Source: an uncultured Rickettsiales bacterium (GTDB lineage: Bacteria > Myxococcota_A > UBA796 > UBA9615). Taken from it: a DNA stretch of 64,000 nucleotides. Each line of letters starts with the position of its first letter. The stretch's first letter is position 1. Location of the stretch: contig CAYQEG010000010.1 of assembly GCA_964416435.1 (NCBI GenBank), positions 3,488 through 67,487 on the forward strand. Direction: 5' to 3'. Both the position numbers and the translations under genes were made by a program. Shown one piece after another: positions 1 to 64,000 of the stretch. The notes below the pieces were generated by a model. That model was not told where the DNA came from, made no database searches, and saw only the letters and a program-made list of their open reading frames with translations.

Positions 1-1
1 C

Positions 2-196
2 TTTGTGTCCGTCGCCTTCCCGGCCATCTCCACCGGCGTCTACGGCTACCCGAAGGACAAGGCCGCCATCGAGGCCTCCACCGCGATCGCCGAGCACTTC
101 GCCGGCGAGACGTCGGTGGAGCGCGTGCTCCTCGTCTTCTTCCACCCGTCCGACGCCGAGACCTTCGCCGCCCACTCGCCGCTGGAATCCCCATGA
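2..196 (+). CDS. Macro-domain protein (O-acetyl-ADP-ribose deacetylase-like), C-terminal fragment; the gene begins upstream of the window
   Basis: Translation VAFPAISTGVYGYPKDKAA is the conserved macro-domain core; the frame runs in from the window edge. Confidence 0.6.
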   Translation, partial: FVSVAFPAISTGVYGYPKDKAAIEASTAIAEHFAGETSVERVLLVFFHPSDAETFAAHSPLESP

Positions 197-582
197 CCAC
201 CGTCGCGTGCGCCGGGTGCGGCACCCTGGTCGACCCCGCCGTCGCGATCCTGGGCGACGACGGCAAGCCCATCTGCGATTCGTGCGAGTCGGACCAGATG
301 GTCGCGGGGGGCTTCGACAAGGTGCTCGGCGGCTATGCCGCCGGCGCGCTGGGAGCCGGGCTCTTCTCCGTCTGCTTCAACCCCCTCTTCCTCCTCTCCA
401 TCGCCGCGCTCCTCGCCGCCGTCGGCGGCACCTTCGCGATCATCCAGAGCGCCGACATCCGCGAGAGCGCCAAGCGCAAGCCGTGGTTCCCCGTGATGAT
501 GGGGCTCGGCGCCGCCGCGGCGTTGGTCCAGCCGGCCCTGTTCATGCTGCAGGTGCTGGTGAGCGCGGCGACCGGCTACTGA
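193..582 (+). CDS. Hypothetical small membrane protein with N-terminal Cys4 zinc-ribbon (CAGCG...CDSC) and two TM helices
   Basis: ORF in track; ATGA overlap with upstream macro gene; hydrophobic C-terminal half. Confidence 0.5.
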   Translation: MTTVACAGCGTLVDPAVAILGDDGKPICDSCESDQMVAGGFDKVLGGYAAGALGAGLFSVCFNPLFLLSIAALLAAVGGTFAIIQSADIRESAKRKPWFPVMMGLGAAAALVQPALFMLQVLVSAATGY

Positions 583-1880
583 CGGATCAGCCGCACCTCG
601 ACGACCTCCGCCGGACGTCGCCCCGACTGCACCGTCACCCGCACCCCCTCCAGCCGCGCCGTGCCCTCGGGTCGCCAGATCCACGTCCACTCGTCGCGAC
701 CGGGACCGTGCTCCACGACCGCGTCTCCCTCGCCGACGATCCCGCCGCCGACCTGCAGCCCCTCGACGGAGACCCTGCGGGCCTCTCCCCGGAGCACCAC
801 CTCGACCCGGTCGATGCGACGCGCGGGCCCCTCCAGCCGCGCCTCCACGACGCCGCGCCGAACGCGAGGTCGGAGCACCGACCAGGCGCCGTCCGGCTCG
901 CGGCGGAGCGGGCCGACCGCGAGCCGCGCCCCGTCCACCCGCTCACCACGCCAGAACCGCGCCCCCTGCGTGCCGTCCGCGAGGTGGTGGGGCAGGTCGA
1001 ACGCCGTCACCACCGACGCGTGGTCCCGGGCGGCCCGGTACTGCGCCTCCAGCCGCTCCAGGCTCGGCGTCTCCCAGTTCGGCCCGAACAGCTCGACGTC
1101 GGCCCACAGCGTCGCGCCGGCCCGGTCCGCGCAGCGGTGCATCAGCTGGTACAGCGCCGGCGCGAGCAGCACGTCGAGGTGGGCGCTGCCGACCCCATCC
1201 ATCACGACGACGACGTCGGGGTCGGCCCCCTGAACGTAGCGGCACCAGGAGATCGGCAGCAGGTTCGCCTGCCCTCGCCCCGACGGCCCCATCACGATGG
1301 CGACCGGGTGCCCCGTCAGCACCCTCAGCCGCGCCACCGCCTCGGCCGTGATCGCGGTCAGCCGCTCCAGCCGGAACCCCCGCGGGGGCGTCCACCAGAC
1401 GGCCTCCGGCGTGTAGTACCAACCCGCCAGGGCCGGGTGGTCGCCGTACCGGGACGCCGCGACGGTCGCCAGCTCGGTGCCCGTCTCCATCGCCTTGCGC
1501 CAGACCGCGAGCGGCACGTTGCGGGTCCGCCAGATCGCCGGGTTCTCCCACGTGCCCAGCCACACCTGCAGCCCGCGGGCGTGGGCCTCGTCCATCAGCA
1601 CCCGGATCGGGTCCCGCCCGTCGGACAGCTTCGCGTCGAGCAAGCTCTGCTCACCGTGGGCGATCCACTGGACGACGATGCCGCGCGTGCCCGCGGCGGA
1701 CGCCCGGTCGAGGTCCTCCCGCATCTGGACGACATCGCCGGTGGAGCCGGCGAGGTTGGGCTGCCAGAACAGGTAGTCGAAGGTCGGCTGGGCCGCCGCG
1801 GGCGACGGCCCGGCCCCCAGCGTGGCGGCGACGAGCGCCGCCGCCAGGATCAGCCGGCCTTGCAGACGCGCACCTCCCAG
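576..1880 (-). CDS. Exported glycoside-hydrolase-like TIM-barrel protein (DUF4434-like); start codon uncertain, possibly CTG or further upstream with an SRRRLL Tat-like motif
   Basis: Signal peptide LILAAALVAATLGAGPSPAAAQP, then GIVVQWIAHG...LQVWLGTWENP; the ORF-track N-terminus (to 2567) overlaps the upstream gene and is likely artifact. Confidence 0.4.
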   Translation of the reverse strand: MGGARLQGRLILAAALVAATLGAGPSPAAAQPTFDYLFWQPNLAGSTGDVVQMREDLDRASAAGTRGIVVQWIAHGEQSLLDAKLSDGRDPIRVLMDEAHARGLQVWLGTWENPAIWRTRNVPLAVWRKAMETGTELATVAASRYGDHPALAGWYYTPEAVWWTPPRGFRLERLTAITAEAVARLRVLTGHPVAIVMGPSGRGQANLLPISWCRYVQGADPDVVVVMDGVGSAHLDVLLAPALYQLMHRCADRAGATLWADVELFGPNWETPSLERLEAQYRAARDHASVVTAFDLPHHLADGTQGARFWRGERVDGARLAVGPLRREPDGAWSVLRPRVRRGVVEARLEGPARRIDRVEVVLRGEARRVSVEGLQVGGGIVGEGDAVVEHGPGRDEWTWIWRPEGTARLEGVRVTVQSGRRPAEVVEVRLIRQ

Positions 1881-3196
1881 GAGCCGGCGCCGGCTCCCCT
1901 GGTGTCGACGATGACCTCGTCCAGGGGGCTGTCGTAGGCGTCGGACAGCTCGACGAAGAACATCCCCGAGTTGGGCAGCAGCTTGCTCCGGGTGACCTCG
2001 ACCCGCTCGGCCCGCGCGCCCTGCACGAAGGTCAGGTCGAAGTCCGTCAGCGACGTGTCCGTCAGCTTCACGCCGACGTACCAGTCGTGGCCCGCCGCCC
2101 CGACCGAGCGCTCCACCGCGACCTTCGGCCGGTCGCCGCCCAGCTGACCCTTGCCGCTGGCGGCGGGCGAGGGGCACCAGCCCCACGCCGCCGGCACGAC
2201 GCGCCGAAGCGCCGCGGGATCGGCGAAGCCGTCGGTGTCGTTCATCTCCCAGATCAGCACCTTGGGCGTGCCCCGCTGGTACTCGCGGGACGTCAGCCAC
2301 GCCTCGATCGACGTGTAGGTGCCGCCCCCCTCGACCGCCAGGTTGAGCAGGTCCGCGCCGAGGCTGTAGCGGAGCAGCGCCGCGAAGCTGTCCTCGAAGA
2401 TCGGCCCGCCCGAGACCAGGTCGTAGTCCTGGCGGCGGCTCTGGCTCGTGCCGACGAGCACCACCTCCGGCGCGGCCACGTCCCCGAGCAGCGACTCGGC
2501 GCTCACCTCTTCGTCCGACGTCGCCTTGTAGGCGACCGACTCCGTGGCCGGCAGGTCGATCTTGCACTTGTCGACCACGATGAAGCGGTAGGTGCCCGAG
2601 TACTTGACCGCGCGCTCCTTCAGCTCGAACGCCGTCTTGGGCACCGACGCCCAGGTCGGCAGCGCCGCCAGCTGGCGGGCCAGCTCCTCCGCCACCACCC
2701 TCTCCGCCGCGGTGCTCCAGTGGTGGTCGCGGTCCATGAACATGTCCGGCCCGAGGCCGCTGCTCTTGCCCAGCTCGACGACGTCGATGACGTTCCAGCC
2801 GGCCGCGCGGAGCTCCTTCACCTTGCGGGCGTAGGACGCCGCCATCGAACCGTCGGCGTAGCCGGAGAACTCCGACCTGCTGCGGTCGAGCTTGGACTCC
2901 GAGAGGGTCAGCCGGCCCGGCACGTCCACGAGGTAGGGGGCGACCCCCTTCGCCCGCAGCGCCGTCGCCAGCCGGGCCAGCGGCGCGGTGCTCGAGCCGA
3001 GGTCGCCCGGCACGAGCAGCTCGCCCTTTGCGAACACCCAGCCGTCCTGGCCCTGCTCCGCGATGACCGCCCAGCGGTCGTGGGGGGCGAACTGGCTCGG
3101 ATCCTTGGCCGCGTCGCAGACCTCGAAGGCGGCGGCGGCGCCCGGCAGCAGCAACGTCAACGCGAACAGCAGGGCGGTGGCACGGGTCGCGGTCAT
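1850..3196 (-). CDS. AlgX/AlgJ-family periplasmic SGNH-like polysaccharide O-acetyltransferase (AlgX-like, cleavable signal peptide)
   Basis: Signal peptide MTATRATALLFALTLLLPGAAAA; DRDHHWS motif paralogous to the DTHW motif of the adjacent AlgJ-like protein; 4-nt overlap with upstream gene. Confidence 0.6.
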   Translation of the reverse strand: MTATRATALLFALTLLLPGAAAAFEVCDAAKDPSQFAPHDRWAVIAEQGQDGWVFAKGELLVPGDLGSSTAPLARLATALRAKGVAPYLVDVPGRLTLSESKLDRSRSEFSGYADGSMAASYARKVKELRAAGWNVIDVVELGKSSGLGPDMFMDRDHHWSTAAERVVAEELARQLAALPTWASVPKTAFELKERAVKYSGTYRFIVVDKCKIDLPATESVAYKATSDEEVSAESLLGDVAAPEVVLVGTSQSRRQDYDLVSGGPIFEDSFAALLRYSLGADLLNLAVEGGGTYTSIEAWLTSREYQRGTPKVLIWEMNDTDGFADPAALRRVVPAAWGWCPSPAASGKGQLGGDRPKVAVERSVGAAGHDWYVGVKLTDTSLTDFDLTFVQGARAERVEVTRSKLLPNSGMFFVELSDAYDSPLDEVIVDTRGAGAGSWEVRVCKAG

Positions 3197-4308
3197 TCTT
3201 CGTCTCCGGGGAGTGTCAGATCGTAAGACACAGCCAGGTAGCGTTCCGGGATCTCCCAGATCACGAGCAGCGGCGGCGCGTCCGTGATCTCGGGGCCGCC
3301 AAGATACGTCCGCATCGGCGCGAACGGGCCGCCCCCCTCCTCGGCGACGTTCAGCACGTCGGCCTGCAGGCCCTGCTTGAGCGCACCCGAGAAGTTCCAG
3401 AGCGGGTTGAACGAGTAGGACGTGCCGACCAGCGCCACCATCGGCGCCCCGGCGTCCCCGAACAGCGCCGCGCTGAGGTCCTCGCCCGCTCCCTGCACCT
3501 CGCTCGTCTCCTGCGGGACCAGCTCGTCGGGCGCCGGGCCGTACTCCTGGAGCACACCGAGGCGCAGGTAGTTCAGCAGGTCGCCCGAGTGCTCGACCGG
3601 GGCGCCGGGCTGCGTGTCGAAGGCCTTGCTCGGCAGGCCCCCGGCGATCCCGGCGGCCCGCAGGTCGGCGACCAGCGCGTCCGCTGCGATGCGCGCTCCG
3701 TCGGGCGTCCAGTGGGTGTCGGTGCGCAGGAACGTGGTCGCGCAGTCAGACGCATCCAGGGCGGCTTCGAGGTCGGGGACGCGGACGCGGCCGTCGACCA
3801 GCGCGCTCCGGACCGCCGCGTAGCGCCCCGGCGCGTGCAGCGGGTAGCGCCCCAGCTTGTCGTCGCAGATCCGCGCCTTGGCCGGCACCAGCGCCACCAC
3901 CAGGTCGATCCGCTGCGCCTCCAGCAGGCCGTGCACCCGCCGGATGAACGCCACCTTGGCCTCCACCTCCGCCTCCTCGTCGGGCAGCGCCTCGAACTCC
4001 TCGGACGTGAACAGGAAGCCGTCGGAGCCCACCAGCGCCCCTCGTCGGGCGGTGCGGAAGCCGAACCACTCGAGCGCCCCCCAGGTCGCGATGCCGAAGT
4101 CCCGGCTCGGCAGCGCCTCGTCGAACTCGTGCTCCCAGCGCGCGGTCCACTCGCCGTGCAGGAAGTCGGCGTCCTCCGGGGCGGTGCGGGCCGCCTTCGT
4201 GGTCAGCGACGACAGGCCCCCGGCGACCAGCAGGACGATGAAGATCACCGCCTGCGCCCGGCTCTGGCTGGCGCCCTTGTGCAGCGGGTCGAGGAAGTCC
4301 TTGGCCAT
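3193..4308 (-). CDS. algJ: Alginate O-acetylation protein AlgJ-like (type II membrane anchor + SGNH-like domain)
   Basis: N-terminal TM VIFIVLLVAGGLSSL; FLRTDTHWTPDG motif typical of AlgJ/AlgX; start overlaps the algI stop codon by 1 nt. Confidence 0.65.
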   Translation of the reverse strand: MAKDFLDPLHKGASQSRAQAVIFIVLLVAGGLSSLTTKAARTAPEDADFLHGEWTARWEHEFDEALPSRDFGIATWGALEWFGFRTARRGALVGSDGFLFTSEEFEALPDEEAEVEAKVAFIRRVHGLLEAQRIDLVVALVPAKARICDDKLGRYPLHAPGRYAAVRSALVDGRVRVPDLEAALDASDCATTFLRTDTHWTPDGARIAADALVADLRAAGIAGGLPSKAFDTQPGAPVEHSGDLLNYLRLGVLQEYGPAPDELVPQETSEVQGAGEDLSAALFGDAGAPMVALVGTSYSFNPLWNFSGALKQGLQADVLNVAEEGGGPFAPMRTYLGGPEITDAPPLLVIWEIPERYLAVSYDLTLPGDEE

Positions 4309-5726
4309 CAGAACTGGAAGTAGAGGAAGGGGGAGTAGGACTGCGCCGCGAGCCGGAGGACCGCGAACACGAACAGGGGGGTGATGACGAGGGGCGAGTG
4401 GGCGAAGCGGAGCCAGGACGTCTGCACGCCGTCGGCGTCCAGGGACGTCCAGCGAGGGGCCAGGTAGCAGAAGGCGATCCCGATCACGATGGTGGCCAGC
4501 TGCAGGCCGGTGACCTGCCAGGACAGGGCGTCGCTCACCCCGAAGCCGTTGAGGCCGATCAGGCCCGCGTACATCGAGCCGGCCGCGCTCAGCGACTCGG
4601 CCCGGAACACCACCCAGCCGATGATCACCAGCACCATCGTCCAGCCGATCCGGCCGACGGTGCGGCTCTTCTCATTCTTGTTGTGACGGAACCCCCGGTT
4701 GCGCTCCAGCGCCAGGATGATCCCGTGCCAGAAGCCCCAGACGATGAACGTCCAGTTGGCGCCGTGCCACATGCCGCCGAGCACCATCGTCGCCATCAGG
4801 TTGATGTACGTGCGCTTCTCGCCCTTCCGGCTGCCGCCGAGGGAGATGTACAGGTAGTCCCGCAGCCAGGAGCTGAGGGACAGGTGCCAGCGGCGCCAGA
4901 ACTCGGTGATCGACGCGCTGATGTACGGGTGGTCGAAGTTCTCGGGGAACCGGAACCCGATCATCAGGGCCAGGCCGATCGCCATGTCGGAGTAGCCGGA
5001 GAAGTCGAAGAACAGCTGGAGCGTGTAGGCGATCGTGCCCAGCCAGGCGTCCCCCATCGTCGGGTCCGACAGCGCGAACGACGCGTCGACGAGCGGCGAG
5101 ATCGAGTCGGCGATCAGCACCTTCTTGCTGAAGCCCGCCATGAACCGGCTGACTCCGCGGCTGAACTTCTCCTTGGTGTGGGTGCGGTGCCGGAACTGCT
5201 CGGCGACCACGTTGTAGCGGATGACCGGGCCGGCGATGAGCTGGGCGAACAGCGCGATGAACGCCGCGAAGTCGATGAAGTTCCGGGCCGGGCGGCTGGT
5301 CCCCCGGTAGATGTCGATCAGGTACGACATCGCCTGGAAGATGAAGAACGACAGGCCGATCGGCAGGATGATCCGCGTCCAGGCGAGCGGCTCCAGCCCC
5401 ATCGCGCCGAGCAGCGCGTTGAAGCTGTCGACCCCGAAGTTGGCGTACTTGAAGTAGCCCAGCGCGCCGAGGTTGCCGACCACCCCCGCCCACAGCCAGC
5501 GCCTCTTGCCGACCGCCGTGACCGCCGCTTCCATCCGGTGCGCGCACAGGTAGCTGCCCGCGGTGACCCCGATCAGCAGCCCCAGGAAGTCGGGCCGCCA
5601 CCAGCCGTAGAAGAACCAGCTCGCCGCCAGGATCCACGCCGATCGGTGCTTCTCGGGGAGCAGGTAGTAGACCCCCAGGAAGACCGGCAGGAACCCGAAG
5701 AGAAATACGTAGGAGCTGAAGACCAT
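4308..5726 (-). CDS. algI: MBOAT-family membrane O-acetyltransferase AlgI
   Basis: 472 aa multi-TM protein with the conserved MBOAT His region (WRRWHLSLSSWLRDYLYISLGG, MWHGANW), like AlgI/DltB. Confidence 0.8.
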   Translation of the reverse strand: MVFSSYVFLFGFLPVFLGVYYLLPEKHRSAWILAASWFFYGWWRPDFLGLLIGVTAGSYLCAHRMEAAVTAVGKRRWLWAGVVGNLGALGYFKYANFGVDSFNALLGAMGLEPLAWTRIILPIGLSFFIFQAMSYLIDIYRGTSRPARNFIDFAAFIALFAQLIAGPVIRYNVVAEQFRHRTHTKEKFSRGVSRFMAGFSKKVLIADSISPLVDASFALSDPTMGDAWLGTIAYTLQLFFDFSGYSDMAIGLALMIGFRFPENFDHPYISASITEFWRRWHLSLSSWLRDYLYISLGGSRKGEKRTYINLMATMVLGGMWHGANWTFIVWGFWHGIILALERNRGFRHNKNEKSRTVGRIGWTMVLVIIGWVVFRAESLSAAGSMYAGLIGLNGFGVSDALSWQVTGLQLATIVIGIAFCYLAPRWTSLDADGVQTSWLRFAHSPLVITPLFVFAVLRLAAQSYSPFLYFQF

Positions 5727-5753
5727 CGGCGGCGGGGCGGATCGAGCGCGCGG

Positions 5754-6404
5754 TCAGCGCGTCGTGGTCTCGTTCTGGATCCAGACGGGGGCGACGCCGT
5801 CGTCCGATGGGAAGATCAAGAAGCTGTAGGCGTTGCCACGCTCCAGCTGCAGACCGGCGATCGGCGCCGACGCGCCGCCGGCGCCGAAGGCCGCGAGGTC
5901 GACCTTGATCCCGTTGACCTCCCGGCTGCCGACCCCCCGCCGGCCGACGCCTTCGATCAGCGCCACCGAGCCGTCCGCCGTCTTGAGGTCCCACGTGCCG
6001 TCGTCGGCGAGGTTGTAGAAGACCACCAGCGCCTTCGCCCGGGAGGACAGGGTGGGATCGCTCAGCAGCGCCGGCTCACCCGCCGCGGTCAGCGCGACGG
6101 TGTAGAAGCCGCCCGCCTTCAGCTCGAAGGATGCCTTGGCGGATCCGGCGACGAGGTCGCGGGTTCCCTCGGCGACCACCCGGTACAGCGTCGAGGTGCG
6201 CGGCGCCACCGAGCCGAAGTCCCGGTCCCCCAGGGTCACGCCCACCGGCACCGCGCCGGCGTTGACCACGCGCACGAACGCGCTGCCCTCGGGCGGCTCG
6301 GGGTCGTACAGCGTGTCCTGGGCCGTCCCCGCCGCGGGCACGAGCAACAGGGAGCAGAGAAGGCCCATCAGGGCGCAGCGACGGGTCAACTGGGCGTGGT
6401 GCAT
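5754..6404 (-). CDS. algF: Alginate O-acetylation periplasmic protein AlgF homolog
   Basis: 216 aa with signal peptide; LYDPEPPEGSAFVRVVNAG, KALVVFYNL...LKTADG and PVWIQ align to P. aeruginosa AlgF (LYGPQAPKGSAFVRAYNAG, KALVRVQNL...LKTADG, PVWV). Confidence 0.75.
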   Translation of the reverse strand: MHHAQLTRRCALMGLLCSLLLVPAAGTAQDTLYDPEPPEGSAFVRVVNAGAVPVGVTLGDRDFGSVAPRTSTLYRVVAEGTRDLVAGSAKASFELKAGGFYTVALTAAGEPALLSDPTLSSRAKALVVFYNLADDGTWDLKTADGSVALIEGVGRRGVGSREVNGIKVDLAAFGAGGASAPIAGLQLERGNAYSFLIFPSDDGVAPVWIQNETTTR

Positions 6405-6446
6405 AGGAGGGTAGGACCGTGCGTGAGTCGAAGCAGGTGCCCCGGA

Positions 6447-8090
6447 TCACCAGGAAGCATAGCCGGCCAGGATCGCCCTCAGCTCGGCATATCCCAGGGT
6501 CTCCGGTGGCGGGTCGATGCTGAAGAGCCCGAAGTACGTCCCAGCGTGGATCCCGAGGTTCAGGTCGATGCCCACGGGGCCGCCCAGCCGCCAGCGGTGA
6601 CCGACGCCGAAGTCGATCAAATTGTTCCAGAAGTCGTTGCGCGCGTCCTTCGCGATCCGAACCTCGCCGAACGGCGCCCAGGCCACGGGGCCCGTCACCA
6701 GGTAGTGGAGGCTGACCCGCCCTCGGGCCGAGATGAAGAAGTTGTGCTCCGGGCGCAGCAGGTAGATCGCCTCGGCGTACACGTCTCCGCAGAACTGGAG
6801 GGTCGTGTAGACGGGCGCCCCGAACTCGAGCCGGCAGCCCGGGCTCTCGATGGCGAACACCGCCCCCGCGCGCACGTCGAGTTGCACCTTCTCCTGGCCG
6901 ATGTCGACCAGCGGGAACGCGGCGCCGACCTGGGCGAACAGGCTGACGCGGCGCTTCCAGAAGCGGAACAACACGCCGCCGCCGAGCATCGCGGTGTTGT
7001 CCGCGTAGATCAGCGGGAAGCCCTGCGGTCCCTGGGCTCGGGACGCCACATCGCGCGAGATCTGGAAGAAGATGTAGGGGTCCAGATCGACGTGCGGGAT
7101 CGGGTGGAGGTAGCCCCGCAGCCGCAGGAACGGCACGAAGTTGCTGAACGTCGTCGGGTGGAACCGGTGCCAGGCGTACCCCTCGAAGTAGACGTCGGCC
7201 CAGACCGGCTTCGCCGTGTAGCGCAGCTCGGCGCGGGCCTGCTTCGCCAGGTCCTCGTCATCGCCCCCGGCCGCCGCCTGGAAGTGGGAGCGGGCCGCGA
7301 AGTCCTTGCGATTGCCCTTGTCGACGTAGCCCCGCAGCAGCTCCACCAGCTGCACGTCGGCCCCCTCCTCGACCGCGCGGTCGTAGGCGGCGTCCGCCTC
7401 CTCCCACTCCTCGGCCTCGCGGTGGGCGTTGCCCTCCTCCAGGGCGAGGTACCAGTCGGGCTGCGGGGGCGGCCGGCTGGCCGCGAGCTGGGCCTCGGCC
7501 TGCGCCGCGACCTCCTCGTTGGGGCCGACCGTCGCCTCCTCGAGCAGCTCCAGCGCCTTCTCCTTGTCGCCGTCGAGCAAGGCGACGTAGGAGCGCTCGA
7601 ACGCGATCACCTGGGGGTCCGCCCCCAGCTCGGCGGCGAACTTCAGCGCCGCGTCGGCGCGGGCGAGCTCGCCCAGGTGCTTGTACTGCTCGGCGGTGGT
7701 CCGCCAGTGGGCCTGGAGGGCCTCCAGCTCCGTCTGGATCCGGGCCGAGAGCTCTTCGTCCGGGCCCGCGGCGGCGCGGATGAACGCCTTGCCGGAGCGC
7801 ACCTTGTCCGCGTCGGCGAGCCACTGGTAGCCGAGCTCGGCGGTGATCCGCTGGGCCGTGTCGGGGTCGGCGTCGGCGTCGACCGCGGCGTCGGCTCCCT
7901 CGAGCAACACCCGGAGGTCCTCCGGCTCGGCGCCGGCCTCCTTCTGCCCGTAGTACTCGCTCATCCACTGGTCGACCGTCCAGCCGGCGCGGTCGTCGTC
8001 CTGGGCGAGGGCGGGGGCGGCGATCAGCGCCACGAGCAGGGCCAACAGAGCGAACCGCTGTCGATGCCCGTGCTGGGTCCGCTGCCTCAT
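6447..8090 (-). CDS. Outer-membrane polysaccharide-export porin with N-terminal TPR-like helical domain (AlgK/AlgE- or PgaA/BcsC-like architecture)
   Basis: Signal peptide ending ALAQ; helical Ala/Glu-rich N-terminal half; beta-rich C-terminal half ending in aromatic AGYASW. Confidence 0.5.
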   Translation of the reverse strand: MRQRTQHGHRQRFALLALLVALIAAPALAQDDDRAGWTVDQWMSEYYGQKEAGAEPEDLRVLLEGADAAVDADADPDTAQRITAELGYQWLADADKVRSGKAFIRAAAGPDEELSARIQTELEALQAHWRTTAEQYKHLGELARADAALKFAAELGADPQVIAFERSYVALLDGDKEKALELLEEATVGPNEEVAAQAEAQLAASRPPPQPDWYLALEEGNAHREAEEWEEADAAYDRAVEEGADVQLVELLRGYVDKGNRKDFAARSHFQAAAGGDDEDLAKQARAELRYTAKPVWADVYFEGYAWHRFHPTTFSNFVPFLRLRGYLHPIPHVDLDPYIFFQISRDVASRAQGPQGFPLIYADNTAMLGGGVLFRFWKRRVSLFAQVGAAFPLVDIGQEKVQLDVRAGAVFAIESPGCRLEFGAPVYTTLQFCGDVYAEAIYLLRPEHNFFISARGRVSLHYLVTGPVAWAPFGEVRIAKDARNDFWNNLIDFGVGHRWRLGGPVGIDLNLGIHAGTYFGLFSIDPPPETLGYAELRAILAGYASW

Positions 8091-8215
8091 CGTCCTCCCG
8101 AACGCATGGGTATCCCCACCGACACCCTGCCCCGAAGCCTAGTGGATTGGCAAGTTGTGGAACGTCTCAGAGAGTCTCGATGTGCCCGAACTCGCTGGGG
8201 AAAGCGGTGAACGGC

Positions 8216-10345
8216 TCAATACGGGCTCGGCAGGACGTAGGTCCGCCCCGCCTCCGCGAGGGGTGACCAGCGCCCCCACGCTCCGATCACCAGGTCGTCC
8301 AGGCCGTCGCCGTCGATGTCCCCGCCCCGGCACAGCGTGCCGCCGACCGTGTCGCCCGCCTCCTCGCCGACGAACGCCGCGTCGGCGAGGCCGACGGAGA
8401 CCGGCCCGTCGAGCGACGAGAGCGACGAGCCGAGGAACAGGAAGGTCTTGCCGGCGAACTCGCCCCCCTCGGCGTCGCCGAAGGCGCCGATCAGCACGTC
8501 GTCCAGGCCGTCCCCGTCCACGTCTCCGGCCGACGCGACGCTGCCGCCGACCCGCTGGATGTCGGCCGTCGCGGTGAAGGTGATCGCGGCGCCGGCGAGC
8601 GTAGCGCCACCGGCGACCAGGTCCGAGCCGAGCACCAGGTAGGCCTCGCCGCCGGCCTCCTGGGTGCCGTCGGCGAACCAGGCGCCGATCAGCAGGTCGC
8701 CCCGTCCGTCACCGTCGACATCCCCCGCCGACGCGAGCTTGCGGCCCGCCTGGTTGTCGGCGGCGAGGCCGTGGAGCGTCACGTCGGCCGAGGCGAGCGG
8801 GATCGTGCCTCCGCCGACCGCCGACGACGAGAAGATGACGTAGGTGGCCCCGGCCTCGAAGGCCGTGACGCTGGCCCCCTTGCTCCCCACCACGATCTCC
8901 GCCCCGCCGTCGCCCTCGACGTCCGGGATCAGGTCCACCCACCAGCCGGCGAGGTCGAACGCGGCGACCCCCGGCATCTGGACGTCCGCGTCCCCCAGCC
9001 AGACGACCCCGCTGGCGGGCACCGACGACGCGAAGACGAGGTACGCCTTGCCGGCGTCGCCGGAGGTGTCGTTGTTGCCGTAGCCGCCGAAGAGCAGGTC
9101 GTCGCGCCCGTCGCCGTCCACGTCCTCGCCGCCCCGGAACGCCCAGCCGGTCCAGTCGAACGCCCACTCGCCCTGGAAGATCACGTCCGCGTCGCTCGCG
9201 ATCAGCGTGCCCCCTGCCGCCAGGGACGCTCCATAGAAGAGGTACGTCGCCCCCGTCTCCTGGTCCCAGGTGTCCGCGGTGTAGGACCCCACGAGCACGT
9301 CGTCGAGGCCGTCCCCGTCCACGTCGCCCGCGGGCGCCACCGACCAGCCGAGGTAGTCGTAGGGGGCGTCGCCGACGATCGTGGCGTGGGCCGACGTGGC
9401 GAGGCCCAGGTCGCCGCCGTCGGCCAGCGCCGAGCCGAGCACCAGCCACGCCTCGCCCGACGCCTGCCCGTTGGCGTCGCTCCAGTTGGCCCCGACGAAC
9501 ACGTCGTCCAGGCCGTCCCCGTCCACATCCCCGACGCCGCAGGCGCCCATCCCGCTGTGGTCGAACTCGTCGTGGCCGTCCAGCCAGGTCGGCGCGACGC
9601 TCAGGTCGAGGGCGTCGCTGCCGTCGCAGTTGCTGTCGACCCCGTCGGTGGGGTCCTCCCAGCCGGGCCGGCCGGGGTAGACGTCGGCCCGCTCGTCGTC
9701 GCAGTCCCCCTCGCAGGGGACGACGCTGTCCCCGTCGGAGTCGACCTCGAACTCCGCGAGCTCGCCGTCGCAGTTGTCGTCGAAGCCGTTGCAGATCTCT
9801 TCGGCGTCGGGGTGGATCTCGGCGACCGCGTCGTTGCAGTCCCCCAGACAGGGCCACAGGCCGTCCCCGTCCAGGTCCTGCTCGTTGCTCGGCACGTAGG
9901 CGTCGCAGTCGTCGTCGACGCCGTTGCACTCCTCGGGGCGGCCGGAGTAGCGGAGCGGGTCGGCGTCGTCACAGTCCCCCGCGCAGCCGGGCTGCCCGTC
10001 CCCATCACCGTCCAGCTCGCCGGGGTCGGGGGCCCCGTCACAGTCCGTGTCGATCGCGTCGCAGCCCTCGTCGGCGCCCGGGTGGACCGCGGAGGCGCCG
10101 TCGTCGCAGTCAGGGCCGCCGCTCGCGTCGCTCGCGAAGCCGTCCCCGTCGTTGTCCTGGCCGTCGACGCCGTCGCAGTCCTGGTCGATGTCATCGCCGA
10201 ACGGATCGAGAGCGAATCCCCGCTCGGGGTCATCCGGGGCGCAGTCGAGGTGGTCGGGGACCCCGTCCCCGTCGAAGTCGGCGAGGCCGCCGGGGCCACA
10301 CCCCCACGACAAGACCAACACGAACGCTGCGCCCAGACCCCTCAC
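8216..10345 (-). CDS. Lipoprotein with tandem Cys-rich myxobacterial-type putative metal-binding repeats (DCDD...CNG.DDDCDG) followed by FG-GAP integrin-alpha repeats
   Basis: Lipobox LSWGC; repeated CxDDDxDxxxPxxxExCNGxDDDCDG units; multiple GDVDGDGLDD FG-GAP motifs. Confidence 0.7.
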   Translation of the reverse strand: MRGLGAAFVLVLSWGCGPGGLADFDGDGVPDHLDCAPDDPERGFALDPFGDDIDQDCDGVDGQDNDGDGFASDASGGPDCDDGASAVHPGADEGCDAIDTDCDGAPDPGELDGDGDGQPGCAGDCDDADPLRYSGRPEECNGVDDDCDAYVPSNEQDLDGDGLWPCLGDCNDAVAEIHPDAEEICNGFDDNCDGELAEFEVDSDGDSVVPCEGDCDDERADVYPGRPGWEDPTDGVDSNCDGSDALDLSVAPTWLDGHDEFDHSGMGACGVGDVDGDGLDDVFVGANWSDANGQASGEAWLVLGSALADGGDLGLATSAHATIVGDAPYDYLGWSVAPAGDVDGDGLDDVLVGSYTADTWDQETGATYLFYGASLAAGGTLIASDADVIFQGEWAFDWTGWAFRGGEDVDGDGRDDLLFGGYGNNDTSGDAGKAYLVFASSVPASGVVWLGDADVQMPGVAAFDLAGWWVDLIPDVEGDGGAEIVVGSKGASVTAFEAGATYVIFSSSAVGGGTIPLASADVTLHGLAADNQAGRKLASAGDVDGDGRGDLLIGAWFADGTQEAGGEAYLVLGSDLVAGGATLAGAAITFTATADIQRVGGSVASAGDVDGDGLDDVLIGAFGDAEGGEFAGKTFLFLGSSLSSLDGPVSVGLADAAFVGEEAGDTVGGTLCRGGDIDGDGLDDLVIGAWGRWSPLAEAGRTYVLPSPY

Positions 10346-10395
10346 CTGACGATCCTACCCATCCCCACCTCGGAGCGAGTTAGATTGCGCGTCCC

Positions 10396-11748
10396 ATGGC
10401 CAAGGAAGGGAAGATCAGCGGGCTGTTCAAGCGCCTCACCGGGAGCCATCCGGCGGCGCCTCCGCCCCCGTTGACGGCGTTGGTGGTCGCCGACTCGTTC
10501 GAGGACGGGCAGCCCGTCGCCAACCTGCTTCGGGGCATGGGCCTGGAGGCGTCGCTGAACATCGGCGGCGAGCAGGCGCTCGCCAGCCTGCAGCGCAAGC
10601 TCCCCGACCTCGTCTACCTGGACTGCTGGGAGTCGCGCATGAGCGGGCTGCCGCTCATCGAGGTCGCCATGCACTACCACCCCACGCTGCCGTCGCGGGT
10701 GCTGGCGCGGCCCCCGGGACGGGTCGGCGGCGGCATCGGCAAGAAGCTGCTCGCGCTCGGGGTGCGGACCTTCGTGCCCGCCCGCCTGTCGGTGCGCTGG
10801 CTCGCCGAGGCGGTGGAGGAGACCACGGGCCGGTCGATCGACCCCGCGGTGCTGCAGGCCCTGGTCGGAAACGAGCCGGCCCGCAGCGCCGACGCCGACG
10901 AGATCGAAGCCGGCACGGAGATCGCGGGCCGCTACGTGGTCGACGGGTTCCTGGGGCGCGGCGCCTGCGCGACGGTGCACCGCGTGGTGGATCCCGAGCG
11001 GGACGGGCGGCCGCTGGCGCTCAAGCTGCGGGCCAGCGACGTCGTCGTCGCGGACGCCGAGGCGCGACTGCTCTGCGAGTTCGACGTCGGGCGTCGGATC
11101 GAGCACCCCAACGTCGTGCAGACCTTCGACCACGGCACCTGGGAGGGACGCGGCTTCGTCACCCTCGAGCTGCTCCTGGGCGAGAGCCTGGGCACCCGCC
11201 TGGAGGAAGAGGGGGGCGCGCTGCCGGTCCTGCGGGAGGCGGTGCCGCTGCTCGTCGGCGCGACGAGGGGGCTGGCCGCGGTCCACGAGGCCGGCGTCGT
11301 GCACCGGGACGTCAAGCCCGAGAACCTGGTGATCGACGGGGCCAGCGGCGAGGTGAAGTTGATCGACTTCGGCATCGCCCAGCCGCCCGACGCGCCGGAC
11401 GCCGGGCCGGTCGAGCAGATCCTGGGGACCCCCAGCTACGTCAGCCCGGAGCAGCTCCGCGGCGAGACCCACGGCACCACCGCGAGCGACGTCTACTCCC
11501 TCGGAGTCGTCTTCTACGAGACGCTGACGGGGCGGCGACCCCACCGCGGCCGCGACATCGAGACGCTGCTGATGCGCATCGCGACGAACCCTCCGACCGC
11601 GCCCGCCAAGCTCAACCCGGCGGTGCCGCGCGGGCTGTCGGACCTGGTGATGGCGATGCTGGCGAAGCAAGCCCGCCAGCGACCCGCCAACTGCGCCGAC
11701 GTGCTGGCCGACCTGGCCGTGGACAAGGTGCTGGAGGGGCTCGCCTGA
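10396..11748 (+). CDS. Ser/Thr protein kinase with N-terminal receiver-like domain
   Basis: Kinase motifs GRGACATVHR...ALK, HRDVKPENLV, DFG, SPE; N-terminal 120 aa resemble a CheY-like receiver (LVVADSFEDG...LVYLDCW). Confidence 0.75.
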   Translation: MAKEGKISGLFKRLTGSHPAAPPPPLTALVVADSFEDGQPVANLLRGMGLEASLNIGGEQALASLQRKLPDLVYLDCWESRMSGLPLIEVAMHYHPTLPSRVLARPPGRVGGGIGKKLLALGVRTFVPARLSVRWLAEAVEETTGRSIDPAVLQALVGNEPARSADADEIEAGTEIAGRYVVDGFLGRGACATVHRVVDPERDGRPLALKLRASDVVVADAEARLLCEFDVGRRIEHPNVVQTFDHGTWEGRGFVTLELLLGESLGTRLEEEGGALPVLREAVPLLVGATRGLAAVHEAGVVHRDVKPENLVIDGASGEVKLIDFGIAQPPDAPDAGPVEQILGTPSYVSPEQLRGETHGTTASDVYSLGVVFYETLTGRRPHRGRDIETLLMRIATNPPTAPAKLNPAVPRGLSDLVMAMLAKQARQRPANCADVLADLAVDKVLEGLA

Positions 11749-11751
11749 CGG

Positions 11752-12465
11752 TCAGGCGGGGCTCACCGCCGGGATCGGCGAAGCCTGAGACTGCCGGACG
11801 AAGATGGAAACCGACGCCAGGTCGGCGATCAGCGTCGCAGCGAGCAGCCACTGGACGAACGGATCGTTGAGCGACGTTCCGTTGCCGGTCGCGAAGACCG
11901 CCGCCCAGGGCATCAGCACCACGTTGATCGCGGTCAGCGCGTCCGCGGCGACGCGGGTGCCCAGCGTCCAGCCGGTGACCGCCCCCCGCCCCCGGAGGAT
12001 GAACGCCGGGAACAGCACGGCGATGATCCCCTGGGCGATGAGCGCCGGGAGCATGCCGTTGGTCTGCTGGAAGAACGCCACCCACCCGATCGTGCCGCCC
12101 AGCGCGAGCACCGTGACGATGGCCGCCCAGGCGCGGGCATAGCGAGCCCACTCCTCCTCCGGCATCAGCTTGCGAGCCCACACGAACGTCTGCACGAGCA
12201 GCACGGTGTCGAACACGAACCACGACAGCTCGAAGGCGTGGAAGAGCGGCGACTCGAACGGGAAGACGAGGGCGAACATCGCCTCGTACGACCACATCGC
12301 GGCGATCGCGACGAGGGGGAACGCCGGCTTCTTGGACTTGTAGGCCGCGTAGATCGCGGTGAGGTAGCAGGCAGTCCAGGCCATGTCGGCCAGACCGCCG
12401 ATGACGTAGTTGTGAACGCCGAGGAACGGCGCGTCGATTCCAGCGAACAGTGTGCCCAGGTTCAC
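11752..12465 (-). CDS. Hypothetical polytopic membrane protein (6-7 TM helices)
   Basis: ORF in track; highly hydrophobic, Trp-rich; no recognised motif. Confidence 0.45.
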   Translation of the reverse strand: MNLGTLFAGIDAPFLGVHNYVIGGLADMAWTACYLTAIYAAYKSKKPAFPLVAIAAMWSYEAMFALVFPFESPLFHAFELSWFVFDTVLLVQTFVWARKLMPEEEWARYARAWAAIVTVLALGGTIGWVAFFQQTNGMLPALIAQGIIAVLFPAFILRGRGAVTGWTLGTRVAADALTAINVVLMPWAAVFATGNGTSLNDPFVQWLLAATLIADLASVSIFVRQSQASPIPAVSPA

Positions 12466-12537
12466 AGTCGTCCTCCGTCGGGGCTCTATCGTCCGACGGA
12501 GGGCTCGCTTGAGTCACTCAAGCGGCGGTCAGCGCTC

Positions 12538-12696
12538 TCAGTTGTCGTCTCCGTTGAGGATCACGAGCGCCGCGATGACGCCGGGAACCCAGCCGATGAT
12601 CGTCAGGATCAGGACGATGATCATGGAGCCGCAGCCCTTGTCCACGACCGCGAGGGGCGGGAAGAGGATGGCGAGCAGAACACGAAACAGACTCAC
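12538..12696 (-). CDS. Pmp3/YqaE (UPF0057) family small hydrophobic protein, 52 aa; not in ORF track
   Basis: Hand-translated: GTG start 6 nt after GGAGG; MSLFRVLLAILFPPLAVVDKGCGSMIIVLILTIIGWVPGVIAALVILNGDDN matches the Pmp3 consensus (LAILLPPLAV...GW.PG.IHA). Confidence 0.6.
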   Translation of the reverse strand: MSLFRVLLAILFPPLAVVDKGCGSMIIVLILTIIGWVPGVIAALVILNGDDN

Positions 12697-12738
12697 GGAG
12701 GACCTCCAGTCACCCCGGATTACGGATCGTGCGGCGCC

Positions 12739-14064
12739 CTATTTCAGCCAACCCTCGAGCAGGCCGCGGAGGGACGGCTCGCCGTCGATCTCCTCGAGGT
12801 CGTAGGCGACCCGGAGCAGCGGCTTGCCGACCGTGATGATCCGCCCCAGGTCGATGGGGGTGCCGCTGAGCACGAGGTCGGCCGGCACGGCGTCGAGCGT
12901 CTCCTGCAGATCGGTCCGCTGCTGCTCGGAGTAGCCCATCGCCGGCACCAGGGCGGCGAGGGCGGGGTAGGAGCGGCGGGTGGTTCGAAGCTCGCCCTTG
13001 AAGAACGGGCGGGGGTCGACGATCTCCGCGCCGGCCCGCTGCGCCAGGAGCGTCGCGGCTCCGTAGGGCATGCCGCCGTGGGTCGTCGTCGGCCCGTCCT
13101 CGACGCAGACGACGCGCTTGCCGGCGAGCTCCTCGATGTCGCCGTCGACGAGGCTGAGCCTGGACGCGACCGCGACGACCGTCGCCCCGGGGTTCACCTG
13201 GGCGACGAGCTTGCGCTCGCGGGCCACCAGCTCCGGCGACGCGGTCTGGCTCTTGGCGATGAGCACCACGTCGGCGAGCCGAAGCTGCGCCTCGGAGGGG
13301 TAGTACTTCAGCTCGTCACCGGCCCGGAGGGGGTCGACGAGCACGACGTGGAGGTCCGGGCGGAAGAACGGGAGGTCGTTGTTGCCGCCGTCCCAGACCA
13401 CGACGTCCGCCTCCTGCTCGGCCCGCCGCAGGATGCGCTCGTAGTCGACCCCGGCGAACACCACCCGGCCGGCCGCGACGTACGGCTCGTACTCCTCGCG
13501 CTCCTCGATGGTGCAGTCGTGGGCGGTCAGGTGGTCGAAGGTCTCGAAGCGCTGCACCGCCTGGGCGACCAGGTCCCCGTAGGGCATGGGGTGGCGCACG
13601 CCGACCGCCCGGACGCCGAGGTCCTCCAGGAGGCCGAGCAGGTGGCGGGTCGCCTGGCTCTTGCCGCAGCCGGTGCGCACCGCACAGACGGCCATCACGG
13701 GCCTGCTCGACGCGAGCATGGTGCGGAAGCCGCCGGGGAGCACGAAGTCGAGGCCGGCGGCCTGGACCCGGGCGGCCATGCGGGTGACGTACTCGTTGCT
13801 CACGTCCGAGTAGGCGAAGACCGCCTGGTCGAGCTGCTCCCGGGCGATCAGGTCCTCCAGGTCGTCCTCGGGGACGATCGGGATCCCGTCGGGGTACCGC
13901 GGTCCGGCGAGCGCGGCGGGGAACCGGCGGTCGTCGATGTAGGGGATCTGGGTGGCGGTGAACGCGACGACTTCGACGTTGGGGTCGTCGCGGTAGAGGG
14001 TCAGGTAGTCGTGGAAGTCGCGCCCCGCGGCGCCGAGGATGACGATACGCATGGCCGCGATCAT
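12739..14064 (-). CDS. COG2403-family P-loop protein (predicted GTPase; cyclic 2,3-diphosphoglycerate synthetase-like)
   Basis: N-terminal Rossmann-like MRIVILGAAGRDFHDY; Walker A RTGCGKSQ; 441 aa. This COG/family assignment is recalled from memory and unchecked; only the Walker A motif is firm. Confidence 0.5.
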   Translation of the reverse strand: MIAAMRIVILGAAGRDFHDYLTLYRDDPNVEVVAFTATQIPYIDDRRFPAALAGPRYPDGIPIVPEDDLEDLIAREQLDQAVFAYSDVSNEYVTRMAARVQAAGLDFVLPGGFRTMLASSRPVMAVCAVRTGCGKSQATRHLLGLLEDLGVRAVGVRHPMPYGDLVAQAVQRFETFDHLTAHDCTIEEREEYEPYVAAGRVVFAGVDYERILRRAEQEADVVVWDGGNNDLPFFRPDLHVVLVDPLRAGDELKYYPSEAQLRLADVVLIAKSQTASPELVARERKLVAQVNPGATVVAVASRLSLVDGDIEELAGKRVVCVEDGPTTTHGGMPYGAATLLAQRAGAEIVDPRPFFKGELRTTRRSYPALAALVPAMGYSEQQRTDLQETLDAVPADLVLSGTPIDLGRIITVGKPLLRVAYDLEEIDGEPSLRGLLEGWLK

Positions 14065-14113
14065 GGGCGAGATCGCACAAGCTCACCAGCCCCGACGCTG
14101 GGTGGCTCCGACC

Positions 14114-15034
14114 TCAGCCGACCCCGTCGAACCAGTCGTCGAAGGGGAAGTCCGACCCGATCCGCGACAGCGAGTCGCGGGCCAGCCGATCGATGGCCGC
14201 CTGCTGCTCGGAGGAGAGCGCCTCACTCGAGCCTCCGGCCTTGCCGGCGCGGATCATCTTGACCTCGGTCGCCGGGCCGGCGCCGGGCAACGGGATCGGC
14301 CGGAACTGGGACTCGTGGGCCTTCATCCAGGGCAGCCCCGCGCGCTCCAGGACCGTCGCTCGCTCGCTCTCCGTCAGCCGGACCCCCAGGTGGTCAGCGA
14401 TGCGATCGACGTGGCCCGGCAGGTCGCGCTTCATGTCGCGGAAGTTGAGCAGCAGCACGTTGGCTCGCTCGCGCTGCGGCCACCAGCCCGCGGTGTACTC
14501 CGCCCAGGAGCCGAACGGCAGGCGGTCGGCGAGCCACAGCGTCGTCCACTTCTCGATGGAGAAGGTGTCCAGGACGCCGACGAGGCCGATCATGAAGTAG
14601 TAGGCCGAGACCGCCACCTCCTTCGGGTCGCGGAGCACCACGACGATCCGGGCCTCGCTCTGCCAGGGCACCTGCCCCGCCCCGCCGTGGGTCTTGATGA
14701 CGCGGTGACCGGTGGGCGACAGGGGCGGGGGCGGGTCCAGGCCGAGGACGAAGCTGGGAGCGTCGGGCCAGGGCACCACGTCGTGGATGTGGTCGAACTC
14801 GGCGGCGCCCCGCCAGGCGATCTGCTGGGCGATCTGCAGGCACCAGTTGGTGCCGCTCTTGGGGTAGGTGGCGACGATCACGTCCTCGGGCCCGGCGTCA
14901 TAGCCCTCGAAGTGGCCCCGCGAGGCGAGCGCCCGAGCGGCGAGCGGCGACAGCAGCCGCGCCGCCGGCACGGCGAGGCGCAGCGCGTGCGCGGCGCGGA
15001 ACGCGAGGATGACCGGAGCGAGCGGCTCGATCAC
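14114..15034 (-). CDS. Sulfotransferase (PAPS-dependent family)
   Basis: 5'-PSB motif TYPKSGTNW and 3'-PB-like RDPKEVAVS. Confidence 0.65.
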   Translation of the reverse strand: MIEPLAPVILAFRAAHALRLAVPAARLLSPLAARALASRGHFEGYDAGPEDVIVATYPKSGTNWCLQIAQQIAWRGAAEFDHIHDVVPWPDAPSFVLGLDPPPPLSPTGHRVIKTHGGAGQVPWQSEARIVVVLRDPKEVAVSAYYFMIGLVGVLDTFSIEKWTTLWLADRLPFGSWAEYTAGWWPQRERANVLLLNFRDMKRDLPGHVDRIADHLGVRLTESERATVLERAGLPWMKAHESQFRPIPLPGAGPATEVKMIRAGKAGGSSEALSSEQQAAIDRLARDSLSRIGSDFPFDDWFDGVG

Positions 15035-15050
15035 GGCGACGTCGGAACCG

Positions 15051-15383
15051 TCAGCCGGAGAGGGCGGCGTCGAACTTCGCCGCGAGGACGAAGTCGCTCT
15101 CGGTCAGCCCGTCGATCTCGTGCGTCCAGATGGTCACCGCGACCTTGCCCCACGCCAACTCGATGTCCGGGTGGTGCCATTGCTCCTGAGCGATGGCGCT
15201 GATCCGGTTGACGAACGCCAGCGCCCCGACGAAGTCGTCGAAGCGATAGCGGTTGCGCAAGTGATGGTCGTCGACCACCGCCCAGGTACCGCCGAGCTGG
15301 GCCTGCAACGGCGCGATCTCCGCCGGCGTCAGCGGGTCCACGCCGCCCTTGCAGGGCACACAGTCCTTCTCAGCGAGGCTCAT
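15051..15383 (-). CDS. Pterin-4a-carbinolamine dehydratase (PCD/DCoH family); start taken at internal Met MSLAEKDC
   Basis: PLTPAEIAPLQAQLGGTWAVVDDHHL...WHHPDIE pattern of PCD; ATGA overlap with the upstream metallophosphoesterase stop at 15380-15383. Confidence 0.65.
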   Translation of the reverse strand: MSLAEKDCVPCKGGVDPLTPAEIAPLQAQLGGTWAVVDDHHLRNRYRFDDFVGALAFVNRISAIAQEQWHHPDIELAWGKVAVTIWTHEIDGLTESDFVLAAKFDAALSG

Positions 15384-16579
15384 CGCTCCTCCGTCGGGCG
15401 GGTCGCCGCCACGCCCTGCCACCACTCGAAGTGCCGACGCATCGGGTCGGTCCGGTCGAAGAAGACCAGGTACGACATCGCGTCGTACGCGAGGAACACC
15501 TCCTCGCTATCGGCCACCTTGCCGAGCTGGTGGACCGTGCGCCAGGTGCCGGTGTTGAAGTAGGCGGCGGGCTTGCCGTCGATCGGTCCGAGCGGCCGCA
15601 TGCCGGCGAAGTGCGTGTGGCCGTTGACCACGAAGCGCAGGCCCGCGTTGCGCTCCTCCTGCAGCGACTCCCAGGCGGCCTGGGCGAAGCGCGTGTCGAA
15701 CAGGCCGAACATCACCTTGTAGGCCTCGGCGAACTTCGGGTCCTGGATGCGGTAACCCTTCGCCGACAACGACAGCAGCATCCGGATCTTGGACGCCAGG
15801 TCGAACCGGAACGCCTTGTGGTGCTCCTTGAACCAGTCCGTGACCTGCGGGTTGTCGAGGAACTCGTGCACGAGTCGGCCCCACGCCCGCGCGACCTCGC
15901 GGCCGACTCCGTGAACCTCCTGGGCGACCATGCTCCGGACCCACGAGGGCACCGCGAAGATCGGACGGACGTCGTCGATGTCGTCCAGCCTCGGGTCGTC
16001 GATGCCCAGCTCCTCGCGGATCATGAGCGGGAACCGGACGACGAGCTCGGACGCGATCAGGTCCGCCAGCGGGGCCGCCCCCTCCGGGGCGCTGCAGAAG
16101 TCGTCCACGGTGTGGCCGTGATAGGCGTAGACCCCGTGCTCGGCGAACCGCAGCTCCAGCGGGAACGCGGCGTCGCCGCCGGGCAGCCCCAGCGCCTCCC
16201 GCACCGCCGCGCGCGCCTTCGGGGCGGTCGCGAGCAGCCGGTCGTGGTTGCCCAGGGAGTAGTGGACCCGGAGCCGGCCGCCCTGCACGCGCTCTCGGAT
16301 GGCGTCGAAGAAGGGCTGCTCAGCCGCCACGGTGGCGCGGACCTGGCGCTCGGTCTCCGCGGCGAGCTCGGCCGACGGCGGGTGGTAGGGGCGCAGATCC
16401 CCGTCCAGCCAGACCGGGGAGCGCACCAGGTCGAAGAAGTCGCCGACGATGGCGAGGTCGACCGGCCCGTCGTGGGGCTGCCGCTCGATCCGCTCCCAGA
16501 ACCGGGCGAACTGCTCGTGCTTGGGGATGTGTGACTCGGCCCCCGGGCGGAGGTGCAGGTCGCTGACGAAGATCAACAT
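15380..16579 (-). CDS. Calcineurin-like metallophosphoesterase
   Basis: MLIFVSDLHL, GDFFD, GNHD, GHTH phosphoesterase motifs. Confidence 0.7.
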   Translation of the reverse strand: MLIFVSDLHLRPGAESHIPKHEQFARFWERIERQPHDGPVDLAIVGDFFDLVRSPVWLDGDLRPYHPPSAELAAETERQVRATVAAEQPFFDAIRERVQGGRLRVHYSLGNHDRLLATAPKARAAVREALGLPGGDAAFPLELRFAEHGVYAYHGHTVDDFCSAPEGAAPLADLIASELVVRFPLMIREELGIDDPRLDDIDDVRPIFAVPSWVRSMVAQEVHGVGREVARAWGRLVHEFLDNPQVTDWFKEHHKAFRFDLASKIRMLLSLSAKGYRIQDPKFAEAYKVMFGLFDTRFAQAAWESLQEERNAGLRFVVNGHTHFAGMRPLGPIDGKPAAYFNTGTWRTVHQLGKVADSEEVFLAYDAMSYLVFFDRTDPMRRHFEWWQGVAATRPTEER

Positions 16580-16582
16580 CGG

Positions 16583-17389
16583 TCAGTCGAAGTCGAGGTC
16601 GGGGGGCAGGGGGTAGGAGCCGGACAGCGCGCTGAGGGGCCGGAACGACGCCGTTCGGGTGATGTCGTCGCCGATCTCGACGACCACGACCGTCACGTTG
16701 TCGTGGCCCCCGGCGGCGTTGGCGAAGTCCACGAGGGAGTCAGGGATCTCCGACAGCGGCGCGTCGAAGTCGACCAGGAGATCCTGGTCGGTGTGCACGT
16801 GGTCGCTCAGGCCGTCGCTGCACAGCAGCAGGCGGTCCCCCGGCTCGACCTCCAGGGGCAACACGTCCGGCTCCACCTCGGGATCGCGCCCGAGGCTGCG
16901 GGAGAGGACGTGGCCGAATTGACCGTTGCGGGCGTTCTTCTCCGACAGCACGCCCATCCGCACCAGCTCCGCCATCGCGGTGTGGTCGGAGGTGACCTGG
17001 TCCAGCTTGCCGTCCCGGAGCAGGTACAGGCGGGAGTCACCCACGTGGGCGACCGCGGCGTCGCCGCCCCGGACGAGCAGCAGGGTCAAGGTGGTCGCCA
17101 TGCCGTCGAGCTTCGGGTCCTGCGTCGAGGAGTCGTGCACGGCCCGGGCGGCGGCCTTGACGGCCGCCCGCACGACGTCGGCCAGGGTCGGACCGACGGT
17201 CGCCAGCCCATCGCTGACGGTCTTCACCGAGACCTCGACCGCGATCTTCGACGCCACCTCCCCGGCGGCCGCCCCGCCGACGCCGTCGGCGACGATGTAC
17301 AGCCCGAGCCCGTCGTCGGTGTAGAAGGAGTCCTCGTTGTGATCTCGGATCATACCGACGTCGGAGCGCGCGATGCCGCGTGTCTTCAC
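16583..17389 (-). CDS. PP2C-family Ser/Thr protein phosphatase
   Basis: ADGVGG, DGMATT, VGDSR, DGLSD, GGHDNVTVVVV motifs. Confidence 0.8.
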   Translation of the reverse strand: MKTRGIARSDVGMIRDHNEDSFYTDDGLGLYIVADGVGGAAAGEVASKIAVEVSVKTVSDGLATVGPTLADVVRAAVKAAARAVHDSSTQDPKLDGMATTLTLLLVRGGDAAVAHVGDSRLYLLRDGKLDQVTSDHTAMAELVRMGVLSEKNARNGQFGHVLSRSLGRDPEVEPDVLPLEVEPGDRLLLCSDGLSDHVHTDQDLLVDFDAPLSEIPDSLVDFANAAGGHDNVTVVVVEIGDDITRTASFRPLSALSGSYPLPPDLDFD

Positions 17390-17417
17390 CGTGTCCTCCC
17401 GATCCTTCGACCCCGGC

Positions 17418-18296
17418 CTACGTCGGCTCCCACCGCCCGTACGCCTCGATGTCCGCCTGCGCCAGTCCCCCCACCAGCCCCATCAGGTGGTCGGCGACCT
17501 CCTGGTCCGTCCGCCCCTCGAGCAGATCCCCCACCCGCACCGACTCGTCGAAGCGGATGCGGATCATGCGCTGGGGATCGCCACGGTGGCCTTGCGTCGA
17601 GTAGACGAAGACCTCCTTCTTGAAGTCGCTGCCCATGCCGATGATGAAGTACGGGAGCACCCGGGTGTCGGGGTGACACGCGCGCAGCATGCGGCCGACG
17701 CCCTTCTTCGCGGGCAGGAACTCGTACGGGTCCGGGCCCTTCCCCCGCGTCCCCTCGGGGTGGTAGCCGAGCACCGCGCCGCGGCGCTCGAGGGCCCAGC
17801 CGGCCTGCTCCAACGCCTGGGGGTTGAGCGACTGCTTGCGGTCGTCCCGGAACACCGGCGGCCACATCGCGCAGCCGCTGATCGACAGGTTCACGAGCAG
17901 CCCGATCGGGTTGCTGTAGAAGAACTTGCTGCGGACCGGGAAGTAGAGCCGGTCCATGAAGCGCGCCTTGCGCTTGTAGAGCAGCGCCGACGTCACATAC
18001 ATGTCGAAGAAGCTGCGGTGGTTGCTCACCAGCACCACGCCGTGGTCGCTGTCGATCGACGTCGCGTGCTCCAGCCCGGAGACCTGCCAGCGGCGACGGG
18101 CGAACAGGCTGATCCAGGTCGCCGTCCAGTAGCGGACGAAGAACTGGATGAAGTCCTTGAGCCCGCCGCTGGTGTTGATCGCGTTGCAGAGCGGCACGGA
18201 GAACTTCTCGAAGCCCCGCAGGGACGCCGGAGGGAACGAGGGGAACCGCCCGCGCGTGCGGGTCAGTTCCTTTGCTTGAGTGCTCGCCTCGGTCAT
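17418..18296 (-). CDS. Lysophospholipid (1-acyl-glycerol-3-phosphate) acyltransferase family protein
   Basis: NHRSFFD (HX4D) and HPEGTR acyltransferase motifs. Confidence 0.65.
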   Translation of the reverse strand: MTEASTQAKELTRTRGRFPSFPPASLRGFEKFSVPLCNAINTSGGLKDFIQFFVRYWTATWISLFARRRWQVSGLEHATSIDSDHGVVLVSNHRSFFDMYVTSALLYKRKARFMDRLYFPVRSKFFYSNPIGLLVNLSISGCAMWPPVFRDDRKQSLNPQALEQAGWALERRGAVLGYHPEGTRGKGPDPYEFLPAKKGVGRMLRACHPDTRVLPYFIIGMGSDFKKEVFVYSTQGHRGDPQRMIRIRFDESVRVGDLLEGRTDQEVADHLMGLVGGLAQADIEAYGRWEPT

Positions 18297-18308
18297 CAGC
18301 GTGGCAGC

Positions 18309-18872
18309 CTACCTCAGGACTCGCTCGAGCTTGCGTAAAGCACGACGCACCGACTCATCGGTGTCCAATTCGTGCACCTCGGACAGGGCCATCCAGCGGG
18401 CGTCCCTGGCGTCGCTGCCCGCCCTCAGCGCTTCGCTGCGGGCGTCGAAGCAGAAGCGCACGTCCAGGTGCTGGTGCGGGGGCTCGCCCTTGCGGGGGTT
18501 GGCCGGGATGTCGTGGATGTCGACGTCGAGCAGCCCGTCGAACAGCGCGCTGGGCACGAGGTCGGACAGCCCGGTCTCCTCCCGAACCTCCCGAAGGGCG
18601 GCGGTGGCGATGTCCGCGTCGTCGGGGTCCACGTGGCCACCGGGCTGCACCCAGAAGCCGAACTTGCCATGGAGGATCAGCAGGACGCGATCCCGGGCGG
18701 GGGAGAGGACGAACGCCGACGCGGTGAAGTGGCCGGGGTCGAAGTGGTCTCGGGCGAACGGATCGTCCTCCGAGCGGAGCACCGAGTACATCCTCGAGAC
18801 GAAGCCGGCCTCTCGCTCGTCGGCCGGTACGTGGGCGCTCAACAAGGCGGCGAGGTGGTCGCGACGCTGCAT
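18309..18872 (-). CDS. NUDIX hydrolase
   Basis: Nudix box GGHVDPDDADIATAALREVREETGL. Confidence 0.8.
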   Translation of the reverse strand: MQRRDHLAALLSAHVPADEREAGFVSRMYSVLRSEDDPFARDHFDPGHFTASAFVLSPARDRVLLILHGKFGFWVQPGGHVDPDDADIATAALREVREETGLSDLVPSALFDGLLDVDIHDIPANPRKGEPPHQHLDVRFCFDARSEALRAGSDARDARWMALSEVHELDTDESVRRALRKLERVLR

Positions 18873-18898
18873 GCCCGGACCAGTAGCATGCGGATCGC

Positions 18899-19438
18899 AT
18901 GTCGGCCTCCCGTCGCTCGGTGTTGAAGATCGGCCTCGTCGGATCCGCGGTCGTGGCGGTCGGCGGGGCGGGCCTGGCCCTGCGCCCGACCCACCTCCTG
19001 GCCCCCGGGGCCCCCCTCCGCTGCCTGACCGACAAGCAGTTCAGCGTGCTCGCGGCGGTCGCCGACGCCCTCCTCCCCGAGCGGGACGGTTGGCCGCGCC
19101 CCGGCGAGATCGGCATCGCCGAAGAGGTCGACGCCACGCTCGCCTGCTGCCATCCGGGGGTCCGCAAGGAGATGGGACAGGTCCTCGGCCTGATCGAGAA
19201 CGCCCTCGTGGGCCTGCTCGTCGACCGCCGGTTCACGACGTTCACGGGATCCAGCCGCGAACGCCAGCGCAGGATCCTGGAGGGCTGGCGGCACTCCCGC
19301 AGCGCCACCCTCAAGGCGTGCTTCCTGGCGGTACACGGCTTCGTCGTCGCCGCCTACTTCAACCGACCCGAGATCCACGCGCTCATCGGCTACCCCGGCG
19401 TCCCCTCCTGGATCACCGACATCCGGCTGGCCGAGTGA
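18899..19438 (+). CDS. Tat-signal small subunit of a GMC oxidoreductase (gluconate 2-dehydrogenase subunit 3-like)
   Basis: Twin-arginine signal SRRSVLKIGLVGSAVVAV; GTGA overlap with downstream flavoprotein start. Confidence 0.6.
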   Translation: MSASRRSVLKIGLVGSAVVAVGGAGLALRPTHLLAPGAPLRCLTDKQFSVLAAVADALLPERDGWPRPGEIGIAEEVDATLACCHPGVRKEMGQVLGLIENALVGLLVDRRFTTFTGSSRERQRRILEGWRHSRSATLKACFLAVHGFVVAAYFNRPEIHALIGYPGVPSWITDIRLAE

Positions 19439-20967
19439 CCATCCACACCGCCCCCACCCTCACCGCCAGCGTCGAACGGAGCTGCGACGTCTGTGTGATC
19501 GGCTCGGGCGCGGGCGGCGCGGTGACGGCAGCGCGCCTGGCGGAGCAGGGACTGAACGTCGTGGTGCTCGAGGAGGGCGGCCACTTCACGAAGCGGGACT
19601 TCGACGGGGACGAAGGCCGGGCCTACACGCGGCTGTACCAGGGGCGCGGGGCGTGGGCCACGACGGACCTGTCGATGACGATCCTGCAGGGCCGCACCGT
19701 GGGCGGCAGCACGACCGTCAACTGGACCACCTGCTACCGCACCCCCGAGCGCATCCTGGAGCACTGGCGCGCGGTGCACGGGATCGAAGGCTGGGACGCC
19801 GCCACGCTGGCCCCCCACTTCGACGCCGTCGAGGAGCGGCTCAGCATCACCACCTGGCCGCGCCCGTTGATCAACAAGAACAACGAGGCGCTGCTCGAAG
19901 GCGCCAGCCAGCTCGGCTGGGAGGCCCATCAACTGCGACGGAACGTCGCCGGCTGCGCCAACAGCGGCTTCTGCGGGCTGGGCTGTCCGGTCGGCGCCAA
20001 GCAGGCGATGGGCGTCACCTACGTGCGAGACGCGACCGAGGCGGGGGCCGAGGTGTTCGCCAACACGCGGGTGGATCGCATCGAGGTGTCGGACGGCCGG
20101 GCCGTCGCGGTGCACGGCCAGGTCCTCGATCCGGACGACGACCACGCGACGGGCGCCCTGGTCACGGTGCGACCTCGGGTCGTGGTGCTGAGCGCCGGCG
20201 CCATCGGCAGCCCCTGCGTCCTGCTCCGGTCGGGCATCGAGGGGGGCCCCGTGGGCCGGCGCACCTGGATGCATCCGGTCATCGCGGTGTCCGGGATCTA
20301 CGGCCGACGGATCGACGGCTTCTACGGCGCCCCCCAGTCGGTCGCGTCGCACCAGTTCGTGGACCGGGGCGACGGCAAGATCGGCTGGTTCATGGAGACG
20401 CCTCCGATGCAGCCGATGCTCATCTCGACCGGGACCGCGCTCCACGGCGGCGATCTCTACGACCTGATGGCGACCCTCCCCAACGTCTCCTCGGTGCTCG
20501 GGATCACGGTCGACGGGCTGCTCCCCCACGAGACCGGCGCGACGGTGACGCTGCGCAAGGACGGCCGTCCCGACATCACCTACGACTGGACGGAGGAGCA
20601 CCGGGAGGCGTTCCGCGAGGCGTCGGTGGCGATGGCGCGCGTCTGCCTCGCGGCGGGCGCCACCGAGGTGGCGACCGGCCACATCGAGCCGGTGCGGATC
20701 CGCTCGACCGACGGCCTGGACTCGATCCGGTCCGCCACGTACGGGCCGATGGCGCACCGGATCTTCACCGCCCACCAGATGGGTGGCTGCGCGATGGGCC
20801 CGGATTCGGAGACGAGCGTCGTGGACCCGTCGCTGCGGCATCACCGGGTGCCCAACCTGTTCGTCGTCGACGGCTCGGTGCTGCCGACCGCGCTGGGGGT
20901 GAACCCCAGCGAGACGATCTACGGGATCGCCCATCGGGCCGCCGCCGGGGTCGCCGCGGCGGTCTGA
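19435..20967 (+). CDS. GMC-family FAD-dependent oxidoreductase (flavoprotein subunit); GTG start overlapping upstream stop
   Basis: CDVCVIGSGAGGAVTAARLAEQGLNVVVLEEG FAD-binding fingerprint; C-terminal GMC motifs (HQMGGCAMG); the track ORF from 18280 is over-extended. Confidence 0.75.
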   Translation: MTIHTAPTLTASVERSCDVCVIGSGAGGAVTAARLAEQGLNVVVLEEGGHFTKRDFDGDEGRAYTRLYQGRGAWATTDLSMTILQGRTVGGSTTVNWTTCYRTPERILEHWRAVHGIEGWDAATLAPHFDAVEERLSITTWPRPLINKNNEALLEGASQLGWEAHQLRRNVAGCANSGFCGLGCPVGAKQAMGVTYVRDATEAGAEVFANTRVDRIEVSDGRAVAVHGQVLDPDDDHATGALVTVRPRVVVLSAGAIGSPCVLLRSGIEGGPVGRRTWMHPVIAVSGIYGRRIDGFYGAPQSVASHQFVDRGDGKIGWFMETPPMQPMLISTGTALHGGDLYDLMATLPNVSSVLGITVDGLLPHETGATVTLRKDGRPDITYDWTEEHREAFREASVAMARVCLAAGATEVATGHIEPVRIRSTDGLDSIRSATYGPMAHRIFTAHQMGGCAMGPDSETSVVDPSLRHHRVPNLFVVDGSVLPTALGVNPSETIYGIAHRAAAGVAAAV

Positions 20968-21005
20968 TCTGGCGTCGGGCGCGGCCGTGCGCGTAGACTC
21001 CGTCG

Positions 21006-21491
21006 ATGCGTTACCTCCCGATGGTCCTGGTGCTGCTCGGCGCCCTGCTCCTCCCCCCGCCGCTCGACGCCGCCCCCAAGGGCGACAAGCGCGTCGAGTC
21101 CGCGCTCAAGCGCCTCAAGGTCAGCTACGAGGTCGATGACGAGGGGGACTTCCTGCTCGACTTCGCGATGGATGGAAACCGCACCCAGCGGGTCGTCGTG
21201 TTCTCGCGCACCCAGACCTACGGCGCCTACGAGATCCGCGAGATCGCCTCGGGGGCCCACTACGCGGCCCTGCCGATCGACGGCACCGTGGCGACCCAGC
21301 TGATGCTCGACAACCCGACCCGCAAGGTCGGGCACTGGGAGATGCAGTCGGGCAGCGACGCCTGGAGCGTCGTCTTCACGGCTCGAATCCCGGCGAAGAT
21401 GAAGCCGGATCAGCTGCTCGACGTCATCGAGGCGGTCGGCGCCACGGCCGACGACATGGAGCAGCGCCTCAACGGCGGCGACCGGTTCTGA
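21006..21491 (+). CDS. Hypothetical secreted protein, possibly YbjN-like fold
   Basis: Signal peptide MRYLPMVLVLLGALLLPPPLDAA; ~150 aa mixed alpha/beta; function is a guess. Confidence 0.4.
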   Translation: MRYLPMVLVLLGALLLPPPLDAAPKGDKRVESALKRLKVSYEVDDEGDFLLDFAMDGNRTQRVVVFSRTQTYGAYEIREIASGAHYAALPIDGTVATQLMLDNPTRKVGHWEMQSGSDAWSVVFTARIPAKMKPDQLLDVIEAVGATADDMEQRLNGGDRF

Positions 21492-21591
21492 GCGGGGCGC
21501 CAACGAGCGCTCCCGTTCCCTCACAACCGCTTACTTCCTGCGATGGGCCGCAGTCCCCACCATCGGTACCTGACACCGATGGAGGACCGCC

Positions 21592-22413
21592 GTGCTTCGC
21601 TTCACCCCTGCCCTGCTCGCCCTGGCCCTGACCGCCTGCACCTCGGGCGTGCCCGCGGACGCCGACCTGGACTGCGCCCAGGCCACCTCGTTGCTCGACG
21701 TGGGCGCAGCGCCCGGCCCGGGCGCGAGCTACGTCGACGCCGACCTGGCCGGCTGGTGCGCCGGCGACAGCTTCGTCGTCGAGGGGAACGGGCTGCCCCA
21801 CTACACCTTCATCGCCATGACGCCCAACGCTCTGGAGGAGGCGGACCATCGGTGGGAGCTGCCGACCGACCCGACCGTCGCCAGCTCGCCGTCGGCGATT
21901 CCGCTGCTCGGTCAGATCGGCTTCACGGTCGGCGGCACGTCGATCTTCGGCCCCAACGAGGCCGAGTTCCCCGACCCCTACGGCGACCCCGTCTACAACG
22001 GCATCGTCGACGGCTGCGCCGGCCACACCGCGTTCGAGTATCACAACCACGCCCTGGACGAACGCTGCCTGAGCGACGACGGCCTCGTCGCCGAGCCCTG
22101 GACCCTGCCCCAGCCGGACGGCGGCGAGCCGTCTCCCATCATCGGCTGGGCCTTCGACGGCTTCGCCATCTACGGGTCGTTCGGCTGCGCCGACGCGGAC
22201 TGCACCGAGGTCGTCGAGTACGTCAGCGGCTACCAGCAGATCGCGGACCCGTCGACCTACGCCTGGGACGCCCACGAGTACGTCGCGAGCAGCGACGACC
22301 GGGTGCTCGACGCCTGCAACGGCCACGTCGGCCCCGAGGGCGACTACCACTACCACGCCACCTCCACCTTCCCCTACGTGCTCGGCTGCTACGCCGGCAC
22401 GCCCGCGGAGTGA
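21592..22413 (+). CDS. YHYH-domain lipoprotein, paralog 1
   Basis: Lipobox LTACTSG; C-terminal DACNGHVGPEGDYHYHATSTFPYVLGCYAG (YHYH motif). Confidence 0.65.
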   Translation: MLRFTPALLALALTACTSGVPADADLDCAQATSLLDVGAAPGPGASYVDADLAGWCAGDSFVVEGNGLPHYTFIAMTPNALEEADHRWELPTDPTVASSPSAIPLLGQIGFTVGGTSIFGPNEAEFPDPYGDPVYNGIVDGCAGHTAFEYHNHALDERCLSDDGLVAEPWTLPQPDGGEPSPIIGWAFDGFAIYGSFGCADADCTEVVEYVSGYQQIADPSTYAWDAHEYVASSDDRVLDACNGHVGPEGDYHYHATSTFPYVLGCYAGTPAE

Positions 22414-22417
22414 CCCG

Positions 22418-23446
22418 ATGAGCCACCGAATCCTCGCCCTGGTCGCGTTCCTGCTGCTGCCCCTGACCGGCTGCGTCACCCCGACCGGCAGCTTCGCCGA
22501 CGATGACGACGCAGCCGATGACGACGACGCCACCGACGACGACGACGCCACCGACGACGACGACATCGCAGCCGATGACGACGACGCGACCGACGACGAC
22601 GACGACGCGACCGACGACGACGACGACGCGACCGACGACGACGACGCGACGCCGTCGGGCTGCTGGGAGGCCGAGACGCTGCTGGACGTGGCGTCGGCGC
22701 CCGGCCCCGGCGCCGGCTACCCCGACCCGGAGCTGTCGGGCGAGTGCGACGGCGACCTCTTCGTGGTGGAGGGCAACGGCATCCCCCACTACACGTTCGT
22801 CGCGCTGACCCCCAACGAGCTCGTCGAGGCGGACCACAGCTGGGAGATCCCCCGGGATCCGGAGGTCGCGGACAGCCCGTCGGACATCCCGCTGCTCGGC
22901 CAGATCGCGTTCACGGTCGGCGGGACGTCCATCTTCGGCCCCAACGAGGCCGAGTTCCCCGACCCCTACGGCGACCCCGTCTACAACGGCATCACCGACG
23001 GCTGCACCGGCCACACTGCGTTCGAGTATCACAACCACGCGCTGCAGCAGAAGTGCCTGACGGTCGCCGGCCTGGTGTCCGAACCGTGGACCCTGCCGGA
23101 CGTCGACCAGGACGAGCCGTCCCCGGTCATCGGCTGGGCCCTGGACGGGTTCCCGATCTACGGCCCCTACGGCTGCCTGGACGCCGGCTGCTCCGAGGTC
23201 GTCGAGTACACCTCGGGCTGGGTCCAGATCGCCGACCCGAGCACGTACGCGTGGGACGCCCACGAGTACCAGCCGTCGAGCGACGCCTCGGTGCTGGACG
23301 CCTGCAACGGCCACGTCGGCCCGGACGGCGACTACCACTATCACGCCACCGCCACCTTCCCCTACGTGCTCGGCTGCTACGCCGGCACCCCGGTCGCGGG
23401 CGGCGGCCCGGGCGGCGGCGGCGGGGGGGGAGGACCCGGTCGGTGA
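22418..23446 (+). CDS. YHYH-domain lipoprotein, paralog 2, with ~60-aa poly-Asp low-complexity linker after the lipobox
   Basis: Lipobox LPLTGCV; DDDDAADDDDATDDDD... repeats; ~70% identity to paralog 1 over the globular part; same YHYH motif. Confidence 0.65.
   Translation: MSHRILALVAFLLLPLTGCVTPTGSFADDDDAADDDDATDDDDATDDDDIAADDDDATDDDDDATDDDDDATDDDDATPSGCWEAETLLDVASAPGPGAGYPDPELSGECDGDLFVVEGNGIPHYTFVALTPNELVEADHSWEIPRDPEVADSPSDIPLLGQIAFTVGGTSIFGPNEAEFPDPYGDPVYNGITDGCTGHTAFEYHNHALQQKCLTVAGLVSEPWTLPDVDQDEPSPVIGWALDGFPIYGPYGCLDAGCSEVVEYTSGWVQIADPSTYAWDAHEYQPSSDASVLDACNGHVGPDGDYHYHATATFPYVLGCYAGTPVAGGGPGGGGGGGGPGR
22500..22650 (+). repeat. Tandem GAC/GAT-rich 12-15 nt repeats encoding the poly-Asp linker
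   Basis: gacgacgacgcsaccgacgac units repeated ~9 times. Confidence 0.8.
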
Positions 23447-23463
23447 GCGCTGTGTCCTCGCGC

Positions 23464-24309
23464 ATGTCCGGCAAGACACCGTCGGGTCGGCCTCACGTGC
23501 CCCATGTGCTCGACAACGCGGTGGGTGCCGCACTCGCGCTCGCCTCGAGCCTCTTGCTGGGCTGTCCCGGCGTCGAGGACGACACCGCCGCTCCGGCGTC
23601 CATCGACAGTGACGCCGCCCTGACGTTGAGCTCGGCCAGCTGGGGGCTGGCGTGGGATCTGGGCCGAGTCGAGGCAGCGGGCGACGGGTGGGTCGGCAAG
23701 ACGGACACGGGCTACCGCTTCGAGCTGGAGTCCGGGTTCCTGGTCGACTACGCGGTGCAGCTGGTGGCCTGCGACAACGCGGTGATGGCGAGCCGCGGCG
23801 GTGACCGGTGGCTGGGGCTGTTGGGGATCGGCGTGGCGCACGCCCACCACGGCGAGGTGCAGGACACATCGCTGATCGAGCCGGTGGAGGTCGAGGTCGT
23901 GGGGGCCCCCGACCGGGCGCTCGCGTGGTCGCGGTTCACTCCGGGGGAGTACTGCGGCCTGCACTGGCTGGTCGCGCGGGGCGACCCCGAGACCCGGACG
24001 GACGACGGCGCGAGCGCGTGGGGCACGAGCCTGAAGCTGACGGGCCGCTGGTGGGGCGTCGACGGGGTCGCGGGTGACATCGCCCTGAGCACGTCGCTCA
24101 ACCGGCCGATGCTCCGCGGCTTCGACGACTGCGCCCTGCGCGGTAACGGCGAGCACGCCACGGTCACCCTGACCCGGGACCTGGGCGGCCTCTTCGACGG
24201 GGTCGACTTCGAGCAGGACGGCCCGTCCGCCATCGAGTGGGCGGTGCTGGGCAACCTGGTGGACCAGGGGAGCTGCGACGTCGCCCTCGGCTCTCCGTCG
24301 AGGGGCTGA
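23464..24309 (+). CDS. Hypothetical lipoprotein
   Basis: Lipobox ASSLLLGCPG; in-frame ATG 18 nt after upstream stop; the track ORF from 22744 is over-extended. Confidence 0.45.
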   Translation: MSGKTPSGRPHVPHVLDNAVGAALALASSLLLGCPGVEDDTAAPASIDSDAALTLSSASWGLAWDLGRVEAAGDGWVGKTDTGYRFELESGFLVDYAVQLVACDNAVMASRGGDRWLGLLGIGVAHAHHGEVQDTSLIEPVEVEVVGAPDRALAWSRFTPGEYCGLHWLVARGDPETRTDDGASAWGTSLKLTGRWWGVDGVAGDIALSTSLNRPMLRGFDDCALRGNGEHATVTLTRDLGGLFDGVDFEQDGPSAIEWAVLGNLVDQGSCDVALGSPSRG

Positions 24310-24312
24310 CGC

Positions 24313-25827
24313 CTACCAGGGGCTGAGCAGGATGTAGGCCTTGCCGGGGCCCGCGTCGCCTGGGGCGCCGACCAGGAGGTCGCCGAGGCCGTCGCCGTCG
24401 AGGTCGCCCAGGCCGACCACGTCGCTGCCGAACTCGTCGTCCGCCACCGCGCCGCGGACGAGGCCCCCGCTGAACGCGACCGGGAACGCTCCGCCGGCCG
24501 CCACGATGGCGCCGGACGTGATGTAGACGGCGCCTGCGTCTTCCCCGGCCGCGTCGTTGCGGGGAGCGCCGATGCCGATGTCGGGCACGCCGTCGCCGTC
24601 CACGTCGCCGAGGGCCGTGACCGAGAAGCCGGCACGATCGCCCTCGACTTCGCCGACCAGGGCCGTGGCGGCGGAGACCAGGTAGGCCTGGCCGAACGTC
24701 ACCGTGCCGCCGCGCACGACGTAGACCTTGCCGGCGTTGCTGCCGCCGTCGTCGTTGTTGCGAGCCGACAGCACGAAGTCGGAGATCGAGTCGCCGTCGA
24801 TGTCGCCGATCTCGGTGAGGTCGGTCGCCAGGCGGTCGTCGCCCGACTCGCCCAGGAACCGCGCGTCCGCCCCGGGCAGGGCGATCGTGCCGCCCTCGGA
24901 CTCGATCACCGTCGCGGCGAGGAACAGCGACACCTTGCCCGCGTTGGGGCCGCCCCCCTCGGAGTTGCCCTGCGTGCCGATCAGCAGCTCCCGCAGCCCG
25001 TCGCCGTCGAGGTCGCCGATGCCCCCCGACTGGCAGCCGGACGCCTGTCCCGGTCCCTGCCCCGGGAAGTCCGCCCAGGCGGCGAACGCCGAGGTCGCTT
25101 CGCTCGCCATGAGCGAAGCGCCGCTGACCAGGTAGCTGCGGCCGGCGACGTTGCCGGCCGTCGAGTTGACCGTGTTGGAGACGATCACCTCGCTCGAGCC
25201 GTCGCCGTCCATGTCGCCGACGAAGCGGACGCACTCGGCCACCTGGTCCGTGACCCGATGGGGGGCGTCGGTGGTCGCGATGTCGCCGCCGGCGGCGATC
25301 TGGTCCCCCAGGAAGATCCAGGTGTCGGTGACGCCGTCGGCCCCGACCGCGAGGTCATCGACGCCGTCGCCGTCCAGGTCTCCGGCGTCGAGGGACTCCC
25401 CGAGGTTCCCGCCCGCCAGCGGTCCGATGATGGTGGCGTCGGCGTCCGCGACGTCGATCTCGGCGCCGTCATCGGCGGCCTGCAGGGTGGAGCCGAAGAA
25501 GACATAGACGCGACCGGACGCGTCCTCCTCCGGATCCTCCGGCGCGCCGAGGGCGACATCCGGCACGCCGTCACCGTCGAAGTCGCCCACCGCCATGGCG
25601 CCGCCGAGCCGCTCGACCGCCCCGACGAATCGGATCCGCGCCTCCTCCAGGGTCGGCCACTCGGCCGCCGGGGTGGTGTCGTCGTCATCGACCGCGGCCG
25701 AGTCGTCGTCGTCGTCGACCGCGGCCGAGTCGTCGTCGTCGTCTGCCACGGGGGGCGCGGAGTCGTCGTCGTCGGTGGGGCAGGCGGCCAGGAGGGCCAC
25801 GGCGAGCAGCAGGGGCATGAAGCGCAT
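24313..25827 (-). CDS. FG-GAP repeat lipoprotein with poly-Asp linker
   Basis: MRFMPLLLAVALLAACPTDDDDSAPPVADDDDD; repeated GDxDGDGxxD FG-GAP motifs; 504 aa; the track ORF (to 27189) is over-extended. Confidence 0.7.
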   Translation of the reverse strand: MRFMPLLLAVALLAACPTDDDDSAPPVADDDDDSAAVDDDDDSAAVDDDDTTPAAEWPTLEEARIRFVGAVERLGGAMAVGDFDGDGVPDVALGAPEDPEEDASGRVYVFFGSTLQAADDGAEIDVADADATIIGPLAGGNLGESLDAGDLDGDGVDDLAVGADGVTDTWIFLGDQIAAGGDIATTDAPHRVTDQVAECVRFVGDMDGDGSSEVIVSNTVNSTAGNVAGRSYLVSGASLMASEATSAFAAWADFPGQGPGQASGCQSGGIGDLDGDGLRELLIGTQGNSEGGGPNAGKVSLFLAATVIESEGGTIALPGADARFLGESGDDRLATDLTEIGDIDGDSISDFVLSARNNDDGGSNAGKVYVVRGGTVTFGQAYLVSAATALVGEVEGDRAGFSVTALGDVDGDGVPDIGIGAPRNDAAGEDAGAVYITSGAIVAAGGAFPVAFSGGLVRGAVADDEFGSDVVGLGDLDGDGLGDLLVGAPGDAGPGKAYILLSPW

Positions 25828-25902
25828 CGACAATGATGGTGGTACAAACCCAGCCGCCTGCAAAGGGGCGGCACCGACCCGGACGGCGCGGAGGGAGCGA
25901 GG

Positions 25903-26799
25903 ATGGGCGAGGTCGCTGCGCTGGCCGCCGCCCTCGCCTGGGCCTTCGCCAGCGTGCTGTGGGCGCGCCTCGGCCGCGAGACCGACGAGGTCACCCTCAA
26001 CTTCCTCAAGTGCACCCTGGCCGCGGCCGCGCTCTCCCTCACGCTCCTGATCCTCGACGGCGTCGGCTGGCCCGTCGGCGTCAGCCGCTCCGACCTCCTG
26101 TGGCTCGCGGCGTCCGGGGTCGCGGGGCTGACGCTGGGCGACTCCGCCTACTTCGCGGCCCTGACGCGCATCGGGCCGCGCCGCGCCCTGCTCGTCTGGG
26201 CCCTCGCGCCGGGGCTGTCGGCGCTGCTCGCCTGGCCGGTGCTCGGCGAGCCGATCCACGCCCGCATGGTGCTCGGCATGGTGCTCACCCTGGGCGGGGT
26301 CGTCTGGGTGATCGTCGAACGAACCCCCGACGACGACGGCAAGGCCTCCTCGAGCCTGAGCCGGAGGGAGCTGATGGGGGTGGGGTTCGCCGTGATCGCG
26401 CTGCTCGGCCAGGCGTCCAGCAACGTGCTGCAGAAGTTCGCGGGGCAGGACGCCGGCGCGCTGGGCTTGTCGGTGGTGCGGCTCTCCGTCGGCGCCCTCG
26501 GGCTGGGCATCTGGCTCGGCGCGATGGGTCGCCTCGCCGCCGCCGTCACGCCGATGAAGGAGCCGGCGAAGGCCGGGCGGATCGTGCTCGCGACGGCGAC
26601 CGGGACCTACATCGGGATCTGGCTGTCGGCCTACGGGCTGCTCCACGCCGAGGTCGGCGTGGCGTCGACCCTCAACGCCACCAGCCCCATCTTCGTGCTC
26701 CCCATCGCCGCCACGATGGCCGGTGATCGGATCTCCCGTCGGGCCATCGCCGGGGCCGTCATCGCCGTAGCCGGGGTGGCGATCTTCTTCGTGGGCTAA
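25903..26799 (+). CDS. EamA/DMT-family transporter
   Basis: 10-TM protein with two EamA-like halves. Confidence 0.6.
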   Translation: MGEVAALAAALAWAFASVLWARLGRETDEVTLNFLKCTLAAAALSLTLLILDGVGWPVGVSRSDLLWLAASGVAGLTLGDSAYFAALTRIGPRRALLVWALAPGLSALLAWPVLGEPIHARMVLGMVLTLGGVVWVIVERTPDDDGKASSSLSRRELMGVGFAVIALLGQASSNVLQKFAGQDAGALGLSVVRLSVGALGLGIWLGAMGRLAAAVTPMKEPAKAGRIVLATATGTYIGIWLSAYGLLHAEVGVASTLNATSPIFVLPIAATMAGDRISRRAIAGAVIAVAGVAIFFVG

Positions 26800-26809
26800 C
26801 CTCAAGGGA

Positions 26810-28192
26810 GTGGAAGGTTCCCTCGCGTTCATCGGCATGCTGGTGCTGCTGATGGCCTGCTTCATGACGGCGATCGTGCTGACGCTGATGTCCGCCCGAC
26901 GGCAGGTGGCCGCCAATCGCAGGCGCTGGATGGCCGCCGGCAAGCGCATGTCGTTGACGTTCAACCCCGGCACCGCCGGCCGGCTCGGCGAGCTGACCGG
27001 CAACTGGTGCGGTCGGGACGTCACGATCCGCCACGTGCCCGACGGCAACCCCAGCCCGGGGACCGAGTTCACCGTCGGGCTCAAGGGGCTCGCGTCCCGG
27101 ATCTCCCTCAAGACCGAGAGCCTCGCTACCGGGCTGGTGAAGACCGTCGGCGTGACCGACCCGGAGGTGGGAGACCCCGAGTTCGACAAGCGCTTCTACC
27201 TGCAGGGCAGCCAGGAGGCCCTGTTGACGGCGCTGGGGGCGGACGCGCGGGCCAAGCTCAACCGACCGGGCCTTCCTCCCGTGATCGAAGACGGCTGGAT
27301 GACGCTGCGGGTCGCCGACCTGGTGACCCACCCCGACCAGCTGCAGAAGTTCCTGCGTCGCGCTACGGCCGTGGCCGACTCCCTGGACGAGCTGCCCCCC
27401 GACGAGGCGCTGTTCCGCAACGCGACGGGCGACCCCGTCTGGGAGGTGCGTCGTCGGAGCGTCTCCGAGCTGCAGCATCGCCACCCGGGCAGCCCGCTGA
27501 CGGCCCAGCTCGGCGACGCGCTGGCCGACGATCGGCACCCCCGAGCCCGCGTCCTGGGGGCGACCCTCCTGCGGGACGGGGAGCGAGCCCGAGAGGTGCT
27601 GCGCTCGGTCGCCTTCGACGCCAACGCGCCCGGGGAGGCGCGGCTGGACGGGCTGCTCCTGCTGGAGGATCTCGGCCCCGAGGAAGACGACGCAGACGCG
27701 CTCTGGGTGGTCGCTCAGAAGGGACGGCTGGACGCTCTGCGGGCGTGTGCAGTGCGCACGATCGCCCAGCTCGGGCGGCCCCTCGACGTGCCGCGCCTCA
27801 TCCGCGCCAGCTCGATGGAGACCCCGATCGTGCGCGTCGCGGCCTGTCAGGCGGTCACCGCGATCGGCGGGCCCGACGCCCGGGAGCTGCTCGTGGAGGG
27901 GGTCACCGACCCGGACCCCGACGTCCGGCTGGCCGCGGTCCAGGGGCTGGAGCAGATCGGAGTCCTGGAGGACGTCGAGCTCCTGGTCGGGCCCGGCAGC
28001 AAGCGGGGCGACCTGGCGGTGGCCGCCAACGCGGCCATGGTGGCGATCCGCAAGCGGGCCGGCGTCGACCGGGCCGAGCACGGCCGGCTCGCGGTGTCCG
28101 ACGCCGAGCCGGACGCGGAGGGGCGGCTCAGCCCCGAAGCGGGCGAGCCGGGCGCGCTGAGCGCGCCGGGCGCGGCGAAGACGAAGGCCTGA
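26810..28192 (+). CDS. Membrane-anchored HEAT/PBS-lyase-repeat protein
   Basis: N-terminal TM; repeats of the form DPDPDVRLAAVQGLEQIG. Confidence 0.5.
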   Translation: MEGSLAFIGMLVLLMACFMTAIVLTLMSARRQVAANRRRWMAAGKRMSLTFNPGTAGRLGELTGNWCGRDVTIRHVPDGNPSPGTEFTVGLKGLASRISLKTESLATGLVKTVGVTDPEVGDPEFDKRFYLQGSQEALLTALGADARAKLNRPGLPPVIEDGWMTLRVADLVTHPDQLQKFLRRATAVADSLDELPPDEALFRNATGDPVWEVRRRSVSELQHRHPGSPLTAQLGDALADDRHPRARVLGATLLRDGERAREVLRSVAFDANAPGEARLDGLLLLEDLGPEEDDADALWVVAQKGRLDALRACAVRTIAQLGRPLDVPRLIRASSMETPIVRVAACQAVTAIGGPDARELLVEGVTDPDPDVRLAAVQGLEQIGVLEDVELLVGPGSKRGDLAVAANAAMVAIRKRAGVDRAEHGRLAVSDAEPDAEGRLSPEAGEPGALSAPGAAKTKA

Positions 28193-28207
28193 AGAGAGCC
28201 CCTGGGA

Positions 28208-29059
28208 TCAGGGGTCGAAGCGTCCGCGCTCCCGGGCGAGCAGCACGAACGGCTCGCCGAGGGCGGCGTCCTCCCGGGGCAGGAACACGACGGCGTCCTT
28301 GGTCAGCCGGATCTGCCCGGCGTCACAGGTCGCGATCACCTCGCCCTTGTGCACCTCGGTGCCGTTGGCCAGCGGGCGCGCGAACTGGAGGCCGGTCGCG
28401 GGCACGTGCAGCGCCTCGGTGATCTCGATCACGTGCACGACGGCAGGCTCCGCCGAGCCGGTGAGGAACCGCACCGCGGTGGAGCGCGCCGTGTCCAGCG
28501 CCCGCGCCGTGCCGACCTGGCCGACCTCCGCGGTGATTCCGATGCCGCCGCTCCGGTCGATGAGCGACGCCAACGTCGTCTCCTGAGCCGCTTCGCTGCG
28601 GCCGACGATCGCCAGGTTCAGCCCGATCTGGCCCACCGCCTTGAGGTGGTGGGGCGTGTCGCGCACGACCGCCAGGGGAGGCGTCGGGACCTTGGTCTGG
28701 CGCAGGTCGAGCAGCGAGTCGACGGGCTTGAGCCACTTCCGGAGCAGCGCTGCCCTCTCCCGCTCGTACTCCGGCCCATCGTCGTCACCGTCGCCCGCCT
28801 CGGGTCCGAAGTACCGACTCAGGTCGGCGCCCTCCTCGCTGCCGCGGGTGCCCGCCTGCAGCGCTCTGGGGTTTCCGATGACCAGCCACACCTCATCGCG
28901 GGATGCCTCCCACAGCGGGTGGTCCGGATCCGTCAGCTCGCGCACGACGGTCGCGCCGTCTCCCTCATCGCCGTGCATGGAGCCGACGATGGCAAGTGAG
29001 CGACGTTTTCCGGACAGCCCTCGGCGCAGCCAGAGCCCCTCCTCGATCTCGGTGACCAC
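28208..29059 (-). CDS. Succinylglutamate desuccinylase/aspartoacylase (AstE/AspA) family zinc deacylase
   Basis: GSMHGDEGDG metal-binding motif; ~280 aa. Confidence 0.5.
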   Translation of the reverse strand: MVTEIEEGLWLRRGLSGKRRSLAIVGSMHGDEGDGATVVRELTDPDHPLWEASRDEVWLVIGNPRALQAGTRGSEEGADLSRYFGPEAGDGDDDGPEYERERAALLRKWLKPVDSLLDLRQTKVPTPPLAVVRDTPHHLKAVGQIGLNLAIVGRSEAAQETTLASLIDRSGGIGITAEVGQVGTARALDTARSTAVRFLTGSAEPAVVHVIEITEALHVPATGLQFARPLANGTEVHKGEVIATCDAGQIRLTKDAVVFLPREDAALGEPFVLLARERGRFDP

Positions 29060-29081
29060 GATGCAATTGTAGAGTGGTCCG

Positions 29082-29948
29082 ATGCGTCACTCCACGTTCG
29101 CCCTGATCGGACTCGCGTTCTTGCTCCTGGCGCCGGCCGCCAGAGCCGAGACCGTCGTCATCAAGACCAAGGCTCCGCGCAAGGGAATGGTCGTCAAGAC
29201 GACGGACCTGCTCGAGTTCAGCATGGACCTCGACATCAAGGCCGACGGGCAGCTCCTGGGGACCATGAAGGGCCACCACATCGAGCGATCCCAGCGGACC
29301 GAGAAGGTCCTGCTGTGGACGCACGCAAAGCAGAGGATCTCGGTCGAGTACGTGGAGGTGACGAGCACCGAGAACACCACCGACCCGATGGGGCAGACCG
29401 AGCGCAAGTCCCAGCACGAGGTGCTCTCGGGGCGGAGCTACATCGTCGAGATCACCGAGGACGAGGTCACCTTCGAGTCGCTCGACGCCGACTTCGTGAC
29501 CAACGAGGAGCTCGCCGCGCTCAAGGAGGACTACGAGCCGATGTCGTCCGGCGGCGGCGACTTCAACGACCTCGTCGTCGGCAAGGAGCTCGTGGTCGGG
29601 GAGGAGATCGAGGTCCCCCCCGAGACCATCGCCGAGCTGATGGGAGCGGACGAGGAGTTCGAGGTCGGGGAGTTCGGGATGAGGCTGACCGAGACCCGAC
29701 GGGTCGGCGGCAAGCCGTGCGCGATCTTCGCCATCGACATGGTGCTCAGCAAGCGGGAGGAGGGGCTCCGCATGGTGGTCCGCATGGCCGGCGAGGTCGT
29801 CATCCGGATCAAGGACGGCTGGCTCGTGTCGGTCTCGCTCGAAGGACCTCTCGCCGCTGACGGCACCCTGGAAGACGGCGAGATGAGCCTGTCGATGGTG
29901 GGCGGCGGCACGATGAAGGGGACCCTCAACTACCGCTACAACCGGTGA
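29082..29948 (+). CDS. Hypothetical secreted protein
   Basis: Signal peptide MRHSTFALIGLAFLLLAPAARAE; Lys/Glu-rich; no motif recognised; slightly lower GC than neighbours. Confidence 0.45.
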   Translation: MRHSTFALIGLAFLLLAPAARAETVVIKTKAPRKGMVVKTTDLLEFSMDLDIKADGQLLGTMKGHHIERSQRTEKVLLWTHAKQRISVEYVEVTSTENTTDPMGQTERKSQHEVLSGRSYIVEITEDEVTFESLDADFVTNEELAALKEDYEPMSSGGGDFNDLVVGKELVVGEEIEVPPETIAELMGADEEFEVGEFGMRLTETRRVGGKPCAIFAIDMVLSKREEGLRMVVRMAGEVVIRIKDGWLVSVSLEGPLAADGTLEDGEMSLSMVGGGTMKGTLNYRYNR

Positions 29949-30010
29949 TCTCCGATAGTGACTCTGCCTTGAGTCACTAATCATGGTGGCGGCCTGAGAT
30001 CGCTGGTACG

Positions 30011-32293
30011 GTGCCAACCATGGCCCGGCTCCTGCTGCTTCTGTCCCTCCTGGCGGCCCTCGCGCTGAGCGGCTGCGACCAGGAATGCATCGCCAACTGT
30101 CCCGAAGTCGACGACGACGACTCCGGCGACGATGACGACGTCGCCGACGACGATGACGCGGCGGACGACGACGACACCACCCCACCCATCGACGAGCCGG
30201 ACCCGGAGATCGTCACGGTCCGCGACTGCACCCCGGTGCTCGCGTACCGCCCCGACTGGACCCCCGGCTCGGTCGACGTGGCCGGCGAGTGGAACGCCTG
30301 GGTCGCGGAGCCGATGACCGGCCCCGACGAGGACGGCACCTGGACGATCGAGCTGCCGGCGTTGGACCCGGGCGAGTACGCCTACAAGCACCTGCACAAC
30401 GGCGAGTGGGAGGGGGATCCGCCCCCCTGGGCGTACGCCAAGTGGCTCGACGGCAACGAGAACCGCAACCTGCGGGTGGGCGACTGCAGCCGGCCGCTGC
30501 TGCAGACGGTCGACGCGTCGGCGACGGCCGCCGGCGCCCTGCGGGCGACCGTGCAGATCGCCCTCGCGGAGGACGAGGCGTCCGTCGTCGCGGACGACAT
30601 CCTGGTTCTCGTCGGGGGCGTCGCGGCGCCCGTCGACTTCGACCCCGCGACCGGCCTGCTGAACATCGAGGTCGACGGCCTGGATCCCGGCAAGCACTCG
30701 GTCCTCGTCTACGCGAGCGACGAGGAGGGACGCACGGCCGAGAACGAGCCCCTCTGGATCCCGCTGTGGGTCGAGGACGAAGCGTTCACCTGGGAGGACG
30801 CGCTCATCTACTTCGCGTTCGTCGACCGCTTCCGCAACGGCGACTTCGGCGAAGATCCGTTGTTCGGCCCCGTGCCGGACACGCCGACGGCGGCCAACTA
30901 CCAGGGAGGCGACTTCCTGGGCGTGCTCCAGGCGCTGGAGGAGGGCTGGTTCGAGCAGCTCGGCGTCAACGTGATCTGGCTGACGCCGGTCTACGAGAAC
31001 CCGGACGACCCCTACATCGCGGTCGACGGCATCCACAACTTCAGCGGCTTCCACGGGTACTGGCCCATCGACCCGCTCGCCACCGAGTCCCGCTCCGGGG
31101 ACGTCTGGGTGGACAGCGAGGAGCGGCTCCACGAGCTGATCGAGGCGGCCCACGCGCGCGGCGTGCGCGTCATGTTCGACCTGGTGCTCAACCACGTGCA
31201 CGAGGACCACGTCTACGTGAACGAACACCCCGAGTGGTTCGGCGGCGGCTGCGTCTGCGGCTCCGACGGCTGCGGCTGGGAGGAGCGCGCGCTCGACTGC
31301 TGGTTCACCAGCTACCTGCCCGACCTCGACTACCGCAACCACTGGGTCACCGAGCGCGTGCTCGACGACACCATCGAGCTGATCCGCCGGTACGACGTCG
31401 ACGCGGTGCGGGTGGACGCCGCCAAGCACATGGACCATGTGGTGATGCGGTCGCTGTCGCGGCGGCTGCGGGACGAGTTCGAGGTGGGCGGCGGCGCCGA
31501 GTTCTACCTGGTGGGCGAGACGTTCACCGGCGGGGACGGCCACGGCACGATCATGGACTACGTCAACCCGTGGGAGCTCGACGGCCAGTTCGACTTCCCC
31601 CTGTACTGGACGATCCGCAGCACGTTCGCCCACGACGCTTCGTTCTTCGAGTTGGACGGCGCGGTCTCCACCGGCGAGGCCCAGTACGGCGACGGGCTGA
31701 TGTCACCCTTCGCGGGCAACCACGACATCGCCCGTCTCGCCACCGAGATCGCCGGCAACGACGGCGGCGCGTGGGGCTTCACCGAGGACTGGATGGCGGG
31801 CGGCGGCGACGAGGTCACCCAGTGGGACCTGATCACGCGGCAGTCGATGGCGCTGGCGTTCACGCTGACCCAGCCGGGCGCGCCGCTGCTGTACTACGGC
31901 GACGAGATCGGGCTGGCCGGCAGCGGCGACCCGGACAACCGTCGGTTCATGACCTTCGAGCCGTACCTGTCCGCCAACCAGAGCGAGCTGCTGGGCCGGG
32001 TGCGGAACATCGGGCGAGCGCGCGCCGAGAGCCGGGCCATCCGGCGGGGCGAGCGGCGCACCCTGTGGGTCGACGACGAGCTGTACGTGTACGCGCTGGA
32101 GGCCGGTGACGACGTCGCGATCGTGGCCCTGCACAAGGGCTGGTCGGAGCGCACCGAGACGATCCCGCTGGGCCGGAGCGACCTCGGCGAGTCGCTGGAC
32201 GACGCCGCCTTCGGCCGCAGCTTCTCGGTGGACGGCAGCGACCTGAGCCTGACCCTCGGCTCCTGGGACTACGCGATCCTGATCGCCGACTGA
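30011..32293 (+). CDS. GH13 alpha-amylase-family lipoprotein with poly-Asp linker and starch-binding-like N-domain
   Basis: Lipobox LALSGC; DDDDSGDDDDVADDDDAADDDD; GH13 regions GYWP, GVRVMFDLVLNHV, DAVRVDAAKHM, YLVGE, FAGNHD. Confidence 0.8.
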   Translation: MPTMARLLLLLSLLAALALSGCDQECIANCPEVDDDDSGDDDDVADDDDAADDDDTTPPIDEPDPEIVTVRDCTPVLAYRPDWTPGSVDVAGEWNAWVAEPMTGPDEDGTWTIELPALDPGEYAYKHLHNGEWEGDPPPWAYAKWLDGNENRNLRVGDCSRPLLQTVDASATAAGALRATVQIALAEDEASVVADDILVLVGGVAAPVDFDPATGLLNIEVDGLDPGKHSVLVYASDEEGRTAENEPLWIPLWVEDEAFTWEDALIYFAFVDRFRNGDFGEDPLFGPVPDTPTAANYQGGDFLGVLQALEEGWFEQLGVNVIWLTPVYENPDDPYIAVDGIHNFSGFHGYWPIDPLATESRSGDVWVDSEERLHELIEAAHARGVRVMFDLVLNHVHEDHVYVNEHPEWFGGGCVCGSDGCGWEERALDCWFTSYLPDLDYRNHWVTERVLDDTIELIRRYDVDAVRVDAAKHMDHVVMRSLSRRLRDEFEVGGGAEFYLVGETFTGGDGHGTIMDYVNPWELDGQFDFPLYWTIRSTFAHDASFFELDGAVSTGEAQYGDGLMSPFAGNHDIARLATEIAGNDGGAWGFTEDWMAGGGDEVTQWDLITRQSMALAFTLTQPGAPLLYYGDEIGLAGSGDPDNRRFMTFEPYLSANQSELLGRVRNIGRARAESRAIRRGERRTLWVDDELYVYALEAGDDVAIVALHKGWSERTETIPLGRSDLGESLDDAAFGRSFSVDGSDLSLTLGSWDYAILIAD

Positions 32294-32382
32294 GGGTGCG
32301 CGCCCCACGGACGCACCGTGCGCGCACCGGCGCGGAGGCCGGGCCGATCGCGCAAGTAGCTGAAATCTCTAGCTTCCCAACC

Positions 32383-32398
32383 TGGCACGGCGGTTGCT
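32383..32398 (+). promoter_or_regulatory. Candidate sigma-54 (-24/-12) promoter TGGCACG-N4-TTGCT upstream of the lipoprotein gene at 32411
   Basis: Exact match to the TGGCACGnnnnTTGCW consensus; the expected TSS lies at the ATG, implying a leaderless or near-leaderless transcript. Confidence 0.35.
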
Positions 32399-32410
32399 CT
32401 TACGAGGTGC

Positions 32411-33976
32411 ATGCGCACTACCACGCCGATCTCGATCGCCCTGCTCGCCCTGACCACCGCCTGCACCCCCGACGGCGCGTTCCCGACCGACGCCGAGATC
32501 GAGGGGGTGATCCAGGAGGAGGTCGTCATGGACGACTCCCCCGACTGGAACTACCTGACCGAGTTCGAGAACGACCCCGCCTTCGTGACCGGCGCGCTGT
32601 ACGGGCGGGGCGCCGGCTGGGACCTGGACACCGGCTGCAGCGGATTCCTGGTCGACGACGACATCTGGGTCGACGCGTCCCATTGCGGCATCGTGGCCGA
32701 CGACGACCTGACGATCACGATCCAGATGGGCAACTTCGGCGGGACCGACCCCGGTAACAACGACCCGGCGATCGCCGAAGCGCGCCAGCGGCTGGTCGCG
32801 CTGGGCATCCCCCAGGCGACGGTCGACGGGCTGGGGACCAACTCCTTCACCCGGTGGGTCTGCGACCTGGACCAGGAGATGGTCCCGGACCGCGACATCG
32901 ACTACTACGAGTGCTCGCCGAACCGGGTCAGCTGGACGGAGAGCCCGTCGTGGGAGCCGCGGAGCACGTACGTGGACCTGCTGCCGGGGCACGTCTGGGG
33001 TCACTTCAACGTGGAGCCGGGCGACCGACCCGACGGCCGCGACCTCTACCTCATCTCGCACAACACGAAGTGCGGTGACGGCTCCCGCACGTCGCTGCTG
33101 TCGCCGGGCGAGGTGACGGACGACAGCTCGACCTGCGCCGACGGCGGCGGCTACTCCTGGGGCGACGACTGCTTCAACCACAACGCCGACTCGATGGCCG
33201 GCTCGTCCGGCGCCGTGCTCGTCGACTCGACCACCAACCGCGCCTTCGGCGTGAACCACGGCCACGAGGTCTACTGGTTCGGCGACGAGGACGATCCCTG
33301 CGACAGCTGGTCCTGGGCGGTCAACGACGCGACCTACATCCGCAACGAGATCTACGACTACACGGACGAGGACGCCGGCGGAAACGGCTGGCCGATGGGC
33401 GGCTGGACCTGGGGCACGGCGCCCTGGATCGGCGGCTTCGGGGGGAGCCAGAAGGGCGCCTACTGCGAGGACGGGATGATGGTCGGCGGCGTCGTCGGTT
33501 CGACGGCCCAGGGCGGCTGGGCCGGCAACCTCGGGTTCGTCTGCGTGCCGCACAACAGCAAGTCCGCGTGGCGGTTCGACCGGGCCGAGGTGCTCGCGAT
33601 GGGCTCCTGGGACACCGGCTTCACGTTCGACGTGGTCGACGCCAACACCTACCTGCACGAGGTGCGCAGCGACAACGAGCCGGGCGCCGGCGTGCAGCAC
33701 CTGGCGATGTGCCCGGCCGGCTACTTCGTCGACGGCATCGGCGCGATGGCGGGGCAGTACGTCGGCAAGCTGCTGTTCCTGCTCTGCGAGGACCCCCAGA
33801 ACGGGCACGAGACGTACCGCTGGATCGCCAACGGCGACGGCTTCATCGGCACGAAGGCGTCCGGCCTCGACTACGAGTTCAGCGGCTGCCCGGCGGGGCA
33901 GTACTTCGCCGGCCTGGAGGCCAACACGGGCTGGCACCTGGACGGGTTCAACCCGGTCTGTCGGTACGAGGACTGA
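32411..33976 (+). CDS. Lipoprotein with putative trypsin-like (S1) serine peptidase domain and C-terminal beta-rich domain
   Basis: Lipobox LALTTAC; DASHCG (His) and DSMAGSSGA (Ser) resemble S1 catalytic motifs; the assignment is tentative. Confidence 0.45.
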   Translation: MRTTTPISIALLALTTACTPDGAFPTDAEIEGVIQEEVVMDDSPDWNYLTEFENDPAFVTGALYGRGAGWDLDTGCSGFLVDDDIWVDASHCGIVADDDLTITIQMGNFGGTDPGNNDPAIAEARQRLVALGIPQATVDGLGTNSFTRWVCDLDQEMVPDRDIDYYECSPNRVSWTESPSWEPRSTYVDLLPGHVWGHFNVEPGDRPDGRDLYLISHNTKCGDGSRTSLLSPGEVTDDSSTCADGGGYSWGDDCFNHNADSMAGSSGAVLVDSTTNRAFGVNHGHEVYWFGDEDDPCDSWSWAVNDATYIRNEIYDYTDEDAGGNGWPMGGWTWGTAPWIGGFGGSQKGAYCEDGMMVGGVVGSTAQGGWAGNLGFVCVPHNSKSAWRFDRAEVLAMGSWDTGFTFDVVDANTYLHEVRSDNEPGAGVQHLAMCPAGYFVDGIGAMAGQYVGKLLFLLCEDPQNGHETYRWIANGDGFIGTKASGLDYEFSGCPAGQYFAGLEANTGWHLDGFNPVCRYED

Positions 33977-34009
33977 GCCGAGCCGATCCGACCGGCGTAG
34001 GGTGTCGGC

Positions 34010-34771
34010 ATGCAGACCCAGAACATCGCCGTCTTCGCCGACTTCGAGAACGTCGCCATCGGCGCCAAGGACGCCAAGTTCGACACGTTCAAGATCGAGG
34101 TCGTGCTCCAGCGCCTCCTGGACAAGGGGAGCGTCATCATCAAGCGGGCCTACGCCGACTGGACCCGCTACAGCAGCTCCCGCAAGCCGCTGCACGAGCA
34201 CGGGTTCGAGCTGATCGAGGTCCCCCACGTCAGCTACGGCGGCAAGAACTCGGCCGACATCAAGCTGGTCGTCGACGCGATCGATCTGTGCCACACCAAG
34301 CCCCACGTGCAGGTCTTCGCGATCATCTCGGGCGACTCGGACTTCAGCCCGCTGGTCGCCAAGCTGCGTGAGAACGGCCGGTTCGTCATCGGGGTGGGCG
34401 TCCGGGAGAGCACCAGCGGCCTGCTGGTCGAGTCCTGCGACGAGTTCATCTTCTATGACGACCTCGTCGCCAAGAAGAGGCGCACGAGGAAGGCGCGGGC
34501 GAAGAAGCCGGCGGCCGATTCGAAGGGCAACGAGGCGCTCGACCTGGTGGTCGACGCGGCCGAGGCGCTGCTGCGGGACAAGGGCGAAGCGGTCTGGGGT
34601 TCGCACGTCAAGCAGGTGATCAAGCGCAAGCGGCCGGACTTCGACGAGACCGCGTTCGGCTATCGGGGCTGGGGGGACCTGCTCGAGGACGCCGCCCGCA
34701 AGGGTCGCCTGGAGGTGACGCGCGACTCGGCGTCCGGCGGCTACCGCGTCACCGCGGTGGCGGACGCGTAG
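34010..34771 (+). CDS. NYN (LabA-like) domain + OST-HTH/LOTUS domain protein
   Basis: IAVFADFENV...ISGDSDFSPLV NYN core; C-terminal LDLVVDAAEALL...WGSHVKQVIK OST-HTH-like. Confidence 0.65.
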   Translation: MQTQNIAVFADFENVAIGAKDAKFDTFKIEVVLQRLLDKGSVIIKRAYADWTRYSSSRKPLHEHGFELIEVPHVSYGGKNSADIKLVVDAIDLCHTKPHVQVFAIISGDSDFSPLVAKLRENGRFVIGVGVRESTSGLLVESCDEFIFYDDLVAKKRRTRKARAKKPAADSKGNEALDLVVDAAEALLRDKGEAVWGSHVKQVIKRKRPDFDETAFGYRGWGDLLEDAARKGRLEVTRDSASGGYRVTAVADA

Positions 34772-35117
34772 CGCCGCAGCGTCCCCCTCCAGCTGAGAGG
34801 GGGGTGATGCGGGCTGAGACTACACCCGCTTCATGACCGGTCTCTCGTCGCCGTACCCCGGAAGTGGCAACCGGGTTGGCTCCTTGTCCGCCGCGTCTCC
34901 GCGGCATCCGATCAGGACCGCCTTTGTTGAGGGGGAGGCTGTTCCCCCATCGTCACGCCTCGCTCGGCGCGCGGCTTCCGTCCGACGCAGGCCTTGCGCC
35001 GGGTCTTCTACCCGCAACTCGCCAACCGCTTCGGCCTTGGGAGCGTCCGCGGCCTCCGTTCCCCGAGGGGCGGAGGTTTGGGCCCTTCGTGAGGGCATGA
35101 CCGGCAGGGTCTTTCCT

Positions 35118-35193
35118 TGGCAACGAACGTCGGATTCGCACCGACGACCGCCTGGTCAAGAGCCAGGTGCTCTACTTGCTGAGCTAGTTCATC
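35118..35193 (-). tRNA. tRNA-like gene, anticodon CUU (Lys), 76 nt with encoded CCA; noncanonical G37, G55, A18; may be a pseudo-tRNA
   Basis: Hand-folded cloverleaf: acceptor GATGAAC/GTTCGTT (2 GU pairs), D-stem GCTC/GAGC, anticodon stem CCTGG/CCAGG with loop CUCUUGA, variable loop CGGTC, T-stem GTCGG/CCGAC with loop TGCGAAT, discriminator G, CCA. Confidence 0.45.
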
Positions 35194-35623
35194 GTCACGC
35201 CTCAGCGCCCTGCCCGCCGTTCCGCCGCCTTTTGAGCGACCGAATGCGACACTGCGACTGGCGTTCGCCCTGGCGGGCTTTACCCGAAGGTCGGGATTCG
35301 GGGAGTTCCACCCGTCACCCCGGCTCCTGCGACGCGGCCCTTGGCTTCCACCTCTCGGACTCGCGCGCTACCGGTTGGGACTCCCCGACAATCCGGTTGG
35401 AGTCGATCGGCCTCCGACGTCCCCGTCGGGTGCTTCCGGTGACCTCCTTGCGGGCCGAAGCCCCGGTTTGGACCACCGTCCCCGCCCTCCCGGGCGGGCC
35501 GACCACCGGACCGCCGGATCGGACCGCCAGCTGACGATCCGCCCTGGGTCAGGTGTCCCTCGGCTTGCGTAGACGGTCCCGTTCCCGGGCGACAGGGCTG
35601 TGACATCCCTGCCTTCCGCCGGG

Positions 35624-36784
35624 TCACCCCGACGTCTCCTGACGACCCCACGCGGCCGGTCGTGCTCCGGGCGGCCCGGCCCGCCGGCGCGCGCCCCCGG
35701 CGGCGCCCCGCCCCGGCCGGGGGGGGGGGGGGGGGGGCGGGGCCGCCCGGGGGCGGGGGGCCCGGGGGGGGGGGCCCCCACGGCGACTGCGGTTCATGTC
35801 CGCCAGGGTGGTGCGCGTGTGGTGGTCGATGTTGGACTCGGAGAGCAGCTCGGCGACCGAGCCGGGCTCGAAGAAGCCCTCGTCGAACCCCTCCGCCCGG
35901 GCGCGCTCGGTGGCGGCCATGACCGCGGCAAACGCGCGCGCGACTTCGACCCGGTCGGCGTCGGCCGGGCAGACCCGGTCGAGCAGCTTCAGGCCGAACC
36001 CGAGCAGCGCGCCGCCGGTGCACGGCACGGGCGGCACGTAGAGCTTGCCGCCCCGGTAGTCGATCTCCAGGGGGTCGAGGACCGTCGGCCGGAACCCGGC
36101 GAGGTCCTCCATCGTGATCGAGCCGTTGGGCGGGCCGAATTCGTCGACCAGCGCCTGGGCGTATCGACCCGAGACGAACGGGCCCGAGCCGTCGAGCGCG
36201 AACGCCTCCAGCGCGTCGCCCATCGACGGGATCGTGACTCGCATCCCCTCCCCCAGCGGCCGACCGTCGGGGTTGAACAGCGCGTCGCTGCACGGACCGA
36301 CCGACGTGATCGCTTCGAGCATCGTCGAGACGACCTGGGTGCCGTGAGTGGCGTCCCATCCGCCCCGGGCGAGCCGGATCGCGGGGCGGGCGATCGTCTC
36401 CAGGGGCAGCCGCCCCCAACGGCTCCACAGCAGCTCGAGCCCCGGGGCCACCGTCGGCACGGCGGTCGAGCCGCGGCCGGCGTGGAACAGCTGCGTGGTC
36501 GGGCCGTAGTCCACCTCCAGGGCGCGGAAGTCGCGAGGCTTCAAGCCGACCCCGAGCCCGGGGAACACCGACATCGAGTTGACGATCTGGACGCGCCCGG
36601 TCGCCCCCTCTCGGACGGTGGCCACCATGCCGCCGCCCAGCCCCATCAGCAGGGGCTCGCACACGCCCGCGGCGAGGGCCGCAGCCACCGCCGCGTCCGC
36701 CGCCGTGCCGCCCGCGCGCAACACCTCAACCGCTGCATCCGTCGTCGACGCGTGGCCCGTGGCCACCGATCCCAGGTCCGCCAT
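35624..36784 (-). pseudogene. Gamma-glutamyltranspeptidase family gene, large-subunit region only; reading frame dissolves into poly-Pro in G19/G11 homopolymer tracts. Truncation, frameshift or assembly error
   Basis: N-terminus matches GGT (TAADAAVAAALAAGVCEPLLMGLGGGMVA); homology ends near 35782; the remainder translates the poly-G tract; no small-subunit coding sequence downstream. Confidence 0.5.
35719..35775. repeat. G19 and G11 homopolymer tracts
   Basis: Runs of 19 and 11 G directly visible at 35719-35737 and 35764-35774. Confidence 0.9.
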
Positions 36785-36899
36785 CCATCGAAGGTATCAG
36801 GCCGATCGCGGCCCCGCGACCACCCGGCGCCGGATCGCGGTCCGGGCCGCGCTGCCTGGGTGCCCCAGCCCCGAGGAGCGGGAGACCGGGTCTCCGCGA

Positions 36900-37829
36900 T
36901 CAGAACGCCGGCGCCTCCTCGACCCAGACCGTGCGGCCGAAGTTGCCGTCGTTCTCCTCGCACGAGGTCGCGCTGCCGCGCAGCCACAGCGACACGGTGT
37001 GGGGGCCCGTCGCGAGGCCCTCGAAGACCGTCTCGACCGCGATCGCGGTCGAGCCGTAGTTGACGGCCCGCCCTCCGCTGGAGTCGTCGGCGAAGTCGTC
37101 GACCCGCAGCTGGTAGTCACAGAACTGCCCCGCCGTGCCCACCATCGTCACGTGGCTGTTCCAGGTGAGCTGCACGTCCGTCTCGGCGGCCACCTTCACG
37201 AACTCCCCGACGTCCCGCACGTGGATGTACGAGAAGGTCGGCGAGAGGGTCGGGTTGCCGGTGTAGTTGAGGCGGGTCCGAACCGTGACGTTGGCGTCCA
37301 CCTCGGCCTGGAGCAGGCCCAGGTCGGCCGCGAGCGCCCCGAGCGCCGACGCCCCGGCCGCGATGTTCGCGGCGTTGGTGGAGATGTCGCCGGCGTTGGT
37401 GGAGATGTTCGTCGAGTTGGTGTCGATCTCGACGGTGTGGGTGTCGATCGCGGCGGCGTGGGCCGCCAGCCCGCCGATCAGGCTCACGATGGCCGCGTCG
37501 TTTTCGCTGATGGCGCCGTCCAGGGTGTCGATGTCCGACGCGTGGGCGAGCAGGGCGGCGTCCTGAACGGCCTCGGCCTCCTCCAGGGCGGCGATCCGCG
37601 CCTCGAACGCGGCCGGGTCCAGGTCGTCGATCTGGGCGCCCTGGGCGGTCAACTCGGTGCGCGCAGCGGCCAACTCGTCCGCCAGCTCGTCCAGGGCCGC
37701 CTGGACGTCCTCGCTGTCCAGGCCGCTCTCCTCGCCGTCGTAGGCGACGTCAGCCGCCCCGGTCCCCTGGCAGGCGACGAGGGGCAGGGCGAGGAGCCCG
37801 ATCAGCAGGTTGAGGGGGTGCTTGCTCAT
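36900..37829 (-). CDS. Lipoprotein with coiled-coil region and Thr/Asn-rich pseudo-repeats (start taken at internal Met MSKHPLN)
   Basis: Lipobox LPLVACQG; IDTNSTNISTNAGDISTNAANIAAG repeats with matching DNA-level repeats; beta-rich C-terminus. Confidence 0.5.
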   Translation of the reverse strand: MSKHPLNLLIGLLALPLVACQGTGAADVAYDGEESGLDSEDVQAALDELADELAAARTELTAQGAQIDDLDPAAFEARIAALEEAEAVQDAALLAHASDIDTLDGAISENDAAIVSLIGGLAAHAAAIDTHTVEIDTNSTNISTNAGDISTNAANIAAGASALGALAADLGLLQAEVDANVTVRTRLNYTGNPTLSPTFSYIHVRDVGEFVKVAAETDVQLTWNSHVTMVGTAGQFCDYQLRVDDFADDSSGGRAVNYGSTAIAVETVFEGLATGPHTVSLWLRGSATSCEENDGNFGRTVWVEEAPAF

Positions 37830-38010
37830 GACGACCTCCGATGCGGCGCGCTGGCGGAGGCGCACAGCGCCGGGCGATCGAGGTCGCAAGAGCTGTGCCT
37901 TGCAGCGATCGGGCTACTGCGACGCCGCGGTCCGGCGCCGAGGGAGGTCGGGCGTGGAGCGCTGCACACCGGGGCGGGAGGAGGCGCACAGCCCCCCGCC
38001 CCGGAGCGGG

Positions 38011-38772
38011 TCAGCTCCCGGAGAGGATCGCGAGCGCCTCGTCGACCACCTGAGGAGCCCCCGCGAGGGTCGGGACCCGGTCCCAGATGCTGACCGACCG
38101 ACCCTCGAAGTCGACCACCACGCCGCCGGCCCGCTCCACCAGCAGGTAGCCGGCGGCGACGTCCCAGGGGTGGTTGCGAGCGGCGTGGAAGCCGAACCGG
38201 CCCTCGGCGGCCCAGGCCAGGCCGAGGCTCGCGCAGCCCATCGCCCGCACCCCCGCGAACCGATCCGCGGCCAGGAGCAGCGGCACGACCGCGTGGGACA
38301 GGCCGACGGACGCGAGGGCATACGCGGGGGCTCGGGCGCTCACCGACAGCGGCGCCCCGTCGACCGTGGCGGGGCCGTCCGCGGTCGCGTGGAAGAGCCT
38401 CCCGGTGCCCGACTCCAGCAGCCACCCCTCGGCGAGCTCACCCGCCTCCACCCGGCCCAGCGAGATGCCCCACCAGGGCACGCCGGCGGCGAAGTTGTGG
38501 GTGCCGTCGATCGGGTCCAGGACGAACGCGTCTCCCCGCACTGGCGTGCTCGACGGCCGGGCCCCCTCCTCCGAGATCACCGCCACCCCCGGGAAGTGCT
38601 CGGCCAGCCCCCGGGTGACCAGGCGATCGACCCGCAGGTCGCACTCGGTGACCAGGTCCACGCCGCGGCCGGCGCCCTCCTCCCGCTTGTCGTGCAGCTC
38701 GAGCCGGGCCGCGCCGGACCGCTCGGCGACGGCTCGCGAGGCGCGCCGGAGGAGGTCGGGGACCGGGTTCAC
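38011..38772 (-). CDS. suhB: Inositol monophosphatase family protein (SuhB/ImpA-like); GTG start overlapping the hemD stop (GTGA)
   Basis: VLDPIDGTHNFAAGVPWWGISLG and WDVAAGYLLV IMPase motifs. Confidence 0.7.
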   Translation of the reverse strand: MNPVPDLLRRASRAVAERSGAARLELHDKREEGAGRGVDLVTECDLRVDRLVTRGLAEHFPGVAVISEEGARPSSTPVRGDAFVLDPIDGTHNFAAGVPWWGISLGRVEAGELAEGWLLESGTGRLFHATADGPATVDGAPLSVSARAPAYALASVGLSHAVVPLLLAADRFAGVRAMGCASLGLAWAAEGRFGFHAARNHPWDVAAGYLLVERAGGVVVDFEGRSVSIWDRVPTLAGAPQVVDEALAILSGS

Positions 38773-39539
38773 CGCCGGCCCCACCAGGTGGCGACGGCGT
38801 CCACGAGGGCCGCGATGGACGCCTCGGACGCCTCGACGGCGACGCTCAACCCGAGGTCGCGGCACGCCTCCGTCGTCACCGGCCCGATGGAGGCGACCGC
38901 GACGCCGCGCAGCGCATCGGCGATCGGCCGGTCCAGCGCCGCGGCGAGGTGCCGGACCGTCGCGCCGGACGCGAAGGTGATCGCGTGCATGCCCGCGCCG
39001 ACGGCGCGCCGCAGCGGCTGCGGATCCGACGGCGGGGTCGACCGGTAGGCCGTGACGACGTGCACCGAGCTGCCCCGGGACCGCAGCCCGTCGGGGAGCA
39101 CCTCACGCGCCTGCTCGGCTCTCGGGAGCAGCCAGCGGAACCCATCGAGCCGGGCGCCCATCGCCGCGTCCAGCGCGGTCAGCAGCCCCTCGGACAGGAA
39201 GCGCTCGGGCACGACGGAGACGTCGACGCCACGCGCGGCGAGGGCCCGGGCGGTGGGGTCCCCGGTCACGGCCACGACGCGGCCGGAGAACACGCCGGGG
39301 TCGACGCGGGCCAGGGTTCGCTCGACGGCGTTGACCGACGTGAACAGCACGCCGTCCCAGCCGTCAGGCAAGGCGGCGAGGGCCGCGTCCAGCGGCTCGA
39401 AGGACTCGGGATCGACGATCTCCAGGCAATGCAGCTCGACCGGCTCGGCGCCCGCGGCCGCGAGCAGGCGGGCGAGCTTGCTCGCCTGGGCCCGGGACCG
39501 GGTCACCCCCACGCGGGCCCCCGAGAGCGGGCCGGTCAC
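38769..39539 (-). CDS. hemD: Uroporphyrinogen-III synthase
   Basis: HemD-like 256 aa; position immediately after hemC; overlaps the hemC stop. Confidence 0.65.
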   Translation of the reverse strand: MTGPLSGARVGVTRSRAQASKLARLLAAAGAEPVELHCLEIVDPESFEPLDAALAALPDGWDGVLFTSVNAVERTLARVDPGVFSGRVVAVTGDPTARALAARGVDVSVVPERFLSEGLLTALDAAMGARLDGFRWLLPRAEQAREVLPDGLRSRGSSVHVVTAYRSTPPSDPQPLRRAVGAGMHAITFASGATVRHLAAALDRPIADALRGVAVASIGPVTTEACRDLGLSVAVEASEASIAALVDAVATWWGRR

Positions 39540-40492
39540 GCCTGGGAGAGCACGGCTCGGGCGCCTCGATCGACCAGGTCGCGGGCGAGCACCCGCCCCA
39601 GGCGGCGGGCCCCCTGCAGCGTCGCCTCCCCCTTTCGCTCGGCCCTCAGGGCCTGGGCGCCATCGGGGGACAGCACCATCGCCGACAGGCTCAGGGTCGT
39701 GTTGCCGGCCTCCGCCCGGACCGCCAGCGGGATCGAGCAGCCGCCTTCGAGCACGGACAGGACCGTGCGCTCGGCCTCCACCTCGATCCGGGTCGACTTG
39801 TGCTCCAGGGGGCGGACCAGCTCGAGGACGTCGTAGTCACCGGCGCGCCCCTCGATCCCGATCGCCCCCTGCCCCGGCGCAGGCAGCCACGGCGGGTCGA
39901 GCCGAACATCGATCCGGTCGCCCAGCCCGAGGCGGTCGAGCCCGGCGCAGGCGAGCAGGAGCGCGTCGTACTGGCCCTCGTCGAGCTTGCGGAGCCGGGT
40001 CGGCACGTTGCCGCGCACGTCCCTCGTCACCAGGTCCGGCCGCAGCCGGTGGAGCATCGCGCTCCGGCGCAGGCTGCTCGTGCCGACGACGGCCCCTTCG
40101 GGGAGCAGATCGACGCCCCCCCGCGACAGCGGCAGCCGCTGCACGGCCGCCTCGCGGAGCTCCGGCTCGAGCACCAGCGCGTCCCGGGGATCGGCCCGCT
40201 TGGGCACCGCGACGACGCCCAGCCCCTCGGGGAGCTCCGTCGGCAGGTCCTTGAGGGAGTGCACTGCGATGTCGACCGTGCGGTCGTGCAGCGCCTGCTC
40301 CAGTTCGGCCGTGAACAGCCCCTTGCCGCCGACCTCGGGGAGCGGTCGATCGACCACCCGGTCGCCCTTGGTGGAGTAGATCTCGATGTGCACGTCGAGG
40401 GTCGGGTGCAGGGTGCGGAGCATGTCCGCGACGGCGTTGCTCTGCCACAGCGCCAGCTTGCTCCCGCGGGAGCCGATCACGAGCCGGTCCAT
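39536..40492 (-). CDS. hemC: Porphobilinogen deaminase (hydroxymethylbilane synthase)
   Basis: MDRLVIGSRGSKLALWQSN...GGKGLFTAELEQALHD...GTSSLRRSAML...APGQGAIGIEGR; 318 aa; the track ORF is over-extended upstream. Confidence 0.85.
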   Translation of the reverse strand: MDRLVIGSRGSKLALWQSNAVADMLRTLHPTLDVHIEIYSTKGDRVVDRPLPEVGGKGLFTAELEQALHDRTVDIAVHSLKDLPTELPEGLGVVAVPKRADPRDALVLEPELREAAVQRLPLSRGGVDLLPEGAVVGTSSLRRSAMLHRLRPDLVTRDVRGNVPTRLRKLDEGQYDALLLACAGLDRLGLGDRIDVRLDPPWLPAPGQGAIGIEGRAGDYDVLELVRPLEHKSTRIEVEAERTVLSVLEGGCSIPLAVRAEAGNTTLSLSAMVLSPDGAQALRAERKGEATLQGARRLGRVLARDLVDRGARAVLSQA

Positions 40493-41850
40493 CAGGCTCC
40501 TTCGTCGTCGGCCGCCGCGGCAGCGGGGGCGACGGGTTCGTCGTCGGCGAGCTCTCGCACCGACAGCAGGGTCGCCTGGACGCCCAGGAGCGCCGCGGCG
40601 TGGTCGAGCAGATCGATCTCGCCGGTCTCGCCCAGCTCCTTGATCCGCGACATCGGGTGATGCAGGTACCGCTTGGCGATCGCGCCGGCCATGCGCTCCA
40701 GGGCGACCGCGATCTGCTCCTGGGCGTCGCCGGGCAGGCCGTCGAGCACCGGGCGCAGCCCCGCCAGCGTGCGCTCCGCCTCCTGGTGGCCCTCCCGGGC
40801 GACCCGCTGGCCCACCGCGCGGAGCAGCGGGGCGACGTGCACGCGGGCGAGCACCCGCCCGAACGCGTCGGTCTCTTCCTTGACGAGCCCCTCGGCGAGG
40901 GACGCTTCCCGCTGACGCGCCTCCCGGCCGGACTCGACCACCCGCCCCAGATCGTCGATGTCGAACAGGTAGACGGAGTCGAGATCGTTGATCGCCGGGT
41001 CGAGGTTCCGCGGCACCGAGATGTCGATCAGGAGCAGCGGCCGACCCTTGCGCGCGCGCCGCACGCTCTTGACGTCGGCCCGGTTCAGGATCGGCTCCCG
41101 AGCGCCGGTCGAGGCGACGACGATGTCCGCCTTCTTGAGGAACTCGACGCGGCGGCTCCAGGGGAGCACCGACGCGTTGAGGGGGCCCGCCACGTCGGCG
41201 GCCCGCGACATCGTGCGGTTGGCGACGTACAGGTCCCGGCAGCCCCGATCGGAGAAGCCCCTCAGCGCCAACTCCGCCATCTCCCCCGCGCCCAGCAGCA
41301 GGACCGGGTGGCGGTGGAGGTCCTCGAACACGGCCCCCGCCATGTCGACAGCGGCCCGCGCGACCGACAGCGTGGAGGCCCCGATGTCGGTCTCGGTCCG
41401 GACCCGCTTGGCGACGGCGAAGCCCTTGTGGAGCAGTCGATGGAGCACCGGCCCCACCGTGCCGACCTCCGCCGCCACGCGGTACGCCTCCTTGACCTGG
41501 CCGAGGATCTGGGACTCGCCGAGCACCATCGAGTCGAGCGAAGAGCAGACGCGGAAGAGGTGCTGCACCGCCTCGGCGTCGTCGTAGGCGTACAGGTGCT
41601 CGTCGAGGCGGGCGGACGGCAGCCCCGACCAGTCGGAGATCGCCGCCTCGACGATGCCCGGCTCGGCTCGGACCTGGACCGTGAGGACCTCGACGCGGTT
41701 GCACGTCGACACGAGCACGACCTCCCGGATGCCGGGCTGGGCGTGCAGCTCCTGCATCACGGCGGTCATCCGATCGTCCGGCAGCGACAGGCGTTCTCGG
41801 ACTTCGACCGGCGCGACCTTGTAGCTGGTCCCGACGAGCTTGAGCCTCAT
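40492..41850 (-). CDS. hemA: Glutamyl-tRNA reductase
   Basis: MRLKLVGTSYKVAPVEVRE start; GAGEMAELAL NADPH-binding region; ATGA overlap with upstream hemX-like gene. Confidence 0.85.
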   Translation of the reverse strand: MRLKLVGTSYKVAPVEVRERLSLPDDRMTAVMQELHAQPGIREVVLVSTCNRVEVLTVQVRAEPGIVEAAISDWSGLPSARLDEHLYAYDDAEAVQHLFRVCSSLDSMVLGESQILGQVKEAYRVAAEVGTVGPVLHRLLHKGFAVAKRVRTETDIGASTLSVARAAVDMAGAVFEDLHRHPVLLLGAGEMAELALRGFSDRGCRDLYVANRTMSRAADVAGPLNASVLPWSRRVEFLKKADIVVASTGAREPILNRADVKSVRRARKGRPLLLIDISVPRNLDPAINDLDSVYLFDIDDLGRVVESGREARQREASLAEGLVKEETDAFGRVLARVHVAPLLRAVGQRVAREGHQEAERTLAGLRPVLDGLPGDAQEQIAVALERMAGAIAKRYLHHPMSRIKELGETGEIDLLDHAAALLGVQATLLSVRELADDEPVAPAAAAADDEGA

Positions 41851-42689
41851 GCGTGCGCGACTCCAACGACGGAGGCGATGACCCCCGCGAAGCCCACGAT
41901 GGCGATCCAGGCGGCCTTCCGCCCGCCCCATCCCAGGAGCGAGCGCGCCTGCCACGCCAGGGCATACAGCAGCCACAACCCGAGGGTCACCACGACCTTC
42001 GGCCGGAGGTTCACGCCCTCCGCTGCACCATGAATAGCCCACAGGGTGCCCGTGAGAATGCCCATCGTCAGGAACGCGAGCCCCAGCGCGAAGCTCTTGC
42101 GGTTGAGCGAGTCGAGCACCTCGAGGGACGGCATCCGCAGCCCCGCGTCGGTGGACGGCAGGGGGAGCTTCTTCTTCTTCAGCCGGTTGCTCTGGATGAG
42201 GTAGAGCACCCCGCAGCCGAAGGCGAGGGCGAAGAAGCTGAGGCTGGAGTAGTTGGAGAGCGAGTGGAACGGCAGCCAGGTCGACGCCAACTGCTCGGGC
42301 AGGAACGCGGCCGGGTCCTCACCGATCAGCATGCCGCCCAGCGCCAACCCCATCGACACCGGCGCGAGGAACGCGCCGAGCACGCGGACCTTCTCCCGGG
42401 TCAGCCCGGCGACGACCGCAGCGGACGCGGCGAGCCAGGCGATGGTCGCCAACGGGTGGTCCCAGGCGCCGCCGCTCTCCCCGCTGAACGCCCCCAGGGG
42501 CATCCGCCCGAAGTGCGCGACGTGAAGGATCGCGACGACGGTGTGAGCCACCGCGGCGACCAGCAGGACGTAGAAGCCCGCGCGGACCGCGCTCGCCCGA
42601 CCCATGGTCAGGCCGAGGGCGTAGACGACGGTGCTCGCGCCGTAGCCGACCAGCGCGACGAGGAAGAGGACCGCCGCGACGGTGGTCAT
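41847..42689 (-). CDS. CcsA/HemX-like cytochrome c assembly-family membrane protein upstream of hemA
   Basis: 8-TM protein with Trp-rich WAxxxWG-like region; position equivalent to hemX in hemAXCD operons. Confidence 0.55.
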   Translation of the reverse strand: MTTVAAVLFLVALVGYGASTVVYALGLTMGRASAVRAGFYVLLVAAVAHTVVAILHVAHFGRMPLGAFSGESGGAWDHPLATIAWLAASAAVVAGLTREKVRVLGAFLAPVSMGLALGGMLIGEDPAAFLPEQLASTWLPFHSLSNYSSLSFFALAFGCGVLYLIQSNRLKKKKLPLPSTDAGLRMPSLEVLDSLNRKSFALGLAFLTMGILTGTLWAIHGAAEGVNLRPKVVVTLGLWLLYALAWQARSLLGWGGRKAAWIAIVGFAGVIASVVGVAHA

Positions 42690-44704
42690 CTACGTCCCCG
42701 AAGGCGTGAGAAGAGGCCGCCCTTCTTGGGCTCTTCGGCGGCTTCGGCGTCCTCGCCGTCGAGGGGGGGGACGGCGTCGGGCACGCCCTGGCCGCGTCGG
42801 TCCATGAGCCTCAGCTCGCGTGTCGCCTCGACGTGCTCGGGATCGGCCTTGAGCGTGCGCACGAAGTACTTCCGGGCCCCGACGAACTCCTCCTGCAGGA
42901 ACGCGAGGCGGCCGAGGTAGTACCACGCATCGGCGTAGCCTTCGTCCTTGCGGACGATCTTCGACATCTCCGCCATCGCCTGGCGGGGGTTCTCGGGGTC
43001 CAGCCGGAAGCGAGCCCACGCCAACTGCGTCTGCGCGTCGAGGTTGTCCGGGTCGTGGAGCGTCGCGTCCTTGAAGTCCTGCGCCGCGTCGGCGTAGCGC
43101 TTGTGGCGCAGCCGGATGCGTCCCCGGGCCATCGCGACCTTGCCCATCTCCATGTCCGTGGAGTCGAGGTCACCCTCGAGCTGGCCCAGGTACTCCGCGC
43201 GGCGAGGCGGGTCGCGCAGGACGTCGTAGGCGTCCTGGATCCTGGCGAACACCGCGTTGGCGGTCTCCTGCACGCGCGGATGCAGGCCGTACAGCTTGTC
43301 GGGGTGGTACTTGAGCGAACGGGTCCGGAGCGCTTCGCGGATCTTCTTGTCGTCCGCGTCTCGCTTCAGCCCGAGCACCTGGTAGTGGTCCGCGGTCCCG
43401 AGGCGGTGAAGCTCGGTCACGAGCTCGGTGAGCCGCTTGCCGGTGTCGGCGCCCCACGGCCTCCCCGAGAAGTGCAGGAAGCCGATCCGGCGGAGCAGCT
43501 CGACCAGGGCGTGCACGTGGTGGGTTCGAGCGTCGTCGTCCCCCGCGCAGACCCGGACGAGCTGGGCGAGGGTGATCTCGCGGCCCCGGGCCTTCATCAG
43601 CTGGGCCAGCACCTCCTGCTCGACGCCGGACAGCGCCCACGAGCGGATGGTGGCGTCGCTCGGCAACCGGACGACGACCACCGCGTCGGGATCGACGTCC
43701 AGCAGCTCGCGCCCCTCGGCCTCCGAGGCGACCGCCCGGATGAGGAGCGGGATGACGGGCGTGGGGTCGCCGAAGTGGTCCTCGGGGGCGAGGCCGGGGA
43801 TCGCGCGGAGCTCGCCGTCCCAGGCGTCGAGGGCCCTCGAGATCAGGGCGACGGCGGCCTGCTGCTCCAGCCAGCCGGTCTCGTGCATGCCGATCCCGCG
43901 CAGCGCCATCAGCAGCTGGGCCTCCTCCTGGATGTTCTGGAGCGGGACCTCGGGCACGTGCACGCCGTCCAGGCGCCCGTGGGCCGCGGCCGCCGCGACG
44001 AGGTCCCTCCCGGCGGCGGAGCGAGCGAAGGTCAGCTGGCCCAGCTCGAAGTACAGGGCGAGGTCGTCCGCGTCCTCCTGGGCGATCTCGAGGCACCCGG
44101 TCCAGTCGCTCCGGTCGATCCCGCACAGCTGCCTGGCCATCTCGACCTTGGCGAGCGGGCGGGTCCCCGTCGGCGCGTCGACCCGGAGCTCGGCGGCGCT
44201 CTCGGCGGCGAGATCCGCCACCACCTGGACCGCTGCGGCGCGGTCGTCGGGCGGCGCGAGCAAGGTGACCAGCCGAACGAGCTCGCCGGGATCCAGGGGG
44301 GCGACCATCACCGCGCCGAGGTTGAGCTCGACCGGCGCGAGCTCCTTGAGCGCCTCCGGCTTGTGGTAGCTGGACCACGCGATGACCGGCACCGGCGCGG
44401 CGAAGTGGCGGTACTCGTCCCGGATCAGGTCGAGCCCGCTGCCCGACTGCATGTCCGCCGAGATCATCACCAGGTCGGGGTTCCGGGCCCGGATCTCCAG
44501 CTTGAGGCGCTCGGCGTCCACGAGCCGCACGATCTCGTAGCCGAGCATGCCGAGGACCGACTCGACCACGCGGGCGGTTCGATCGTTCGACTCGATGAGC
44601 AGGAGGGTCGGCACGGAGGCCGGGAGGATAGCAGCCAGCCCTGCGCTTGCTCCCCCCAACGTCGGTGTGGTTCGAGGGCTTGACCCGGCCCGGACCGGCA
44701 CCAT
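42686..44704 (-). CDS. Fusion protein: N-terminal response-regulator receiver + central domain + J-domain (DnaJ-like) + TPR repeats
   Basis: Receiver PTLLLIESNDRTARVVESVL...LVMISADMQ; J-domain HYQVLGLKRDADDKKIREALRTRSLKYHPDK; TPR-like C-terminus; start taken at ATG 44704; ATGA overlap with hemX-like start. Confidence 0.6.
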   Translation of the reverse strand: MVPVRAGSSPRTTPTLGGASAGLAAILPASVPTLLLIESNDRTARVVESVLGMLGYEIVRLVDAERLKLEIRARNPDLVMISADMQSGSGLDLIRDEYRHFAAPVPVIAWSSYHKPEALKELAPVELNLGAVMVAPLDPGELVRLVTLLAPPDDRAAAVQVVADLAAESAAELRVDAPTGTRPLAKVEMARQLCGIDRSDWTGCLEIAQEDADDLALYFELGQLTFARSAAGRDLVAAAAAHGRLDGVHVPEVPLQNIQEEAQLLMALRGIGMHETGWLEQQAAVALISRALDAWDGELRAIPGLAPEDHFGDPTPVIPLLIRAVASEAEGRELLDVDPDAVVVVRLPSDATIRSWALSGVEQEVLAQLMKARGREITLAQLVRVCAGDDDARTHHVHALVELLRRIGFLHFSGRPWGADTGKRLTELVTELHRLGTADHYQVLGLKRDADDKKIREALRTRSLKYHPDKLYGLHPRVQETANAVFARIQDAYDVLRDPPRRAEYLGQLEGDLDSTDMEMGKVAMARGRIRLRHKRYADAAQDFKDATLHDPDNLDAQTQLAWARFRLDPENPRQAMAEMSKIVRKDEGYADAWYYLGRLAFLQEEFVGARKYFVRTLKADPEHVEATRELRLMDRRGQGVPDAVPPLDGEDAEAAEEPKKGGLFSRLRGRR

Positions 44705-44707
44705 AAT
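44680..44707 (+). promoter_or_regulatory. Sigma-70-like promoter for trxA: -35 TTGACC, 16-nt spacer, -10 CATAAT
   Basis: Seen directly; AGGAGA RBS 6 nt before the trxA ATG; the -10 overlaps the divergent gene's ATTATG start. Confidence 0.35.
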
Positions 44708-44761
44708 GCGGACCCCACCCCCCAGGGAGCGGCCGGACGCCGCCCCCACCCAGGAGATCAG

Positions 44762-45088
44762 ATGGCCGGCAACGTCCAGGAGTTCAGCGACACCAACTTC
44801 GACGCCGAGGTGCTCGGCAGCGACCAGCCCGTGCTGGTCGACTTCACCGCCGTCTGGTGCGGCCCCTGCAAGAAGCTCTTCCCGCTCGTCGAGGCGGTCG
44901 CGGACGAGTACGCCGGGCGTGTCAAGGTCGGCAAGCTCGACATCGACCACAACCCCAACACGGCCATCAAGTACCACGTCCGGTCCGTGCCGACGCTCGT
45001 GGTGTTCAAGGACGGCAAGCCCGTCAACAAGGTCGTCGGGCTCACGAACAAGCGGAAGATCGCCGCGATGTTCGACAGCGCCCTGTAG
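44762..45088 (+). CDS. trxA: Thioredoxin
   Basis: WCGPCK active site; 108 aa. Confidence 0.9.
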   Translation: MAGNVQEFSDTNFDAEVLGSDQPVLVDFTAVWCGPCKKLFPLVEAVADEYAGRVKVGKLDIDHNPNTAIKYHVRSVPTLVVFKDGKPVNKVVGLTNKRKIAAMFDSAL

Positions 45089-46421
45089 CGCCGACGAGCG
45101 CCAACGCCAGGAGCCAGATCGCCATCCCTGCGGGGGGCTCGCCGTGCTCGCACGTGCAGCCTTCGGCGGGTGGCTCCGTCGCCGGCTCGACCCGCGCCAG
45201 CCCGCACTGGATCTCCGCCGGCGCCGGCCCCACCGACGCCCCCACGATGCCGATCCGGCCTTGGGGGTCGACCGCGCCCGTCAGCCGAAGCTCGACCACG
45301 CCGCCGCCGCTGCCTGACGCCACCTCCCCGCCGGACCCGACGACGTCGATCGCGACGAGGCGGATCTCCGCCACCGCGCCCTCCGGCTCGACCGAGCAGG
45401 CCAGCGCGAGCGGGCGCTCCTCTCCGTCGTTGGGCAGCTCCGCGAACAGGGCCGTGAACGGGGCGTCGACGTGCAGGAACGCCACCTCACCGGCGTCCAC
45501 GGACAGCTCCTCGACGTTCACCTGGGCCGCCTCCAGCACGCACCCGTGGGTCGCCGCGTCGTAGTGGGCGCCGTCGTCCCGGGCGCACGCGAACAGGTTC
45601 CAGAGCGCGTAGGTGCCGAACGCGGCTTCGAACGACTCGCCCAGGTCCGCCCGCGTCGCCGAGTCGAGCGCCGCGGCCCAGTCCGGGTCGTCGGCGAGCG
45701 CGTCCCAGACCGCCCGGACGGTCCCCTCCCCGTCCCCGCGGTCGAACAGGTGCTTGAACAGCAGGAACCCGGCGTACTCGTACCGATCCCCCTCCAGGTG
45801 GATCGCGGCGTCCATGCCGCGCAACCGCTGGTTCCACAGCACGCCGAGGGCGAACTCCAGCGCGCCGCCGGTGTACAGGCGGTACTGCTCGAAGGTGGCG
45901 GTCGCCTCGTAGATCCAGGACTCCGCGGCGTTGGTGTAGGCGTACTGCACGCAGTGATGCAGCTCGTGGGCCGCGACCGAGCGCGCCGTCTCGTCCCCCA
46001 GGGAGGTGTTCCCGGGATCGAGCTCGACGTAGCAGGAGGTCCCGTCGGCCACCGGCACGTGCCAGGCGAACCCGAAGGCGGTGATCTCGCGGAGGTAGAC
46101 GTCGATCTCCGGGGTGCCGCCGCCCCCCTCGTCCGGGAGCACCGTGCGCCAGCCCATCGCCTCGTAGTCGGCGGCGGCGTCGGTCAGCGCTTCGAGCACC
46201 AGGTCGACCCCGTCGGGGATGCCGTCCCCGTCGTCGTCCCCCATGTCGGCGGGGCGGTCGACGCCCTCCTCCGTCCAGTGCACGACGAACTGGCCGTCGT
46301 CGCTGAGCACCGTCTGCTCCGGTCCCGACAGCGAGGGACGCCCCCCCCCGCGAGCCTCGTCCGCGGGGCGGGTGCACGGGGCCAGGGCCAGAGCCGTGGC
46401 CGTCAACAAGGGCAGCAGCAT
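45042..46421 (-). CDS. Secreted HExxH zinc metallopeptidase-like lipoprotein with MYXO-CTERM sorting signal
   Basis: Lipobox LALAPC; AHELHHCVQY; C-terminus GCTCEHGEPPAGMAIWLLALALVGATGRCRTSRR (Cys motif + TM + Arg cluster). Confidence 0.6.
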   Translation of the reverse strand: MLLPLLTATALALAPCTRPADEARGGGRPSLSGPEQTVLSDDGQFVVHWTEEGVDRPADMGDDDGDGIPDGVDLVLEALTDAAADYEAMGWRTVLPDEGGGGTPEIDVYLREITAFGFAWHVPVADGTSCYVELDPGNTSLGDETARSVAAHELHHCVQYAYTNAAESWIYEATATFEQYRLYTGGALEFALGVLWNQRLRGMDAAIHLEGDRYEYAGFLLFKHLFDRGDGEGTVRAVWDALADDPDWAAALDSATRADLGESFEAAFGTYALWNLFACARDDGAHYDAATHGCVLEAAQVNVEELSVDAGEVAFLHVDAPFTALFAELPNDGEERPLALACSVEPEGAVAEIRLVAIDVVGSGGEVASGSGGGVVELRLTGAVDPQGRIGIVGASVGPAPAEIQCGLARVEPATEPPAEGCTCEHGEPPAGMAIWLLALALVGATGRCRTSRRSSACS

Positions 46422-46447
46422 CGGGCCATCGTACGTAAGCTGCCGCG

Positions 46448-47467
46448 GTGCTGCCGGTGCTCCTCGCTGCCCTCCTGACGCCCCTGGACGCCGCCCACGC
46501 GGTGGACCGGGACCGGCCGTTCGAGACGGTCGAGCATCTCGCCGGGGAGCGGCCCATCAACGGCGCCCCGCTGCGGTCACGGCACATCGAACACCCCGAC
46601 CACGCGGTCGCCGGGGCCTGGGTGGTCGAGCAGTTCGAGGCGGTCGACGGGCTGGACGTGCAGACCGAGGGGTTCAGCGCGCTGGGCCAGGACGACCTGT
46701 TCAACGTCATCGCCGACCTCCGGTCCCCCCTGGACGCCCCCGAGGGGCGGCTGGTCCTGGGCGCCCACTGGGACTCCACCGCCTCGTTCGAGGACGACTG
46801 GGATCCGCTGACCACCGAGGCGCCCGGCGCCGACGACGACGCGTCGGGCGTCGCGGTGCTCCTGGAGGTCGCGCGGGTGCTCGCGACCCACGAGGGCGGC
46901 TTCGCGTGGGACGTGCGGTTCATCGCGTTCGACGCCGAGGAGGAGGGGCTGATCGGGTCGTACCACCATGTCGAGCAGCTGGACGTGCCGGTGACGACCG
47001 CGGTCATCCTCGACCCCGTCGGCTACAACCCCGGCGACTCCGGGCTGCTCTGGTTCGCCTTCCACGCCTCGTGGCCCGAGGCGGGCGACGCGTTCACCTC
47101 GACCGCCGCCGACCTGGGGACGTGGCTGGACGTCAGCGGCGTCGACCAGGACCTGATCGGCGGGGACGCCCGGTCGGACCACTACCCCTTCTGGCTGGAG
47201 GACATCCCAGCGATCCACGTCGGCACGTTCCCCCAGCCGCCGGCCTATCACACGAGCGACGACCGGCCCGACGTGGTGGATCCGCAGTTCCTCGCCGAAG
47301 TGACCGCCCTGGTGGCCGCCCACGCGGTCTCCCTGGCCGGCCCGTTGGAGCCCGAGGAGCCCGACGGGGGCGCCTGCGACGGCTGCTCGGCGTCCCTCGC
47401 GGGGGGCGCACCGGGAGCAACCTTCCTGCTCCTGCTTGCCGCGCGGGCCCGACGTCAGCGAACATGA
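46448..47467 (+). CDS. M28-family aminopeptidase with MYXO-CTERM sorting signal
   Basis: GADDDASGVAVLLE and FDAEEEGLIGS M28 metal-binding motifs; C-terminus GGACDGCSASLAGGAPGATFLLLLAARARRQRT. Confidence 0.7.
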   Translation: MLPVLLAALLTPLDAAHAVDRDRPFETVEHLAGERPINGAPLRSRHIEHPDHAVAGAWVVEQFEAVDGLDVQTEGFSALGQDDLFNVIADLRSPLDAPEGRLVLGAHWDSTASFEDDWDPLTTEAPGADDDASGVAVLLEVARVLATHEGGFAWDVRFIAFDAEEEGLIGSYHHVEQLDVPVTTAVILDPVGYNPGDSGLLWFAFHASWPEAGDAFTSTAADLGTWLDVSGVDQDLIGGDARSDHYPFWLEDIPAIHVGTFPQPPAYHTSDDRPDVVDPQFLAEVTALVAAHAVSLAGPLEPEEPDGGACDGCSASLAGGAPGATFLLLLAARARRQRT

Positions 47468-48537
47468 CGGCCGTGCGCTTCCCCCTCCTGCTGCTCCTGG
47501 CCTCCACCCTGCTCGCCGGCTGCCACGTCGGTGACCTGAGCGAGTCGTACGACCTCAGCGTCACCCCGCTCGGCGGGGAGTACCTCACCCGGGGCGAGGC
47601 GACGCTCCAGATCCGCAACGCGGACGGCTACACCTGCCCCGACGGGCGTCCCGCGCGCATCTACTTCGTCGATCCGGTCGGCGTGCCGGGGCCCCGCCCC
47701 CTCGCGGTGATGCTGCACGGCCGCCCCTTCGACTACGTCGACCTGCAGGGCGACCACTACACGAACGAGGATCGGCTCAACAGCCCCTGGGCGGCGGACA
47801 CGGTCGAGGAGATGATCGGCCTGGACGACCAGGCGTCGGCCGACGGCGAAGGCGCCTGGGTCGCCGCGCTGGTGCGCGCCGGCTGGTCCGTCGCCGCGCC
47901 CGCGGACTGCTGGGGCGACCTGTGGCACGGCCGCGGGGCCAACGACTACGGCGGCGAGGGCTTCTTGCGCCTGGGCAGCTACCTCGCGAGCGAGGCGATC
48001 CTGCTCGCCCAGGAGCGCGAGGACATCTCGGACCAGCGGGTCCTCGCGATCGGCCTGGGCGAGGGCGGTCGGGGCGTCACCGAGCTGATCCTCACCGGCT
48101 TCGCGCCGGACGCGGTGGTGATCGACTCGTCGCCGGACTGGCTCGCCCCCGTCGTGACCGCGGCGGCCACCAACCAGGGCTACGTCGAGGGGCTGCTGGC
48201 CATCTACGACGACGAGGTGGGCACGATCGAGGACCCCGACACCCGCCTGGAGGCGCTGCGAACCGCGCTGCGGCGGGACTCGATGGTCCACGCGGTGCAG
48301 GACCTCGGCTTCCGCGCGCCGATCGCCTACTTCTGGTCGGCCACCGACGAACGCATCGACCCCGAGACCTCCCGCCCGGCGGCGGACGCCGTGCTCGCCA
48401 GCTACCCCCCGGACGACGCCCGGGTGCTCGACACCCAGCGCTCCGACCATGCCCCGAGCAACCGCGACCTGGCCGAGGCGACGGAGCAGCTCGAGTGGCT
48501 CGTGAGCCGGCTCGGCCCCCTGCCGAGCGATCCGTAA
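47464..48537 (+). CDS. Lipoprotein, alpha/beta-hydrolase-like
   Basis: Lipobox LLAGC; ATGA overlap with M28 peptidase stop; in-frame ATG inside over-extended track ORF 46219..48537. Confidence 0.5.
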   Translation: MTAVRFPLLLLLASTLLAGCHVGDLSESYDLSVTPLGGEYLTRGEATLQIRNADGYTCPDGRPARIYFVDPVGVPGPRPLAVMLHGRPFDYVDLQGDHYTNEDRLNSPWAADTVEEMIGLDDQASADGEGAWVAALVRAGWSVAAPADCWGDLWHGRGANDYGGEGFLRLGSYLASEAILLAQEREDISDQRVLAIGLGEGGRGVTELILTGFAPDAVVIDSSPDWLAPVVTAAATNQGYVEGLLAIYDDEVGTIEDPDTRLEALRTALRRDSMVHAVQDLGFRAPIAYFWSATDERIDPETSRPAADAVLASYPPDDARVLDTQRSDHAPSNRDLAEATEQLEWLVSRLGPLPSDP

Positions 48538-48692
48538 TCGCCGCCTCGCCGATCCGGACGTGATCCGGGCGGGGGGAACTCGCGTTGACAGGGCCTCTTG
48601 GGGCCGATAGGGTCCCGTGCCATTTCGGCGGAACCGGCGTACGTCGCCTCGATCCGCCGGTTCGATGCACGTTCAGCTGAGAAGATTCGCCC

Positions 48693-50192
48693 ATGCAGGT
48701 CCAGGTAGGCTCGGTCTCCCCCTCCAATCACTCCACGGACCTGGCGGTCGTCGCCTTCTACGGCCGGGGTGGTCGCCGCTCGCCGGCCTGGACCGCGCTC
48801 AACCGGGCGATCGGGGGCGGGCTCGCCACCACGCTGGAGGCGCTCGGCTTCCGGGGCAAGGGCGGAGAAGCGGTGACGATGGCCGCGCCGGCCGGCGTGC
48901 GCGCCAAGGTGCTGCTCGTCGCCAGCCTGGGGGAGCGCAGCAAGCCTCACCCGGGCGCGCTGCGGGACGTCGCGATCCGGGCCGGCATGGCCGCTCGCAA
49001 GGGATCGCTGAGCCGCGCCGCCTTCTGGACCGACGCGTCGATGGACGCGCGCACGCCGTTCGACCGGGCGAGCGCCCAGGCGATCGGCGAGGGGCTGGAG
49101 TACGGGGCCTACCGGTTCGACCGGCACCAGGCCAAGAAGATCGGCGAAGGCGCGCCGACGGACGTCTACGTCTACTTCGACGGCCGCAAGGAGCGCCCCC
49201 GCATCGCCGCCGACGTGGCGCGCGGAGCCACCATCGGCCGCAACCAGAACATCGCCCGCGACCTGGGCAACGAGCCGGCCAACGTGCTCAACCCCGAGAG
49301 CCTGGTCGACTTCGCCCGGACGATGGCGGCGGACAAGGGGATCGAGATCACCGTGCTCGACCGCGACGAGTGCGAGGCACGCGGCATGGGCGCGTTCCTG
49401 TCGGTCGCCCAGGCGAGCAAGTACGCCCCCGCCTTCGTGCACATGGTCCACCGCCCGAGCAAGCCGCGGAAGCGCGTGGTGCTCGTCGGCAAGGCGCTGA
49501 CCTACGACAGCGGCGGCATGTGCCTCAAGCCGGCCGCGGGCCAGGAGCTGATGAAGATGGACATGTGCGGCTCGGCCGCGGTCATCGGCGCCATCGGTGC
49601 CGCCGCCGACCTGGACGTCGACGTGGAGGTCCACGCGATCTTCGCGTCCTGCGAGAACGTCATGGGCGGGTCGGCGTACCACACCGGCGACATCCTCACG
49701 GCGAGCAACGGCAAGACCATCGAGGTCCTCAACACCGACGCCGAGGGCCGCCTGACGCTGGCCGACGCCCTGGTCTACGCCTGCGCCGAGACGAAGCCGG
49801 ATCTGCTGATCGACCTCGCGACGCTGACCGGCGCCTGCATGGTCGCGCTCGGCCCGTCGATCGCCGGCGTCATGGGCACCGGGCGCGGCCTCATCCGCGA
49901 CCTCAAGAGCGCCGCGGAGAGCTCCGGCGAGCCGCTGTGGGAGCTGCCGATGCCCGAGCAGTACGCCGAGCTGCTGCAGAGCAAGGTCGCCGACACGACG
50001 AACCTGGGCGGCCGCTACGGCGGCGCCATCACGGCCGGCATGTTCCTCAAGGAGTTCGTCGACGACGGCGTCGCCTGGGCCCACATCGACATCGCCGGCC
50101 CGGCGATCAACGACAAGCCGCTGGGCGGCATGCCAGCCGGGGCGACCGGGTTCGGGGTGCGGGTGCTGAGCGAGCTGATCGCCTTCGGGTAG
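48693..50192 (+). CDS. pepA: Leucyl aminopeptidase (M17)
   Basis: NTDAEGRLTLADAL M17 signature; 499 aa. Confidence 0.85.
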   Translation: MQVQVGSVSPSNHSTDLAVVAFYGRGGRRSPAWTALNRAIGGGLATTLEALGFRGKGGEAVTMAAPAGVRAKVLLVASLGERSKPHPGALRDVAIRAGMAARKGSLSRAAFWTDASMDARTPFDRASAQAIGEGLEYGAYRFDRHQAKKIGEGAPTDVYVYFDGRKERPRIAADVARGATIGRNQNIARDLGNEPANVLNPESLVDFARTMAADKGIEITVLDRDECEARGMGAFLSVAQASKYAPAFVHMVHRPSKPRKRVVLVGKALTYDSGGMCLKPAAGQELMKMDMCGSAAVIGAIGAAADLDVDVEVHAIFASCENVMGGSAYHTGDILTASNGKTIEVLNTDAEGRLTLADALVYACAETKPDLLIDLATLTGACMVALGPSIAGVMGTGRGLIRDLKSAAESSGEPLWELPMPEQYAELLQSKVADTTNLGGRYGGAITAGMFLKEFVDDGVAWAHIDIAGPAINDKPLGGMPAGATGFGVRVLSELIAFG

Positions 50193-50261
50193 CCCGGGGC
50201 GCCTCGCGCTCAAGCTCGGCCCCGGAGCCCCGATAACGATCCCAGCAGGTGTCGCGTCGTC

Positions 50262-52016
50262 GTGACGCAAGACCAGGAGGAGCGGCTCGTTGCCGCCCCG
50301 ATCGCCTGCTCCCGCCACGGACGACCACCGACGCCGTCGGAGTCGTGCATGCATCGAGACCGCCGACACCCAGCCCCCGCCTCCCCCCGGGTAGCTCAGC
50401 GCCCGCACCTGCCGCGGGTGCTCGTCATCGCGCCCGACGGCCACGAACGGGCGGAGCTCGTCGCCCGCCTGTCGGAGCTGGCGTTCGAGCCGTGGCCGAC
50501 CGACTCGGGCGCCGCGGCGATCCCGCTCCTGAACCAAGGCCGCTACTTCGCCGCGCTCTGCGACCTCCACATGCCGGACCTCGGCTGCTTCGGCGTCCTG
50601 CGGGAGCTCGCGCGGCTGCGGCTGGAGACGCCGGTGGTCGCGCTGACCGATGAGCCCACCGTCGGCGAGGTGATCGCGCTGTTGCGCAAGGGGGTCGGCG
50701 ACGTGCTCGTCCGGCCCGTGAGCGTCGACGCCCTCTCGGCCTGCCTCGACCGGCTCCGAGACGCGACCGAGCCGCAGGTCCAGGTGCCGCGAGACGCGCC
50801 GTCCTGCCCCTGGAACCTGGGCGCGGTGCTGAGCGATCCCCCGCCTGCGTTCACGATCTCCGGGTCCTCGCTGTCCGGGCCGATGCCCGCTCCCATCGCG
50901 CCGACCCGCGCCCGAGCAACGCCGCCGGCTGGCGCGGCGGCGCCGGCGCGTCCACCGGCGGTGAAGGAGATCCCCAGGCCTCGACCGGCGGACAAGGCGC
51001 GCGCGGCCGCCCCTCCCGAGCCTGCACGACCCAGGCGCAAGGCCCGTCGGACCAGGGCCCACCCCCCCGAGCCGAAGCAGCAGCGCGAAGAGCCCGCAGC
51101 GGCGCGACGGACGCCTCGCTCGGTCACCCCCGGCCCGGCCGCCCCCGCCGAGGCCCGCAAGCTGGCCAAGGAGGCCGTCCGCGAGCTCAAGCAAGGCCTG
51201 GAAGACGGCAGCTTCAGCCTGCCGGCCATCGGCCCCCTCGCGCCCGAGATCCAGCGGCTGCTGAACCAGCCGACCTGCGGGGCCGGCGACGTCTTCAACG
51301 TCGTGCACCGCGATCCGGCCATCGCCTCGACCGTGCTGCGGACTACCAACAGCGGCATGTACGGCGGCCAGGCGACGATCACCGACCTCAAGGCCGGCTG
51401 CCTCCGCCTCGGCAACCGACGCGTGCTCGCGATCGCCCAGGAGGTCCTGATCAGGTCGATCTTCGAGTTCCAGGCCGGCCCCCTCCAGGCCGTGATCGAG
51501 GACATGTGGCGCAACGTGATCGTATGCGCCCGCGGCGCCCACAAGCTGTCCGCGAAAGTAGGGGTCGGTGATCCCAACCAGGTCGAGGTCGCAGCGATGT
51601 TCCACAACCTCGGGGAGATCGTCTTGCTCCGGCTCGGTCGGGAGCTCGGGCTCCAGCTCGTCGGCGGAGAGCTGCCCACCGAGTACCTGGCGGTCATCGA
51701 GGCGAGCCACGAGCGGCTGGGGGCCGAGCTGCTCAAGTCCTGGGCGATGCCCAACGACCTGATCCAACTCGCCGGCTCGCACCACTCCGCCCCCCGGCGC
51801 CCCGAGTCCCGCGACGCCACCAGCCTGCGCATGCTCGTCCGGGCGGCGTGGGTCGGCGCCTGCCGCGCCGGCTACACCTACCTCCCCGACCAGGACGACG
51901 AGGACGGGGGAGCTGCGCTGAAGCACCTGGGCCTGGGGCTGGACGAGCTGGACGAGATCTTCGAGGCCGCCGAGACCTGGTTGAAGCCCGCCGGGGACGC
52001 CGACAGGAGTTCCTAG
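50262..52016 (+). CDS. HDOD-domain signalling protein with N-terminal receiver-like domain and Pro/Ala-rich linker (true start may be the internal ATG near 50349)
   Basis: Receiver-like VLVIAPDG...LCDLHMPD; HDOD region GSFSLPAIGPLAPEIQRLL...MFHNLGEIVLL. Confidence 0.6.
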   Translation: MTQDQEERLVAAPIACSRHGRPPTPSESCMHRDRRHPAPASPRVAQRPHLPRVLVIAPDGHERAELVARLSELAFEPWPTDSGAAAIPLLNQGRYFAALCDLHMPDLGCFGVLRELARLRLETPVVALTDEPTVGEVIALLRKGVGDVLVRPVSVDALSACLDRLRDATEPQVQVPRDAPSCPWNLGAVLSDPPPAFTISGSSLSGPMPAPIAPTRARATPPAGAAAPARPPAVKEIPRPRPADKARAAAPPEPARPRRKARRTRAHPPEPKQQREEPAAARRTPRSVTPGPAAPAEARKLAKEAVRELKQGLEDGSFSLPAIGPLAPEIQRLLNQPTCGAGDVFNVVHRDPAIASTVLRTTNSGMYGGQATITDLKAGCLRLGNRRVLAIAQEVLIRSIFEFQAGPLQAVIEDMWRNVIVCARGAHKLSAKVGVGDPNQVEVAAMFHNLGEIVLLRLGRELGLQLVGGELPTEYLAVIEASHERLGAELLKSWAMPNDLIQLAGSHHSAPRRPESRDATSLRMLVRAAWVGACRAGYTYLPDQDDEDGGAALKHLGLGLDELDEIFEAAETWLKPAGDADRSS

Positions 52017-52194
52017 AGCACCGATCATGGAGTCCGACCGAGCCGCGTGAGGCGGAGGCGCGCGAGGTCAAGGAACGACGAGGCCGCGCATCGAGATGCG
52101 CAACGAGGAGTGACGCAGAGATCGGGTGGATCCGTCCACGGAGCGACCGAGCGACTATGTGATTGGTGCTCTAGTCAGGCGGAGATCGAGGCCA

Positions 52195-52797
52195 TCATCG
52201 GCGGCCCAGGCCGACGTGGAAGATCTCCCGGCTCACGCGGCGCGTGCCCTCGGGCTTGATCGTGCGGACCTTGGAGAAGGCCGCCTGGATCCGCTTGCGG
52301 AGGGCCGGCTCGTCCTCCCCCTGGAACACCTTGCAGACGAAGTGGCCGCCCGGCTCGAGCCAGCGGACGGCCAGCTCCAGGGCCCGGTCGCACAGCTCCA
52401 CGGACGCGACGTGATCGGCCAACTGCACCCCCGTGGTGTTGGGGGCCATGTCCGACAGGACCACGTCGAACGGCGGGACGTCCTCCGGGAGCGCTTCTTC
52501 GTCCAGGGTGAACGCGTCCGCCTTCAACACGGTCGCGCCGGGCAGGCTGACGCCGATGTCCTGCAGGTCGACCGCGACGAGCACCCCCCGATCACCGATC
52601 TTCCGCATGGCGTACTGGCTCCAGGATCCCGGGCAGGCGCCCAGGTCGAGCACCTTGTCGCCCCGACGGAGCAGCCGGACGCGGCGGTCGATCTCCTCCA
52701 ACTTGAAGACGCTGCGCGCGGCGAAGCCGGCCTCGCGGGCCGCCTTGCTCCGGTGCTCCTCGCCCGTGTAGTCGGGCTTGCGGCGGCGGCGCGCCAT
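52195..52797 (-). CDS. rlmE: 23S rRNA (uridine-2'-O)-methyltransferase RlmE/FtsJ
   Basis: VLDLGACPGSWSQYA SAM-binding motif; 200 aa from internal Met MARRRRKPDY; the track ORF (to 53346) is over-extended. Confidence 0.8.
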   Translation of the reverse strand: MARRRRKPDYTGEEHRSKAAREAGFAARSVFKLEEIDRRVRLLRRGDKVLDLGACPGSWSQYAMRKIGDRGVLVAVDLQDIGVSLPGATVLKADAFTLDEEALPEDVPPFDVVLSDMAPNTTGVQLADHVASVELCDRALELAVRWLEPGGHFVCKVFQGEDEPALRKRIQAAFSKVRTIKPEGTRRVSREIFHVGLGRR

Positions 52798-53390
52798 CAG
52801 GGCGTCCCCGCGGTCGCCTCGAGGATCCGGGACCACAGCTCGCCGCGCCCCGTCCGGTCGACGCTGCTGAACAGGAGGCTGGCCTCCCGCTCGACGCCCA
52901 GCCCCTTGCAGATCAGGCTGTGGCGGTGGAGCCGCTTGGACTTGGCGATGCGGTCGACCTTCGTGAGCACCAGCAGCCCCAGCCGCTCGGTTTCCTCGAG
53001 CCAGTCGAGCATGCGGTCGTCCAGGTCCGTCGGGTCCCGGCGCATGTCGACCAGCACGACCACCAGCCTCAGCGACTCCCGGCTCGCCAGGTACTCGCCG
53101 ATCATCTTGTCCCAGGTCCGCTTCACCTTGAGGGGCACCTTGGCGAAGCCGTAGCCCGGCAGGTCGGCGAACCGTAGATCGCGGCCGCTGTGTCGGACGT
53201 CGAAGAAGTTGATCGCCTGGGTGCGCCCCGGGGTCTTGCTCACCCGCGCCGCCCCGTGCCGCCCCACCAGCGTGTTCAGGCAGGAGCTCTTGCCGACGTT
53301 GCTGCGCCCCACGAACGCCACCTCCGGGCGATCGTCGTCGGGCCATTGCTTGCGCGCGAAGGCCGACAGCAGGAAGCGGACGTCGGTCAT
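52797..53390 (-). CDS. engB: Ribosome biogenesis GTP-binding protein EngB/YihA
   Basis: VAFVGRSNVGKSSCLN G1 motif, DLPGYG, LTKVD; ATGA overlap with upstream cytochrome gene. Confidence 0.8.
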   Translation of the reverse strand: MTDVRFLLSAFARKQWPDDDRPEVAFVGRSNVGKSSCLNTLVGRHGAARVSKTPGRTQAINFFDVRHSGRDLRFADLPGYGFAKVPLKVKRTWDKMIGEYLASRESLRLVVVLVDMRRDPTDLDDRMLDWLEETERLGLLVLTKVDRIAKSKRLHRHSLICKGLGVEREASLLFSSVDRTGRGELWSRILEATAGTP

Positions 53391-54613
53391 CGGTTCAGGG
53401 GCGCGAGCACCGGGTCGCCGGGCAGGTGGCACCGCAGGCAGACGGTCCCCTCCCCCTGGCCGAAGCGCCAGGTGCCGACGTCCTCGGCCCAGGCGTCCGG
53501 ATGGGGGCTGACGAGCGCGCCGTGGCACTCCAGGCAGAGCGACTCCCCCTCTCCGCCGTGGCACGCGACGCAGGTCTCGAGCGAGCGCCGCGCCTGGAAG
53601 CTGTGGTGCTCGCCCGTCGGGATGGTGCCGGGCTCGCCCCGCCAGCCGTTGGGGTGGAACGTCAGGTCGCCGGGGTTGTCGAGGTTCTCGGGGCTTGGGA
53701 AGCCCGACGGAGTGACCCCCGCTTCGGCGTGGCAGGACCGGCAGTCCGCCTCGACCTCGTGGCAGGCGAGGCAGTCCAGCGTGCGACGCTGGGCTTCCAG
53801 GCCGTGGGTGTTCTTCCAGTCGGCGGGGTGCAGCCCGATCGGCTCCTGCAGGCCGTCGTGGCAGTCCAGGCAGCTGTCCGCGTCGTGGCACGCGCCGCAG
53901 GACGCCTCGTCGGTCCGCGCGGCGGCCCGGTGGACTTCCAGCCAGCGGCCCTGGTCGTGGTCGTCGGGGCGGAACTGGCCCGACGGACGCAGCCTCCCCC
54001 GGGAGTCCAGCATCGTCAGGAGCCGGCCGCCGTCGCCCTGCAGGTGGCAGGTCGTGCACTCGGACGGGGCGGCCCCTCCGGTGTGACAGTCCAGGCAGGT
54101 CCGCATGGTCGGCAGGTGCTGTCGCGTCGCCAGGTCCGCGCTGTCGACGCCGACGTGGCACTCCAGGCACGGGGTCCCGAGGTCGACGTGGAGCTTGTGA
54201 CTGAACGTGATGCGGGCCGGCGGGATGTCGATCCGTTCGGGCTGGGGAGCGGTCGGCAGCGGCTGCCCCATCGGGTCCACGTCCGCGTGCGTGCCCCCGT
54301 CGATCGCGGTGTGGCACGCCCCGCAGCCCGCCTTGGGGTAGCGCTCGACCGCGTCGGGCGCCTGGGTGAGGTGGCAGATGTTGCACTGGGGGTGACCCGG
54401 CACGAGCGAGTCCCGCGCGTCGGTGCTCGTCGTGGCCGCGACGTGGCAGACCTGGCACTGGAGGCCGAGCTCCAGGTGCTTGCTGTGGCTGAACGTGATC
54501 GGGAGGTGCTGCTCGGGGTAGACCAGCGTGGAGCGCGGATCGCCCACCGGCGACCTGGCCACCGCGGTCGCGGTGAGCAGCAGCAGCGCGGCGACCAGCA
54601 GCGCGCGCTTCAT
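53387..54613 (-). CDS. Periplasmic multiheme c-type cytochrome (13 CXXCH motifs)
   Basis: Signal peptide MKRALLVAALLLLTATAVA; CQVCH, CNICH, CGACH, CLECH, CLDCH, CTTCH, CGACH, CLDCH, CLACH, CRSCH, CVACH, CLECH, CLRCH. Confidence 0.85.
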   Translation of the reverse strand: MKRALLVAALLLLTATAVARSPVGDPRSTLVYPEQHLPITFSHSKHLELGLQCQVCHVAATTSTDARDSLVPGHPQCNICHLTQAPDAVERYPKAGCGACHTAIDGGTHADVDPMGQPLPTAPQPERIDIPPARITFSHKLHVDLGTPCLECHVGVDSADLATRQHLPTMRTCLDCHTGGAAPSECTTCHLQGDGGRLLTMLDSRGRLRPSGQFRPDDHDQGRWLEVHRAAARTDEASCGACHDADSCLDCHDGLQEPIGLHPADWKNTHGLEAQRRTLDCLACHEVEADCRSCHAEAGVTPSGFPSPENLDNPGDLTFHPNGWRGEPGTIPTGEHHSFQARRSLETCVACHGGEGESLCLECHGALVSPHPDAWAEDVGTWRFGQGEGTVCLRCHLPGDPVLAPLNR

Positions 54614-56115
54614 CGCTCACCCCCCAGGCCCACGCCGCCGCCCAGCCCGGGCAGCGTCTCCCGCCCCGACGCCGCGCCGCCGACGAGGCGGGCGGGCTGG
54701 AACGCGTCGACCCGGGCCTCTTCGCGGGCCGCGGGGCCGAGGTGCTTGATGCCCAGGAGCAGGTCGAGCGTCGCCGAGATGCGCCAGTCGTTCTTCAACC
54801 AGGGAGAGAAGATCGTCTCCCCCCGCGCGCCGACCCGGAGCCACGGCAGCGGCCGCACCGCCCCGTCGACCACGAGCCCTCCGTACAGCCCCTGGAGGTT
54901 GGGCTGGATGGTGAAGTCGTAGGACTGCAGGTCTCCGCGGACGCCGAGCTCGATCCGCCCGTCCAGGGGCGTGACGCGGCCCGACAGGCCGACGCCGAAC
55001 TTGCGGCCGCCGGTGCCGTCGACGAGCCGCTGGTCCACTGAGAAGCGGAGGAAGTCGAGGGGACGCACCGTGACTCCGGCGCGCTGGGTGCCCGACAGGC
55101 GGCCGACCTCGTCCCGGGGCACGTCGTCCTTGGTCGCCGGGATGGGCAGGATCTGCAGGCCGCCGCCGACGTGCACCGACAGGACCTGGCCGACGCGCAG
55201 GTCGGCGTCGCCCCGGATCGCGTCGTAGGGGTCGGTGTTGAAGACGGAGAACAGCTCCGTCGAGTCGAACGTCGGCTGCCAGTGCTCGTACTCGACGCCC
55301 GCGCGCAGCCAGCCCGTCGGCTTCACGTCGACGCCGGCGAGCGCCTCGCTGATCCGGCGCTGGAGCAGGTCGACGGCCAGGTTGCCCCGCACGTTGACGA
55401 CGCCGAGGATCCCCTTGTGCACGTCGATCGTGAGGTTCCGGCGGGCGAGTTGACCGTCCCGGAATCGATCGACGAAGCCGATCCGGACCTGGGTCGTCGG
55501 CAGCCCCGAGGTCGCCAGGGAGACCCCCCACGTCCAGTCCCGGCCCCAGCCGGTCTCGTGGGTCTCCCGCTGTTCCTTCGGCACGACGAAGGCCCGGCTC
55601 CGCAGCGAGATCCCGGCGAAGGTCTCGATCTGCAGGCGATGCAGCGTCATCGACGCCCGCAGCCCGTCGATGCGGGTCAACCCGTGGGTCCCGCCGGTGG
55701 CGAGGATCTGGCGCCCCAGTCGGGCCGACACCCAGCGCCCCTCCGGGGCCACGTCGACGAAGGCGTAGAGCACCTCGCCGGTGAAGCCACCGCGGTAGAG
55801 GTCCGCCCCGCCCCGCACGGACGTCTCGAAGGAGACCCGATGCCGGCTCCGGTCGTCCCGGACGACGAACGAGAAGGCCTGGGTGAGGGGGCTGAAGGGG
55901 ACGACGCGATCGGTGCTGCTGCGCAGCGATCGCCAGCGGTAGACGGTCCGCGAGCGCCCCCAGAGGTAGATCCCCTGGCCGCTCCCCTTGAGGTAGTCGC
56001 CGTCGTCGACCTCGCCCCAGCCGGTCGCCAGCACGCCGCCGGAGCCGGCCTCCGCCGGGGGCGGGGCGATCAGGACCCCGAACACGATCGAGGCCGCCAG
56101 GAGGCGCAGTCGCAT
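54610..56115 (-). CDS. Predicted outer-membrane beta-barrel protein (porin-like), 501 aa
   Basis: Signal peptide MRLRLLAASIVFGVLIAPPPAEA; alternating amphipathic beta-strand pattern rich in G/R/Y/W; coupled (overlapping) to both flanking cytochrome genes; the track ORF (to 56820) is over-extended. Confidence 0.45.
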   Translation of the reverse strand: MRLRLLAASIVFGVLIAPPPAEAGSGGVLATGWGEVDDGDYLKGSGQGIYLWGRSRTVYRWRSLRSSTDRVVPFSPLTQAFSFVVRDDRSRHRVSFETSVRGGADLYRGGFTGEVLYAFVDVAPEGRWVSARLGRQILATGGTHGLTRIDGLRASMTLHRLQIETFAGISLRSRAFVVPKEQRETHETGWGRDWTWGVSLATSGLPTTQVRIGFVDRFRDGQLARRNLTIDVHKGILGVVNVRGNLAVDLLQRRISEALAGVDVKPTGWLRAGVEYEHWQPTFDSTELFSVFNTDPYDAIRGDADLRVGQVLSVHVGGGLQILPIPATKDDVPRDEVGRLSGTQRAGVTVRPLDFLRFSVDQRLVDGTGGRKFGVGLSGRVTPLDGRIELGVRGDLQSYDFTIQPNLQGLYGGLVVDGAVRPLPWLRVGARGETIFSPWLKNDWRISATLDLLLGIKHLGPAAREEARVDAFQPARLVGGAASGRETLPGLGGGVGLGGER

Positions 56116-56678
56116 CAGTTGTCCAGCGCCCCCTGGAGGATCCAGGACCAGATGAGCGACTTCTGCTCGTCCGACAGCGGCACCGCGCCGGCGAAGTTCT
56201 CCGGCGGCATCGGCCCCTGGAAGTAGCCCCAGTCGGGGTTCATGTTGTGACAGCCCAGCACCTTGCGGAACAGGTACGACTGCTGGGGATCTCCCGCGGT
56301 CACCCGTGGCATGCCGTCGCCCTCGCCGTACAGGAGCGAGTTGGGCACATCCACCAACTCGGCCCAGGACTGGCCGGGGGACAGCGTCAACTGACCCTGC
56401 TTCTGGAAGACGTGGCACTTCTGGCAGTGGTCGAAGAACATCGGCTCGATGTCGTCCCCGAGGGAGACCTCCGGCCGCTCCTCGAGGAAGTCCGTGTCGC
56501 AGATCAGGACCGCGGAGTCGTCGTCGTCCGGCGCCGAGTCGTCGTCGTCGTCGTCGGTCGTGTCGTCGTCGTCGACCACCACCGCCAGGGCGTAGGGCTC
56601 GTTGTCCGTGACCGTCGGACAGCCCGCGGCGAGGGCCACGAGCAGGACGATCAGCAAGAGCGCTCGGGCCGTGGTCAT
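56115..56678 (-). CDS. Mono-heme cytochrome c lipoprotein with poly-Asp linker
   Basis: Lipobox LAAGCP; DDDDTTDDDDDDSAPDDDDS; single CQKCH heme motif. Confidence 0.6.
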   Translation of the reverse strand: MTTARALLLIVLLVALAAGCPTVTDNEPYALAVVVDDDDTTDDDDDDSAPDDDDSAVLICDTDFLEERPEVSLGDDIEPMFFDHCQKCHVFQKQGQLTLSPGQSWAELVDVPNSLLYGEGDGMPRVTAGDPQQSYLFRKVLGCHNMNPDWGYFQGPMPPENFAGAVPLSDEQKSLIWSWILQGALDN

Positions 56679-56818
56679 CGCGGCATAGTGGCAGATCGAG
56701 GGTGCGCCTTCCAGCCACCGTGGCAGCCGCGCGCCGGTGTGTGCATCCTGGGGGGGTGAGCGACGCGCTGACCAGCCTGAGCGGCACCCTCGGCCGATCC
56801 GAGCCCGGCATCAGCACC

Positions 56819-57916
56819 ATGAACCTGCAGCGGGTGCGCGGCGGACGGGTCTACTTCGTCTCCGACATCCACCTCGGGGACGGCTCCCACGGCGATGTCT
56901 TCGGGGCCAAGGACGAGGCGTTCCTCGCCCTGCTCGACGAGGTGGAGCGGGACGGCCAGGCGCTGGTCATCCTCGGGGACGCCCTCGACTTCGAGCAGGC
57001 CTGGTACTTCAGCCGCATCGTCCGCGCGCACCAGCGGGTCATCTCCCGGCTCACCCGCCTCACCGAGCACATGCGGGTGATCTACGTCTACGGCAACCAC
57101 GACCCCGACATCGTGTTGTTCCGCGACATCCTCAACTGGCAACTCTGCGACAAGGTGATCGTCGACGGCCACATCCTCGCGGTCCACGGCTACGAGTTCG
57201 ACTCCTACGTCGGCAGCAAGTTCGAGGAGAGCAGCACCTTCGCCAAGATGTTCCACATGTACGAGCGGGTGTTCCGGACCTGGGTCCGGCTGCCGCTGCG
57301 CGACTACTACACCCTGAGCAATCGGTTCGCCCACTGGCTGTTCTGGTGGCTGGTTCAGTACAACAAGGCGGTCCGCTGGACCGGTCCCCGCGTCGGTCGC
57401 CCCGGGTGGGGCCAGGAGATGAAGGCGAAGCTCGACTTCTGGACCCGCGGAGTGATGGGTGACCCGATGGGGATCACCCTCCCCGCGATCGAGGCCCTGC
57501 AGGCCGACGGCGGCGTCTTCGACACGATCGTCTGCGGCCACAGCCACATCCCCGGCGTGGTCCAGCTCGACGACGGCAAGCGGTACGTGAACCTCGGCTC
57601 CTGGTCCTTCGCCAACAGCCAGTACGGGGTCTGGGACGGCGCGAACTTCACCGTGCACGACTGGATCTCGGGGCGCGAGGTCCGCGACGAGCACTACCGG
57701 CCGATCTTCGAGGGCGCGGCGGACCGCTCGTACGAGGCCTGGTTCGACGACCACTACCTGGGCTATCTACGCTTCCGGTGCGGCGAGGAGGCGCTGCGGC
57801 AGGGGGTCCGCCCCCGGCCCTGGACGCTGCAGCGGCCGCCTCGCCGACTGCCCTCCCACACCGAGCTGATCGACACCCAGGCCGACACCCCGGCCCCTAC
57901 CGAAGAGAGCGCCTGA
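56819..57916 (+). CDS. Calcineurin-like metallophosphoesterase (LpxH-like family)
   Basis: VYFVSDIHLGDG, ILGDALD, GNHD, GHSH motifs; start at ATG 56819 inside track ORF 56702..57916. Confidence 0.65.
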   Translation: MNLQRVRGGRVYFVSDIHLGDGSHGDVFGAKDEAFLALLDEVERDGQALVILGDALDFEQAWYFSRIVRAHQRVISRLTRLTEHMRVIYVYGNHDPDIVLFRDILNWQLCDKVIVDGHILAVHGYEFDSYVGSKFEESSTFAKMFHMYERVFRTWVRLPLRDYYTLSNRFAHWLFWWLVQYNKAVRWTGPRVGRPGWGQEMKAKLDFWTRGVMGDPMGITLPAIEALQADGGVFDTIVCGHSHIPGVVQLDDGKRYVNLGSWSFANSQYGVWDGANFTVHDWISGREVRDEHYRPIFEGAADRSYEAWFDDHYLGYLRFRCGEEALRQGVRPRPWTLQRPPRRLPSHTELIDTQADTPAPTEESA

Positions 57917-57918
57917 GC

Positions 57919-59016
57919 ATGCTGGTCAACAATGTCCCCCACCGCACGGTCGACTGGAGCGACGGCCGCTTGCTCCTCGTCGACCAGCCGCTGCTGCCGC
58001 ACGAGTTCCGGATCTGGTCGACCGACGACCACGCCGAAGCCGCGGTCGCCATCTCGACCATGATCGTCCGGGGGGCCGGCGCGATCGGCGCCGCGGGCGC
58101 CTTCGGCATGGCGCTCGCGGCCCGACAGGCGCCCGCCGACGCGGCCGGGTTCGACGCGTACATCGGCGCGGCGGCCTCGACCCTCGCGAACACCCGCCCG
58201 ACGGCCCAGAACCTGTTCGGCGGGATCGCGGCCGTCCGGACGGCGATCGACGGCGCCGGCGGAGGTGCACGCCCCGACGACGCCCGGGACGCGGCGCTCG
58301 CGGCGGCGCGAGCCTGGGCCGACGCAGACGCGGCGGCGTGTGAGGCGATCGGCCGACACGGCGAGCCGCTGTTCGAGGACGGCTGGGGCATCGGCACCCA
58401 CTGCAACGCCGGCTGGCTGGCGTTCGTCGACTGGGGCTCGGCGATCTCTCCGATCTACGCCGGCGCCCGGGCCGGCAAGACCCAGCGGGTCTTCGTCGAC
58501 GAGACCCGGCCCCGCAGCCAGGGCGCCCGCCTGACGGCCTGGGAGCTGGCCGGCGAAGGGATCGAGCACCACGTCATCGCGGACAACGCGTTCGGGTTCC
58601 TCGCGTCTCGGGGCGAGATCCAGGCGGTCATCACCGGCGCCGACCGGGTCGCGCGCAACGGCGACGTCGCGAACAAGATCGGCACGTTCGGCCACGCGGT
58701 GATCTGCCGCCACGTCGGCATCCCCTTCTACGTGGCGCTCCCCTCCGCCACGATCGATCCCGACTGCGTCGGGGGCGAGGCGATCCCGATCGAAGAGCGG
58801 AGCGCCGACGAGGTGAAGTTCACCTGGGGCGTCGACGACGACGGCCGGTTCCGGCGGGTGCGGACCACGCCGGCGGCGTCGGGGGCGCGCAATCCGGCGT
58901 TCGATGTCACCCCCGCCGAGCTCGTCGACGGGCTGATCACCGAGCATGGGGTGTTCCCCGCTTCCCGGGACGGTGTGGGCCGAATCCTCGACCTGTCGGC
59001 CCATTCGGACAATTGA
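57919..59016 (+). CDS. mtnA: S-methyl-5-thioribose-1-phosphate isomerase (eIF-2B alpha/beta/delta family)
   Basis: MIVRGAGAIGAAGAFGMALAA and C-terminal GADRVARNGDVANKIGT motifs; start at ATG 57919, 2 nt after upstream stop. Confidence 0.75.
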   Translation: MLVNNVPHRTVDWSDGRLLLVDQPLLPHEFRIWSTDDHAEAAVAISTMIVRGAGAIGAAGAFGMALAARQAPADAAGFDAYIGAAASTLANTRPTAQNLFGGIAAVRTAIDGAGGGARPDDARDAALAAARAWADADAAACEAIGRHGEPLFEDGWGIGTHCNAGWLAFVDWGSAISPIYAGARAGKTQRVFVDETRPRSQGARLTAWELAGEGIEHHVIADNAFGFLASRGEIQAVITGADRVARNGDVANKIGTFGHAVICRHVGIPFYVALPSATIDPDCVGGEAIPIEERSADEVKFTWGVDDDGRFRRVRTTPAASGARNPAFDVTPAELVDGLITEHGVFPASRDGVGRILDLSAHSDN

Positions 59017-59079
59017 CACACACGCGCCCGGACGCCTAGTCTCTCCCGGCCGCAGCCCCGGCATTCGACCCTCTTCCTG

Positions 59080-63504
<4,425 letters not shown>

Positions 63505-63532
63505 CGCGGCCCACCCCCCAAGGGAGCTGCCC

Positions 63533-64000
63533 GTGGTCAGCGTTCGTCCATTTCGCGCTCTGCGCCCCTCCGCCGCCCTCGCGCCCGAGATCGCGTCGGT
63601 CCCCTACGACGTGGTCGACACCGGCGAGGCACGGGCCCTCGCCGAGGGCCGGCCGTGGTCTTTCCTGCACGTGATCCGGCCGGAGATCGACCTCCCCGAT
63701 GGGACCTCCCTGTACGACGACGTCGTCTACGACCAGGCGCGCCGGTCCCTGGAGAAGTGGATCGCCGACGCTCCCTTCGCCGACGCCGGCCCTCAGCTGC
63801 TCGTCTACCGCCTGGTTCAGGACGGTCGGGCTCAGATCGGCGTGGTCGGAGGCTGCTCCGTGGCGGAGTACGACGCCGGGCTGATCGCCATCCACGAGCG
63901 AACACGGCCGGCCAAGGAGGACGACCGCACCCGCCACGTCGTGACCATGCGGTGCCAGGCCGAGCCGATCTTCCTGGCCTACCGGGCCCAGCCGGACGTG
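63533..64000 (+). CDS. DUF1015-family protein, N-terminal part; the gene continues past the window end
   Basis: GTG start 8 nt after AAGGGAG; translation VVSVRPFRALRPSAALAPEIASVPYDVVDTGEARALAEG...SFLHVIRPE resembles the DUF1015 N-terminus; absent from the track because no stop codon lies within the window. Confidence 0.5.
   Translation, partial: MVSVRPFRALRPSAALAPEIASVPYDVVDTGEARALAEGRPWSFLHVIRPEIDLPDGTSLYDDVVYDQARRSLEKWIADAPFADAGPQLLVYRLVQDGRAQIGVVGGCSVAEYDAGLIAIHERTRPAKEDDRTRHVVTMRCQAEPIFLAYRAQPDV

Follow-up and report, generated by a model that had tools for sequence, protein, structure and literature searches.

In Escherichia coli, ybcH is the third gene of nfrBA-ybcH, and the chemistry of the Nfr polymer has been deduced from genetics alone, E. 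coli included. In Pseudomonas fluorescens SBW25, the AlgF/I/J-like proteins of WssFGHI acetylate a polymer other than alginate, and the synthase contains BcsB. Nfr is a c-di-GMP-activated system for a ManNAc polymer, and the nfr clusters of Simplicispira and Achromobacter hold Alg-type acetyltransferase genes together with a BcsB homologue (PMC8669469; PMC8669472). The titles and abstracts of eight papers from 2022 on gave no chemical structure of NGR.

We analyzed a 64-kb window, which here means the whole stretch of DNA studied, from an uncultured bacterium. It carries an O-acetylation module of six genes, all on the minus strand, with a seventh gene upstream of them:

8216..10345, minus strand: MopE-motif and FG-GAP protein (PF11617 and PF01839)
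6447..8090, minus strand: TPR and beta-barrel outer-membrane protein of 547 aa, modelled with AlphaFold2 (without a Pfam or NCBIfam match)
5754..6404, minus strand: AlgF homologue of 216 aa, component of the periplasmic O-acetylation complex (PF11182)
4308..5726, minus strand: AlgI-type MBOAT protein, inner-membrane acetyl-group translocase (PF03062)
3193..4308, minus strand: SGNH-like acetyltransferase of the AlgJ type, membrane-anchored at its N terminus (PF16822)
1850..3196, minus strand: SGNH-like acetyltransferase of the AlgX type, with a signal peptide and, at the C terminus, a carbohydrate-binding-like domain (PF16822)
576..1865 (start approximate), minus strand: secreted DUF4434 (YbcH-family) protein (PF14488)

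We consider it likely that this operon encodes one half, the periplasmic and outer-membrane part, of a synthase-dependent pathway for an exopolysaccharide, of the type represented by Nfr/NGR in E. coli. This reading follows from the barrel family and the DUF4434 protein, both of which are tied to Nfr/NGR, and from the gene linkage in the closest relative (L113). Two papers of 2021 (PMC8669469, PMC8669472) had already noted acetyltransferases of the Alg type within nfr clusters; new are the predicted 12-stranded TPR-barrel instead of NfrA and the split arrangement of the genes.

Each of the six genes listed in an initial annotation of this DNA was found at its coordinates with Pfam, PDB matches and AlphaFold2. 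Stops and starts had been described as overlapping throughout, which was correct for algI/algJ (1 nt) and algJ/algX (4 nt), but 42 nt lie between the barrel gene and algF, and 27 nt between algF and algI. A scan for promoters and terminators detected no promoter-like sites, and terminator-like sites did not exceed the shuffle background. The FG-GAP neighbour, confirmed by Pfam as a protein with both MopE and FG-GAP motifs, is encoded 126 nt upstream of the barrel gene on the same strand and may be co-transcribed with the module. MopE or FG-GAP relatives recur next to barrel or algI genes in two related loci (L008, L115), and it is uncertain whether the gene is part of the module.

AlgF matched PF11182 (E=7e-35), and the entire mature protein aligned with P. 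aeruginosa AlgF (6CZT, E=4e-27), including the LYDPEPPEGSAFVRVVNAG / LYGPQAPKGSAFVRAYNAG stretch quoted in the initial annotation, so that the grouping of the protein at 5754..6404 with AlgF held up. AlgI matched the MBOAT family (PF03062, E=7e-32); its translation contains FWRRWHLSLSSWLRDYLY with the MBOAT histidine, and the motif WHLSLSSWLRDY for the conserved histidine is also present. For the AlgJ-type protein (PF16822, E=1e-71), which has a hydrophobic segment close to its N terminus (AVIFIVLLVAGGLSSL), the closest PDB match was AlgJ (4O8V, E=6e-56), and RTDTHWTP and LVGTSYS both aligned. The AlgX-type protein (PF16822, E=6e-41) was closest to AlgX (4KNC, E=8e-25) over residues 25-420, thus covering the catalytic and the C-terminal domains, and DHHW, LVGTS and GTSQS were conserved. 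Both SGNH proteins, described earlier with their DTHW and DHHW motifs, align with their solved relatives at D-x-H-W and G-T-S-x-S, and each finds its best match in its P. aeruginosa namesake. Judged by sequence, AlgI, AlgJ, AlgF and AlgX, with their catalytic motifs, are a complete four-component Alg-type O-acetylation set like that of P. aeruginosa. Several AlgF homologues related to the one in the window carry the label 'alginate' in JGI and NCBI annotation.

An MBOAT protein with an SGNH-type partner is also the logic of PatA/PatB, and the same genes could on that ground be read as a system for peptidoglycan O-acetylation, an alternative that the initial annotation had named. However, AlgF is present, both SGNH proteins belong to PF16822, one of them has an AlgX C-terminal domain, and the PDB matches show them to be of the AlgJ and AlgX type and not of the PatB type. 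The HMM and PDB matches exclude a placement inside PatB, and an outer-membrane barrel and a glycosidase-like protein share the operon. We give peptidoglycan O-acetylation practically no weight.

The DUF4434 protein scored 78.6 bits with PF14488 (cutoff 30), the family of E. coli YbcH (E=1.5e-69). An alignment of the two with hhalign gave a probability of 92% (E=7e-7); as BLASTP alone was insignificant (E=0.1), the relation to YbcH rests on Pfam and hhalign. In the AF2 model (pLDDT 91.3) the protein is a GH-A-like TIM barrel with a C-terminal beta-sandwich. The best Foldseek match of this model was 4h41 (E=5e-14), followed by GH5, GH164 and GH140; a sequence search of the PDB returned zero matches, and a literature search on DUF4434 found nothing relevant. 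The locus thus shares a YbcH-family protein with E. coli NfrB-NfrA-YbcH (NGR; PMC8669469, PMC8669472), whereas the additional beta-sandwich and the cleavable signal peptide set the window protein apart. Its start is probably the CTG at 1865, which is preceded by a GGAGG motif, and the start-codon region is identical across three assemblies. A 425-aa gene call for DUF4434 in L002 was dropped as start-codon evidence because of an N-gap inside it.

The protein encoded at 6447..8090 had zero matches in both Pfam and NCBIfam. Its AlphaFold2 model (pLDDT 91.5) has a signal peptide, 16 TPR-like helices (residues ~38-288) and a C-terminal predicted beta-barrel of 12 strands (295-546) that ends on an aromatic residue. 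At 50% identity this small family comprises about 170 representatives, and it is without a Pfam model; it ranges over high-GC uncultured lineages, some of them labelled as myxobacteria, and distantly over Legionellales and Elusimicrobiota. The best matches in the genome scan reached 50-58% identity, and the GTDB representative set does not include the genome of this organism. We tried the protein as a homologue of NfrA, but the NfrA_C domain (PF13283) was absent from it, from 58 homologues with precomputed Pfam annotation and from 10 distant members, and hhalign of the family against E. coli NfrA gave a probability of 1.7%, with the TPR helices only. Homology to NfrA can therefore not be claimed. 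The TPR and barrel architecture and the gene position are shared, which makes the protein an analogue of NfrA rather than a demonstrated homologue, with 12 predicted strands as compared to 16.

Based on the model, the protein is a putative channel for polysaccharide export and would also serve as a scaffold in the periplasm. With slightly more doubt than confidence, we propose that this undescribed family replaced the 16-stranded NfrA as exporter of Nfr-type systems, that no smaller barrel is known to let through a polysaccharide made by a synthase, and that its TPR part may dock AlgX/AlgF and the YbcH-like glycosidase. To our knowledge, a 12-strand barrel is below the size of every characterised polysaccharide porin, which counts against the Nfr/NGR-type reading.

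In most related loci the barrel gene was found together with a synthase. Of the 26 genome loci, 23 have a gene for an NfrB-like GT2 protein with MshEN domains immediately after it, and this adjacency is kept even in members from Legionella and Coxiellaceae that are 24% identical; in the metagenomes, about 30 of 73 loci have the barrel gene adjoining a GT2-MshEN synthase. Over 705 aa, this synthase shares 35% identity with E. coli NfrB (E=4e-118), and its DxD, TED, QxxRW and MshEN RLGxxLL motifs are all invariant. A BcsB-like subunit, a response regulator and a WecB-like epimerase usually accompany it. The epimerase is the most constant neighbour, being adjacent in most of the related synthase loci and absent from the window. 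In one locus (L069) the barrel, GT2-MshEN, epimerase and YbcH-like genes are consecutive. These relatives resemble E. coli Nfr in that a TPR and barrel outer-membrane gene stands next to a synthase that is an NfrB homologue with linked WecB-type epimerase. They differ in that BcsB-like and response-regulator genes join the synthase. The window differs from E. coli in having the AlgIJFX cassette and a synthase that is unlinked.

The acetylation genes could also be connected with the synthase. In the closest relative (L113), a single contig of 27.5 kb carries NTP_transferase-algF-algI at 5.5 kb from epimerase-barrel-NfrB-like-BcsB-response regulator genes, and the identity to the window proteins is 84% for AlgI, 57% for AlgF and 56% for the barrel protein. 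A second locus (L037), with AlgI at 84-85% as in L113, holds the full algF-algI-algJ-algX-DUF4434 cassette, 63-85% identical to the window. It lies 3.8 kb from a MatE/AMP-binding/GAF/NTP-transferase/epimerase block, and in L009, L013, L014 and L041-43 the same block directly precedes the barrel-synthase genes. L045 has a synthase cluster without a barrel gene; such a counterpart would be expected if the barrel gene had moved into the acetylation cassette.

The cassette was found again in uncultured high-GC genome bins that form a clade; the labels of some of them read Myxococcales, Kofleriaceae or Polyangiaceae. The earlier remark that such a system would be unusual in a myxobacterium is weakened by this recurrence and by the published Alg acetyltransferases of nfr clusters. 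As in those of Achromobacter xylosoxidans and Simplicispira suum, nfr-type genes occur together with a BcsB homologue and with periplasmic O-acetyltransferases of the alginate type. Taken from their published description, which consists of genomic observations only, the latter are single clusters of Betaproteobacteria with an NfrA porin, whereas the present module belongs to high-GC bins, some myxobacteria-labelled, with another porin family and a split arrangement.

A GT2 synthase, BcsB or WecB was not detected by Pfam on 30 further ORFs of the window, by tblastn across the 64 kb, or in the 5 kb past the window start. This agrees with the initial annotation, which had found no synthase in the window, and since the synthase is missing nearby, the polymer must be made elsewhere. 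No NfrB-like synthase from the window's own three JGI samples (Ga0115649, Ga0105000 and Ga0105016) was among the 73 metagenome loci; the scan for the synthase profile consisted of two peptide patterns only, so that these empty samples are not evidence of absence. The gene for such a synthase would lie at another site in this genome, and the failure to find one for this organism counts against the Nfr/NGR-type reading.

The initial annotation had implied an alginate-like product, that is, a polymannuronate or alginate-type polymer from an Alg8/Alg44 synthase encoded at another site. Among solved structures, all four acetylation proteins are indeed closest to those of the Pseudomonas alginate system, and the order F-I-J-X resembles part of algX-L-I-J-F. 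However, alg8, alg44, algK, algE, algG, algL and algD were all absent from the window and the 5-kb flank by Pfam and tblastn, and the module thus stands outside an alg operon. The barrel and DUF4434 proteins belong with Nfr-type and not with alg clusters, and the genes for the closest AlgF/AlgI orthologues show physical linkage to those for NfrB-like synthases. Pseudomonas AlgF is 32% identical to that of the window, as compared to 55-66% for metagenomic relatives. We find the implied alginate-like polymer unsupported and regard an alginate-type product as highly improbable.

As the partner synthase has a BcsB-like subunit, the product could instead be acetylated cellulose or another beta-glucan of the Wss/Bcs type. 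The BcsB of the relatives' synthase clusters is bona fide (PF03170, E=2e-77), and cellulose acetylation of the WssGHI type employs AlgF/I/J homologues. This subunit, in the related loci, is the one hallmark shared; BcsA-PilZ, BcsC and BcsZ were not found. Wss uses BcsA-PilZ and BcsC, whereas the relatives have an NfrB-like GT2 synthase with MshEN instead of PilZ and a new porin family. The synthase had no PDB sequence match to solved BcsA, its most constant neighbour is an epimerase of the WecB type, and the glycosidase-like protein is of the YbcH family. We therefore think a beta-glucan improbable.

Some close paralogues of the barrel (P0003, P0004, L015) have no adjoining synthase, and one bin holds two copies (L013 and L015). 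The window barrel could thus be a second paralogue with another role, outside the Nfr-like pathway, in an independent module that acts on an unrelated glycan. A neighbor-joining tree, which groups the window protein with the synthase-linked L114 and with the unlinked L008 and L010, is compatible with this, and Deinococcus AlgFIJX cassettes are also without a nearby synthase. However, the unlinked copies keep company with the same chemistry, with P0003 and P0004 adjoining CE2 esterases and ALGX, and the DUF4434/YbcH protein and the linkages in L113 and L037 all indicate an Nfr-like pathway. An independent module therefore appears unlikely to us.

For the Nfr/NGR-type pathway we infer the following order of steps. 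An inner-membrane, processive GT2 of the NfrB type with c-di-GMP-binding MshEN domains would make the polymer, which probably contains ManNAc; the synthase would have a BcsB-like subunit as partner and would receive its substrate through a WecB-like UDP-GlcNAc 2-epimerase. AlgI would move the acetyl group across the membrane to a relay of AlgJ and AlgF, from which AlgX would acetylate the nascent polymer in the periplasm. The secreted YbcH-family DUF4434 protein, which is glycosidase-like, may trim or proofread the chain, and the TPR and 12-strand barrel protein, in the place of NfrA, would take it through the outer membrane.

With this reading an 'alginate' annotation is re-assigned to a different and poorly understood class of polymers. 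The c-di-GMP/MshEN-controlled Nfr/NGR pathway, known from phage N4 biology in E. coli, would extend to marine uncultured lineages, some of them labelled as myxobacteria. The orphan DUF4434/YbcH family gains a consistent context as glycosidase-like partner of Nfr-type systems, and an uncharacterised outer-membrane barrel family is flagged as a candidate polysaccharide exporter. The tailspikes of N4-like phages are glycan deacetylases or esterases (PMC8669472, PMC11654681), and O-acetylation of Nfr-type polymers bears on phage recognition.

The six-gene module belongs to a run of minus-strand genes at the low-coordinate end of the window, which has a G+C content of 72%. Pfam and the best solved relatives bore out all the gene identifications of the initial annotation, and the module itself was confirmed:

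8216-10345, minus: MopE plus FG-GAP protein, 709 aa (Pfam)
6447-8090, minus: TPR plus barrel outer-membrane protein, 547 aa (no Pfam or NCBIfam match)
5754-6404, minus: AlgF, 216 aa (PF11182, E=7e-35; PDB AlgF 6CZT, E=4e-27)
4308-5726, minus: AlgI (MBOAT), 472 aa (E=7e-32)
3193-4308, minus: AlgJ-type SGNH protein, 371 aa (PF16822, E=1e-71; top solved relative AlgJ 4O8V, E=6e-56)
1850-3196, minus: AlgX-type SGNH protein, 448 aa (PF16822, E=6e-41; top solved relative AlgX 4KNC, E=8e-25)
576 to about 1865, minus: DUF4434 protein, about 430 aa (78.6 bits, cutoff 30)

Both SGNH paralogues have the D-x-H-W and G-T-S-x-S catalytic motifs aligned with those of their solved relatives, and the alignment of 4KNC to the AlgX-type protein takes in the C-terminal domain. 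Peptidoglycan acetylation is a less likely role for genes with these matches. Identical copies of the cassette were present on contigs of three metagenomes from JGI and one from ENA, on which a 129-aa ORF, a Macro-domain gene and MopE-repeat proteins lie past the window start. The organism's own synthase was found neither in that sequence nor in the window; Pfam on 30 further window ORFs and a tblastn panel were negative across the 64 kb for a GT2 synthase, BcsB and WecB. Encoded on the module's strand, 4.6 kb upstream of it, are a sulfotransferase (PF00685, E=5e-35) and, in the adjacent gene, a 441-aa protein without a Pfam match (12739-15103); in locus L001 a Pterin_4a gene comes next.

At the algX/DUF4434 junction (1845-1880, minus), the stretch from the algX stop (1852-1850) to where the signal peptide of the DUF4434 protein is encoded contains no ATG, GTG or TTG start, and three assemblies agree exactly in this sequence. 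A CTG in frame at 1865-1863, 7 nt after GGAGG (1877-1873), would yield MQGRLILAAALVAATLGAGPSPAAA|QP for the DUF4434 protein, and the JGI call, which starts at ATG 1724, loses the signal peptide. Together these sequence features suggest a CTG start or translational coupling, with a 16-nt overlap with algX. In L002, an N run in the ENA scaffold at this junction (14570-14600) gave rise to a 425-aa gene call, which was rejected as spurious.

AlphaFold2, run on a 43-sequence alignment, modelled the barrel protein confidently (pLDDT 91.5), with a signal peptide followed by 16 TPR-like helices at residues 38-288 and, at 295-545, by a barrel of 12 strands. Conservation of the barrel domain is strong: 17 positions are invariant, a pair of Cys is conserved, and there is an aromatic residue at the C-terminus. 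The family is rare; phmmer run exhaustively against 1.84 billion representatives found 170 proteins with E<=1e-3, of which 68 reached E<=1e-10. Canonical N-terminal TPR repeats were detected in nine of ten distant members tested, the tenth being without any Pfam match, and no Pfam domain covered the barrel in any of the ten. Judged from architecture and gene position only, the predicted barrel may function as a channel.

Neighborhoods of the barrel family were collected by context look-ups and a GTDB genome scan, and read with a tblastn panel. In 23 of 26 genome loci a ~930-aa GT2-MshEN gene directly follows the barrel gene, with usually a BcsB-family gene (PF03170, E=2e-77) and a response regulator after it, and often a WecB-type epimerase and an NTP-transferase upstream of the cluster. 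The barrel-synthase adjacency is kept in 24%-identical members (Legionella, Coxiellaceae, Elusimicrobiota) and recurred in about 30 more loci from a synthase-seeded metagenome scan. The synthase is a homologue of E. coli NfrB, to which it is 35% identical across 705 aa (E=4e-118), with invariant DxD, TED, QxxRW and MshEN RLGxxLL motifs. Acetylated cellulose, which the BcsB-family gene might bring to mind, is a less likely product; the solved sequence relatives of the synthase are only the MshEN domains of MshE, PilB and PilF, and BcsA is absent among them.

Some loci depart from this pattern. At L029-L034, low-GC loci from Legionella, Coxiellaceae and Elusimicrobiota, the GT2 beside the distant barrel homologue is matched chiefly by the first ~540 residues of the panel synthase; these may be shorter synthases, or the MshEN tail may be divergent or missing. 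The order is reversed to epimerase, GT2, barrel in L065-L071 (GC 0.52-0.58), with a longer synthase match at about residues 19-684. In the Myxococcales bin BP4.bin10 (L021, 1-7800), a DUF2334 protein and a divergent MBOAT precede the Nfr-like cluster, the MBOAT flanked by two unknown ~540-aa proteins in place of AlgF/J/X; they may represent an alternative acetylation and deacetylation set.

The E. coli Nfr/NGR system is c-di-GMP-activated and WecB-dependent, and makes an exopolysaccharide, presumably ManNAc-based, with the 16-strand TPR-barrel NfrA (Junkermeier and Hengge PMC8669469; Sellner et al. PMC8669472). The window protein, predicted to have 12 strands as opposed to the 16 of NfrA, is an analogue of NfrA, homology not being demonstrated. 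The third gene of the nfrB-nfrA-ybcH operon, used as reference, encodes YbcH, a full-length DUF4434 protein (E=1.5e-69) and thus of the same family as the window protein. The NCBIfam YbcH model also gives a slight match to the window DUF4434 protein (E=2e-4), and a profile built from 23 DUF4434 proteins of the window type could be aligned to YbcH at 92% probability, with the invariant glutamate of W-Y-x-T/S-x-E included. The AF2 model (pLDDT 91.3) shows a TIM barrel and a C-terminal beta-sandwich; Foldseek matched BT_0435 first (4h41, E=5e-14), followed by clan GH-A (GH5 mannanases, GH164 beta-mannosidase, GH140). At locus L069, consecutive genes encode the barrel protein, a GT2-MshEN synthase, an epimerase and a YbcH-like protein.

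The Alg genes were also found near such clusters. Of the barrel homologues, P0002 is the closest (56% identical); it sits within an epimerase-barrel-NfrB-like-BcsB-response regulator cluster on a 27.5-kb contig, 5.5 kb from an operon of NTP-transferase, algF, algI, methyltransferase and FG-GAP genes, whose AlgI and AlgF are 84% and 57% identical to their window counterparts. Locus L037 carries the full algF-algI-(Rrf2)-algJ-algX-DUF4434 cassette, 63-85% identical to the window, 3.8 kb from a MatE/AMP-binding/GAF/NTP-transferase/epimerase block, and ends inside the epimerase gene; this block is directly upstream of the barrel and synthase genes in L009, L013, L014 and L041-L043. L045 (8689-12823) has an NfrB-like/BcsB cluster with the synthase directly after the epimerase, no gene of the barrel family, and a DUF481 gene located 5 kb upstream. 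Compared across different genomes, these arrangements look like different splits of one gene set. An unrelated glycan is a less likely substrate for the cassette. Complete AlgX/AlgF/AlgI/AlgJ cassettes, with AlgI 61-65% identical and no polysaccharide synthase within 10 kb, also occur in Deinococcus hopiensis (L039, FWWU01000004.1, 8420-13162), adjoining a GH16 gene, and on a 50%-GC metagenomic contig (L038).

Barrel-family paralogues not linked to a synthase exist. Two may occur in one bin (L013 and L015, both CAYFOA01), and L008 and L114 come from the same ENA sample (ERZ24794654). In paired paralogues one is in the synthase cluster and the other elsewhere, beside CE2_N/GDSL acetyl-esterase or ALGX genes (barrel homologues P0003, P0004), a hint that the second copy is specialised in modifying or turning over the polymer. 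Genes for MopE-motif or FG-GAP proteins are found directly next to the barrel gene or algI in three different relatives (positions: window 8216-10345; L008 7801-9795; L115 6898-8526 and 13131-16616), and one such gene follows algI within its operon; they may be part of the system or merely abundant in these genomes.

The module was initially read as an alginate-type system; alginate is less likely, and we replaced this reading with an Nfr/NGR-like one. The module probably forms one half of an Nfr-like pathway and supplies its acetylation, export and glycosidase-like functions, and the synthase would be encoded at another site. Both papers on Nfr mention in passing that alginate-type O-acetyltransferase genes are present in some nfr clusters, those of Simplicispira suum and of Achromobacter xylosoxidans (the latter also with a BcsB homologue), so the combination is already known as a genomic observation; by our reading, neither acetylation in nfr clusters nor YbcH has been studied so far (PMC8669469, PMC8669472). 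New here are a different outer-membrane component, the split arrangement, and the lineage, made up of uncultured high-GC bins of which some carry a myxobacterial label.

Follow-up and report, generated by a model that had tools for sequence, protein, structure and literature searches.

Poly-aspartate tracts beside the lipid-anchor cysteine of four unrelated lipoproteins: a putative disordered polyanionic tether

The window, the whole stretch of 64 kb of DNA that was analysed, is from a marine, Myxococcota-like bacterium that is uncultured, and encodes four unrelated lipoproteins with periodic runs of aspartate shortly after the lipobox cysteine. What are these runs for? The first-pass annotation had described them as extended acidic tethers that could bind Ca2+ or serve as a lineage-specific signal for surface sorting or tethering. 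The four proteins were recovered with sequences and coordinates as first described:

22418..23446, + strand: g24, YHYH-domain lipoprotein (paralog 2), 342 aa, lipobox LTGC, Cys19 (Pfam YHYH, 3e-25)
22499..22645, + strand: poly-D tether of g24, 8 blocks of D4-5, spacers AA/AT/IAA, aa 28-76 (six-frame scan)
24313..25833, - strand: g26, FG-GAP repeat lipoprotein, 506 aa, lipobox LAAC, Cys18 (Pfam FG-GAP, 8e-41)
25678..25773, - strand: poly-D tether of g26, 4 blocks, CPT-DDDD-SAPPVA-DDDDD-SAAV-DDDDD-SAAV-DDDD, aa 21-52
30020..32293, + strand: g31, GH13 alpha-amylase-family lipoprotein, 757 aa, lipobox LSGC, Cys19 (Pfam Alpha-amylase, 6e-29)
30110..30175, + strand: poly-D tether of g31, 4 blocks of D4, spacers SG/VA/AA, aa 31-52
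56115..56678, - strand: g52, small lipoprotein with a CxxCH motif (CQKCH), 187 aa, lipobox AAGC, Cys20
56517..56573, - strand: poly-D tether of g52, D4-TT-D6-SAP-D4, aa 36-54

The labels YHYH, FG-GAP and alpha-amylase are borne out by the Pfam matches. That of cytochrome c for g52 is plausible, because CQKCH is invariant across its five homologs, yet unproven, since searches of Pfam, NCBIfam and the PDB gave zero matches. All four proteins have a canonical signal peptide in front of the lipobox. As had been pointed out, the tracts differ from the +2-Asp rule of E. coli: Asp at +2 is confined to the GH13 protein, whose lipobox Cys is followed by a Cys-rich stub (DQECIANCP) that is conserved in orthologs, and the others have Pro or Val.

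A six-frame scan of the whole 64 kb revealed 19 runs of at least four Asp in any frame, all inside these genes (8 in g24, 4 each in g26 and g31, 3 in g52) and all placed 2-57 residues past the lipobox Cys; the first block begins 2-15 residues past it. This pattern is far beyond chance. Shuffling within proteins (n = 2,000) gave 1.5 +/- 1.2 runs with a maximum of 7, and the DNA pattern D4-x2-D4, present 8 times in the window, was found 0 times in 100 shuffles. Tracts are carried by 4 of the 9 lipobox proteins of the window versus 0 of the 47 other proteins (Fisher p = 3.4e-4). They are absent from the window's type-I signal-peptide proteins (g4, g7, g22, g30, g50 and g51) and from repetitive or low-complexity stretches elsewhere in it, for example the Gly tail of g24 and the Ala/Glu/Lys repeats of g55. 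No trait was found that splits the four tract-bearing from the five tract-free lipoproteins of the window.

That the tracts are encoded by tandem DNA repeats was confirmed by TRF at all four sites, with periods of 18/21, 27, 18 and 24 nt. In g24 the array spans 22497-22650 (period 18/21, about 8 copies), in g31 there are 3.8 copies of an 18-nt unit, and in g52 the period is 21/24. The 27-nt unit of g26 is present in 2.4 copies of 97% identity, which indicates a recent duplication of the unit. The motif is indeed rich in GAC, but this is nothing more than the codon bias of the genome, because GAC makes up 93% of Asp codons within the tracts and 92% elsewhere. The share of Asp in the proteome is 8.1%.

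The neighbour of g24 is its paralog:

21592..22413, + strand: g23, YHYH-domain lipoprotein (paralog 1), lipobox LTAC, 11-aa linker without poly-D

The two proteins are 77% identical in a gapless alignment over the 245-aa domain, and the tract of roughly 55 aa is missing in g23, which makes g23 a natural control for the tract of g24. AlphaFold models residues 1-80 of g24 as coil without secondary structure at a pLDDT of 47-56, and a block with a pLDDT of at least 95 starts at residue 81; for a segment of low complexity, such low confidence speaks only weakly for disorder.

Within a single group of marine, Myxococcota-like genomes of high GC, the tract is common and occurs in homologs of three of the four families, in agreement with the proposed lineage specificity. 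The genome scan took sequences with three or more D4 blocks, and proportions from the matches listed are not a census. Overall, 41 lipobox-associated tracts have 1-10 blocks and begin 2-42 residues past the Cys (median 7); in these tracts, 125 of 194 blocks are D4, separated by spacers of 2-3 residues of A/T/S/G/V, and Asp is far commoner than Glu within blocks. The unit is thus regular, and its start position and copy number are variable. In those homologs, poly-D always spans the stretch from the anchor Cys to the folded domain. In remoter relatives, this stretch is made up of filler of comparable length that consists of Gly/Ser, Asp/Thr or Gly/Tyr/Asp. YHYH homologs have at the same site D-blocks (1 to 8), Asp/Thr/Gly-rich acidic, Gly/Ser or short linkers, with a median linker of 40 aa. 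GH13 orthologs have 2-6 blocks (median linker 49 aa) or Gly/Tyr/Asp filler (median 57 aa), all acidic with 3-4% K+R. In the g52 family, D-blocks are present in five of five homologs of 33-99% identity. The expectation that tract length varies holds between species only: length is the same in four assemblies of the source population and in 99%-identical homologs and, therefore, the tract is not a hypervariable, contingency-type repeat.

In related MAGs, periodic poly-D also stops 1-14 residues before a C-terminal Cys motif that is followed by a TM helix and an RRRR tail. Two such tails, with 30.5 and 24.0 bits, clear the curated MYXO-CTERM cutoff of 20, and the invariant Cys of MYXO-CTERM is predicted to be lipidated (PMC11980579). 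Since tracts also precede these anchors, the tract adjoins a lipid-modified Cys at the N-terminus of some proteins and at the C-terminus of others. The association with lipoproteins is thus clear-cut in the window but less strict beyond it, where rare tracts are also internal, between domains (L036/L068). The MYXO-CTERM tag is absent from all four tract proteins of the window. Two other proteins of the window have Cys-containing C-terminal tails:

46448..47467, + strand: g44, M28-like aminopeptidase, MYXO-CTERM-like tail GGACDGCS...hydrophobic...RARRQRT, no poly-D (TIGR03901, 16.8 bits, sub-threshold to the cutoff of 20)
45042..46310, - strand: g43, MXAN_6640-family HExxH metalloprotease, GCTC + TM + R-rich tail (NF045524, 1.3e-34, 120 bits, under the curated cutoff of 140)

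The tail of g44 suggests that the source organism uses a second type of Cys anchor. g43 provides context for an affiliation with Myxococcota.

Taken together, we consider it probable, at roughly 60%, that the tract serves as an intrinsically disordered, polyanionic tether, specific to this lineage, between the lipid-modified Cys and the folded exported domain. Its units of Asp4-5 plus 2-3 small residues occupy exactly the stretch from the Cys to the first structured residue. Slippage or unequal exchange at the repeats of 18-27 nt may lengthen and shorten the tether over evolution, with selection acting on length, disorder and negative charge rather than on the exact sequence. As a spacer, it could keep the domain some nanometres from the membrane; charge repulsion, internal as well as from the anionic surface of membrane or LPS, would keep it extended and soluble. 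By analogy to linkers in E. coli, it probably frees the anchor for the trafficking machinery (Lol or T2SS) from hindrance by the domain. We infer this function from anatomy and analogy. For a pure spacer, the extreme and regular D4 chemistry is not obviously needed, as Gly/Ser suffices in E. coli and in homologs from Polyangiaceae. The strong preference of this lineage for Asp could, therefore, point to a further role, for instance in cation binding or recognition.

Recognition is the core of the idea that acidic blocks near the lipidated Cys are read by an export route, be it the T2SS or an unknown flippase, that brings lipoproteins to the surface. The tract adjoins both kinds of predicted lipidated Cys, the N-terminal lipobox and the C-terminal MYXO-CTERM, and MYXO-CTERM proteins are displayed on the surface via the T2SS (PMC11980579). 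The cargo, with an adhesin-like FG-GAP protein and a polysaccharide hydrolase of GH13, would suit functions at the surface, the tract is limited to a subset of lipoproteins, which a sorting code would predict, and some tracts begin at +3/+4 (CPTDDDD; g26, L051, P0001), much like SDDDD in the lipoprotein export signal (LES) of B. fragilis (PMC5080379). However, position is critical for the LES (+2 to +6), whereas the register here is loose, and the tract of the GH13 protein sits behind the conserved Cys-rich stub. Known signals in M. xanthus are Lys at +2 and Ala at +7, and exchange of the +7 Ala to Asp kept FibA from being exported to the extracellular matrix (PMC3222651). Moreover, close relatives of the same proteins do without the tract, as does g23, or have unrelated filler of similar length, and a few tracts are internal. 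The surface-sorting signal proposed in the first-pass annotation is, therefore, unlikely.

Selection could also have been for binding of divalent cations, with the Asp blocks chelating Ca2+ or Mg2+ from seawater; the proteins might thereby be cross-linked to LPS or a surface matrix, cations buffered or the tether stiffened. Poly-Asp segments are classic binders of Ca2+ and minerals, with low affinity and high capacity, the tract-bearing organisms are marine (MAGs from Tara Red Sea and other marine metagenomes), and the preference for Asp over Glu and the regular D4 unit go beyond what charge or disorder simply require. Nevertheless, in orthologs linkers of Gly/Ser or Gly/Tyr that are much less acidic suffice, and the tract has neither an EF-hand nor a DxDxDG motif, a TSP3 repeat or any Pfam match. 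We regard this reading as a whole as improbable.

Just as improbable is that the tracts are a neutral by-product of slippage-prone GAC repeats that expand wherever low complexity is tolerated in a genome rich in Asp and GC, the chemistry of Asp being unselected. An Asp-rich proteome with GAC as the dominant Asp codon, the repeat nature of the DNA, the free drift in composition of the same linker between lineages and the varying number of blocks among close orthologs would all fit. Against this, tracts are found only beside the anchors of exported proteins and not in the other repeats of the window, the same block architecture recurs in unrelated proteins of many genomes, the tract is kept across the whole range of identity in the g52 family, and its length is stable in the four assemblies and the 99%-identical homologs. 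Very improbable, finally, is an aid to translocation or topology, in which a strongly negative segment directly on the periplasmic side of a hydrophobic one, be it the signal peptide or the MYXO-CTERM helix with its RRRR tail inside, would support PMF-assisted export and enforce orientation, a "negative-outside" analogue of the positive-inside rule. In both settings the tract lies next to a membrane-spanning hydrophobic segment, on its exported side, and Arg/Lys on the cytoplasmic one, the linkers are almost free of K/R, and Sec export is known to suffer from positive charges early in the mature region, but the type-I signal-peptide proteins and many lipoproteins of the same genome have no tract, and four to ten blocks are far above the need for charge balance near the cleavage site.

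How does the proposed tether compare with known systems? Secreted lipoproteins of haloarchaea and other salt-adapted hosts have spacers rich in Asp/Glu/Gly/Thr between the lipobox Cys and the folded domain; haloarchaea belong to another domain of life with another anchoring pathway, and we know of no regular organisation in D4 blocks in their linkers. In Vlp/Vsa-type lipoproteins of mycoplasmas, the lipobox is followed by in-frame tandem DNA repeats that give a charged extension of low complexity, with copy numbers that are not the same in all lineages. Within populations, these repeats change at high frequency and serve to vary antigens or shielding, unlike poly-D with its constant length in the population assemblies and nearly identical homologs.

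The LES of Bacteroidota, C-X-K-(D/E)2 and SDDDD in B. fragilis (PMC5080379), is likewise an acidic run near the +1 Cys in some lipoproteins, glycan-degrading enzymes among them, and the few tracts that begin at +3/+4 come close to it. However, it comprises 4-5 residues in a critical position and is specific to Bacteroidota, whereas poly-D comprises 20-60 residues with a variable start and copy number and is dispensable in paralogs and orthologs. MYXO-CTERM (TIGR03901; myxosortase MrtX, PMC11980579) is found in Myxococcota, the same type of lineage, and its predicted-lipidated Cys mirrors the geometry of the lipobox; it is the anchor or sorting tag proper, and poly-D is its optional neighbour.

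The closest likeness is to linkers such as those of RcsF, Pal and NlpD of E. coli (El Rayes et al.). Around one in two outer-membrane lipoproteins of E. coli has a disordered linker of >22 aa, and Lol sorting requires its length and disorder rather than its sequence (bioRxiv 10.1101/2021.01.05.425367). Like these, poly-D tracts directly follow the lipidated Cys and its sorting residues, have >22 residues, are predicted to be disordered and have an unconserved sequence of roughly constant length; the frequency is also similar, with 4 of 9 lipoproteins having poly-D here and several others shorter acidic linkers. Unlike the linkers of E. coli, poly-D is an extremely acidic, regular tandem array of D4-5 with small spacers, is encoded by DNA repeats and also precedes, as an identical module, a C-terminal Cys anchor. 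The best reading is that the tract is a lineage-specific form of the known disordered lipoprotein linker rather than a novel type of signal.

Asp runs of four or more residues are confined to four genes of the window, which has a G+C content of 70-75% and about 56 genes according to a codon-bias gene map. A six-frame scan of the window revealed 19 such runs, distributed as follows.

Genes of the window with Asp runs of four or more residues
22418-23446, plus strand: g24, the second YHYH lipoprotein, 8 runs
24313-25833, minus strand: g26, FG-GAP lipoprotein, 4 runs
30020-32293, plus strand: g31, GH13 alpha-amylase lipoprotein, 4 runs
56115-56678, minus strand: g52, small CxxCH lipoprotein, 3 runs

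Within-protein shuffling of residues, with the Asp content kept, gave only 1.5 ± 1.2 runs with a maximum of 7 in 2,000 rounds, and a DNA pattern for D4-x2-D4 matched eight times in the window versus not once in 100 shuffles. The tract, that is, a series of Asp blocks separated by small residues, is present in four of the nine lipobox proteins of the window versus none of the 47 others (Fisher p = 3.4e-4); it was also found in none of the six proteins of the window with a clear type-I signal peptide. The shuffles and the Fisher test rule out chance or a compositional artefact as the source of the runs. The first-pass annotation had described a lipobox followed by a poly-Asp linker in four unrelated lipoproteins, and this is borne out, since all 19 runs lie in these four genes, far above the shuffled background; poly-Asp tracts equally common in non-lipoproteins, which would have spoken against it, were not seen in the window. 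Comparison of the residues at +2 to +5 and of the protein families disclosed no trait by which the lipoproteins of the window with a tract differ from those without.

Tandem DNA arrays underlie all four tracts, with periods of 18/21, 27, 18 and 24 nt, and the 27-nt copies in g26 are 97% identical. The tandem nature of the coding repeats was thus described correctly, but their richness in GAC is a consequence of the genome-wide codon bias: GAC accounts for 93% of the Asp codons inside the tracts versus 92% elsewhere, which rules out a special codon usage. The predicted proteome of the window as a whole is markedly acidic (D 8.1%, E 6.3%) and contains little Lys (K 2.2%, R 6.9%). Tandem repeats of 21/42/63 nt are also present at 60465-61053 in a gene for a 1463-aa protein (59113-63504, plus strand), where they encode Ala/Glu/Lys-rich units and no poly-Asp.

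According to sequence patterns, all four proteins have a basic n-region at the start, then a hydrophobic h-region and then a lipobox (LTGC, LAAC, LSGC and AAGC in g24, g26, g31 and g52, respectively), and the Asp blocks set in 2-15 residues past the Cys. The labels YHYH, FG-GAP and GH13 alpha-amylase were recovered with Pfam, whereas the fourth, cytochrome c, was not: g52 matched no family or solved structure in searches of Pfam (E ≤ 10), NCBIfam and PDB sequences. Its CQKCH motif is invariant in the five known homologs, and a cytochrome c-like nature is plausible on this pattern. g52 is part of an apparent three-gene operon (g50-g52, 53387-56678, minus strand), in which g50 carries a CxxCH motif as well.

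The tethers had been set apart from the +2 Asp that retains lipoproteins in the inner membrane of E. coli, and we agree. Only g31 has Asp at +2 (CDQEC), with P, P and V in the other three, and in a set of 41 lipobox-associated tracts from the window, its homologs and the genome-scan matches listed, position +2 is occupied by Pro in 19, by Asp in 3 and by Lys in none, and no Asp block begins there. The E. coli +2 rule is, therefore, irrelevant to the tract. In g31, the lipobox is directly followed by C|D[QT]EC[IV]xNCP (residues 19-29, 30074-30106), a stub rich in Cys; it is conserved in the orthologous proteins P0121-P0139, and its +2 Asp is kept in close GH13 orthologs. Pullulanase (PulA) is described as a GH13 lipoprotein whose +2 residue is Asp and which is exported via type II secretion (T2SS; PMC3222651). 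g31 resembles PulA in this respect, a lead that is separate from the tract.

What do the tracts look like? In the 41 tracts, D4 is the commonest block (125 of 194), and 135 of the 149 spacers comprise two or three residues with the preference A > T > S > G > V. A tract has 1-10 blocks (median 4), the first of which lies 2-42 residues from the Cys (median 7); it extends to +34 (median), and in the window proteins to between +33 and +57. The unit is regular; register and copy number are not. In g24 the linker extends from residue 20 to 81, up to the first Cys of the domain. AlphaFold2, using an alignment of 47 sequences, predicted residues 1-80 with a pLDDT of 47-56 and no secondary structure, and the domain, which begins at Cys82, with a pLDDT of at least 95 (counted from the residue block that opens with 81). 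The tracts of g26, g31 and g52 are presumably also disordered, as judged from their composition. The tract thus lies between the +1 Cys and the globular domain, in a linker longer than the approximately 22 residues used to define disordered lipoprotein linkers. We consider a disordered, polyanionic tether next to the lipid anchor the best-supported reading of the tract, with a probability of roughly 0.6.

A natural control is encoded directly upstream of g24. Its paralog g23 is 77% identical and can be aligned without gaps over the 245-residue domain, but its linker has 11 residues versus about 62 in g24, of which 49 form the Asp-block tract. The presence of the tract in only one of two such similar proteins marks it as an insertion between anchor and domain that is dispensable to the fold. 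The best 120 matches to the YHYH protein are mostly lipoproteins, and a low-complexity linker occupies the same site in them (median about 40 aa, range 13-137). In the nearest relatives this linker is short or consists of Asp blocks, from one in P0001 to eight in P0006; farther ones have Asp/Thr, Asp/Gly or Glu/Thr repeats, and those of the Polyangiaceae type Gly/Ser-rich linkers. At its C terminus (23390-23446) g24 has a poly-Gly tail (GGGPGGGGGGGGPGR), in place of which many YHYH homologs have a linker rich in Gly or Asp and, behind it, a Cys-rich module about 60 aa long.

The same exchange is seen in the GH13 family. A lipobox is detectable in 95 orthologs, 41 of them with two to six Asp blocks, eight with a single one and 46 without any, the latter with a Gly/Tyr/Asp filler instead; the anchor Cys and the first Cys of the domain are 49 aa apart (median) with at least two blocks versus 57 aa with none. 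All these linkers are acidic (D+E 27-40%, K+R just 3-4%). The family of g52 is small, with five homologs among 5.8 billion proteins, and all five (33-99% identity) have a lipobox and Asp blocks, which in one of them have grown to about five DDDDDTTPA units. As far as these alignments indicate, the sequence of the linker is not conserved among orthologs and its length is roughly kept.

That the length of the repeats may vary, as had been proposed, is true between species but not within the population. Block sizes and spacers differ from those of the window proteins in P0122 (81% identical to g31) and P0242 (about 72-75% identical to g52), whereas P0121 and P0241, representatives of 99%-identical clusters, have identical tracts. 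The window DNA is found at ≥99.9% identity in four metagenome assemblies, and in two to four independent assemblies the tracts showed no length difference and no mismatch, with the reservation that consensus sequences could hide minor variants. With the same reservation, a hypervariability of the contingency type was not seen in the four assemblies and the 99%-identical homologs; the variation is a slow repeat turnover on an evolutionary scale.

To look beyond this DNA, one genome per species was scanned for three D4 blocks with spacers of 2-4 residues; all figures refer to the matches listed, which are a sample. Among these were 124 ORFs, of which 89 were set aside as generic acidic tails, non-periodic ones that are homopolymers of D or of the D/E/F/L type, without a lipobox and from many phyla. 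The remaining 35 periodic tracts with small spacers came nearly all from marine metagenome-assembled genomes (MAGs) of 62-77% G+C, entitled Deltaproteobacteria, Myxococcota, "uncultured proteobacterium" or "uncultured Rickettsiales", the last an implausible title. Among the matches listed, 16-17 tracts lie no more than 60 residues behind a lipobox, to which three missed by the regular expression have to be added, five are cut by contig ends and a few are internal. Automated lipoprotein and gene calls on these loci were noisy (the lipoboxes of L044, L072 and L104 were overlooked, some ORFs were in a wrong frame, and the genes g23, g25, g45 and g52 of the window were missed); they were used after manual reading and no proportions were taken from them. 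Single D3-4 blocks outside the scan pattern also follow lipoboxes in neighboring genes at loci L048, L077, L088 and L108. Locus L067 (4695-6367, plus strand) encodes three small tandem paralogous lipoproteins of 169-209 aa, in which CPAP[QS]HPDVYEGG.Y.G precedes a D3 tether, (DDD[VA]G)n. In L036 (1872-3618) and a homologous ORF of L068, the periodic tract of a lipobox protein comes after about 129 residues and separates two segments that look folded, and the module can, therefore, also be an interdomain linker.

At least seven periodic tracts stop 1-14 residues short of a C-terminal Cys motif that is succeeded by a transmembrane helix and an RRRR tail. Two of the tails behind such tracts passed the curated 20-bit cutoff of the MYXO-CTERM model TIGR03901 (L015, 30.5; L062, 24.0); L037 (16.6 bits) and g44 (16.8 bits) stayed below it, and L094 is near the cutoff of TIGR03382. 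The tract is thus not exclusive to lipobox proteins, yet it is largely found near a Cys that is lipidated, or predicted to be, in exported proteins. The same module flanking MYXO-CTERM anchors is what is new here.

In the window, two adjacent genes encode an MXAN_6640-like HExxH metalloprotease (g43, 45042-46310, minus strand) and an M28-like aminopeptidase (g44, 46448-47467, plus strand), both ending in a GC.C motif, a transmembrane helix and an Arg-rich tail that resembles MYXO-CTERM. This tag is reported to be universal in and specific to Myxococcota (PMC11980579). Named homologs are mostly labeled Polyangiaceae, Nannocystaceae, Enhygromyxa, Minicystis, Myxococcota and "Deltaproteobacteria", and a few are labeled Alphaproteobacteria, Proteobacteria or Pseudomonadota. 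On these sequence grounds the source is taken to be an uncultured marine member of the Myxococcota or a close relative. MAGs named "uncultured Rickettsiales bacterium" encode lipobox-poly-Asp proteins with 62-77% G+C in the scanned ORFs (L006, L013, L015, L016, L023, L037, L051, L062, L067, L072, L079, L087, L088, L093 and L104); their label looks wrong and they appear Myxococcota-like. A JGI contig (L001) is 99.95% identical to positions 20020-35720 of the window and diverges exactly at a G-rich low-complexity region (35699-35777) with a poly-G run of about 56 nt, which points to a join made in assembly or to a boundary that varies between strains.

The most interesting rival to a tether is a dedicated sorting signal similar to the lipoprotein export signal (LES) of Bacteroidota, to which acidic residues close to the lipidated Cys would be akin. 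We regard it as improbable, since the register is free here and paralogs as well as orthologs do without the tract. Since the tract adjoins both types of Cys, the lipobox and MYXO-CTERM routes would seem to share one physical requirement at the membrane surface. It would be a long shot to go further and read periodic Asp4 blocks about 1-40 residues from either Cys, in one clade of marine Myxococcota, as a shared "anchor-proximal acidic code" that is recognized by a common step of export or retention. Surface display through the T2SS or a docking to LPS that is bridged by cations could be such a step, and one surface-sorting determinant would then unite two lipid-anchoring pathways. Neutral slippage, for which the tandem arrays offer the substrate, is unlikely to be the whole story, because the tracts are restricted to anchor-proximal positions and stably retained.

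The tether as a mere spacer does not explain the strong preference of this clade for regular Asp4 blocks. Charge-driven extension, repulsion from the anionic membrane, solubility in seawater and binding of Mg2+ or Ca2+ are reasonable candidates. If the tract is a spacer only, it is a tidy extension of known biology without a new mechanism. In any case it is real, recurrent and experimentally easy to exploit: the lineage offers an extreme and recognizable linker that is naturally titrated, with 1-10 copies, a linker-less paralog next door and Gly/Ser or Gly/Tyr orthologs, and these variants could be used to separate the contributions of length, charge and disorder. The motif is also a simple marker by which exported proteins with a lipid anchor can be recognized in marine Myxococcota MAGs of poor annotation, and it flags MAGs with doubtful taxonomic labels.

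Disordered linkers past the lipid anchor have only lately been recognized as functional parts of lipoproteins and, to our knowledge, the data are almost all from E. coli. A lipobox paired with poly-Asp or Asp-rich tracts was not found in the limited collection of literature searched. The LES of Bacteroidota is short and position-critical, C-X-K-(D/E)2 or SDDDD at +2 to +6 (PMC5080379). The tract differs from it in its variable distance from the Cys and the lack of a +2 Lys, but also in its origin, with homologs mostly of the Myxococcota type and MYXO-CTERM tails in related MAGs. In M. xanthus, +2 Lys and +7 Ala are the known signals, and Asp at +7 blocked FibA from being exported to the extracellular matrix (PMC3222651). 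In E. coli, about half of all lipoproteins in the outer membrane carry a disordered linker of more than 22 residues, whose length and disorder, not sequence, are needed for efficient sorting by Lol, and a Gly/Ser linker can substitute for it (bioRxiv 10.1101/2021.01.05.425367). The tract has its nearest experimental parallel in these linkers, with which it agrees well in that orthologs carry Gly/Ser or Gly/Tyr filler, similarly long, where it has Asp blocks, and it is probably a lineage-specific form of the disordered lipoprotein linker rather than a new mechanism.

Follow-up and report, generated by a model that had tools for sequence, protein, structure and literature searches.

A divergent GOLLD-family RNA with a tRNA-Lys(CUU)-like insert in its linker probably accounts for a noncoding island in the genome of an uncultured marine bacterium

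The window, i.e., the whole stretch of 64,000 nucleotides analyzed here, belongs to an uncultured marine bacterium with a G+C content of 72%, whose nearest named relatives are MAGs of Deltaproteobacteria and Myxococcota. It holds a noncoding island that very probably consists of a single minus-strand gene for a GOLLD-family RNA of ~855 nt, with a tRNA-Lys(CUU)-like insert in its linker; the truncated GGT gene beside it is, on the same reading, the product of a chimeric join. We put the probability of this reading at about 0.8. The RNA is a new, divergent member of an already known family. Its parts and immediate surroundings are as follows.

34010..34771, plus strand: NYN/OST-HTH (LabA-like) gene, convergent with the RNA
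34783..34804, no strand assigned: G+C-rich hairpin CCCCCUC-N7-GAGGGGG between the NYN stop codon and the 3' end of the RNA, read from the sequence
34805..35660, minus strand: whole GOLLD-family RNA (Rfam match, full-length alignment with the relative L230, 55 compensatory pairs, common 5' motifs)
34811..34827, minus strand: 3'-terminal hairpin GGGUGUAGUCUCAGCCC, the most conserved GOLLD motif (cmscan)
34811..35101, minus strand: conserved 3' domain, RF02032 positions ~132-416 (cmscan alignment)
34948..34961, no strand assigned: repeat copy B, containing the 3' strand of the helix that closes the 3'-domain junction, ~230 nt downstream
35103..35214, minus strand: linker with a 7-bp closing pairing, GGCAGGG (35208-35214) with CCCUGCC (35103-35109), bracketing the tRNA (RNAalifold helix 30)
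35118..35193, minus strand: embedded tRNA-like module, anticodon CUU (ARAGORN; Rfam tRNA, 58.5 bits; same site as other GOLLD linker tRNAs)
35190..35203, no strand assigned: repeat copy A, overlapping the 3' strand of the UCAAAAG outer stem, the conserved GUGAC and tRNA nucleotides 1-4
35198..35259, minus strand: two-tier hairpin with a UCAAAAG loop, RF02032 positions 1-62 (cmscan alignment; compensatory changes relative to L230)
35260..35660, minus strand: 5' domain, the variable half of GOLLD (alignment with L230, L239, L244, L205, L143, L233, L247 and L235)
35670..35790, no strand assigned: poly-G/C low-complexity tract containing the chimeric junction at ~35,735-35,757 (no two assemblies agree on it, and it is where three contigs stop)
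35735..36784, minus strand: N-terminal two thirds of GGT (ORF 35624-36784), brought in by misassembly

GOLLD RNA was reportedly described by Weinberg et al. in 2009. Its members exceed 800 nt (PMC12286853), and cryo-EM structures, reported in PMC12286853 and for others reviewed in PMC12990946, show cages, namely a 14-mer for env-38 and 8- to 12-mers for the 3' domain from S. agalactiae. The entries of one published alignment of the family come from phages, from streptococcal (pro)phages and from Mycobacterium genomes. GOLLDs are usually associated with a phage, a prophage or a tRNA array, which is no strict requirement; the window RNA lies in no recognizable one of these, and its neighbours are cellular genes.

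The assignment was obtained from a permissive Rfam scan of positions 34600-35900, in which the GOLLD model RF02032 matched 34811-35259 on the minus strand over model positions 1-416, with 86.7 bits and an E-value of 9e-23. This score is lower than the curated gathering cut-off of 150 bits, i.e., at the curated threshold the RNA does not count as a member of RF02032, and a default Rfam scan of the window therefore reports the tRNA alone and misses the GOLLD. In the cmscan alignment, several consensus pairs of the model are mismatched in the window RNA, and the tRNA falls within the variable linker. The same permissive scan of the island gave no match to ROOL, another giant, phage-associated RNA that occurs near tRNA genes and forms a hollow multimer (PMC12286853), and that differs from the window RNA in sequence and secondary structure. 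The first-pass annotation had recognized ~850 nt of noncoding sequence around a cloverleaf, had suggested that the remainder might hold another structured RNA, and had proposed an Rfam scan; that suggestion was borne out, with GOLLD as the structured RNA.

The low score is best read against those of other GOLLDs. A search with the motif GGAYAAG ... GUGUARUCUCAGC retrieved 120 viral GOLLD loci with 33-54% G+C, and a G+C-favouring version of the 3' motif added 32 metagenomic ones, of up to 62% G+C. Eight higher-G+C metagenomic loci were scored against RF02032, giving 156.9, 156.9, 156.8, 155.8, 144.9, 140.1, 114.8 (L230) and 92.2 bits, so that every fetched locus that was scanned with Rfam (8/8) matched GOLLD. 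Because these scores are graded from 157 down to 92 bits, the window RNA, at 86.7, lies at the low end of a continuous series. It differs from the 152 fetched loci in its composition, with 67-70% G+C over the RNA and 67% over the Rfam-matched part as compared with 33-62%, and several single-stranded blocks that are conserved in GOLLDs are altered in it, with, for instance, GGAAAGAC for GCAAAGAC and CCCAAGG for CGCAAGG. A window-specific 3' pattern had no matches in viral contigs, and when the island was compared with phages and plasmids by blastn, the tRNA was the sole matching part.

Between 34772 and 35623 no ORF carries the GC3 coding signature of the genome, in agreement with the first-pass view of a noncoding unit. 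Gene callers place a spurious 233-aa ORF over the RNA, which matched itself alone in the protein database. The right edge drawn in that first pass did not stand, since conservation with L230 runs on to ~35,660. The ends given here are estimates, namely the points at which conservation with L230 and other GOLLDs begins or stops. Consensus promoter and terminator scans at the RNA locus found nothing; the hairpin at 34783..34804, as judged from its sequence, could serve as a bidirectional terminator, and it has no U tract. The minimum-free-energy z-score of the RNA, -1.8, is uninformative at such G+C. Seven assemblies of the population (the window and six others) are 100% identical over the RNA, and comparison among them thus yields no covariation signal.

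Covariation was instead assessed with L230, a metagenomic locus (Ga0315316_10005188, 65% G+C) that is the sole full-length relative found. It is 63% identical to the window RNA over ~860 nt, i.e., over the whole length (blastn E 1e-71), with conserved blocks interspersed among variable stretches. RNAalifold on the two aligned sequences gives 232 pairs, 55 of which are kept through changes on both sides. Controls gave 2-7 double-change pairs when the 3' partners were slid by 1-3 columns, and 27.6 +/- 3.7 when columns were shuffled. As the fold was predicted from the same two sequences to which it was then applied, it overstates the percentage of positions that pair; an excess of double changes is far harder to obtain by construction. 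L230 resembles the window RNA in its order of domains, its linker tRNA, its G37, its GCC tail and its cellular gene context; it differs in having an AUG anticodon, a canonical G18/U55 elbow and an additional 22-nt hairpin in the 5' domain, in lacking the 14-nt repeat discussed below, and in its higher Rfam score.

The conserved half of the RNA resembles known GOLLDs from end to end, to a significant degree in both sequence and structure, and includes the UCAAAAG loop and the terminal GUGUA(A/G)UCUCAGC hairpin, which here reads GUGUAGUCUCAGC. The junction of the 3' domain is closed by GUCAUGCC (35094-35101) pairing with GGCGUGAC (34952-34959); in the pairwise alignment the L230 counterpart is GUCUCGAG with CUCGGGGC, and the pairing is kept. 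The linker is closed by a second pairing, which in L230 is GGUAGCG with CGCUGCC and thus includes a G-C to C-G swap. This pairing, of 6-7 bp, recurs in many GOLLDs with quite different sequences, i.e., it covaries across the family. No pairing is given for the corresponding columns in the nested consensus of RF02032, since it would cross the UCAAAAG hairpin at its outer stem. The tRNA is inserted inside it, between the UCAAAAG hairpin and the AAAGAC block.

RF02032 covers none of the 5' ~400 nt, and the 5' domain was therefore traced by comparison with other loci. In nhmmer searches it retrieved L230 (E 1e-124) and L239 (E 0.002). The family has a common order in this region, i.e., a GNRA hairpin, an (A/G)AAGG block, more hairpins and a G(G/U)C...GCAAGC block. 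The window RNA follows it, with a hairpin capped by a GUGA (GNRA) tetraloop, then GGAAGG, then ...CCGUCUACGCAAGCC; so do L239, L244, L205, L143, L235, L233 and L247, with covarying stems. The GNRA hairpin and the AAAGG and GCAAGC blocks are thus common to the window and to L233 and L247, both of which score above the Rfam cut-off. This separate, less conserved domain extends the RNA to ~35,660 and brings its span to ~855 nt, in agreement with the >800 nt published for GOLLDs (PMC12286853).

The first-pass annotation had folded a minus-strand cloverleaf with anticodon CUU and an encoded CCA at 35118..35193, and had noted deviations at A18, G37 and G55. ARAGORN, one of the programs it had named for a check, calls a tRNA-Lys(ctt) there, and all three deviations are present in the predicted structure, in the D loop AGCAAGUA (A18), the anticodon loop CUCUUGA (G37) and the T loop UGCGAAU (G55). 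The stems have 7, 4, 5 and 5 bp, and the anticodon loop has 7 nt and U33. The acceptor stem is fully paired over its 7 bp, with two G-U pairs, and is followed by a discriminator G and the encoded CCA (GCCA tail). Canonical elongator tRNA-Lys has G18, U55 and, beside U36, A37, which here are A18, G55 and G37. According to ARAGORN and Rfam, this is the sole convincing tRNA in the 64-kb window. The cloverleaf is real and unusual; its reading as a free-standing diverged or pseudo-tRNA-Lys gene in ordinary intergenic DNA gives way to that of a part of a GOLLD RNA.

tRNAs embedded in the GOLLD linker have already been published (PMC12286853; PMC12990946; PMC6582537). Those in the linker (J13/15) of GOLLDs from Mycobacterium and Mycolicibacterium lie in tRNA arrays (PMC6582537; PMC12990946, the latter citing Morgado et al. 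2020). Among the fetched loci, 16 other GOLLDs (3 viral and 13 metagenomic) have a linker tRNA in the same position, 319-355 nt before the 3' end, and all of them belong to the higher-G+C GOLLDs of the set. Their anticodons are of eight kinds (Lys-CUU, Ile-GAU, Ile-UAU, Arg-UCU, Val-UAC, Glu-UUC, Met-CAU and His-AUG), the commonest identity being tRNA-Lys(CUU), with two distinct sequences over five other loci. The window RNA is thus like the linker-tRNA GOLLDs of Mycobacterium and Mycolicibacterium and like L205, L143, L146 and L219-L248 in having a tRNA-shaped insert at the same position. Together with L230 it is unlike the others in that no tRNA array is nearby, and in that the acceptor stem pairs throughout and GCC(A) is encoded; in most of the others, 1-3 acceptor positions are unpaired and CCA is missing.

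Between the window and L230, both sides have changed in six of the seven acceptor pairs, in two anticodon-stem pairs and in one T-stem pair. The anticodon itself differs, CUU in the window and AUG in L230, whereas loop bases 32, 33, 37 and 38 are identical. That all four arms and the elbow are maintained while the anticodon differs suggests, at the level of sequence comparison, that the module is under selection for its shape and not for its decoding identity. The A18:G55 elbow of the window tRNA, a further difference from other linker-tRNA GOLLDs, is a regular variant. Among the 250 distinct tRNAs in all fetched loci, 237 have U55 together with a D-loop GG; all seven with G55 lack the GG and have AG instead, as compared with only 4 of the 241 U55 tRNAs that lack it. 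The G55 set includes three tRNAs of the locus L236, two of which are tRNA-Leu and ordinary members of an array. Since A18 and G55 co-occur in this way, we conclude that the window tRNA has a coordinated variant elbow and not a decayed one. Both this coupling and the change of anticodon with the fold kept are points beyond the literature consulted.

The window contains exactly two copies of the 14-mer CATCGTCACGCCTC, at 34948-34961 and 35190-35203; on the RNA strand it reads GAGGCGUGACGAUG. Its two positions and the overlap of the second copy with the 5' end of the tRNA had been correctly described in the first pass, where the repeat was likened to an att-site duplication. It is improbable by chance: shuffles of the window gave a mean of 0.06 matches to the 14-mer and reached two in 0/100 cases. 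None of the 16 other linker-tRNA loci, L230 included, has a comparable repeat; their longest common strings are of 6-9 nt, which 11 to 198 of 200 shuffles equalled, whereas none of 200 reached the 14 nt of the window. Blocks conserved across the family account for part of the identity, namely GUGAC before the tRNA and G(U/C)GACG(A/G)UGG after the helix, and the remainder may reflect chance or a small conversion event. The overlap is with the 5' end of the tRNA, and not with the 3' end as in an att site; moreover, what separates the copies is 242 nt of GOLLD core, and we therefore conclude that the 14-mer is no att duplication.

The right-hand neighbour of the RNA had been described as a GGT gene that loses its small subunit. 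The ORF is indeed truncated, covering Pfam positions 2-301 of 512, but the loss is not a biological one. Six further assemblies of this population contain both the NYN gene and the RNA, match the window at 100% identity across 34,772-35,665, and diverge from it at ~35,670-35,757. Past this point, three of the six continue into a gene for a 925-aa trypsin/PDZ protease and a DUF4846 gene, and the other three end; the protease region is found nowhere in the window. The poly-G/C tract is absent from one assembly, L003. The 386-aa GGT product of the window is on record from a single contig, while an intact GGT of 546 aa, which shares a 90%-identity cluster with it, is present on scaffold_617 from the same sample, flanked by hemA, hemC and hemD on one side and followed by hemB and polA. 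From inside GGT onward, positions 35,735-41,000 of the window are 99.8% identical to scaffold_617 (intact GGT locus L249). Thus, the window contig is chimeric and the truncated GGT is an artefact, in which a join at a poly-G/C tract mimics a truncated gene; this is a warning for the reading of MAG contigs in general.

The genes around the RNA are cellular. Those in the window include MBOAT, Ser/Thr kinase, FG-GAP/MopE, DnaJ-TPR, leucyl aminopeptidase, multihaem cytochrome, amylase, HEAT and AstE genes, and the neighbours of the RNA include amylase, NYN, protease, HEAT, AstE, kinase and cytochrome genes. No PHROG of phage structure or replication was matched by any of the seven immediate neighbour proteins, and the scan of neighbouring proteins turned up neither an integrase nor any other mobile-element gene. 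For two of the proteins, the closest named homologues, at 45-63% identity, occur in MAGs of Deltaproteobacteria, Myxococcota and Bradymonadales. The left-hand neighbour was identified in the first pass as an NYN/OST-HTH gene, and Pfam supports this with an NYN match at E 9e-34 and a weak OST-HTH match. We considered the NYN protein as a partner of the RNA and rejected it, because the synteny is not conserved and relatives of the gene occur without the island: in other contigs, NYN genes of 78-87% identity have unrelated surroundings, and no such island follows them. In GTDB genomes, the NYN gene as an anchor retrieved 80 loci at 50-59% identity, none of them a close relative. L230 is likewise a stand-alone GOLLD, with TetR, amine oxidase, SIR2, GNAT and RDD neighbours, and so is L233 (156.8 bits), among genes for a glutamate synthase domain, a NUDIX protein and a methyltransferase.

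Could the locus be explained in other ways? It could be held that the cloverleaf stands alone, as a diverged or pseudo tRNA-Lys(CUU) gene, and that the repeat is the scar of an integration event, as the tRNA calls, the exact repeat at the tRNA 5' end and the seemingly disrupted gene on the right would suggest. Each of these has another explanation, since the sequence on either side of the tRNA fits the GOLLD model and shows compensatory changes in L230, copy B is one strand of a conserved 3'-domain helix, the neighbours scanned hold no integrase, and the GGT disruption arose in assembly. We thus regard an integration scar as highly improbable. That a phage-borne GOLLD was stranded in the chromosome, and that the RNA is its non-functional and decaying remnant, also seems improbable, if less markedly so. 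The Rfam score of the RNA is the lowest of the series, several of its consensus pairs are mismatched, there is no phage or tRNA-array context, and the tRNA is off-consensus at positions 18, 37 and 55. Decay does not, however, account for the 55 double-change pairs relative to L230, six of the seven acceptor pairs among them, which indicate selection on the fold; the oddities at 18 and 55 form a coordinated variant; and a G+C content of 67%, close to the 72% of the host, points to long residence in a high-G+C genome, whether cellular or viral. About equally doubtful is the idea that the 14-mer acts as a switch, in which copy A would pair with GUCAUGCC in place of copy B, so that a closed linker alternates with a folded 3' domain. 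The two copies could form the same 8-bp helix, and a repeat of this length would rarely arise by chance within the RNA; the alternative helix, however, could not form without crossing the conserved pairing that closes the linker and disrupting the UCAAAAG hairpin at its outer stem, the relatives lack the repeat, and its identity stems in part from family-conserved blocks. Because of the crossing in particular, a switch role is given low weight.

The question of whether the tRNA is ever used in decoding is a separate one. The GOLLD could be a precursor or carrier from which RNase P and a 3' nuclease would release a decoding tRNA-Lys(CUU), a notion that is compatible with our main explanation and that we consider possible, though unlikely. 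In its favour are the complete cloverleaf at 58.5 bits, with its paired acceptor, discriminator and CCA, and the ordinary A18:G55 tRNAs found in arrays beside GOLLDs, such as the two tRNA-Leu of L236. Against it are the change of anticodon between CUU and AUG within an otherwise constant loop, which speaks against a fixed decoding role, and the unpaired acceptors and missing CCA of many other linker tRNAs. G37 and G73 would also be unexpected for tRNA-Lys. From the literature, the carrier idea can draw on the speculation that linker tRNAs are stored cargo facing the cage interior (PMC12286853, PMC12990946), whereas the pseudo-tRNA embedded in the GOLLD of Mycobacterium aubagnense was not detected on its own (PMC6582537).

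Our preferred reading, a GOLLD RNA with a tRNA-shaped insert, leads to the following proposal for how the molecule might work. From its 5' end, the RNA consists of the variable domain, the UCAAAAG hairpin, the linker closed by 7 bp, and a multi-helix 3' domain ending in the terminal hairpin. By analogy with the solved structures of distant GOLLDs (PMC12286853, PMC12990946), it probably self-assembles into a hollow, multimeric cage, in which the linker and its tRNA would point inward. The comparison with L230 indicates that the tRNA may be kept for its shape rather than for decoding.

GOLLD is among the largest bacterial noncoding RNAs; it builds RNA-only cages and has been described as phage-associated. 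At least two or three GOLLDs are now seen amid ordinary cellular genes with no tRNA array nearby, and divergent, high-G+C members that score under the Rfam cut-off stay unannotated. The comparison of two sequences in which the tRNA shape is kept and the anticodon has changed bears directly on the published idea of tRNA storage. As a conjecture, and one we hold rather unlikely, the window RNA and L230, perhaps with L239 and L233, could represent a cell-resident GOLLD lineage outside phages and tRNA arrays, in which the tRNA is a structural handle or bait whose fold and elbow are under selection, as the A18:G55 covariation and the compensatory stems indicate, and whose anticodon is free to drift, and in which the 14-mer of the window might couple the state of the linker to the folding of the 3' domain. 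If this were true, the cage would present or hide a tRNA-shaped object, and would not store a decoding tRNA.

The window contig is chimeric at a tract consisting only of G and C, which includes a run of about 19 G residues. This tract was located in the window and at three loci from other assemblies of the same population:

Window, 35670-35790: G+C-only tract, site of the chimeric join
L001, 11640-11790: G+C-only tract
L002: G+C-only tract
L003, 11630-11720: G+C-only tract

Among the assemblies of this population that were compared, no two are alike in the length and sequence of the tract, and three contigs terminate at it. The cleanest version, that of L003, is an imperfect, G+C-rich palindrome with repeated GGCCAGGCCGG, placed between the protease stop codon on one side and the 5' end of the GOLLD-family RNA on the other.

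Two automated calls in the window are spurious or probably so, namely:

34833-35534, plus strand (L001, 10824-11525): hypothetical-protein ORF of 233 (or 100) amino acids, from gene callers
38051-38139, minus strand: tRNA-Ser(cga), from ARAGORN

The former, which runs on the strand opposite to the RNA in the window and L001, is spurious; a search for homologues of the 233-residue product among 5.8 billion proteins returned none but itself. The latter probably reflects G+C-rich coding DNA miscalled as a tRNA: unlike ARAGORN, the Rfam gathering scan calls no tRNA there; the D loop (gcggcg) and T loop (accctcg), as parsed, are both abnormal; and the same bases lie within a called inositol monophosphatase gene in L249, the locus with an intact GGT.

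Two other GOLLD RNAs, both metagenomic, have ordinary cellular genes as neighbours, and the 9-13 kb around them contain neither phage genes nor a tRNA array:

L230, 7294-8150, minus strand: GOLLD RNA
L233, 6320-7200, minus strand: GOLLD RNA without a linker tRNA, scoring above the Rfam cut-off

Clear TTGACA-N17-TAxxxx promoter-like boxes lie directly upstream of the 5' hairpin in the viral GOLLDs of L205, L143 and L146 (about 54% G+C), some 25-35 nt before the first conserved block. Because no similar boxes were found at the window RNA or L230, these two presumably use another type of promoter.

The linker tRNAs of L230 and L239, another metagenomic locus, both carry the anticodon AUG (nominally His), whose A34 is unusual among bacterial tRNAs. 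That of L239 has degenerate D and T loops (AAUUGCA, CUCGUAC), and nevertheless retains an ACCA tail.

G55 combined with D-loop AG is a recurrent variant of the tRNA elbow, carried by:

Window, 35118-35193: linker tRNA-Lys(CUU)
L236, L244, L189 and L144: further fetched loci

In a survey drawn solely from loci fetched because of GOLLD or the window, all G55 tRNAs lie within or adjoining GOLLD loci. AG replaces the D-loop GG in all seven distinct G55 tRNAs, with T loops UGCGAAU, UGCGAAC, AGCGUAA and AGCGUUA; GG is present in 237 of the 241 U55 tRNAs.

Follow-up and report, generated by a model that had tools for sequence, protein, structure and literature searches.

The window, a stretch of 64,000 nucleotides from an uncultured, high-GC lineage, carries on its minus strand six genes that overlap by 1 or 4 nt, namely those for a J-domain/TPR protein (here called RRJ), a HemX-like protein, HemA, HemC, HemD and an inositol-monophosphatase-family protein (Table 1). 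A preliminary description had presented the cluster as a heme-biosynthesis operon headed by a receiver/J-domain/TPR protein. The genes and their order were as described there; the start codon of the first gene and the working phospho-receiver had to be given up, and the name suhB holds at family level only.

Table 1. Features of the RRJ-hem cluster and the adjoining thioredoxin gene (coordinates of the window)
Feature	Position	Strand	Remarks
Hairpin	37969..38004	-	13-bp G+C; 7 nt past last stop codon, without T tract
Inositol-monophosphatase-family phosphatase gene	38011..38772	-	PF00459 (Inositol_P), 124.5 bits
hemD, uroporphyrinogen-III synthase	38769..39539	-	PF02602 (HEM4), 162 bits
hemC, hydroxymethylbilane synthase	39536..40492	-	TIGR00212, 323 bits
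hemA, glutamyl-tRNA reductase (GluTR)	40492..41850	-	TIGR01035, 386 bits vs 210; three GlutR Pfam domains all match
hemX-like gene	41847..42689	-	CcsA-family, non-synthase integral membrane protein; PF01578 (Cytochrom_C_asm), 73 bits
RRJ gene (first cistron)	42686..44614	-	642 aa; pseudo-receiver/PATAN-like/winged-helix/J-domain/TPR
TPR domain	42794..43162	-	aa about 485-607; three repeats and capping helix
J domain	43190..43390	-	aa 409-475; PF00226, 59.5 bits vs cut-off 27.8
HPD of J domain	43298-43306	-	aa 437-439
Winged-helix-like domain	43463..43657	-	aa about 320-384
PATAN-like (DUF4388/PatA_N) domain	43667..44167	-	aa about 150-316; alpha/beta, helical insertion
Pseudo-receiver (degenerate receiver)	44255..44614	-	aa 1-120
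Divergent control region	44615..44761	.	147 bp; trx promoter, presumably also operon promoter
trx promoter TTGACC-16-CATAAT	44680-44707	+	Conserved in homologous intergenic regions
Thioredoxin gene (trx; WCGPC)	44762..45088	+	Divergent from RRJ; Pfam Thioredoxin in gene calls, tblastn

Operon structure and transcription signals

The five consecutive junctions have spacings of -4, -4, -1, -4 and -4 nt. RRJ and hemX share the ATGA at 42686-42689 (AGATGACC), hemX and hemA the ATGA at 41847-41850 (GCATGAGG), hemA and hemC a single nucleotide at 40492 (CCTGATGG), and hemD and the phosphatase gene the GTGA at 38769-38772 (GGTGAAC); these four overlaps, listed previously, were all read directly in the sequence. 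Absent from that list was the GTGA overlap of hemC and hemD at 39536-39539 (GCGTGACC). Because all five junctions overlap, and no terminator-like site within the cluster and no promoter-like site on its own strand was found, the six genes appear to form a single transcription unit and would be co-transcribed, in agreement with the single transcript first proposed. The hairpin after the phosphatase gene may be the end of the operon. Its fold (-44 kcal/mol; z = -1.3 against shuffles) is not significant, and as a terminator it was rejected, being like shuffled sequence at this G+C content, with no consensus terminator present. The next gene on the same strand starts 181 nt downstream.

RRJ had been begun at ATG 44704. 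The GTG at 44614 is indicated instead by public gene calls, in which the identical protein (P0001, 642 aa) begins there, by the N-termini of the homologues (MPRILV...), all of which correspond to this start, and by codon composition, the 30 extra codons of the longer frame having a GC3 of 0.70, whereas no 30-codon block of the ORF falls outside 0.90-1.00. The discarded ATG (44704-44702) complements the CAT of CATAAT, the -10 hexamer of the trx promoter. This plus-strand promoter was the only one detected in the spacer; L001-L004 and L012 share the conserved motif ATTATG...GTCAAG, of which the GTCAAG part recurs in all intergenic regions compared. A TATCCT-like element before the RRJ start codon, recurring in some loci, was considered as the operon promoter and set aside for want of a convincing -35. 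An RNA leader or riboswitch was likewise rejected, Rfam giving no match at E<=1 in 37500-45300.

Products of the downstream genes

The HemX-like protein scores 87 bits against TIGR03144 (CcsB; cut-off 187.6), below the level of the cytochrome c synthase equivalog. It has seven to eight hydrophobic segments (Kyte-Doolittle), and inspection by eye showed no WWD motif. The hemX and hemA genes are adjacent in all loci read across that junction, the contig of L018 stopping within hemX. HemC has R11, D84, R131, R132, R149, R155 and C242 (E. coli numbering), and the cofactor Cys242 and catalytic residues are present in every aligned full-operon locus. For the gene called suhB, membership of the Inositol_P family stands; it scores 62.6 bits with NF008027, whose cut-off is 332, and so is not the SuhB equivalog, and the HisN, CysQ and FBPase/IMPase models also remain below their cut-offs.

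Domain architecture of RRJ

Pfam analysis of RRJ returned DnaJ (3.6e-16), TPR_2 (6.4e-10) and a sub-threshold Response_reg. The order of domains, for which an AF2 model (pLDDT 87, pTM 0.74) is available, is pseudo-receiver, PATAN-like, winged helix, J domain with intact HPD and three TPRs, followed by a disordered tail and a conserved C-terminal GLFSRLRGRR; this architecture is constant across the family.

The receiver fold is present in the N-terminal domain. In ungapped alignments to RstA, BfmR and KdpE, the phospho-acceptor Asp (end of beta-3) is matched by Ser52, the conserved Lys (CheY K109) by Ala105 and the acidic pair (D12/D13) by E8-S9, Ser9 replacing one of the two acidic-pocket residues. 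Throughout the 22-member subfamily the acceptor position is Ser without exception, with Asp54 two residues further on, the Lys position is Ala, Ser or Val, and the Response_reg score of RRJ is 23.2-24.1 bits against a Pfam gathering cut-off of 30.2. With Ser52, Ala105 and Ser9 at key positions, the working phospho-receiver of the preliminary description is not supported, and phosphorylation control of the RRJ of the window is not expected.

PF14332 (PATAN/DUF4388) matches eight of ten family members (best E 6.7e-6) and the RRJ of the window not at all at E<=1, and precomputed PatA_N matches are present on P0041 and P0044. A conserved GMHE of RRJ falls where DUF4388 proteins carry a generic helix.

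In the J domain H437, P438 and D439 are invariant in 18/18 aligned family members, the most distant included. A canonical (class A/B) DnaJ with its G/F, zinc-finger and C-terminal client-binding parts is not indicated, TIGR02349 covering positions 1-63 of 354 of the model with 53 bits against 377. RRJ is probably a lineage-specific class-C J-domain protein, which would be predicted to stimulate the ATPase of DnaK.

A FLU-like TPR was rejected, since a PDB sequence search with the TPR region gave generic or designed TPRs alone and no FLU at E<=1. An EEVD clamp (HOP-type carboxylate) was rejected by eye, the HOP K8 and N12 positions being Met and Arg in RRJ. The C-terminal tails of HemA are not conserved across loci, and no heme-binding site (CP motif or other) was noticed in RRJ when the alignments were read by eye.

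Conservation of the hem linkage

The RRJ family is very small, with about 20 representatives at 50% identity, and its occurrence, so far, in uncultured genomes only limits its practical weight. A wider, word-indexed search with the full protein, an N-terminal profile and a profile of distant members added only P0024 and P0174. Among 17 distinct loci, hemX directly follows RRJ in 12 (the window, L001-L004, L009, L011, L014, L015, L018, L019 and L023), at spacings of -4 to +10 nt. L015 and L019 keep the order RRJ-hemX-hemA-hemC-hemD at 24-27% RRJ identity, with a PAS protein upstream instead of trx and hemB at the downstream end instead of the phosphatase gene; the linkage there is therefore more than frozen synteny. 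Some of this conservation reflects phylogenetic inertia, for most loci also share much of the gene order further out (PepA, cytochrome c7-EngB-RlmE). The thioredoxin gene holds its position divergent from RRJ in 14/17 loci.

Three loci (L012, L016 and L020) have a HemC-like gene, its catalytic and cofactor residues lost, as the sole hem remnant after RRJ, hemX, hemA and hemD being gone; two of these three HemC-derived ORFs are 37% identical to each other, and their RRJs 45%. No hem gene is left in two further loci, L010 (only the phosphatase gene adjoins RRJ) and L017 (none). The HPD of RRJ is intact in all five.

Since hemX follows RRJ in 12 loci, even at 24% identity and where the upstream neighbour has changed, gene order points to a link between RRJ and the tetrapyrrole genes that is ancestral and probably functional. 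The J-domain/hem linkage first noticed in the window thus holds in related loci too, even in some where the genes upstream are different, so that a functional tie of RRJ to tetrapyrrole synthesis may reasonably be inferred.

Proposed role of RRJ

The position of RRJ at the head of the operon suggests that the Hsp70 chaperone system may share in control of the heme pathway. In our preferred reading, to which we give a probability of about 0.45, RRJ would be a targeting co-chaperone that brings DnaK to early tetrapyrrole proteins and so sets heme flux. The six-gene operon would be read from a promoter in the trx-RRJ spacer, with translational coupling throughout. The intact HPD J domain would stimulate the DnaK ATPase, flanked by putative protein-binding modules, the pseudo-receiver, PATAN-like domain and winged helix on its N-terminal side and the TPRs on its C-terminal side. 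RRJ would recruit DnaK to one or more of the early tetrapyrrole proteins encoded downstream, the candidate clients being GluTR and the membrane regulator HemX, and/or HemC, and DnaK would then aid folding or assembly of the client or pass it to proteolysis, heme flux being set in this way. We infer both the recruitment of DnaK by RRJ and the identity of the client (GluTR, HemX or HemC). GluTR as the specific target is weakened, because intact RRJs persist beside a dead HemC-like gene, the phosphatase gene only, or no hem gene. Counted against the co-chaperone reading were also trx, a neighbour no less constant, the generic TPR (no FLU similarity, no HOP-type clamp), the unconserved HemA C-termini, and the known PATAN proteins, which serve motility or polarity and not metabolism. 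An extended and unlikely proposal would make RRJ a dedicated Hsp70-targeting factor at the first committed steps of the tetrapyrrole pathway and the missing cytoplasmic partner of HemX-type membrane proteins in GluTR stability, its ancestor phosphorylation-switched downstream of a PAS sensor, and the dead HemC kept in some lineages as an RRJ binding partner after the pathway genes were lost from the locus.

It is quite conceivable, if short of probable, that the operon is one of convenience, in which RRJ, a general or otherwise specialised co-chaperone, is transcribed with the housekeeping hem genes from a shared promoter but has no specific client in the pathway; it might serve redox or protein homeostasis with thioredoxin, or cell-polarity machinery like other PATAN proteins. 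The divergent trx gene with its conserved promoter would fit such an arrangement, as would the HPD-intact RRJs at the five loci with no hem gene or only a dead one, the likewise syntenic unrelated flanking genes and the occurrence of PATAN domains in pilus-motor regulators. Yet L015 and L019 keep the whole RRJ-to-hemD order although the genes on either side are different and trx is missing, RRJ lies -4 to +10 nt from the next gene across the family, and in the three eroded loci the remnant beside RRJ is a HemC relic and not another gene.

There is little likelihood that RRJ is a phosphorylation-controlled response regulator through which a two-component signal would act on a chaperone-based control of GluTR. 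A canonical receiver is kept in the deepest-branching relatives only: P0041, P0043 and P0044 retain the LD..LPG acceptor Asp, together with Lys or Arg, and may be phospho-regulated; two of their genes adjoin that for a large PAS protein, a homologue of which is encoded 14 kb away within the window. These PAS proteins were examined as kinase partners and rejected, having no HisKA or HATPase domains; the operon has no kinase gene, and the whole subfamily to which RRJ belongs has the Ser acceptor, the replaced Lys, the loss from the acidic pocket and, for RRJ, the sub-threshold Response_reg score against it. A DNA-binding autoregulator of the divergent trx and hem promoters, OmpR-like in its receiver and winged helix and with J domain and TPRs as accessories, can hardly be credited: the winged-helix matches are weak, and those to RRE winged helices, which bind peptides, are equally good; it is the HPD and TPR positions that are invariant in the family, and not the putative recognition helix; and besides the trx promoter hexamers no repeated operator-like motif was noticed.

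Comparison with known systems

Class C J-domain co-chaperones may be encoded with the pathway of their client, as is HscB in the isc Fe-S operon. RRJ resembles HscB in joining an HPD J domain to a putative client-binding module and in the location of its gene in the operon of the pathway that it would serve; HscB is small, lacks TPR, receiver and PATAN domains and has a dedicated Hsp70, HscA, as partner, and HscB models match the J domain of RRJ only, below their cut-offs. The eukaryotic proteins DNAJC3 (p58IPK) and DNAJC7 likewise combine TPRs and a J domain in one polypeptide, with the TPRs before the J domain, whereas in RRJ they follow it, and both lack the receiver/PATAN module; the similarity is no more than that of generic TPRs, the weak match of the RRJ TPR region to DNAJC3 (3ieg, 2y4t) having E 0.06-0.09. 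PatA, PixG and PixE combine a PATAN/DUF4388-type domain, used for protein-protein contacts, with a receiver, a combination that RRJ would share through its PATAN-like domain. The PATAN-like domain of RRJ is C-terminal to the receiver, whereas the family model is named PatA_N, and the PATAN regulators, which have roles in pilus-based motility and heterocyst patterning, are without J domain or TPR. The receiver of FrzS (Myxococcus xanthus), which is without the canonical phosphorylation residues, ranks with the best matches to that of RRJ in both structure and sequence, a likeness limited to the fold, the whole protein being different. Pseudo-receiver, PATAN, winged helix, J domain and TPR together would make a new architecture for specialised bacterial J-proteins.

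Plant GluTR is controlled by the TPR protein FLU, the chaperone cpSRP43 and Clp (PMC9992760). Only the concept of a GluTR checkpoint under a TPR protein, a chaperone and proteolysis is shared with RRJ; there is no sequence relationship, and organisms and domain sets differ.

The hemX-hemA-hemC-hemD cluster as such is a familiar arrangement. In the HemX-GtrR (HemA) systems of B. subtilis and S. aureus, with hemAXCDBL-type clusters, a CcsA-family membrane protein gene overlaps the adjacent hemA, with hemC and hemD next in line, as in the window (PMC5801465). HemX is characterised (Choby et al. 2018) by its Cytochrom_C_asm family, eight predicted TM segments, four transmembrane residues reported as conserved, and a gene beside gtrR/hemA and probably transcribed with it. 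Of 113 genomes from various phyla that carry hemX, 106 have it next to gtrR (PMC5801465). HemX acts after transcription to reduce the amount of GluTR, by a mechanism as yet undefined in which several proteins probably take part and for which the authors of the S. aureus work also suggest possible proteolysis (PMC5801465); the passages of that study consulted mention no J-domain partner. The window differs in the order, hemX preceding hemA, and in having the gene for the 642-aa J-domain/TPR protein coupled in front. No arrangement of a bacterial J-domain protein with hem genes turned up in the searchable literature, in keeping with the original remark that such an extra regulatory layer was undescribed. 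Lying directly upstream of hemX-hemA across its lineage, RRJ is a testable candidate for the HemX mechanism that would bring the DnaK system into bacterial heme control, a role which, if true, would parallel the chaperone/TPR control of GluTR in plastids.

Organization of the operon

The G+C content of the operon region is approximately 73%, as a result of which many spurious long ORFs are present. The six minus-strand ORFs of the operon possess a coding signature, with GC3 values of 0.94–0.96, and their family assignments are clear (see the table). The gene cluster and the overlaps reported in the preliminary description were recovered on the minus strand – ATGA at 42686–42689 and 41847–41850, TGATG at 40492 and GTGA at 38769–38772 – together with a fifth, previously unlisted, GTGA overlap between hemC and hemD (39536–39539). 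The designation of the last gene as suhB could not be retained, its product being assigned only to the Inositol_P family of phosphatases, and the start of the first gene had to be moved.

The latter had been placed at ATG 44704; four observations favor GTG 44614. An identical public protein of 642 amino acids has its start called at this GTG, and the N-terminus MPRILV... occurs at the equivalent position in 22 of 22 close homologs. The 30 additional codons show a GC3 of 0.70 against 0.90–1.00 in every 30-codon block of the ORF, and ATG 44704 is the complement of CAT within the CATAAT -10 hexamer of the promoter of the divergent thioredoxin gene (trx). The signature of this promoter, ATTATG...GTCAAG, was found in the homologous spacers of loci L001–L004 and L012, and GTCAAG in all homologous spacers; the promoter is thus kept across homologous loci although their G+C content exceeds 70%. 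The promoter of the operon itself is predicted to fall within the 147-bp spacer, 44615–44761.

A consensus scan of 37700–45200 revealed no terminator-like site and a single promoter-like site, on the strand opposite to the operon, and no Rfam family matched in the operon region. A 13-bp G+C hairpin 3' of the last operon stop codon is no better than those of shuffled sequence of the same composition. The same-strand ORF 181 nt downstream of the operon, also found in public contigs L006–L008, had no Pfam match.

The window is 99.9–100% identical to L006, L007 and L008 from 54614 down to approximately 35720–35759, and departs from them inside a gamma-glutamyltranspeptidase (GGT) gene, at 35620–35760. 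Past this breakpoint L006 contains the full GGT gene, hemB (ALAD) and polA, and L007 a Ni-superoxide dismutase gene. This break is due to a chimeric assembly or, alternatively, to a strain-level rearrangement.

Features of the operon, of its first gene product (RRJ) and of related loci
Feature	Position or loci	Strand	Description
Operon gene 1 (RRJ)	42686–44614	-	DnaJ and TPR protein; sub-threshold receiver match
Operon gene 2 (hemX-like)		-	Membrane protein, Cytochrom_C_asm (HemX/CcsA-like)
Operon gene 3 (hemA)		-	Glutamyl-tRNA reductase; TIGR01035, 386 bits
Operon gene 4 (hemC)		-	Hydroxymethylbilane synthase; TIGR00212, 323 bits
Operon gene 5 (hemD)		-	Uroporphyrinogen-III synthase
Operon gene 6	38011–38772	-	Phosphatase of Inositol_P family
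Downstream ORF	36900–37829	-	309 aa
GGT ORF	35624–36784	-	Covers only Pfam positions 2–301 of 512
NYN-domain gene	34001–34771	+	Weak OST-HTH/LOTUS match; just past the breakpoint with public contigs
trx promoter	44680–44707	+	TTGACC-16-CATAAT, near-consensus sigma-70-type; overlaps ATG 44704
PepA gene	48681–50192
Receiver gene	50193–52016	+	Response-regulator receiver, HDOD and HD domains; adjoins PepA gene
Cytochrome c7-like gene	53387–54616
PAS gene	59017–63504	+	1495 aa; PAS and coiled-coil
RRJ part 1	aa 1–120		Receiver fold (AlphaFold2 model)
RRJ part 2	ca. aa 150–316		Alpha/beta domain with helical insertion (AlphaFold2 model)
RRJ part 3	ca. aa 320–384		Winged-helix-like unit (AlphaFold2 model)
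RRJ part 4	aa 409–475		J domain
RRJ part 5	ca. aa 485–607		Three TPRs and capping helix; then disordered tail ending in conserved GLFSRLRGRR
HemC-like genes directly downstream of RRJ	L012:10041–11009, L016:10026–10871, L020:9880–10803
Gene following RRJ in L017	L017:10025–11020		331 aa; hydrophobic N-terminus, long Asp runs
RRJ followed directly by hemX	window, L001, L002, L003, L004, L009, L011, L014, L015, L018, L019, L023		12 loci; spacing -4 to +10 nt
RRJ followed by HemC-like gene only	L012, L016, L020		3 loci
RRJ followed by phosphatase gene only	L010		1 locus; 4-nt overlap
RRJ followed by no hem gene	L017		1 locus

The product of the first gene

A confident AlphaFold2 model of RRJ, built with 22 homologs, has a pLDDT of 87 and a pTM of 0.74, and shows five parts. 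The J domain scores above the Pfam threshold and its HPD motif is invariant in all aligned relatives. The receiver of the window protein is degenerate. In ungapped phmmer alignments Ser52 occupies the position of the phospho-acceptor Asp of RstA, BfmR and KdpE, Ala105 that of the conserved Lys, and Ser9 that of one acidic-pocket residue; the Pfam score of the receiver is below the gathering score. The Ser at the acceptor position is invariant in the RRJ subfamily, the motif LD..LPG plus Lys or Arg being retained only by the deepest-branching relatives (proteins P0041, P0043 and P0044). The second domain matched DUF4388/PatA_N (PATAN) in eight of ten family members, and gave no such match when the window protein was searched alone.

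The family is rare. Word-indexed searches of 5.8 billion proteins, and an HMMER search run exhaustively over 1.84 billion representatives with a profile of the N-terminal 400 residues, together returned approximately 20 representatives at 50% identity, of 630–660 amino acids and one common architecture; further matches were generic receiver or DUF4388 proteins. All members derive from metagenomes or MAGs labelled "Proteobacteria/Deltaproteobacteria bacterium". An unrelated 810 amino acid protein, P0094, contains two DUF4388 domains, a J domain with HPD and TPRs, without a receiver, so that the PATAN-J-TPR combination also occurs outside this family. Its amino-acid composition points to an apparently low-G+C host.

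Genomic context

Seventeen distinct loci, including the window, were surveyed. Where hemX directly follows RRJ, hemA-hemC-hemD come next wherever the contig extends far enough; since L002 ends in hemA and L018 in hemX, the full run to hemD is visible in ten loci. The most informative loci are L015 and L019, in which RRJ is 24–27% identical to that of the window and possesses a canonical receiver. Upstream lies a gene for a large PAS protein, not trx, and the cluster ends in hemB, not in the phosphatase gene. The order RRJ-hemX-hemA-hemC-hemD is intact, and the linkage therefore outlasts a change of both flanks. As members of this type branch deepest in a rough neighbor-joining tree, the linkage is probably ancestral, the eroded loci probably being secondary and independent.

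The PAS protein encoded within the window is homologous to the large ones divergent from RRJ in L015 and L019, sharing 37% identity across 230–265 N-terminal amino acids as well as a second collinear stretch; no kinase domain was recognizable in any of them. In L017, the one trx-RRJ locus devoid of hem genes, the product of the gene following RRJ had no Pfam match.

HemC homologs were aligned with E. coli HemC as reference. R11, D84, R131, R132, R149, R155 and the cofactor Cys242 are kept in every full-operon locus aligned. In the HemC-like proteins of the three eroded loci the cysteine for the dipyrromethane cofactor is missing, as are several of the catalytic Arg/Asp positions: C242 and R149 are gone from the L012 copy, and nearly all of the listed residues, with the N-terminal motif, from those of L016 and L020. 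The latter two are 37% identical to each other, the accompanying RRJs 45%. These genes may be slowly decaying relics in G+C-rich DNA, in which stop codons are infrequent, or else pseudoenzymes kept as non-catalytic partners.

Proposed role

The reading with the best support, which we tentatively adopt at a probability of approximately 0.45, is that RRJ is a specialized J-domain co-chaperone expressed together with the early tetrapyrrole enzymes, its probable targets. The HPD motif would serve to recruit DnaK, and the TPR and/or PATAN-winged-helix parts to bind a client or partner. The main rival, a co-chaperone with another role merely sharing the hem promoter, is a possibility to be taken seriously, if a doubtful one. 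Against a strict functional tie count the adjacency of trx, which divergently adjoins RRJ in 14 of the 17 loci, the wider synteny, and the retention of HPD in both loci without hem genes (L010 and L017). The PepA and cytochrome-c7/EngB/RlmE genes are syntenic in most loci, so that part of the conservation is inertia; the HDOD gene adjoining PepA falls within this block of cytochrome c7-like, EngB-type GTPase and RlmE genes.

It had been proposed that RRJ exerts signal-dependent or chaperone-dependent control of glutamyl-tRNA reductase (GluTR). This proposal is partly supported. The hem linkage is kept in relatives; the phosphorylation-dependent version is unlikely for the window protein, since its receiver is degenerate, but could plausibly apply to the ancestral form. 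Hints of a DNA-binding role are weak at best, and such a role is highly improbable.

PMC5801465 describes HemX of B. subtilis and S. aureus as lowering GluTR abundance post-transcriptionally, by an undefined mechanism, and hemX as adjoining gtrR in 106 of 113 hemX-carrying genomes; the hemX-hemA-hemC-hemD portion is thus ordinary. In plants, control of GluTR is exerted by FLU, which is a TPR protein, by the chaperone cpSRP43 and by Clp (PMC9992760). Literature searches that paired J-domain proteins, DnaJ or DnaK with GluTR, DUF4388 or receiver domains yielded no account of a bacterial J-protein with links to a hem operon. The HemX-GluTR cluster is the known part of this system, and what is added on top of it is a pathway-embedded J-protein.
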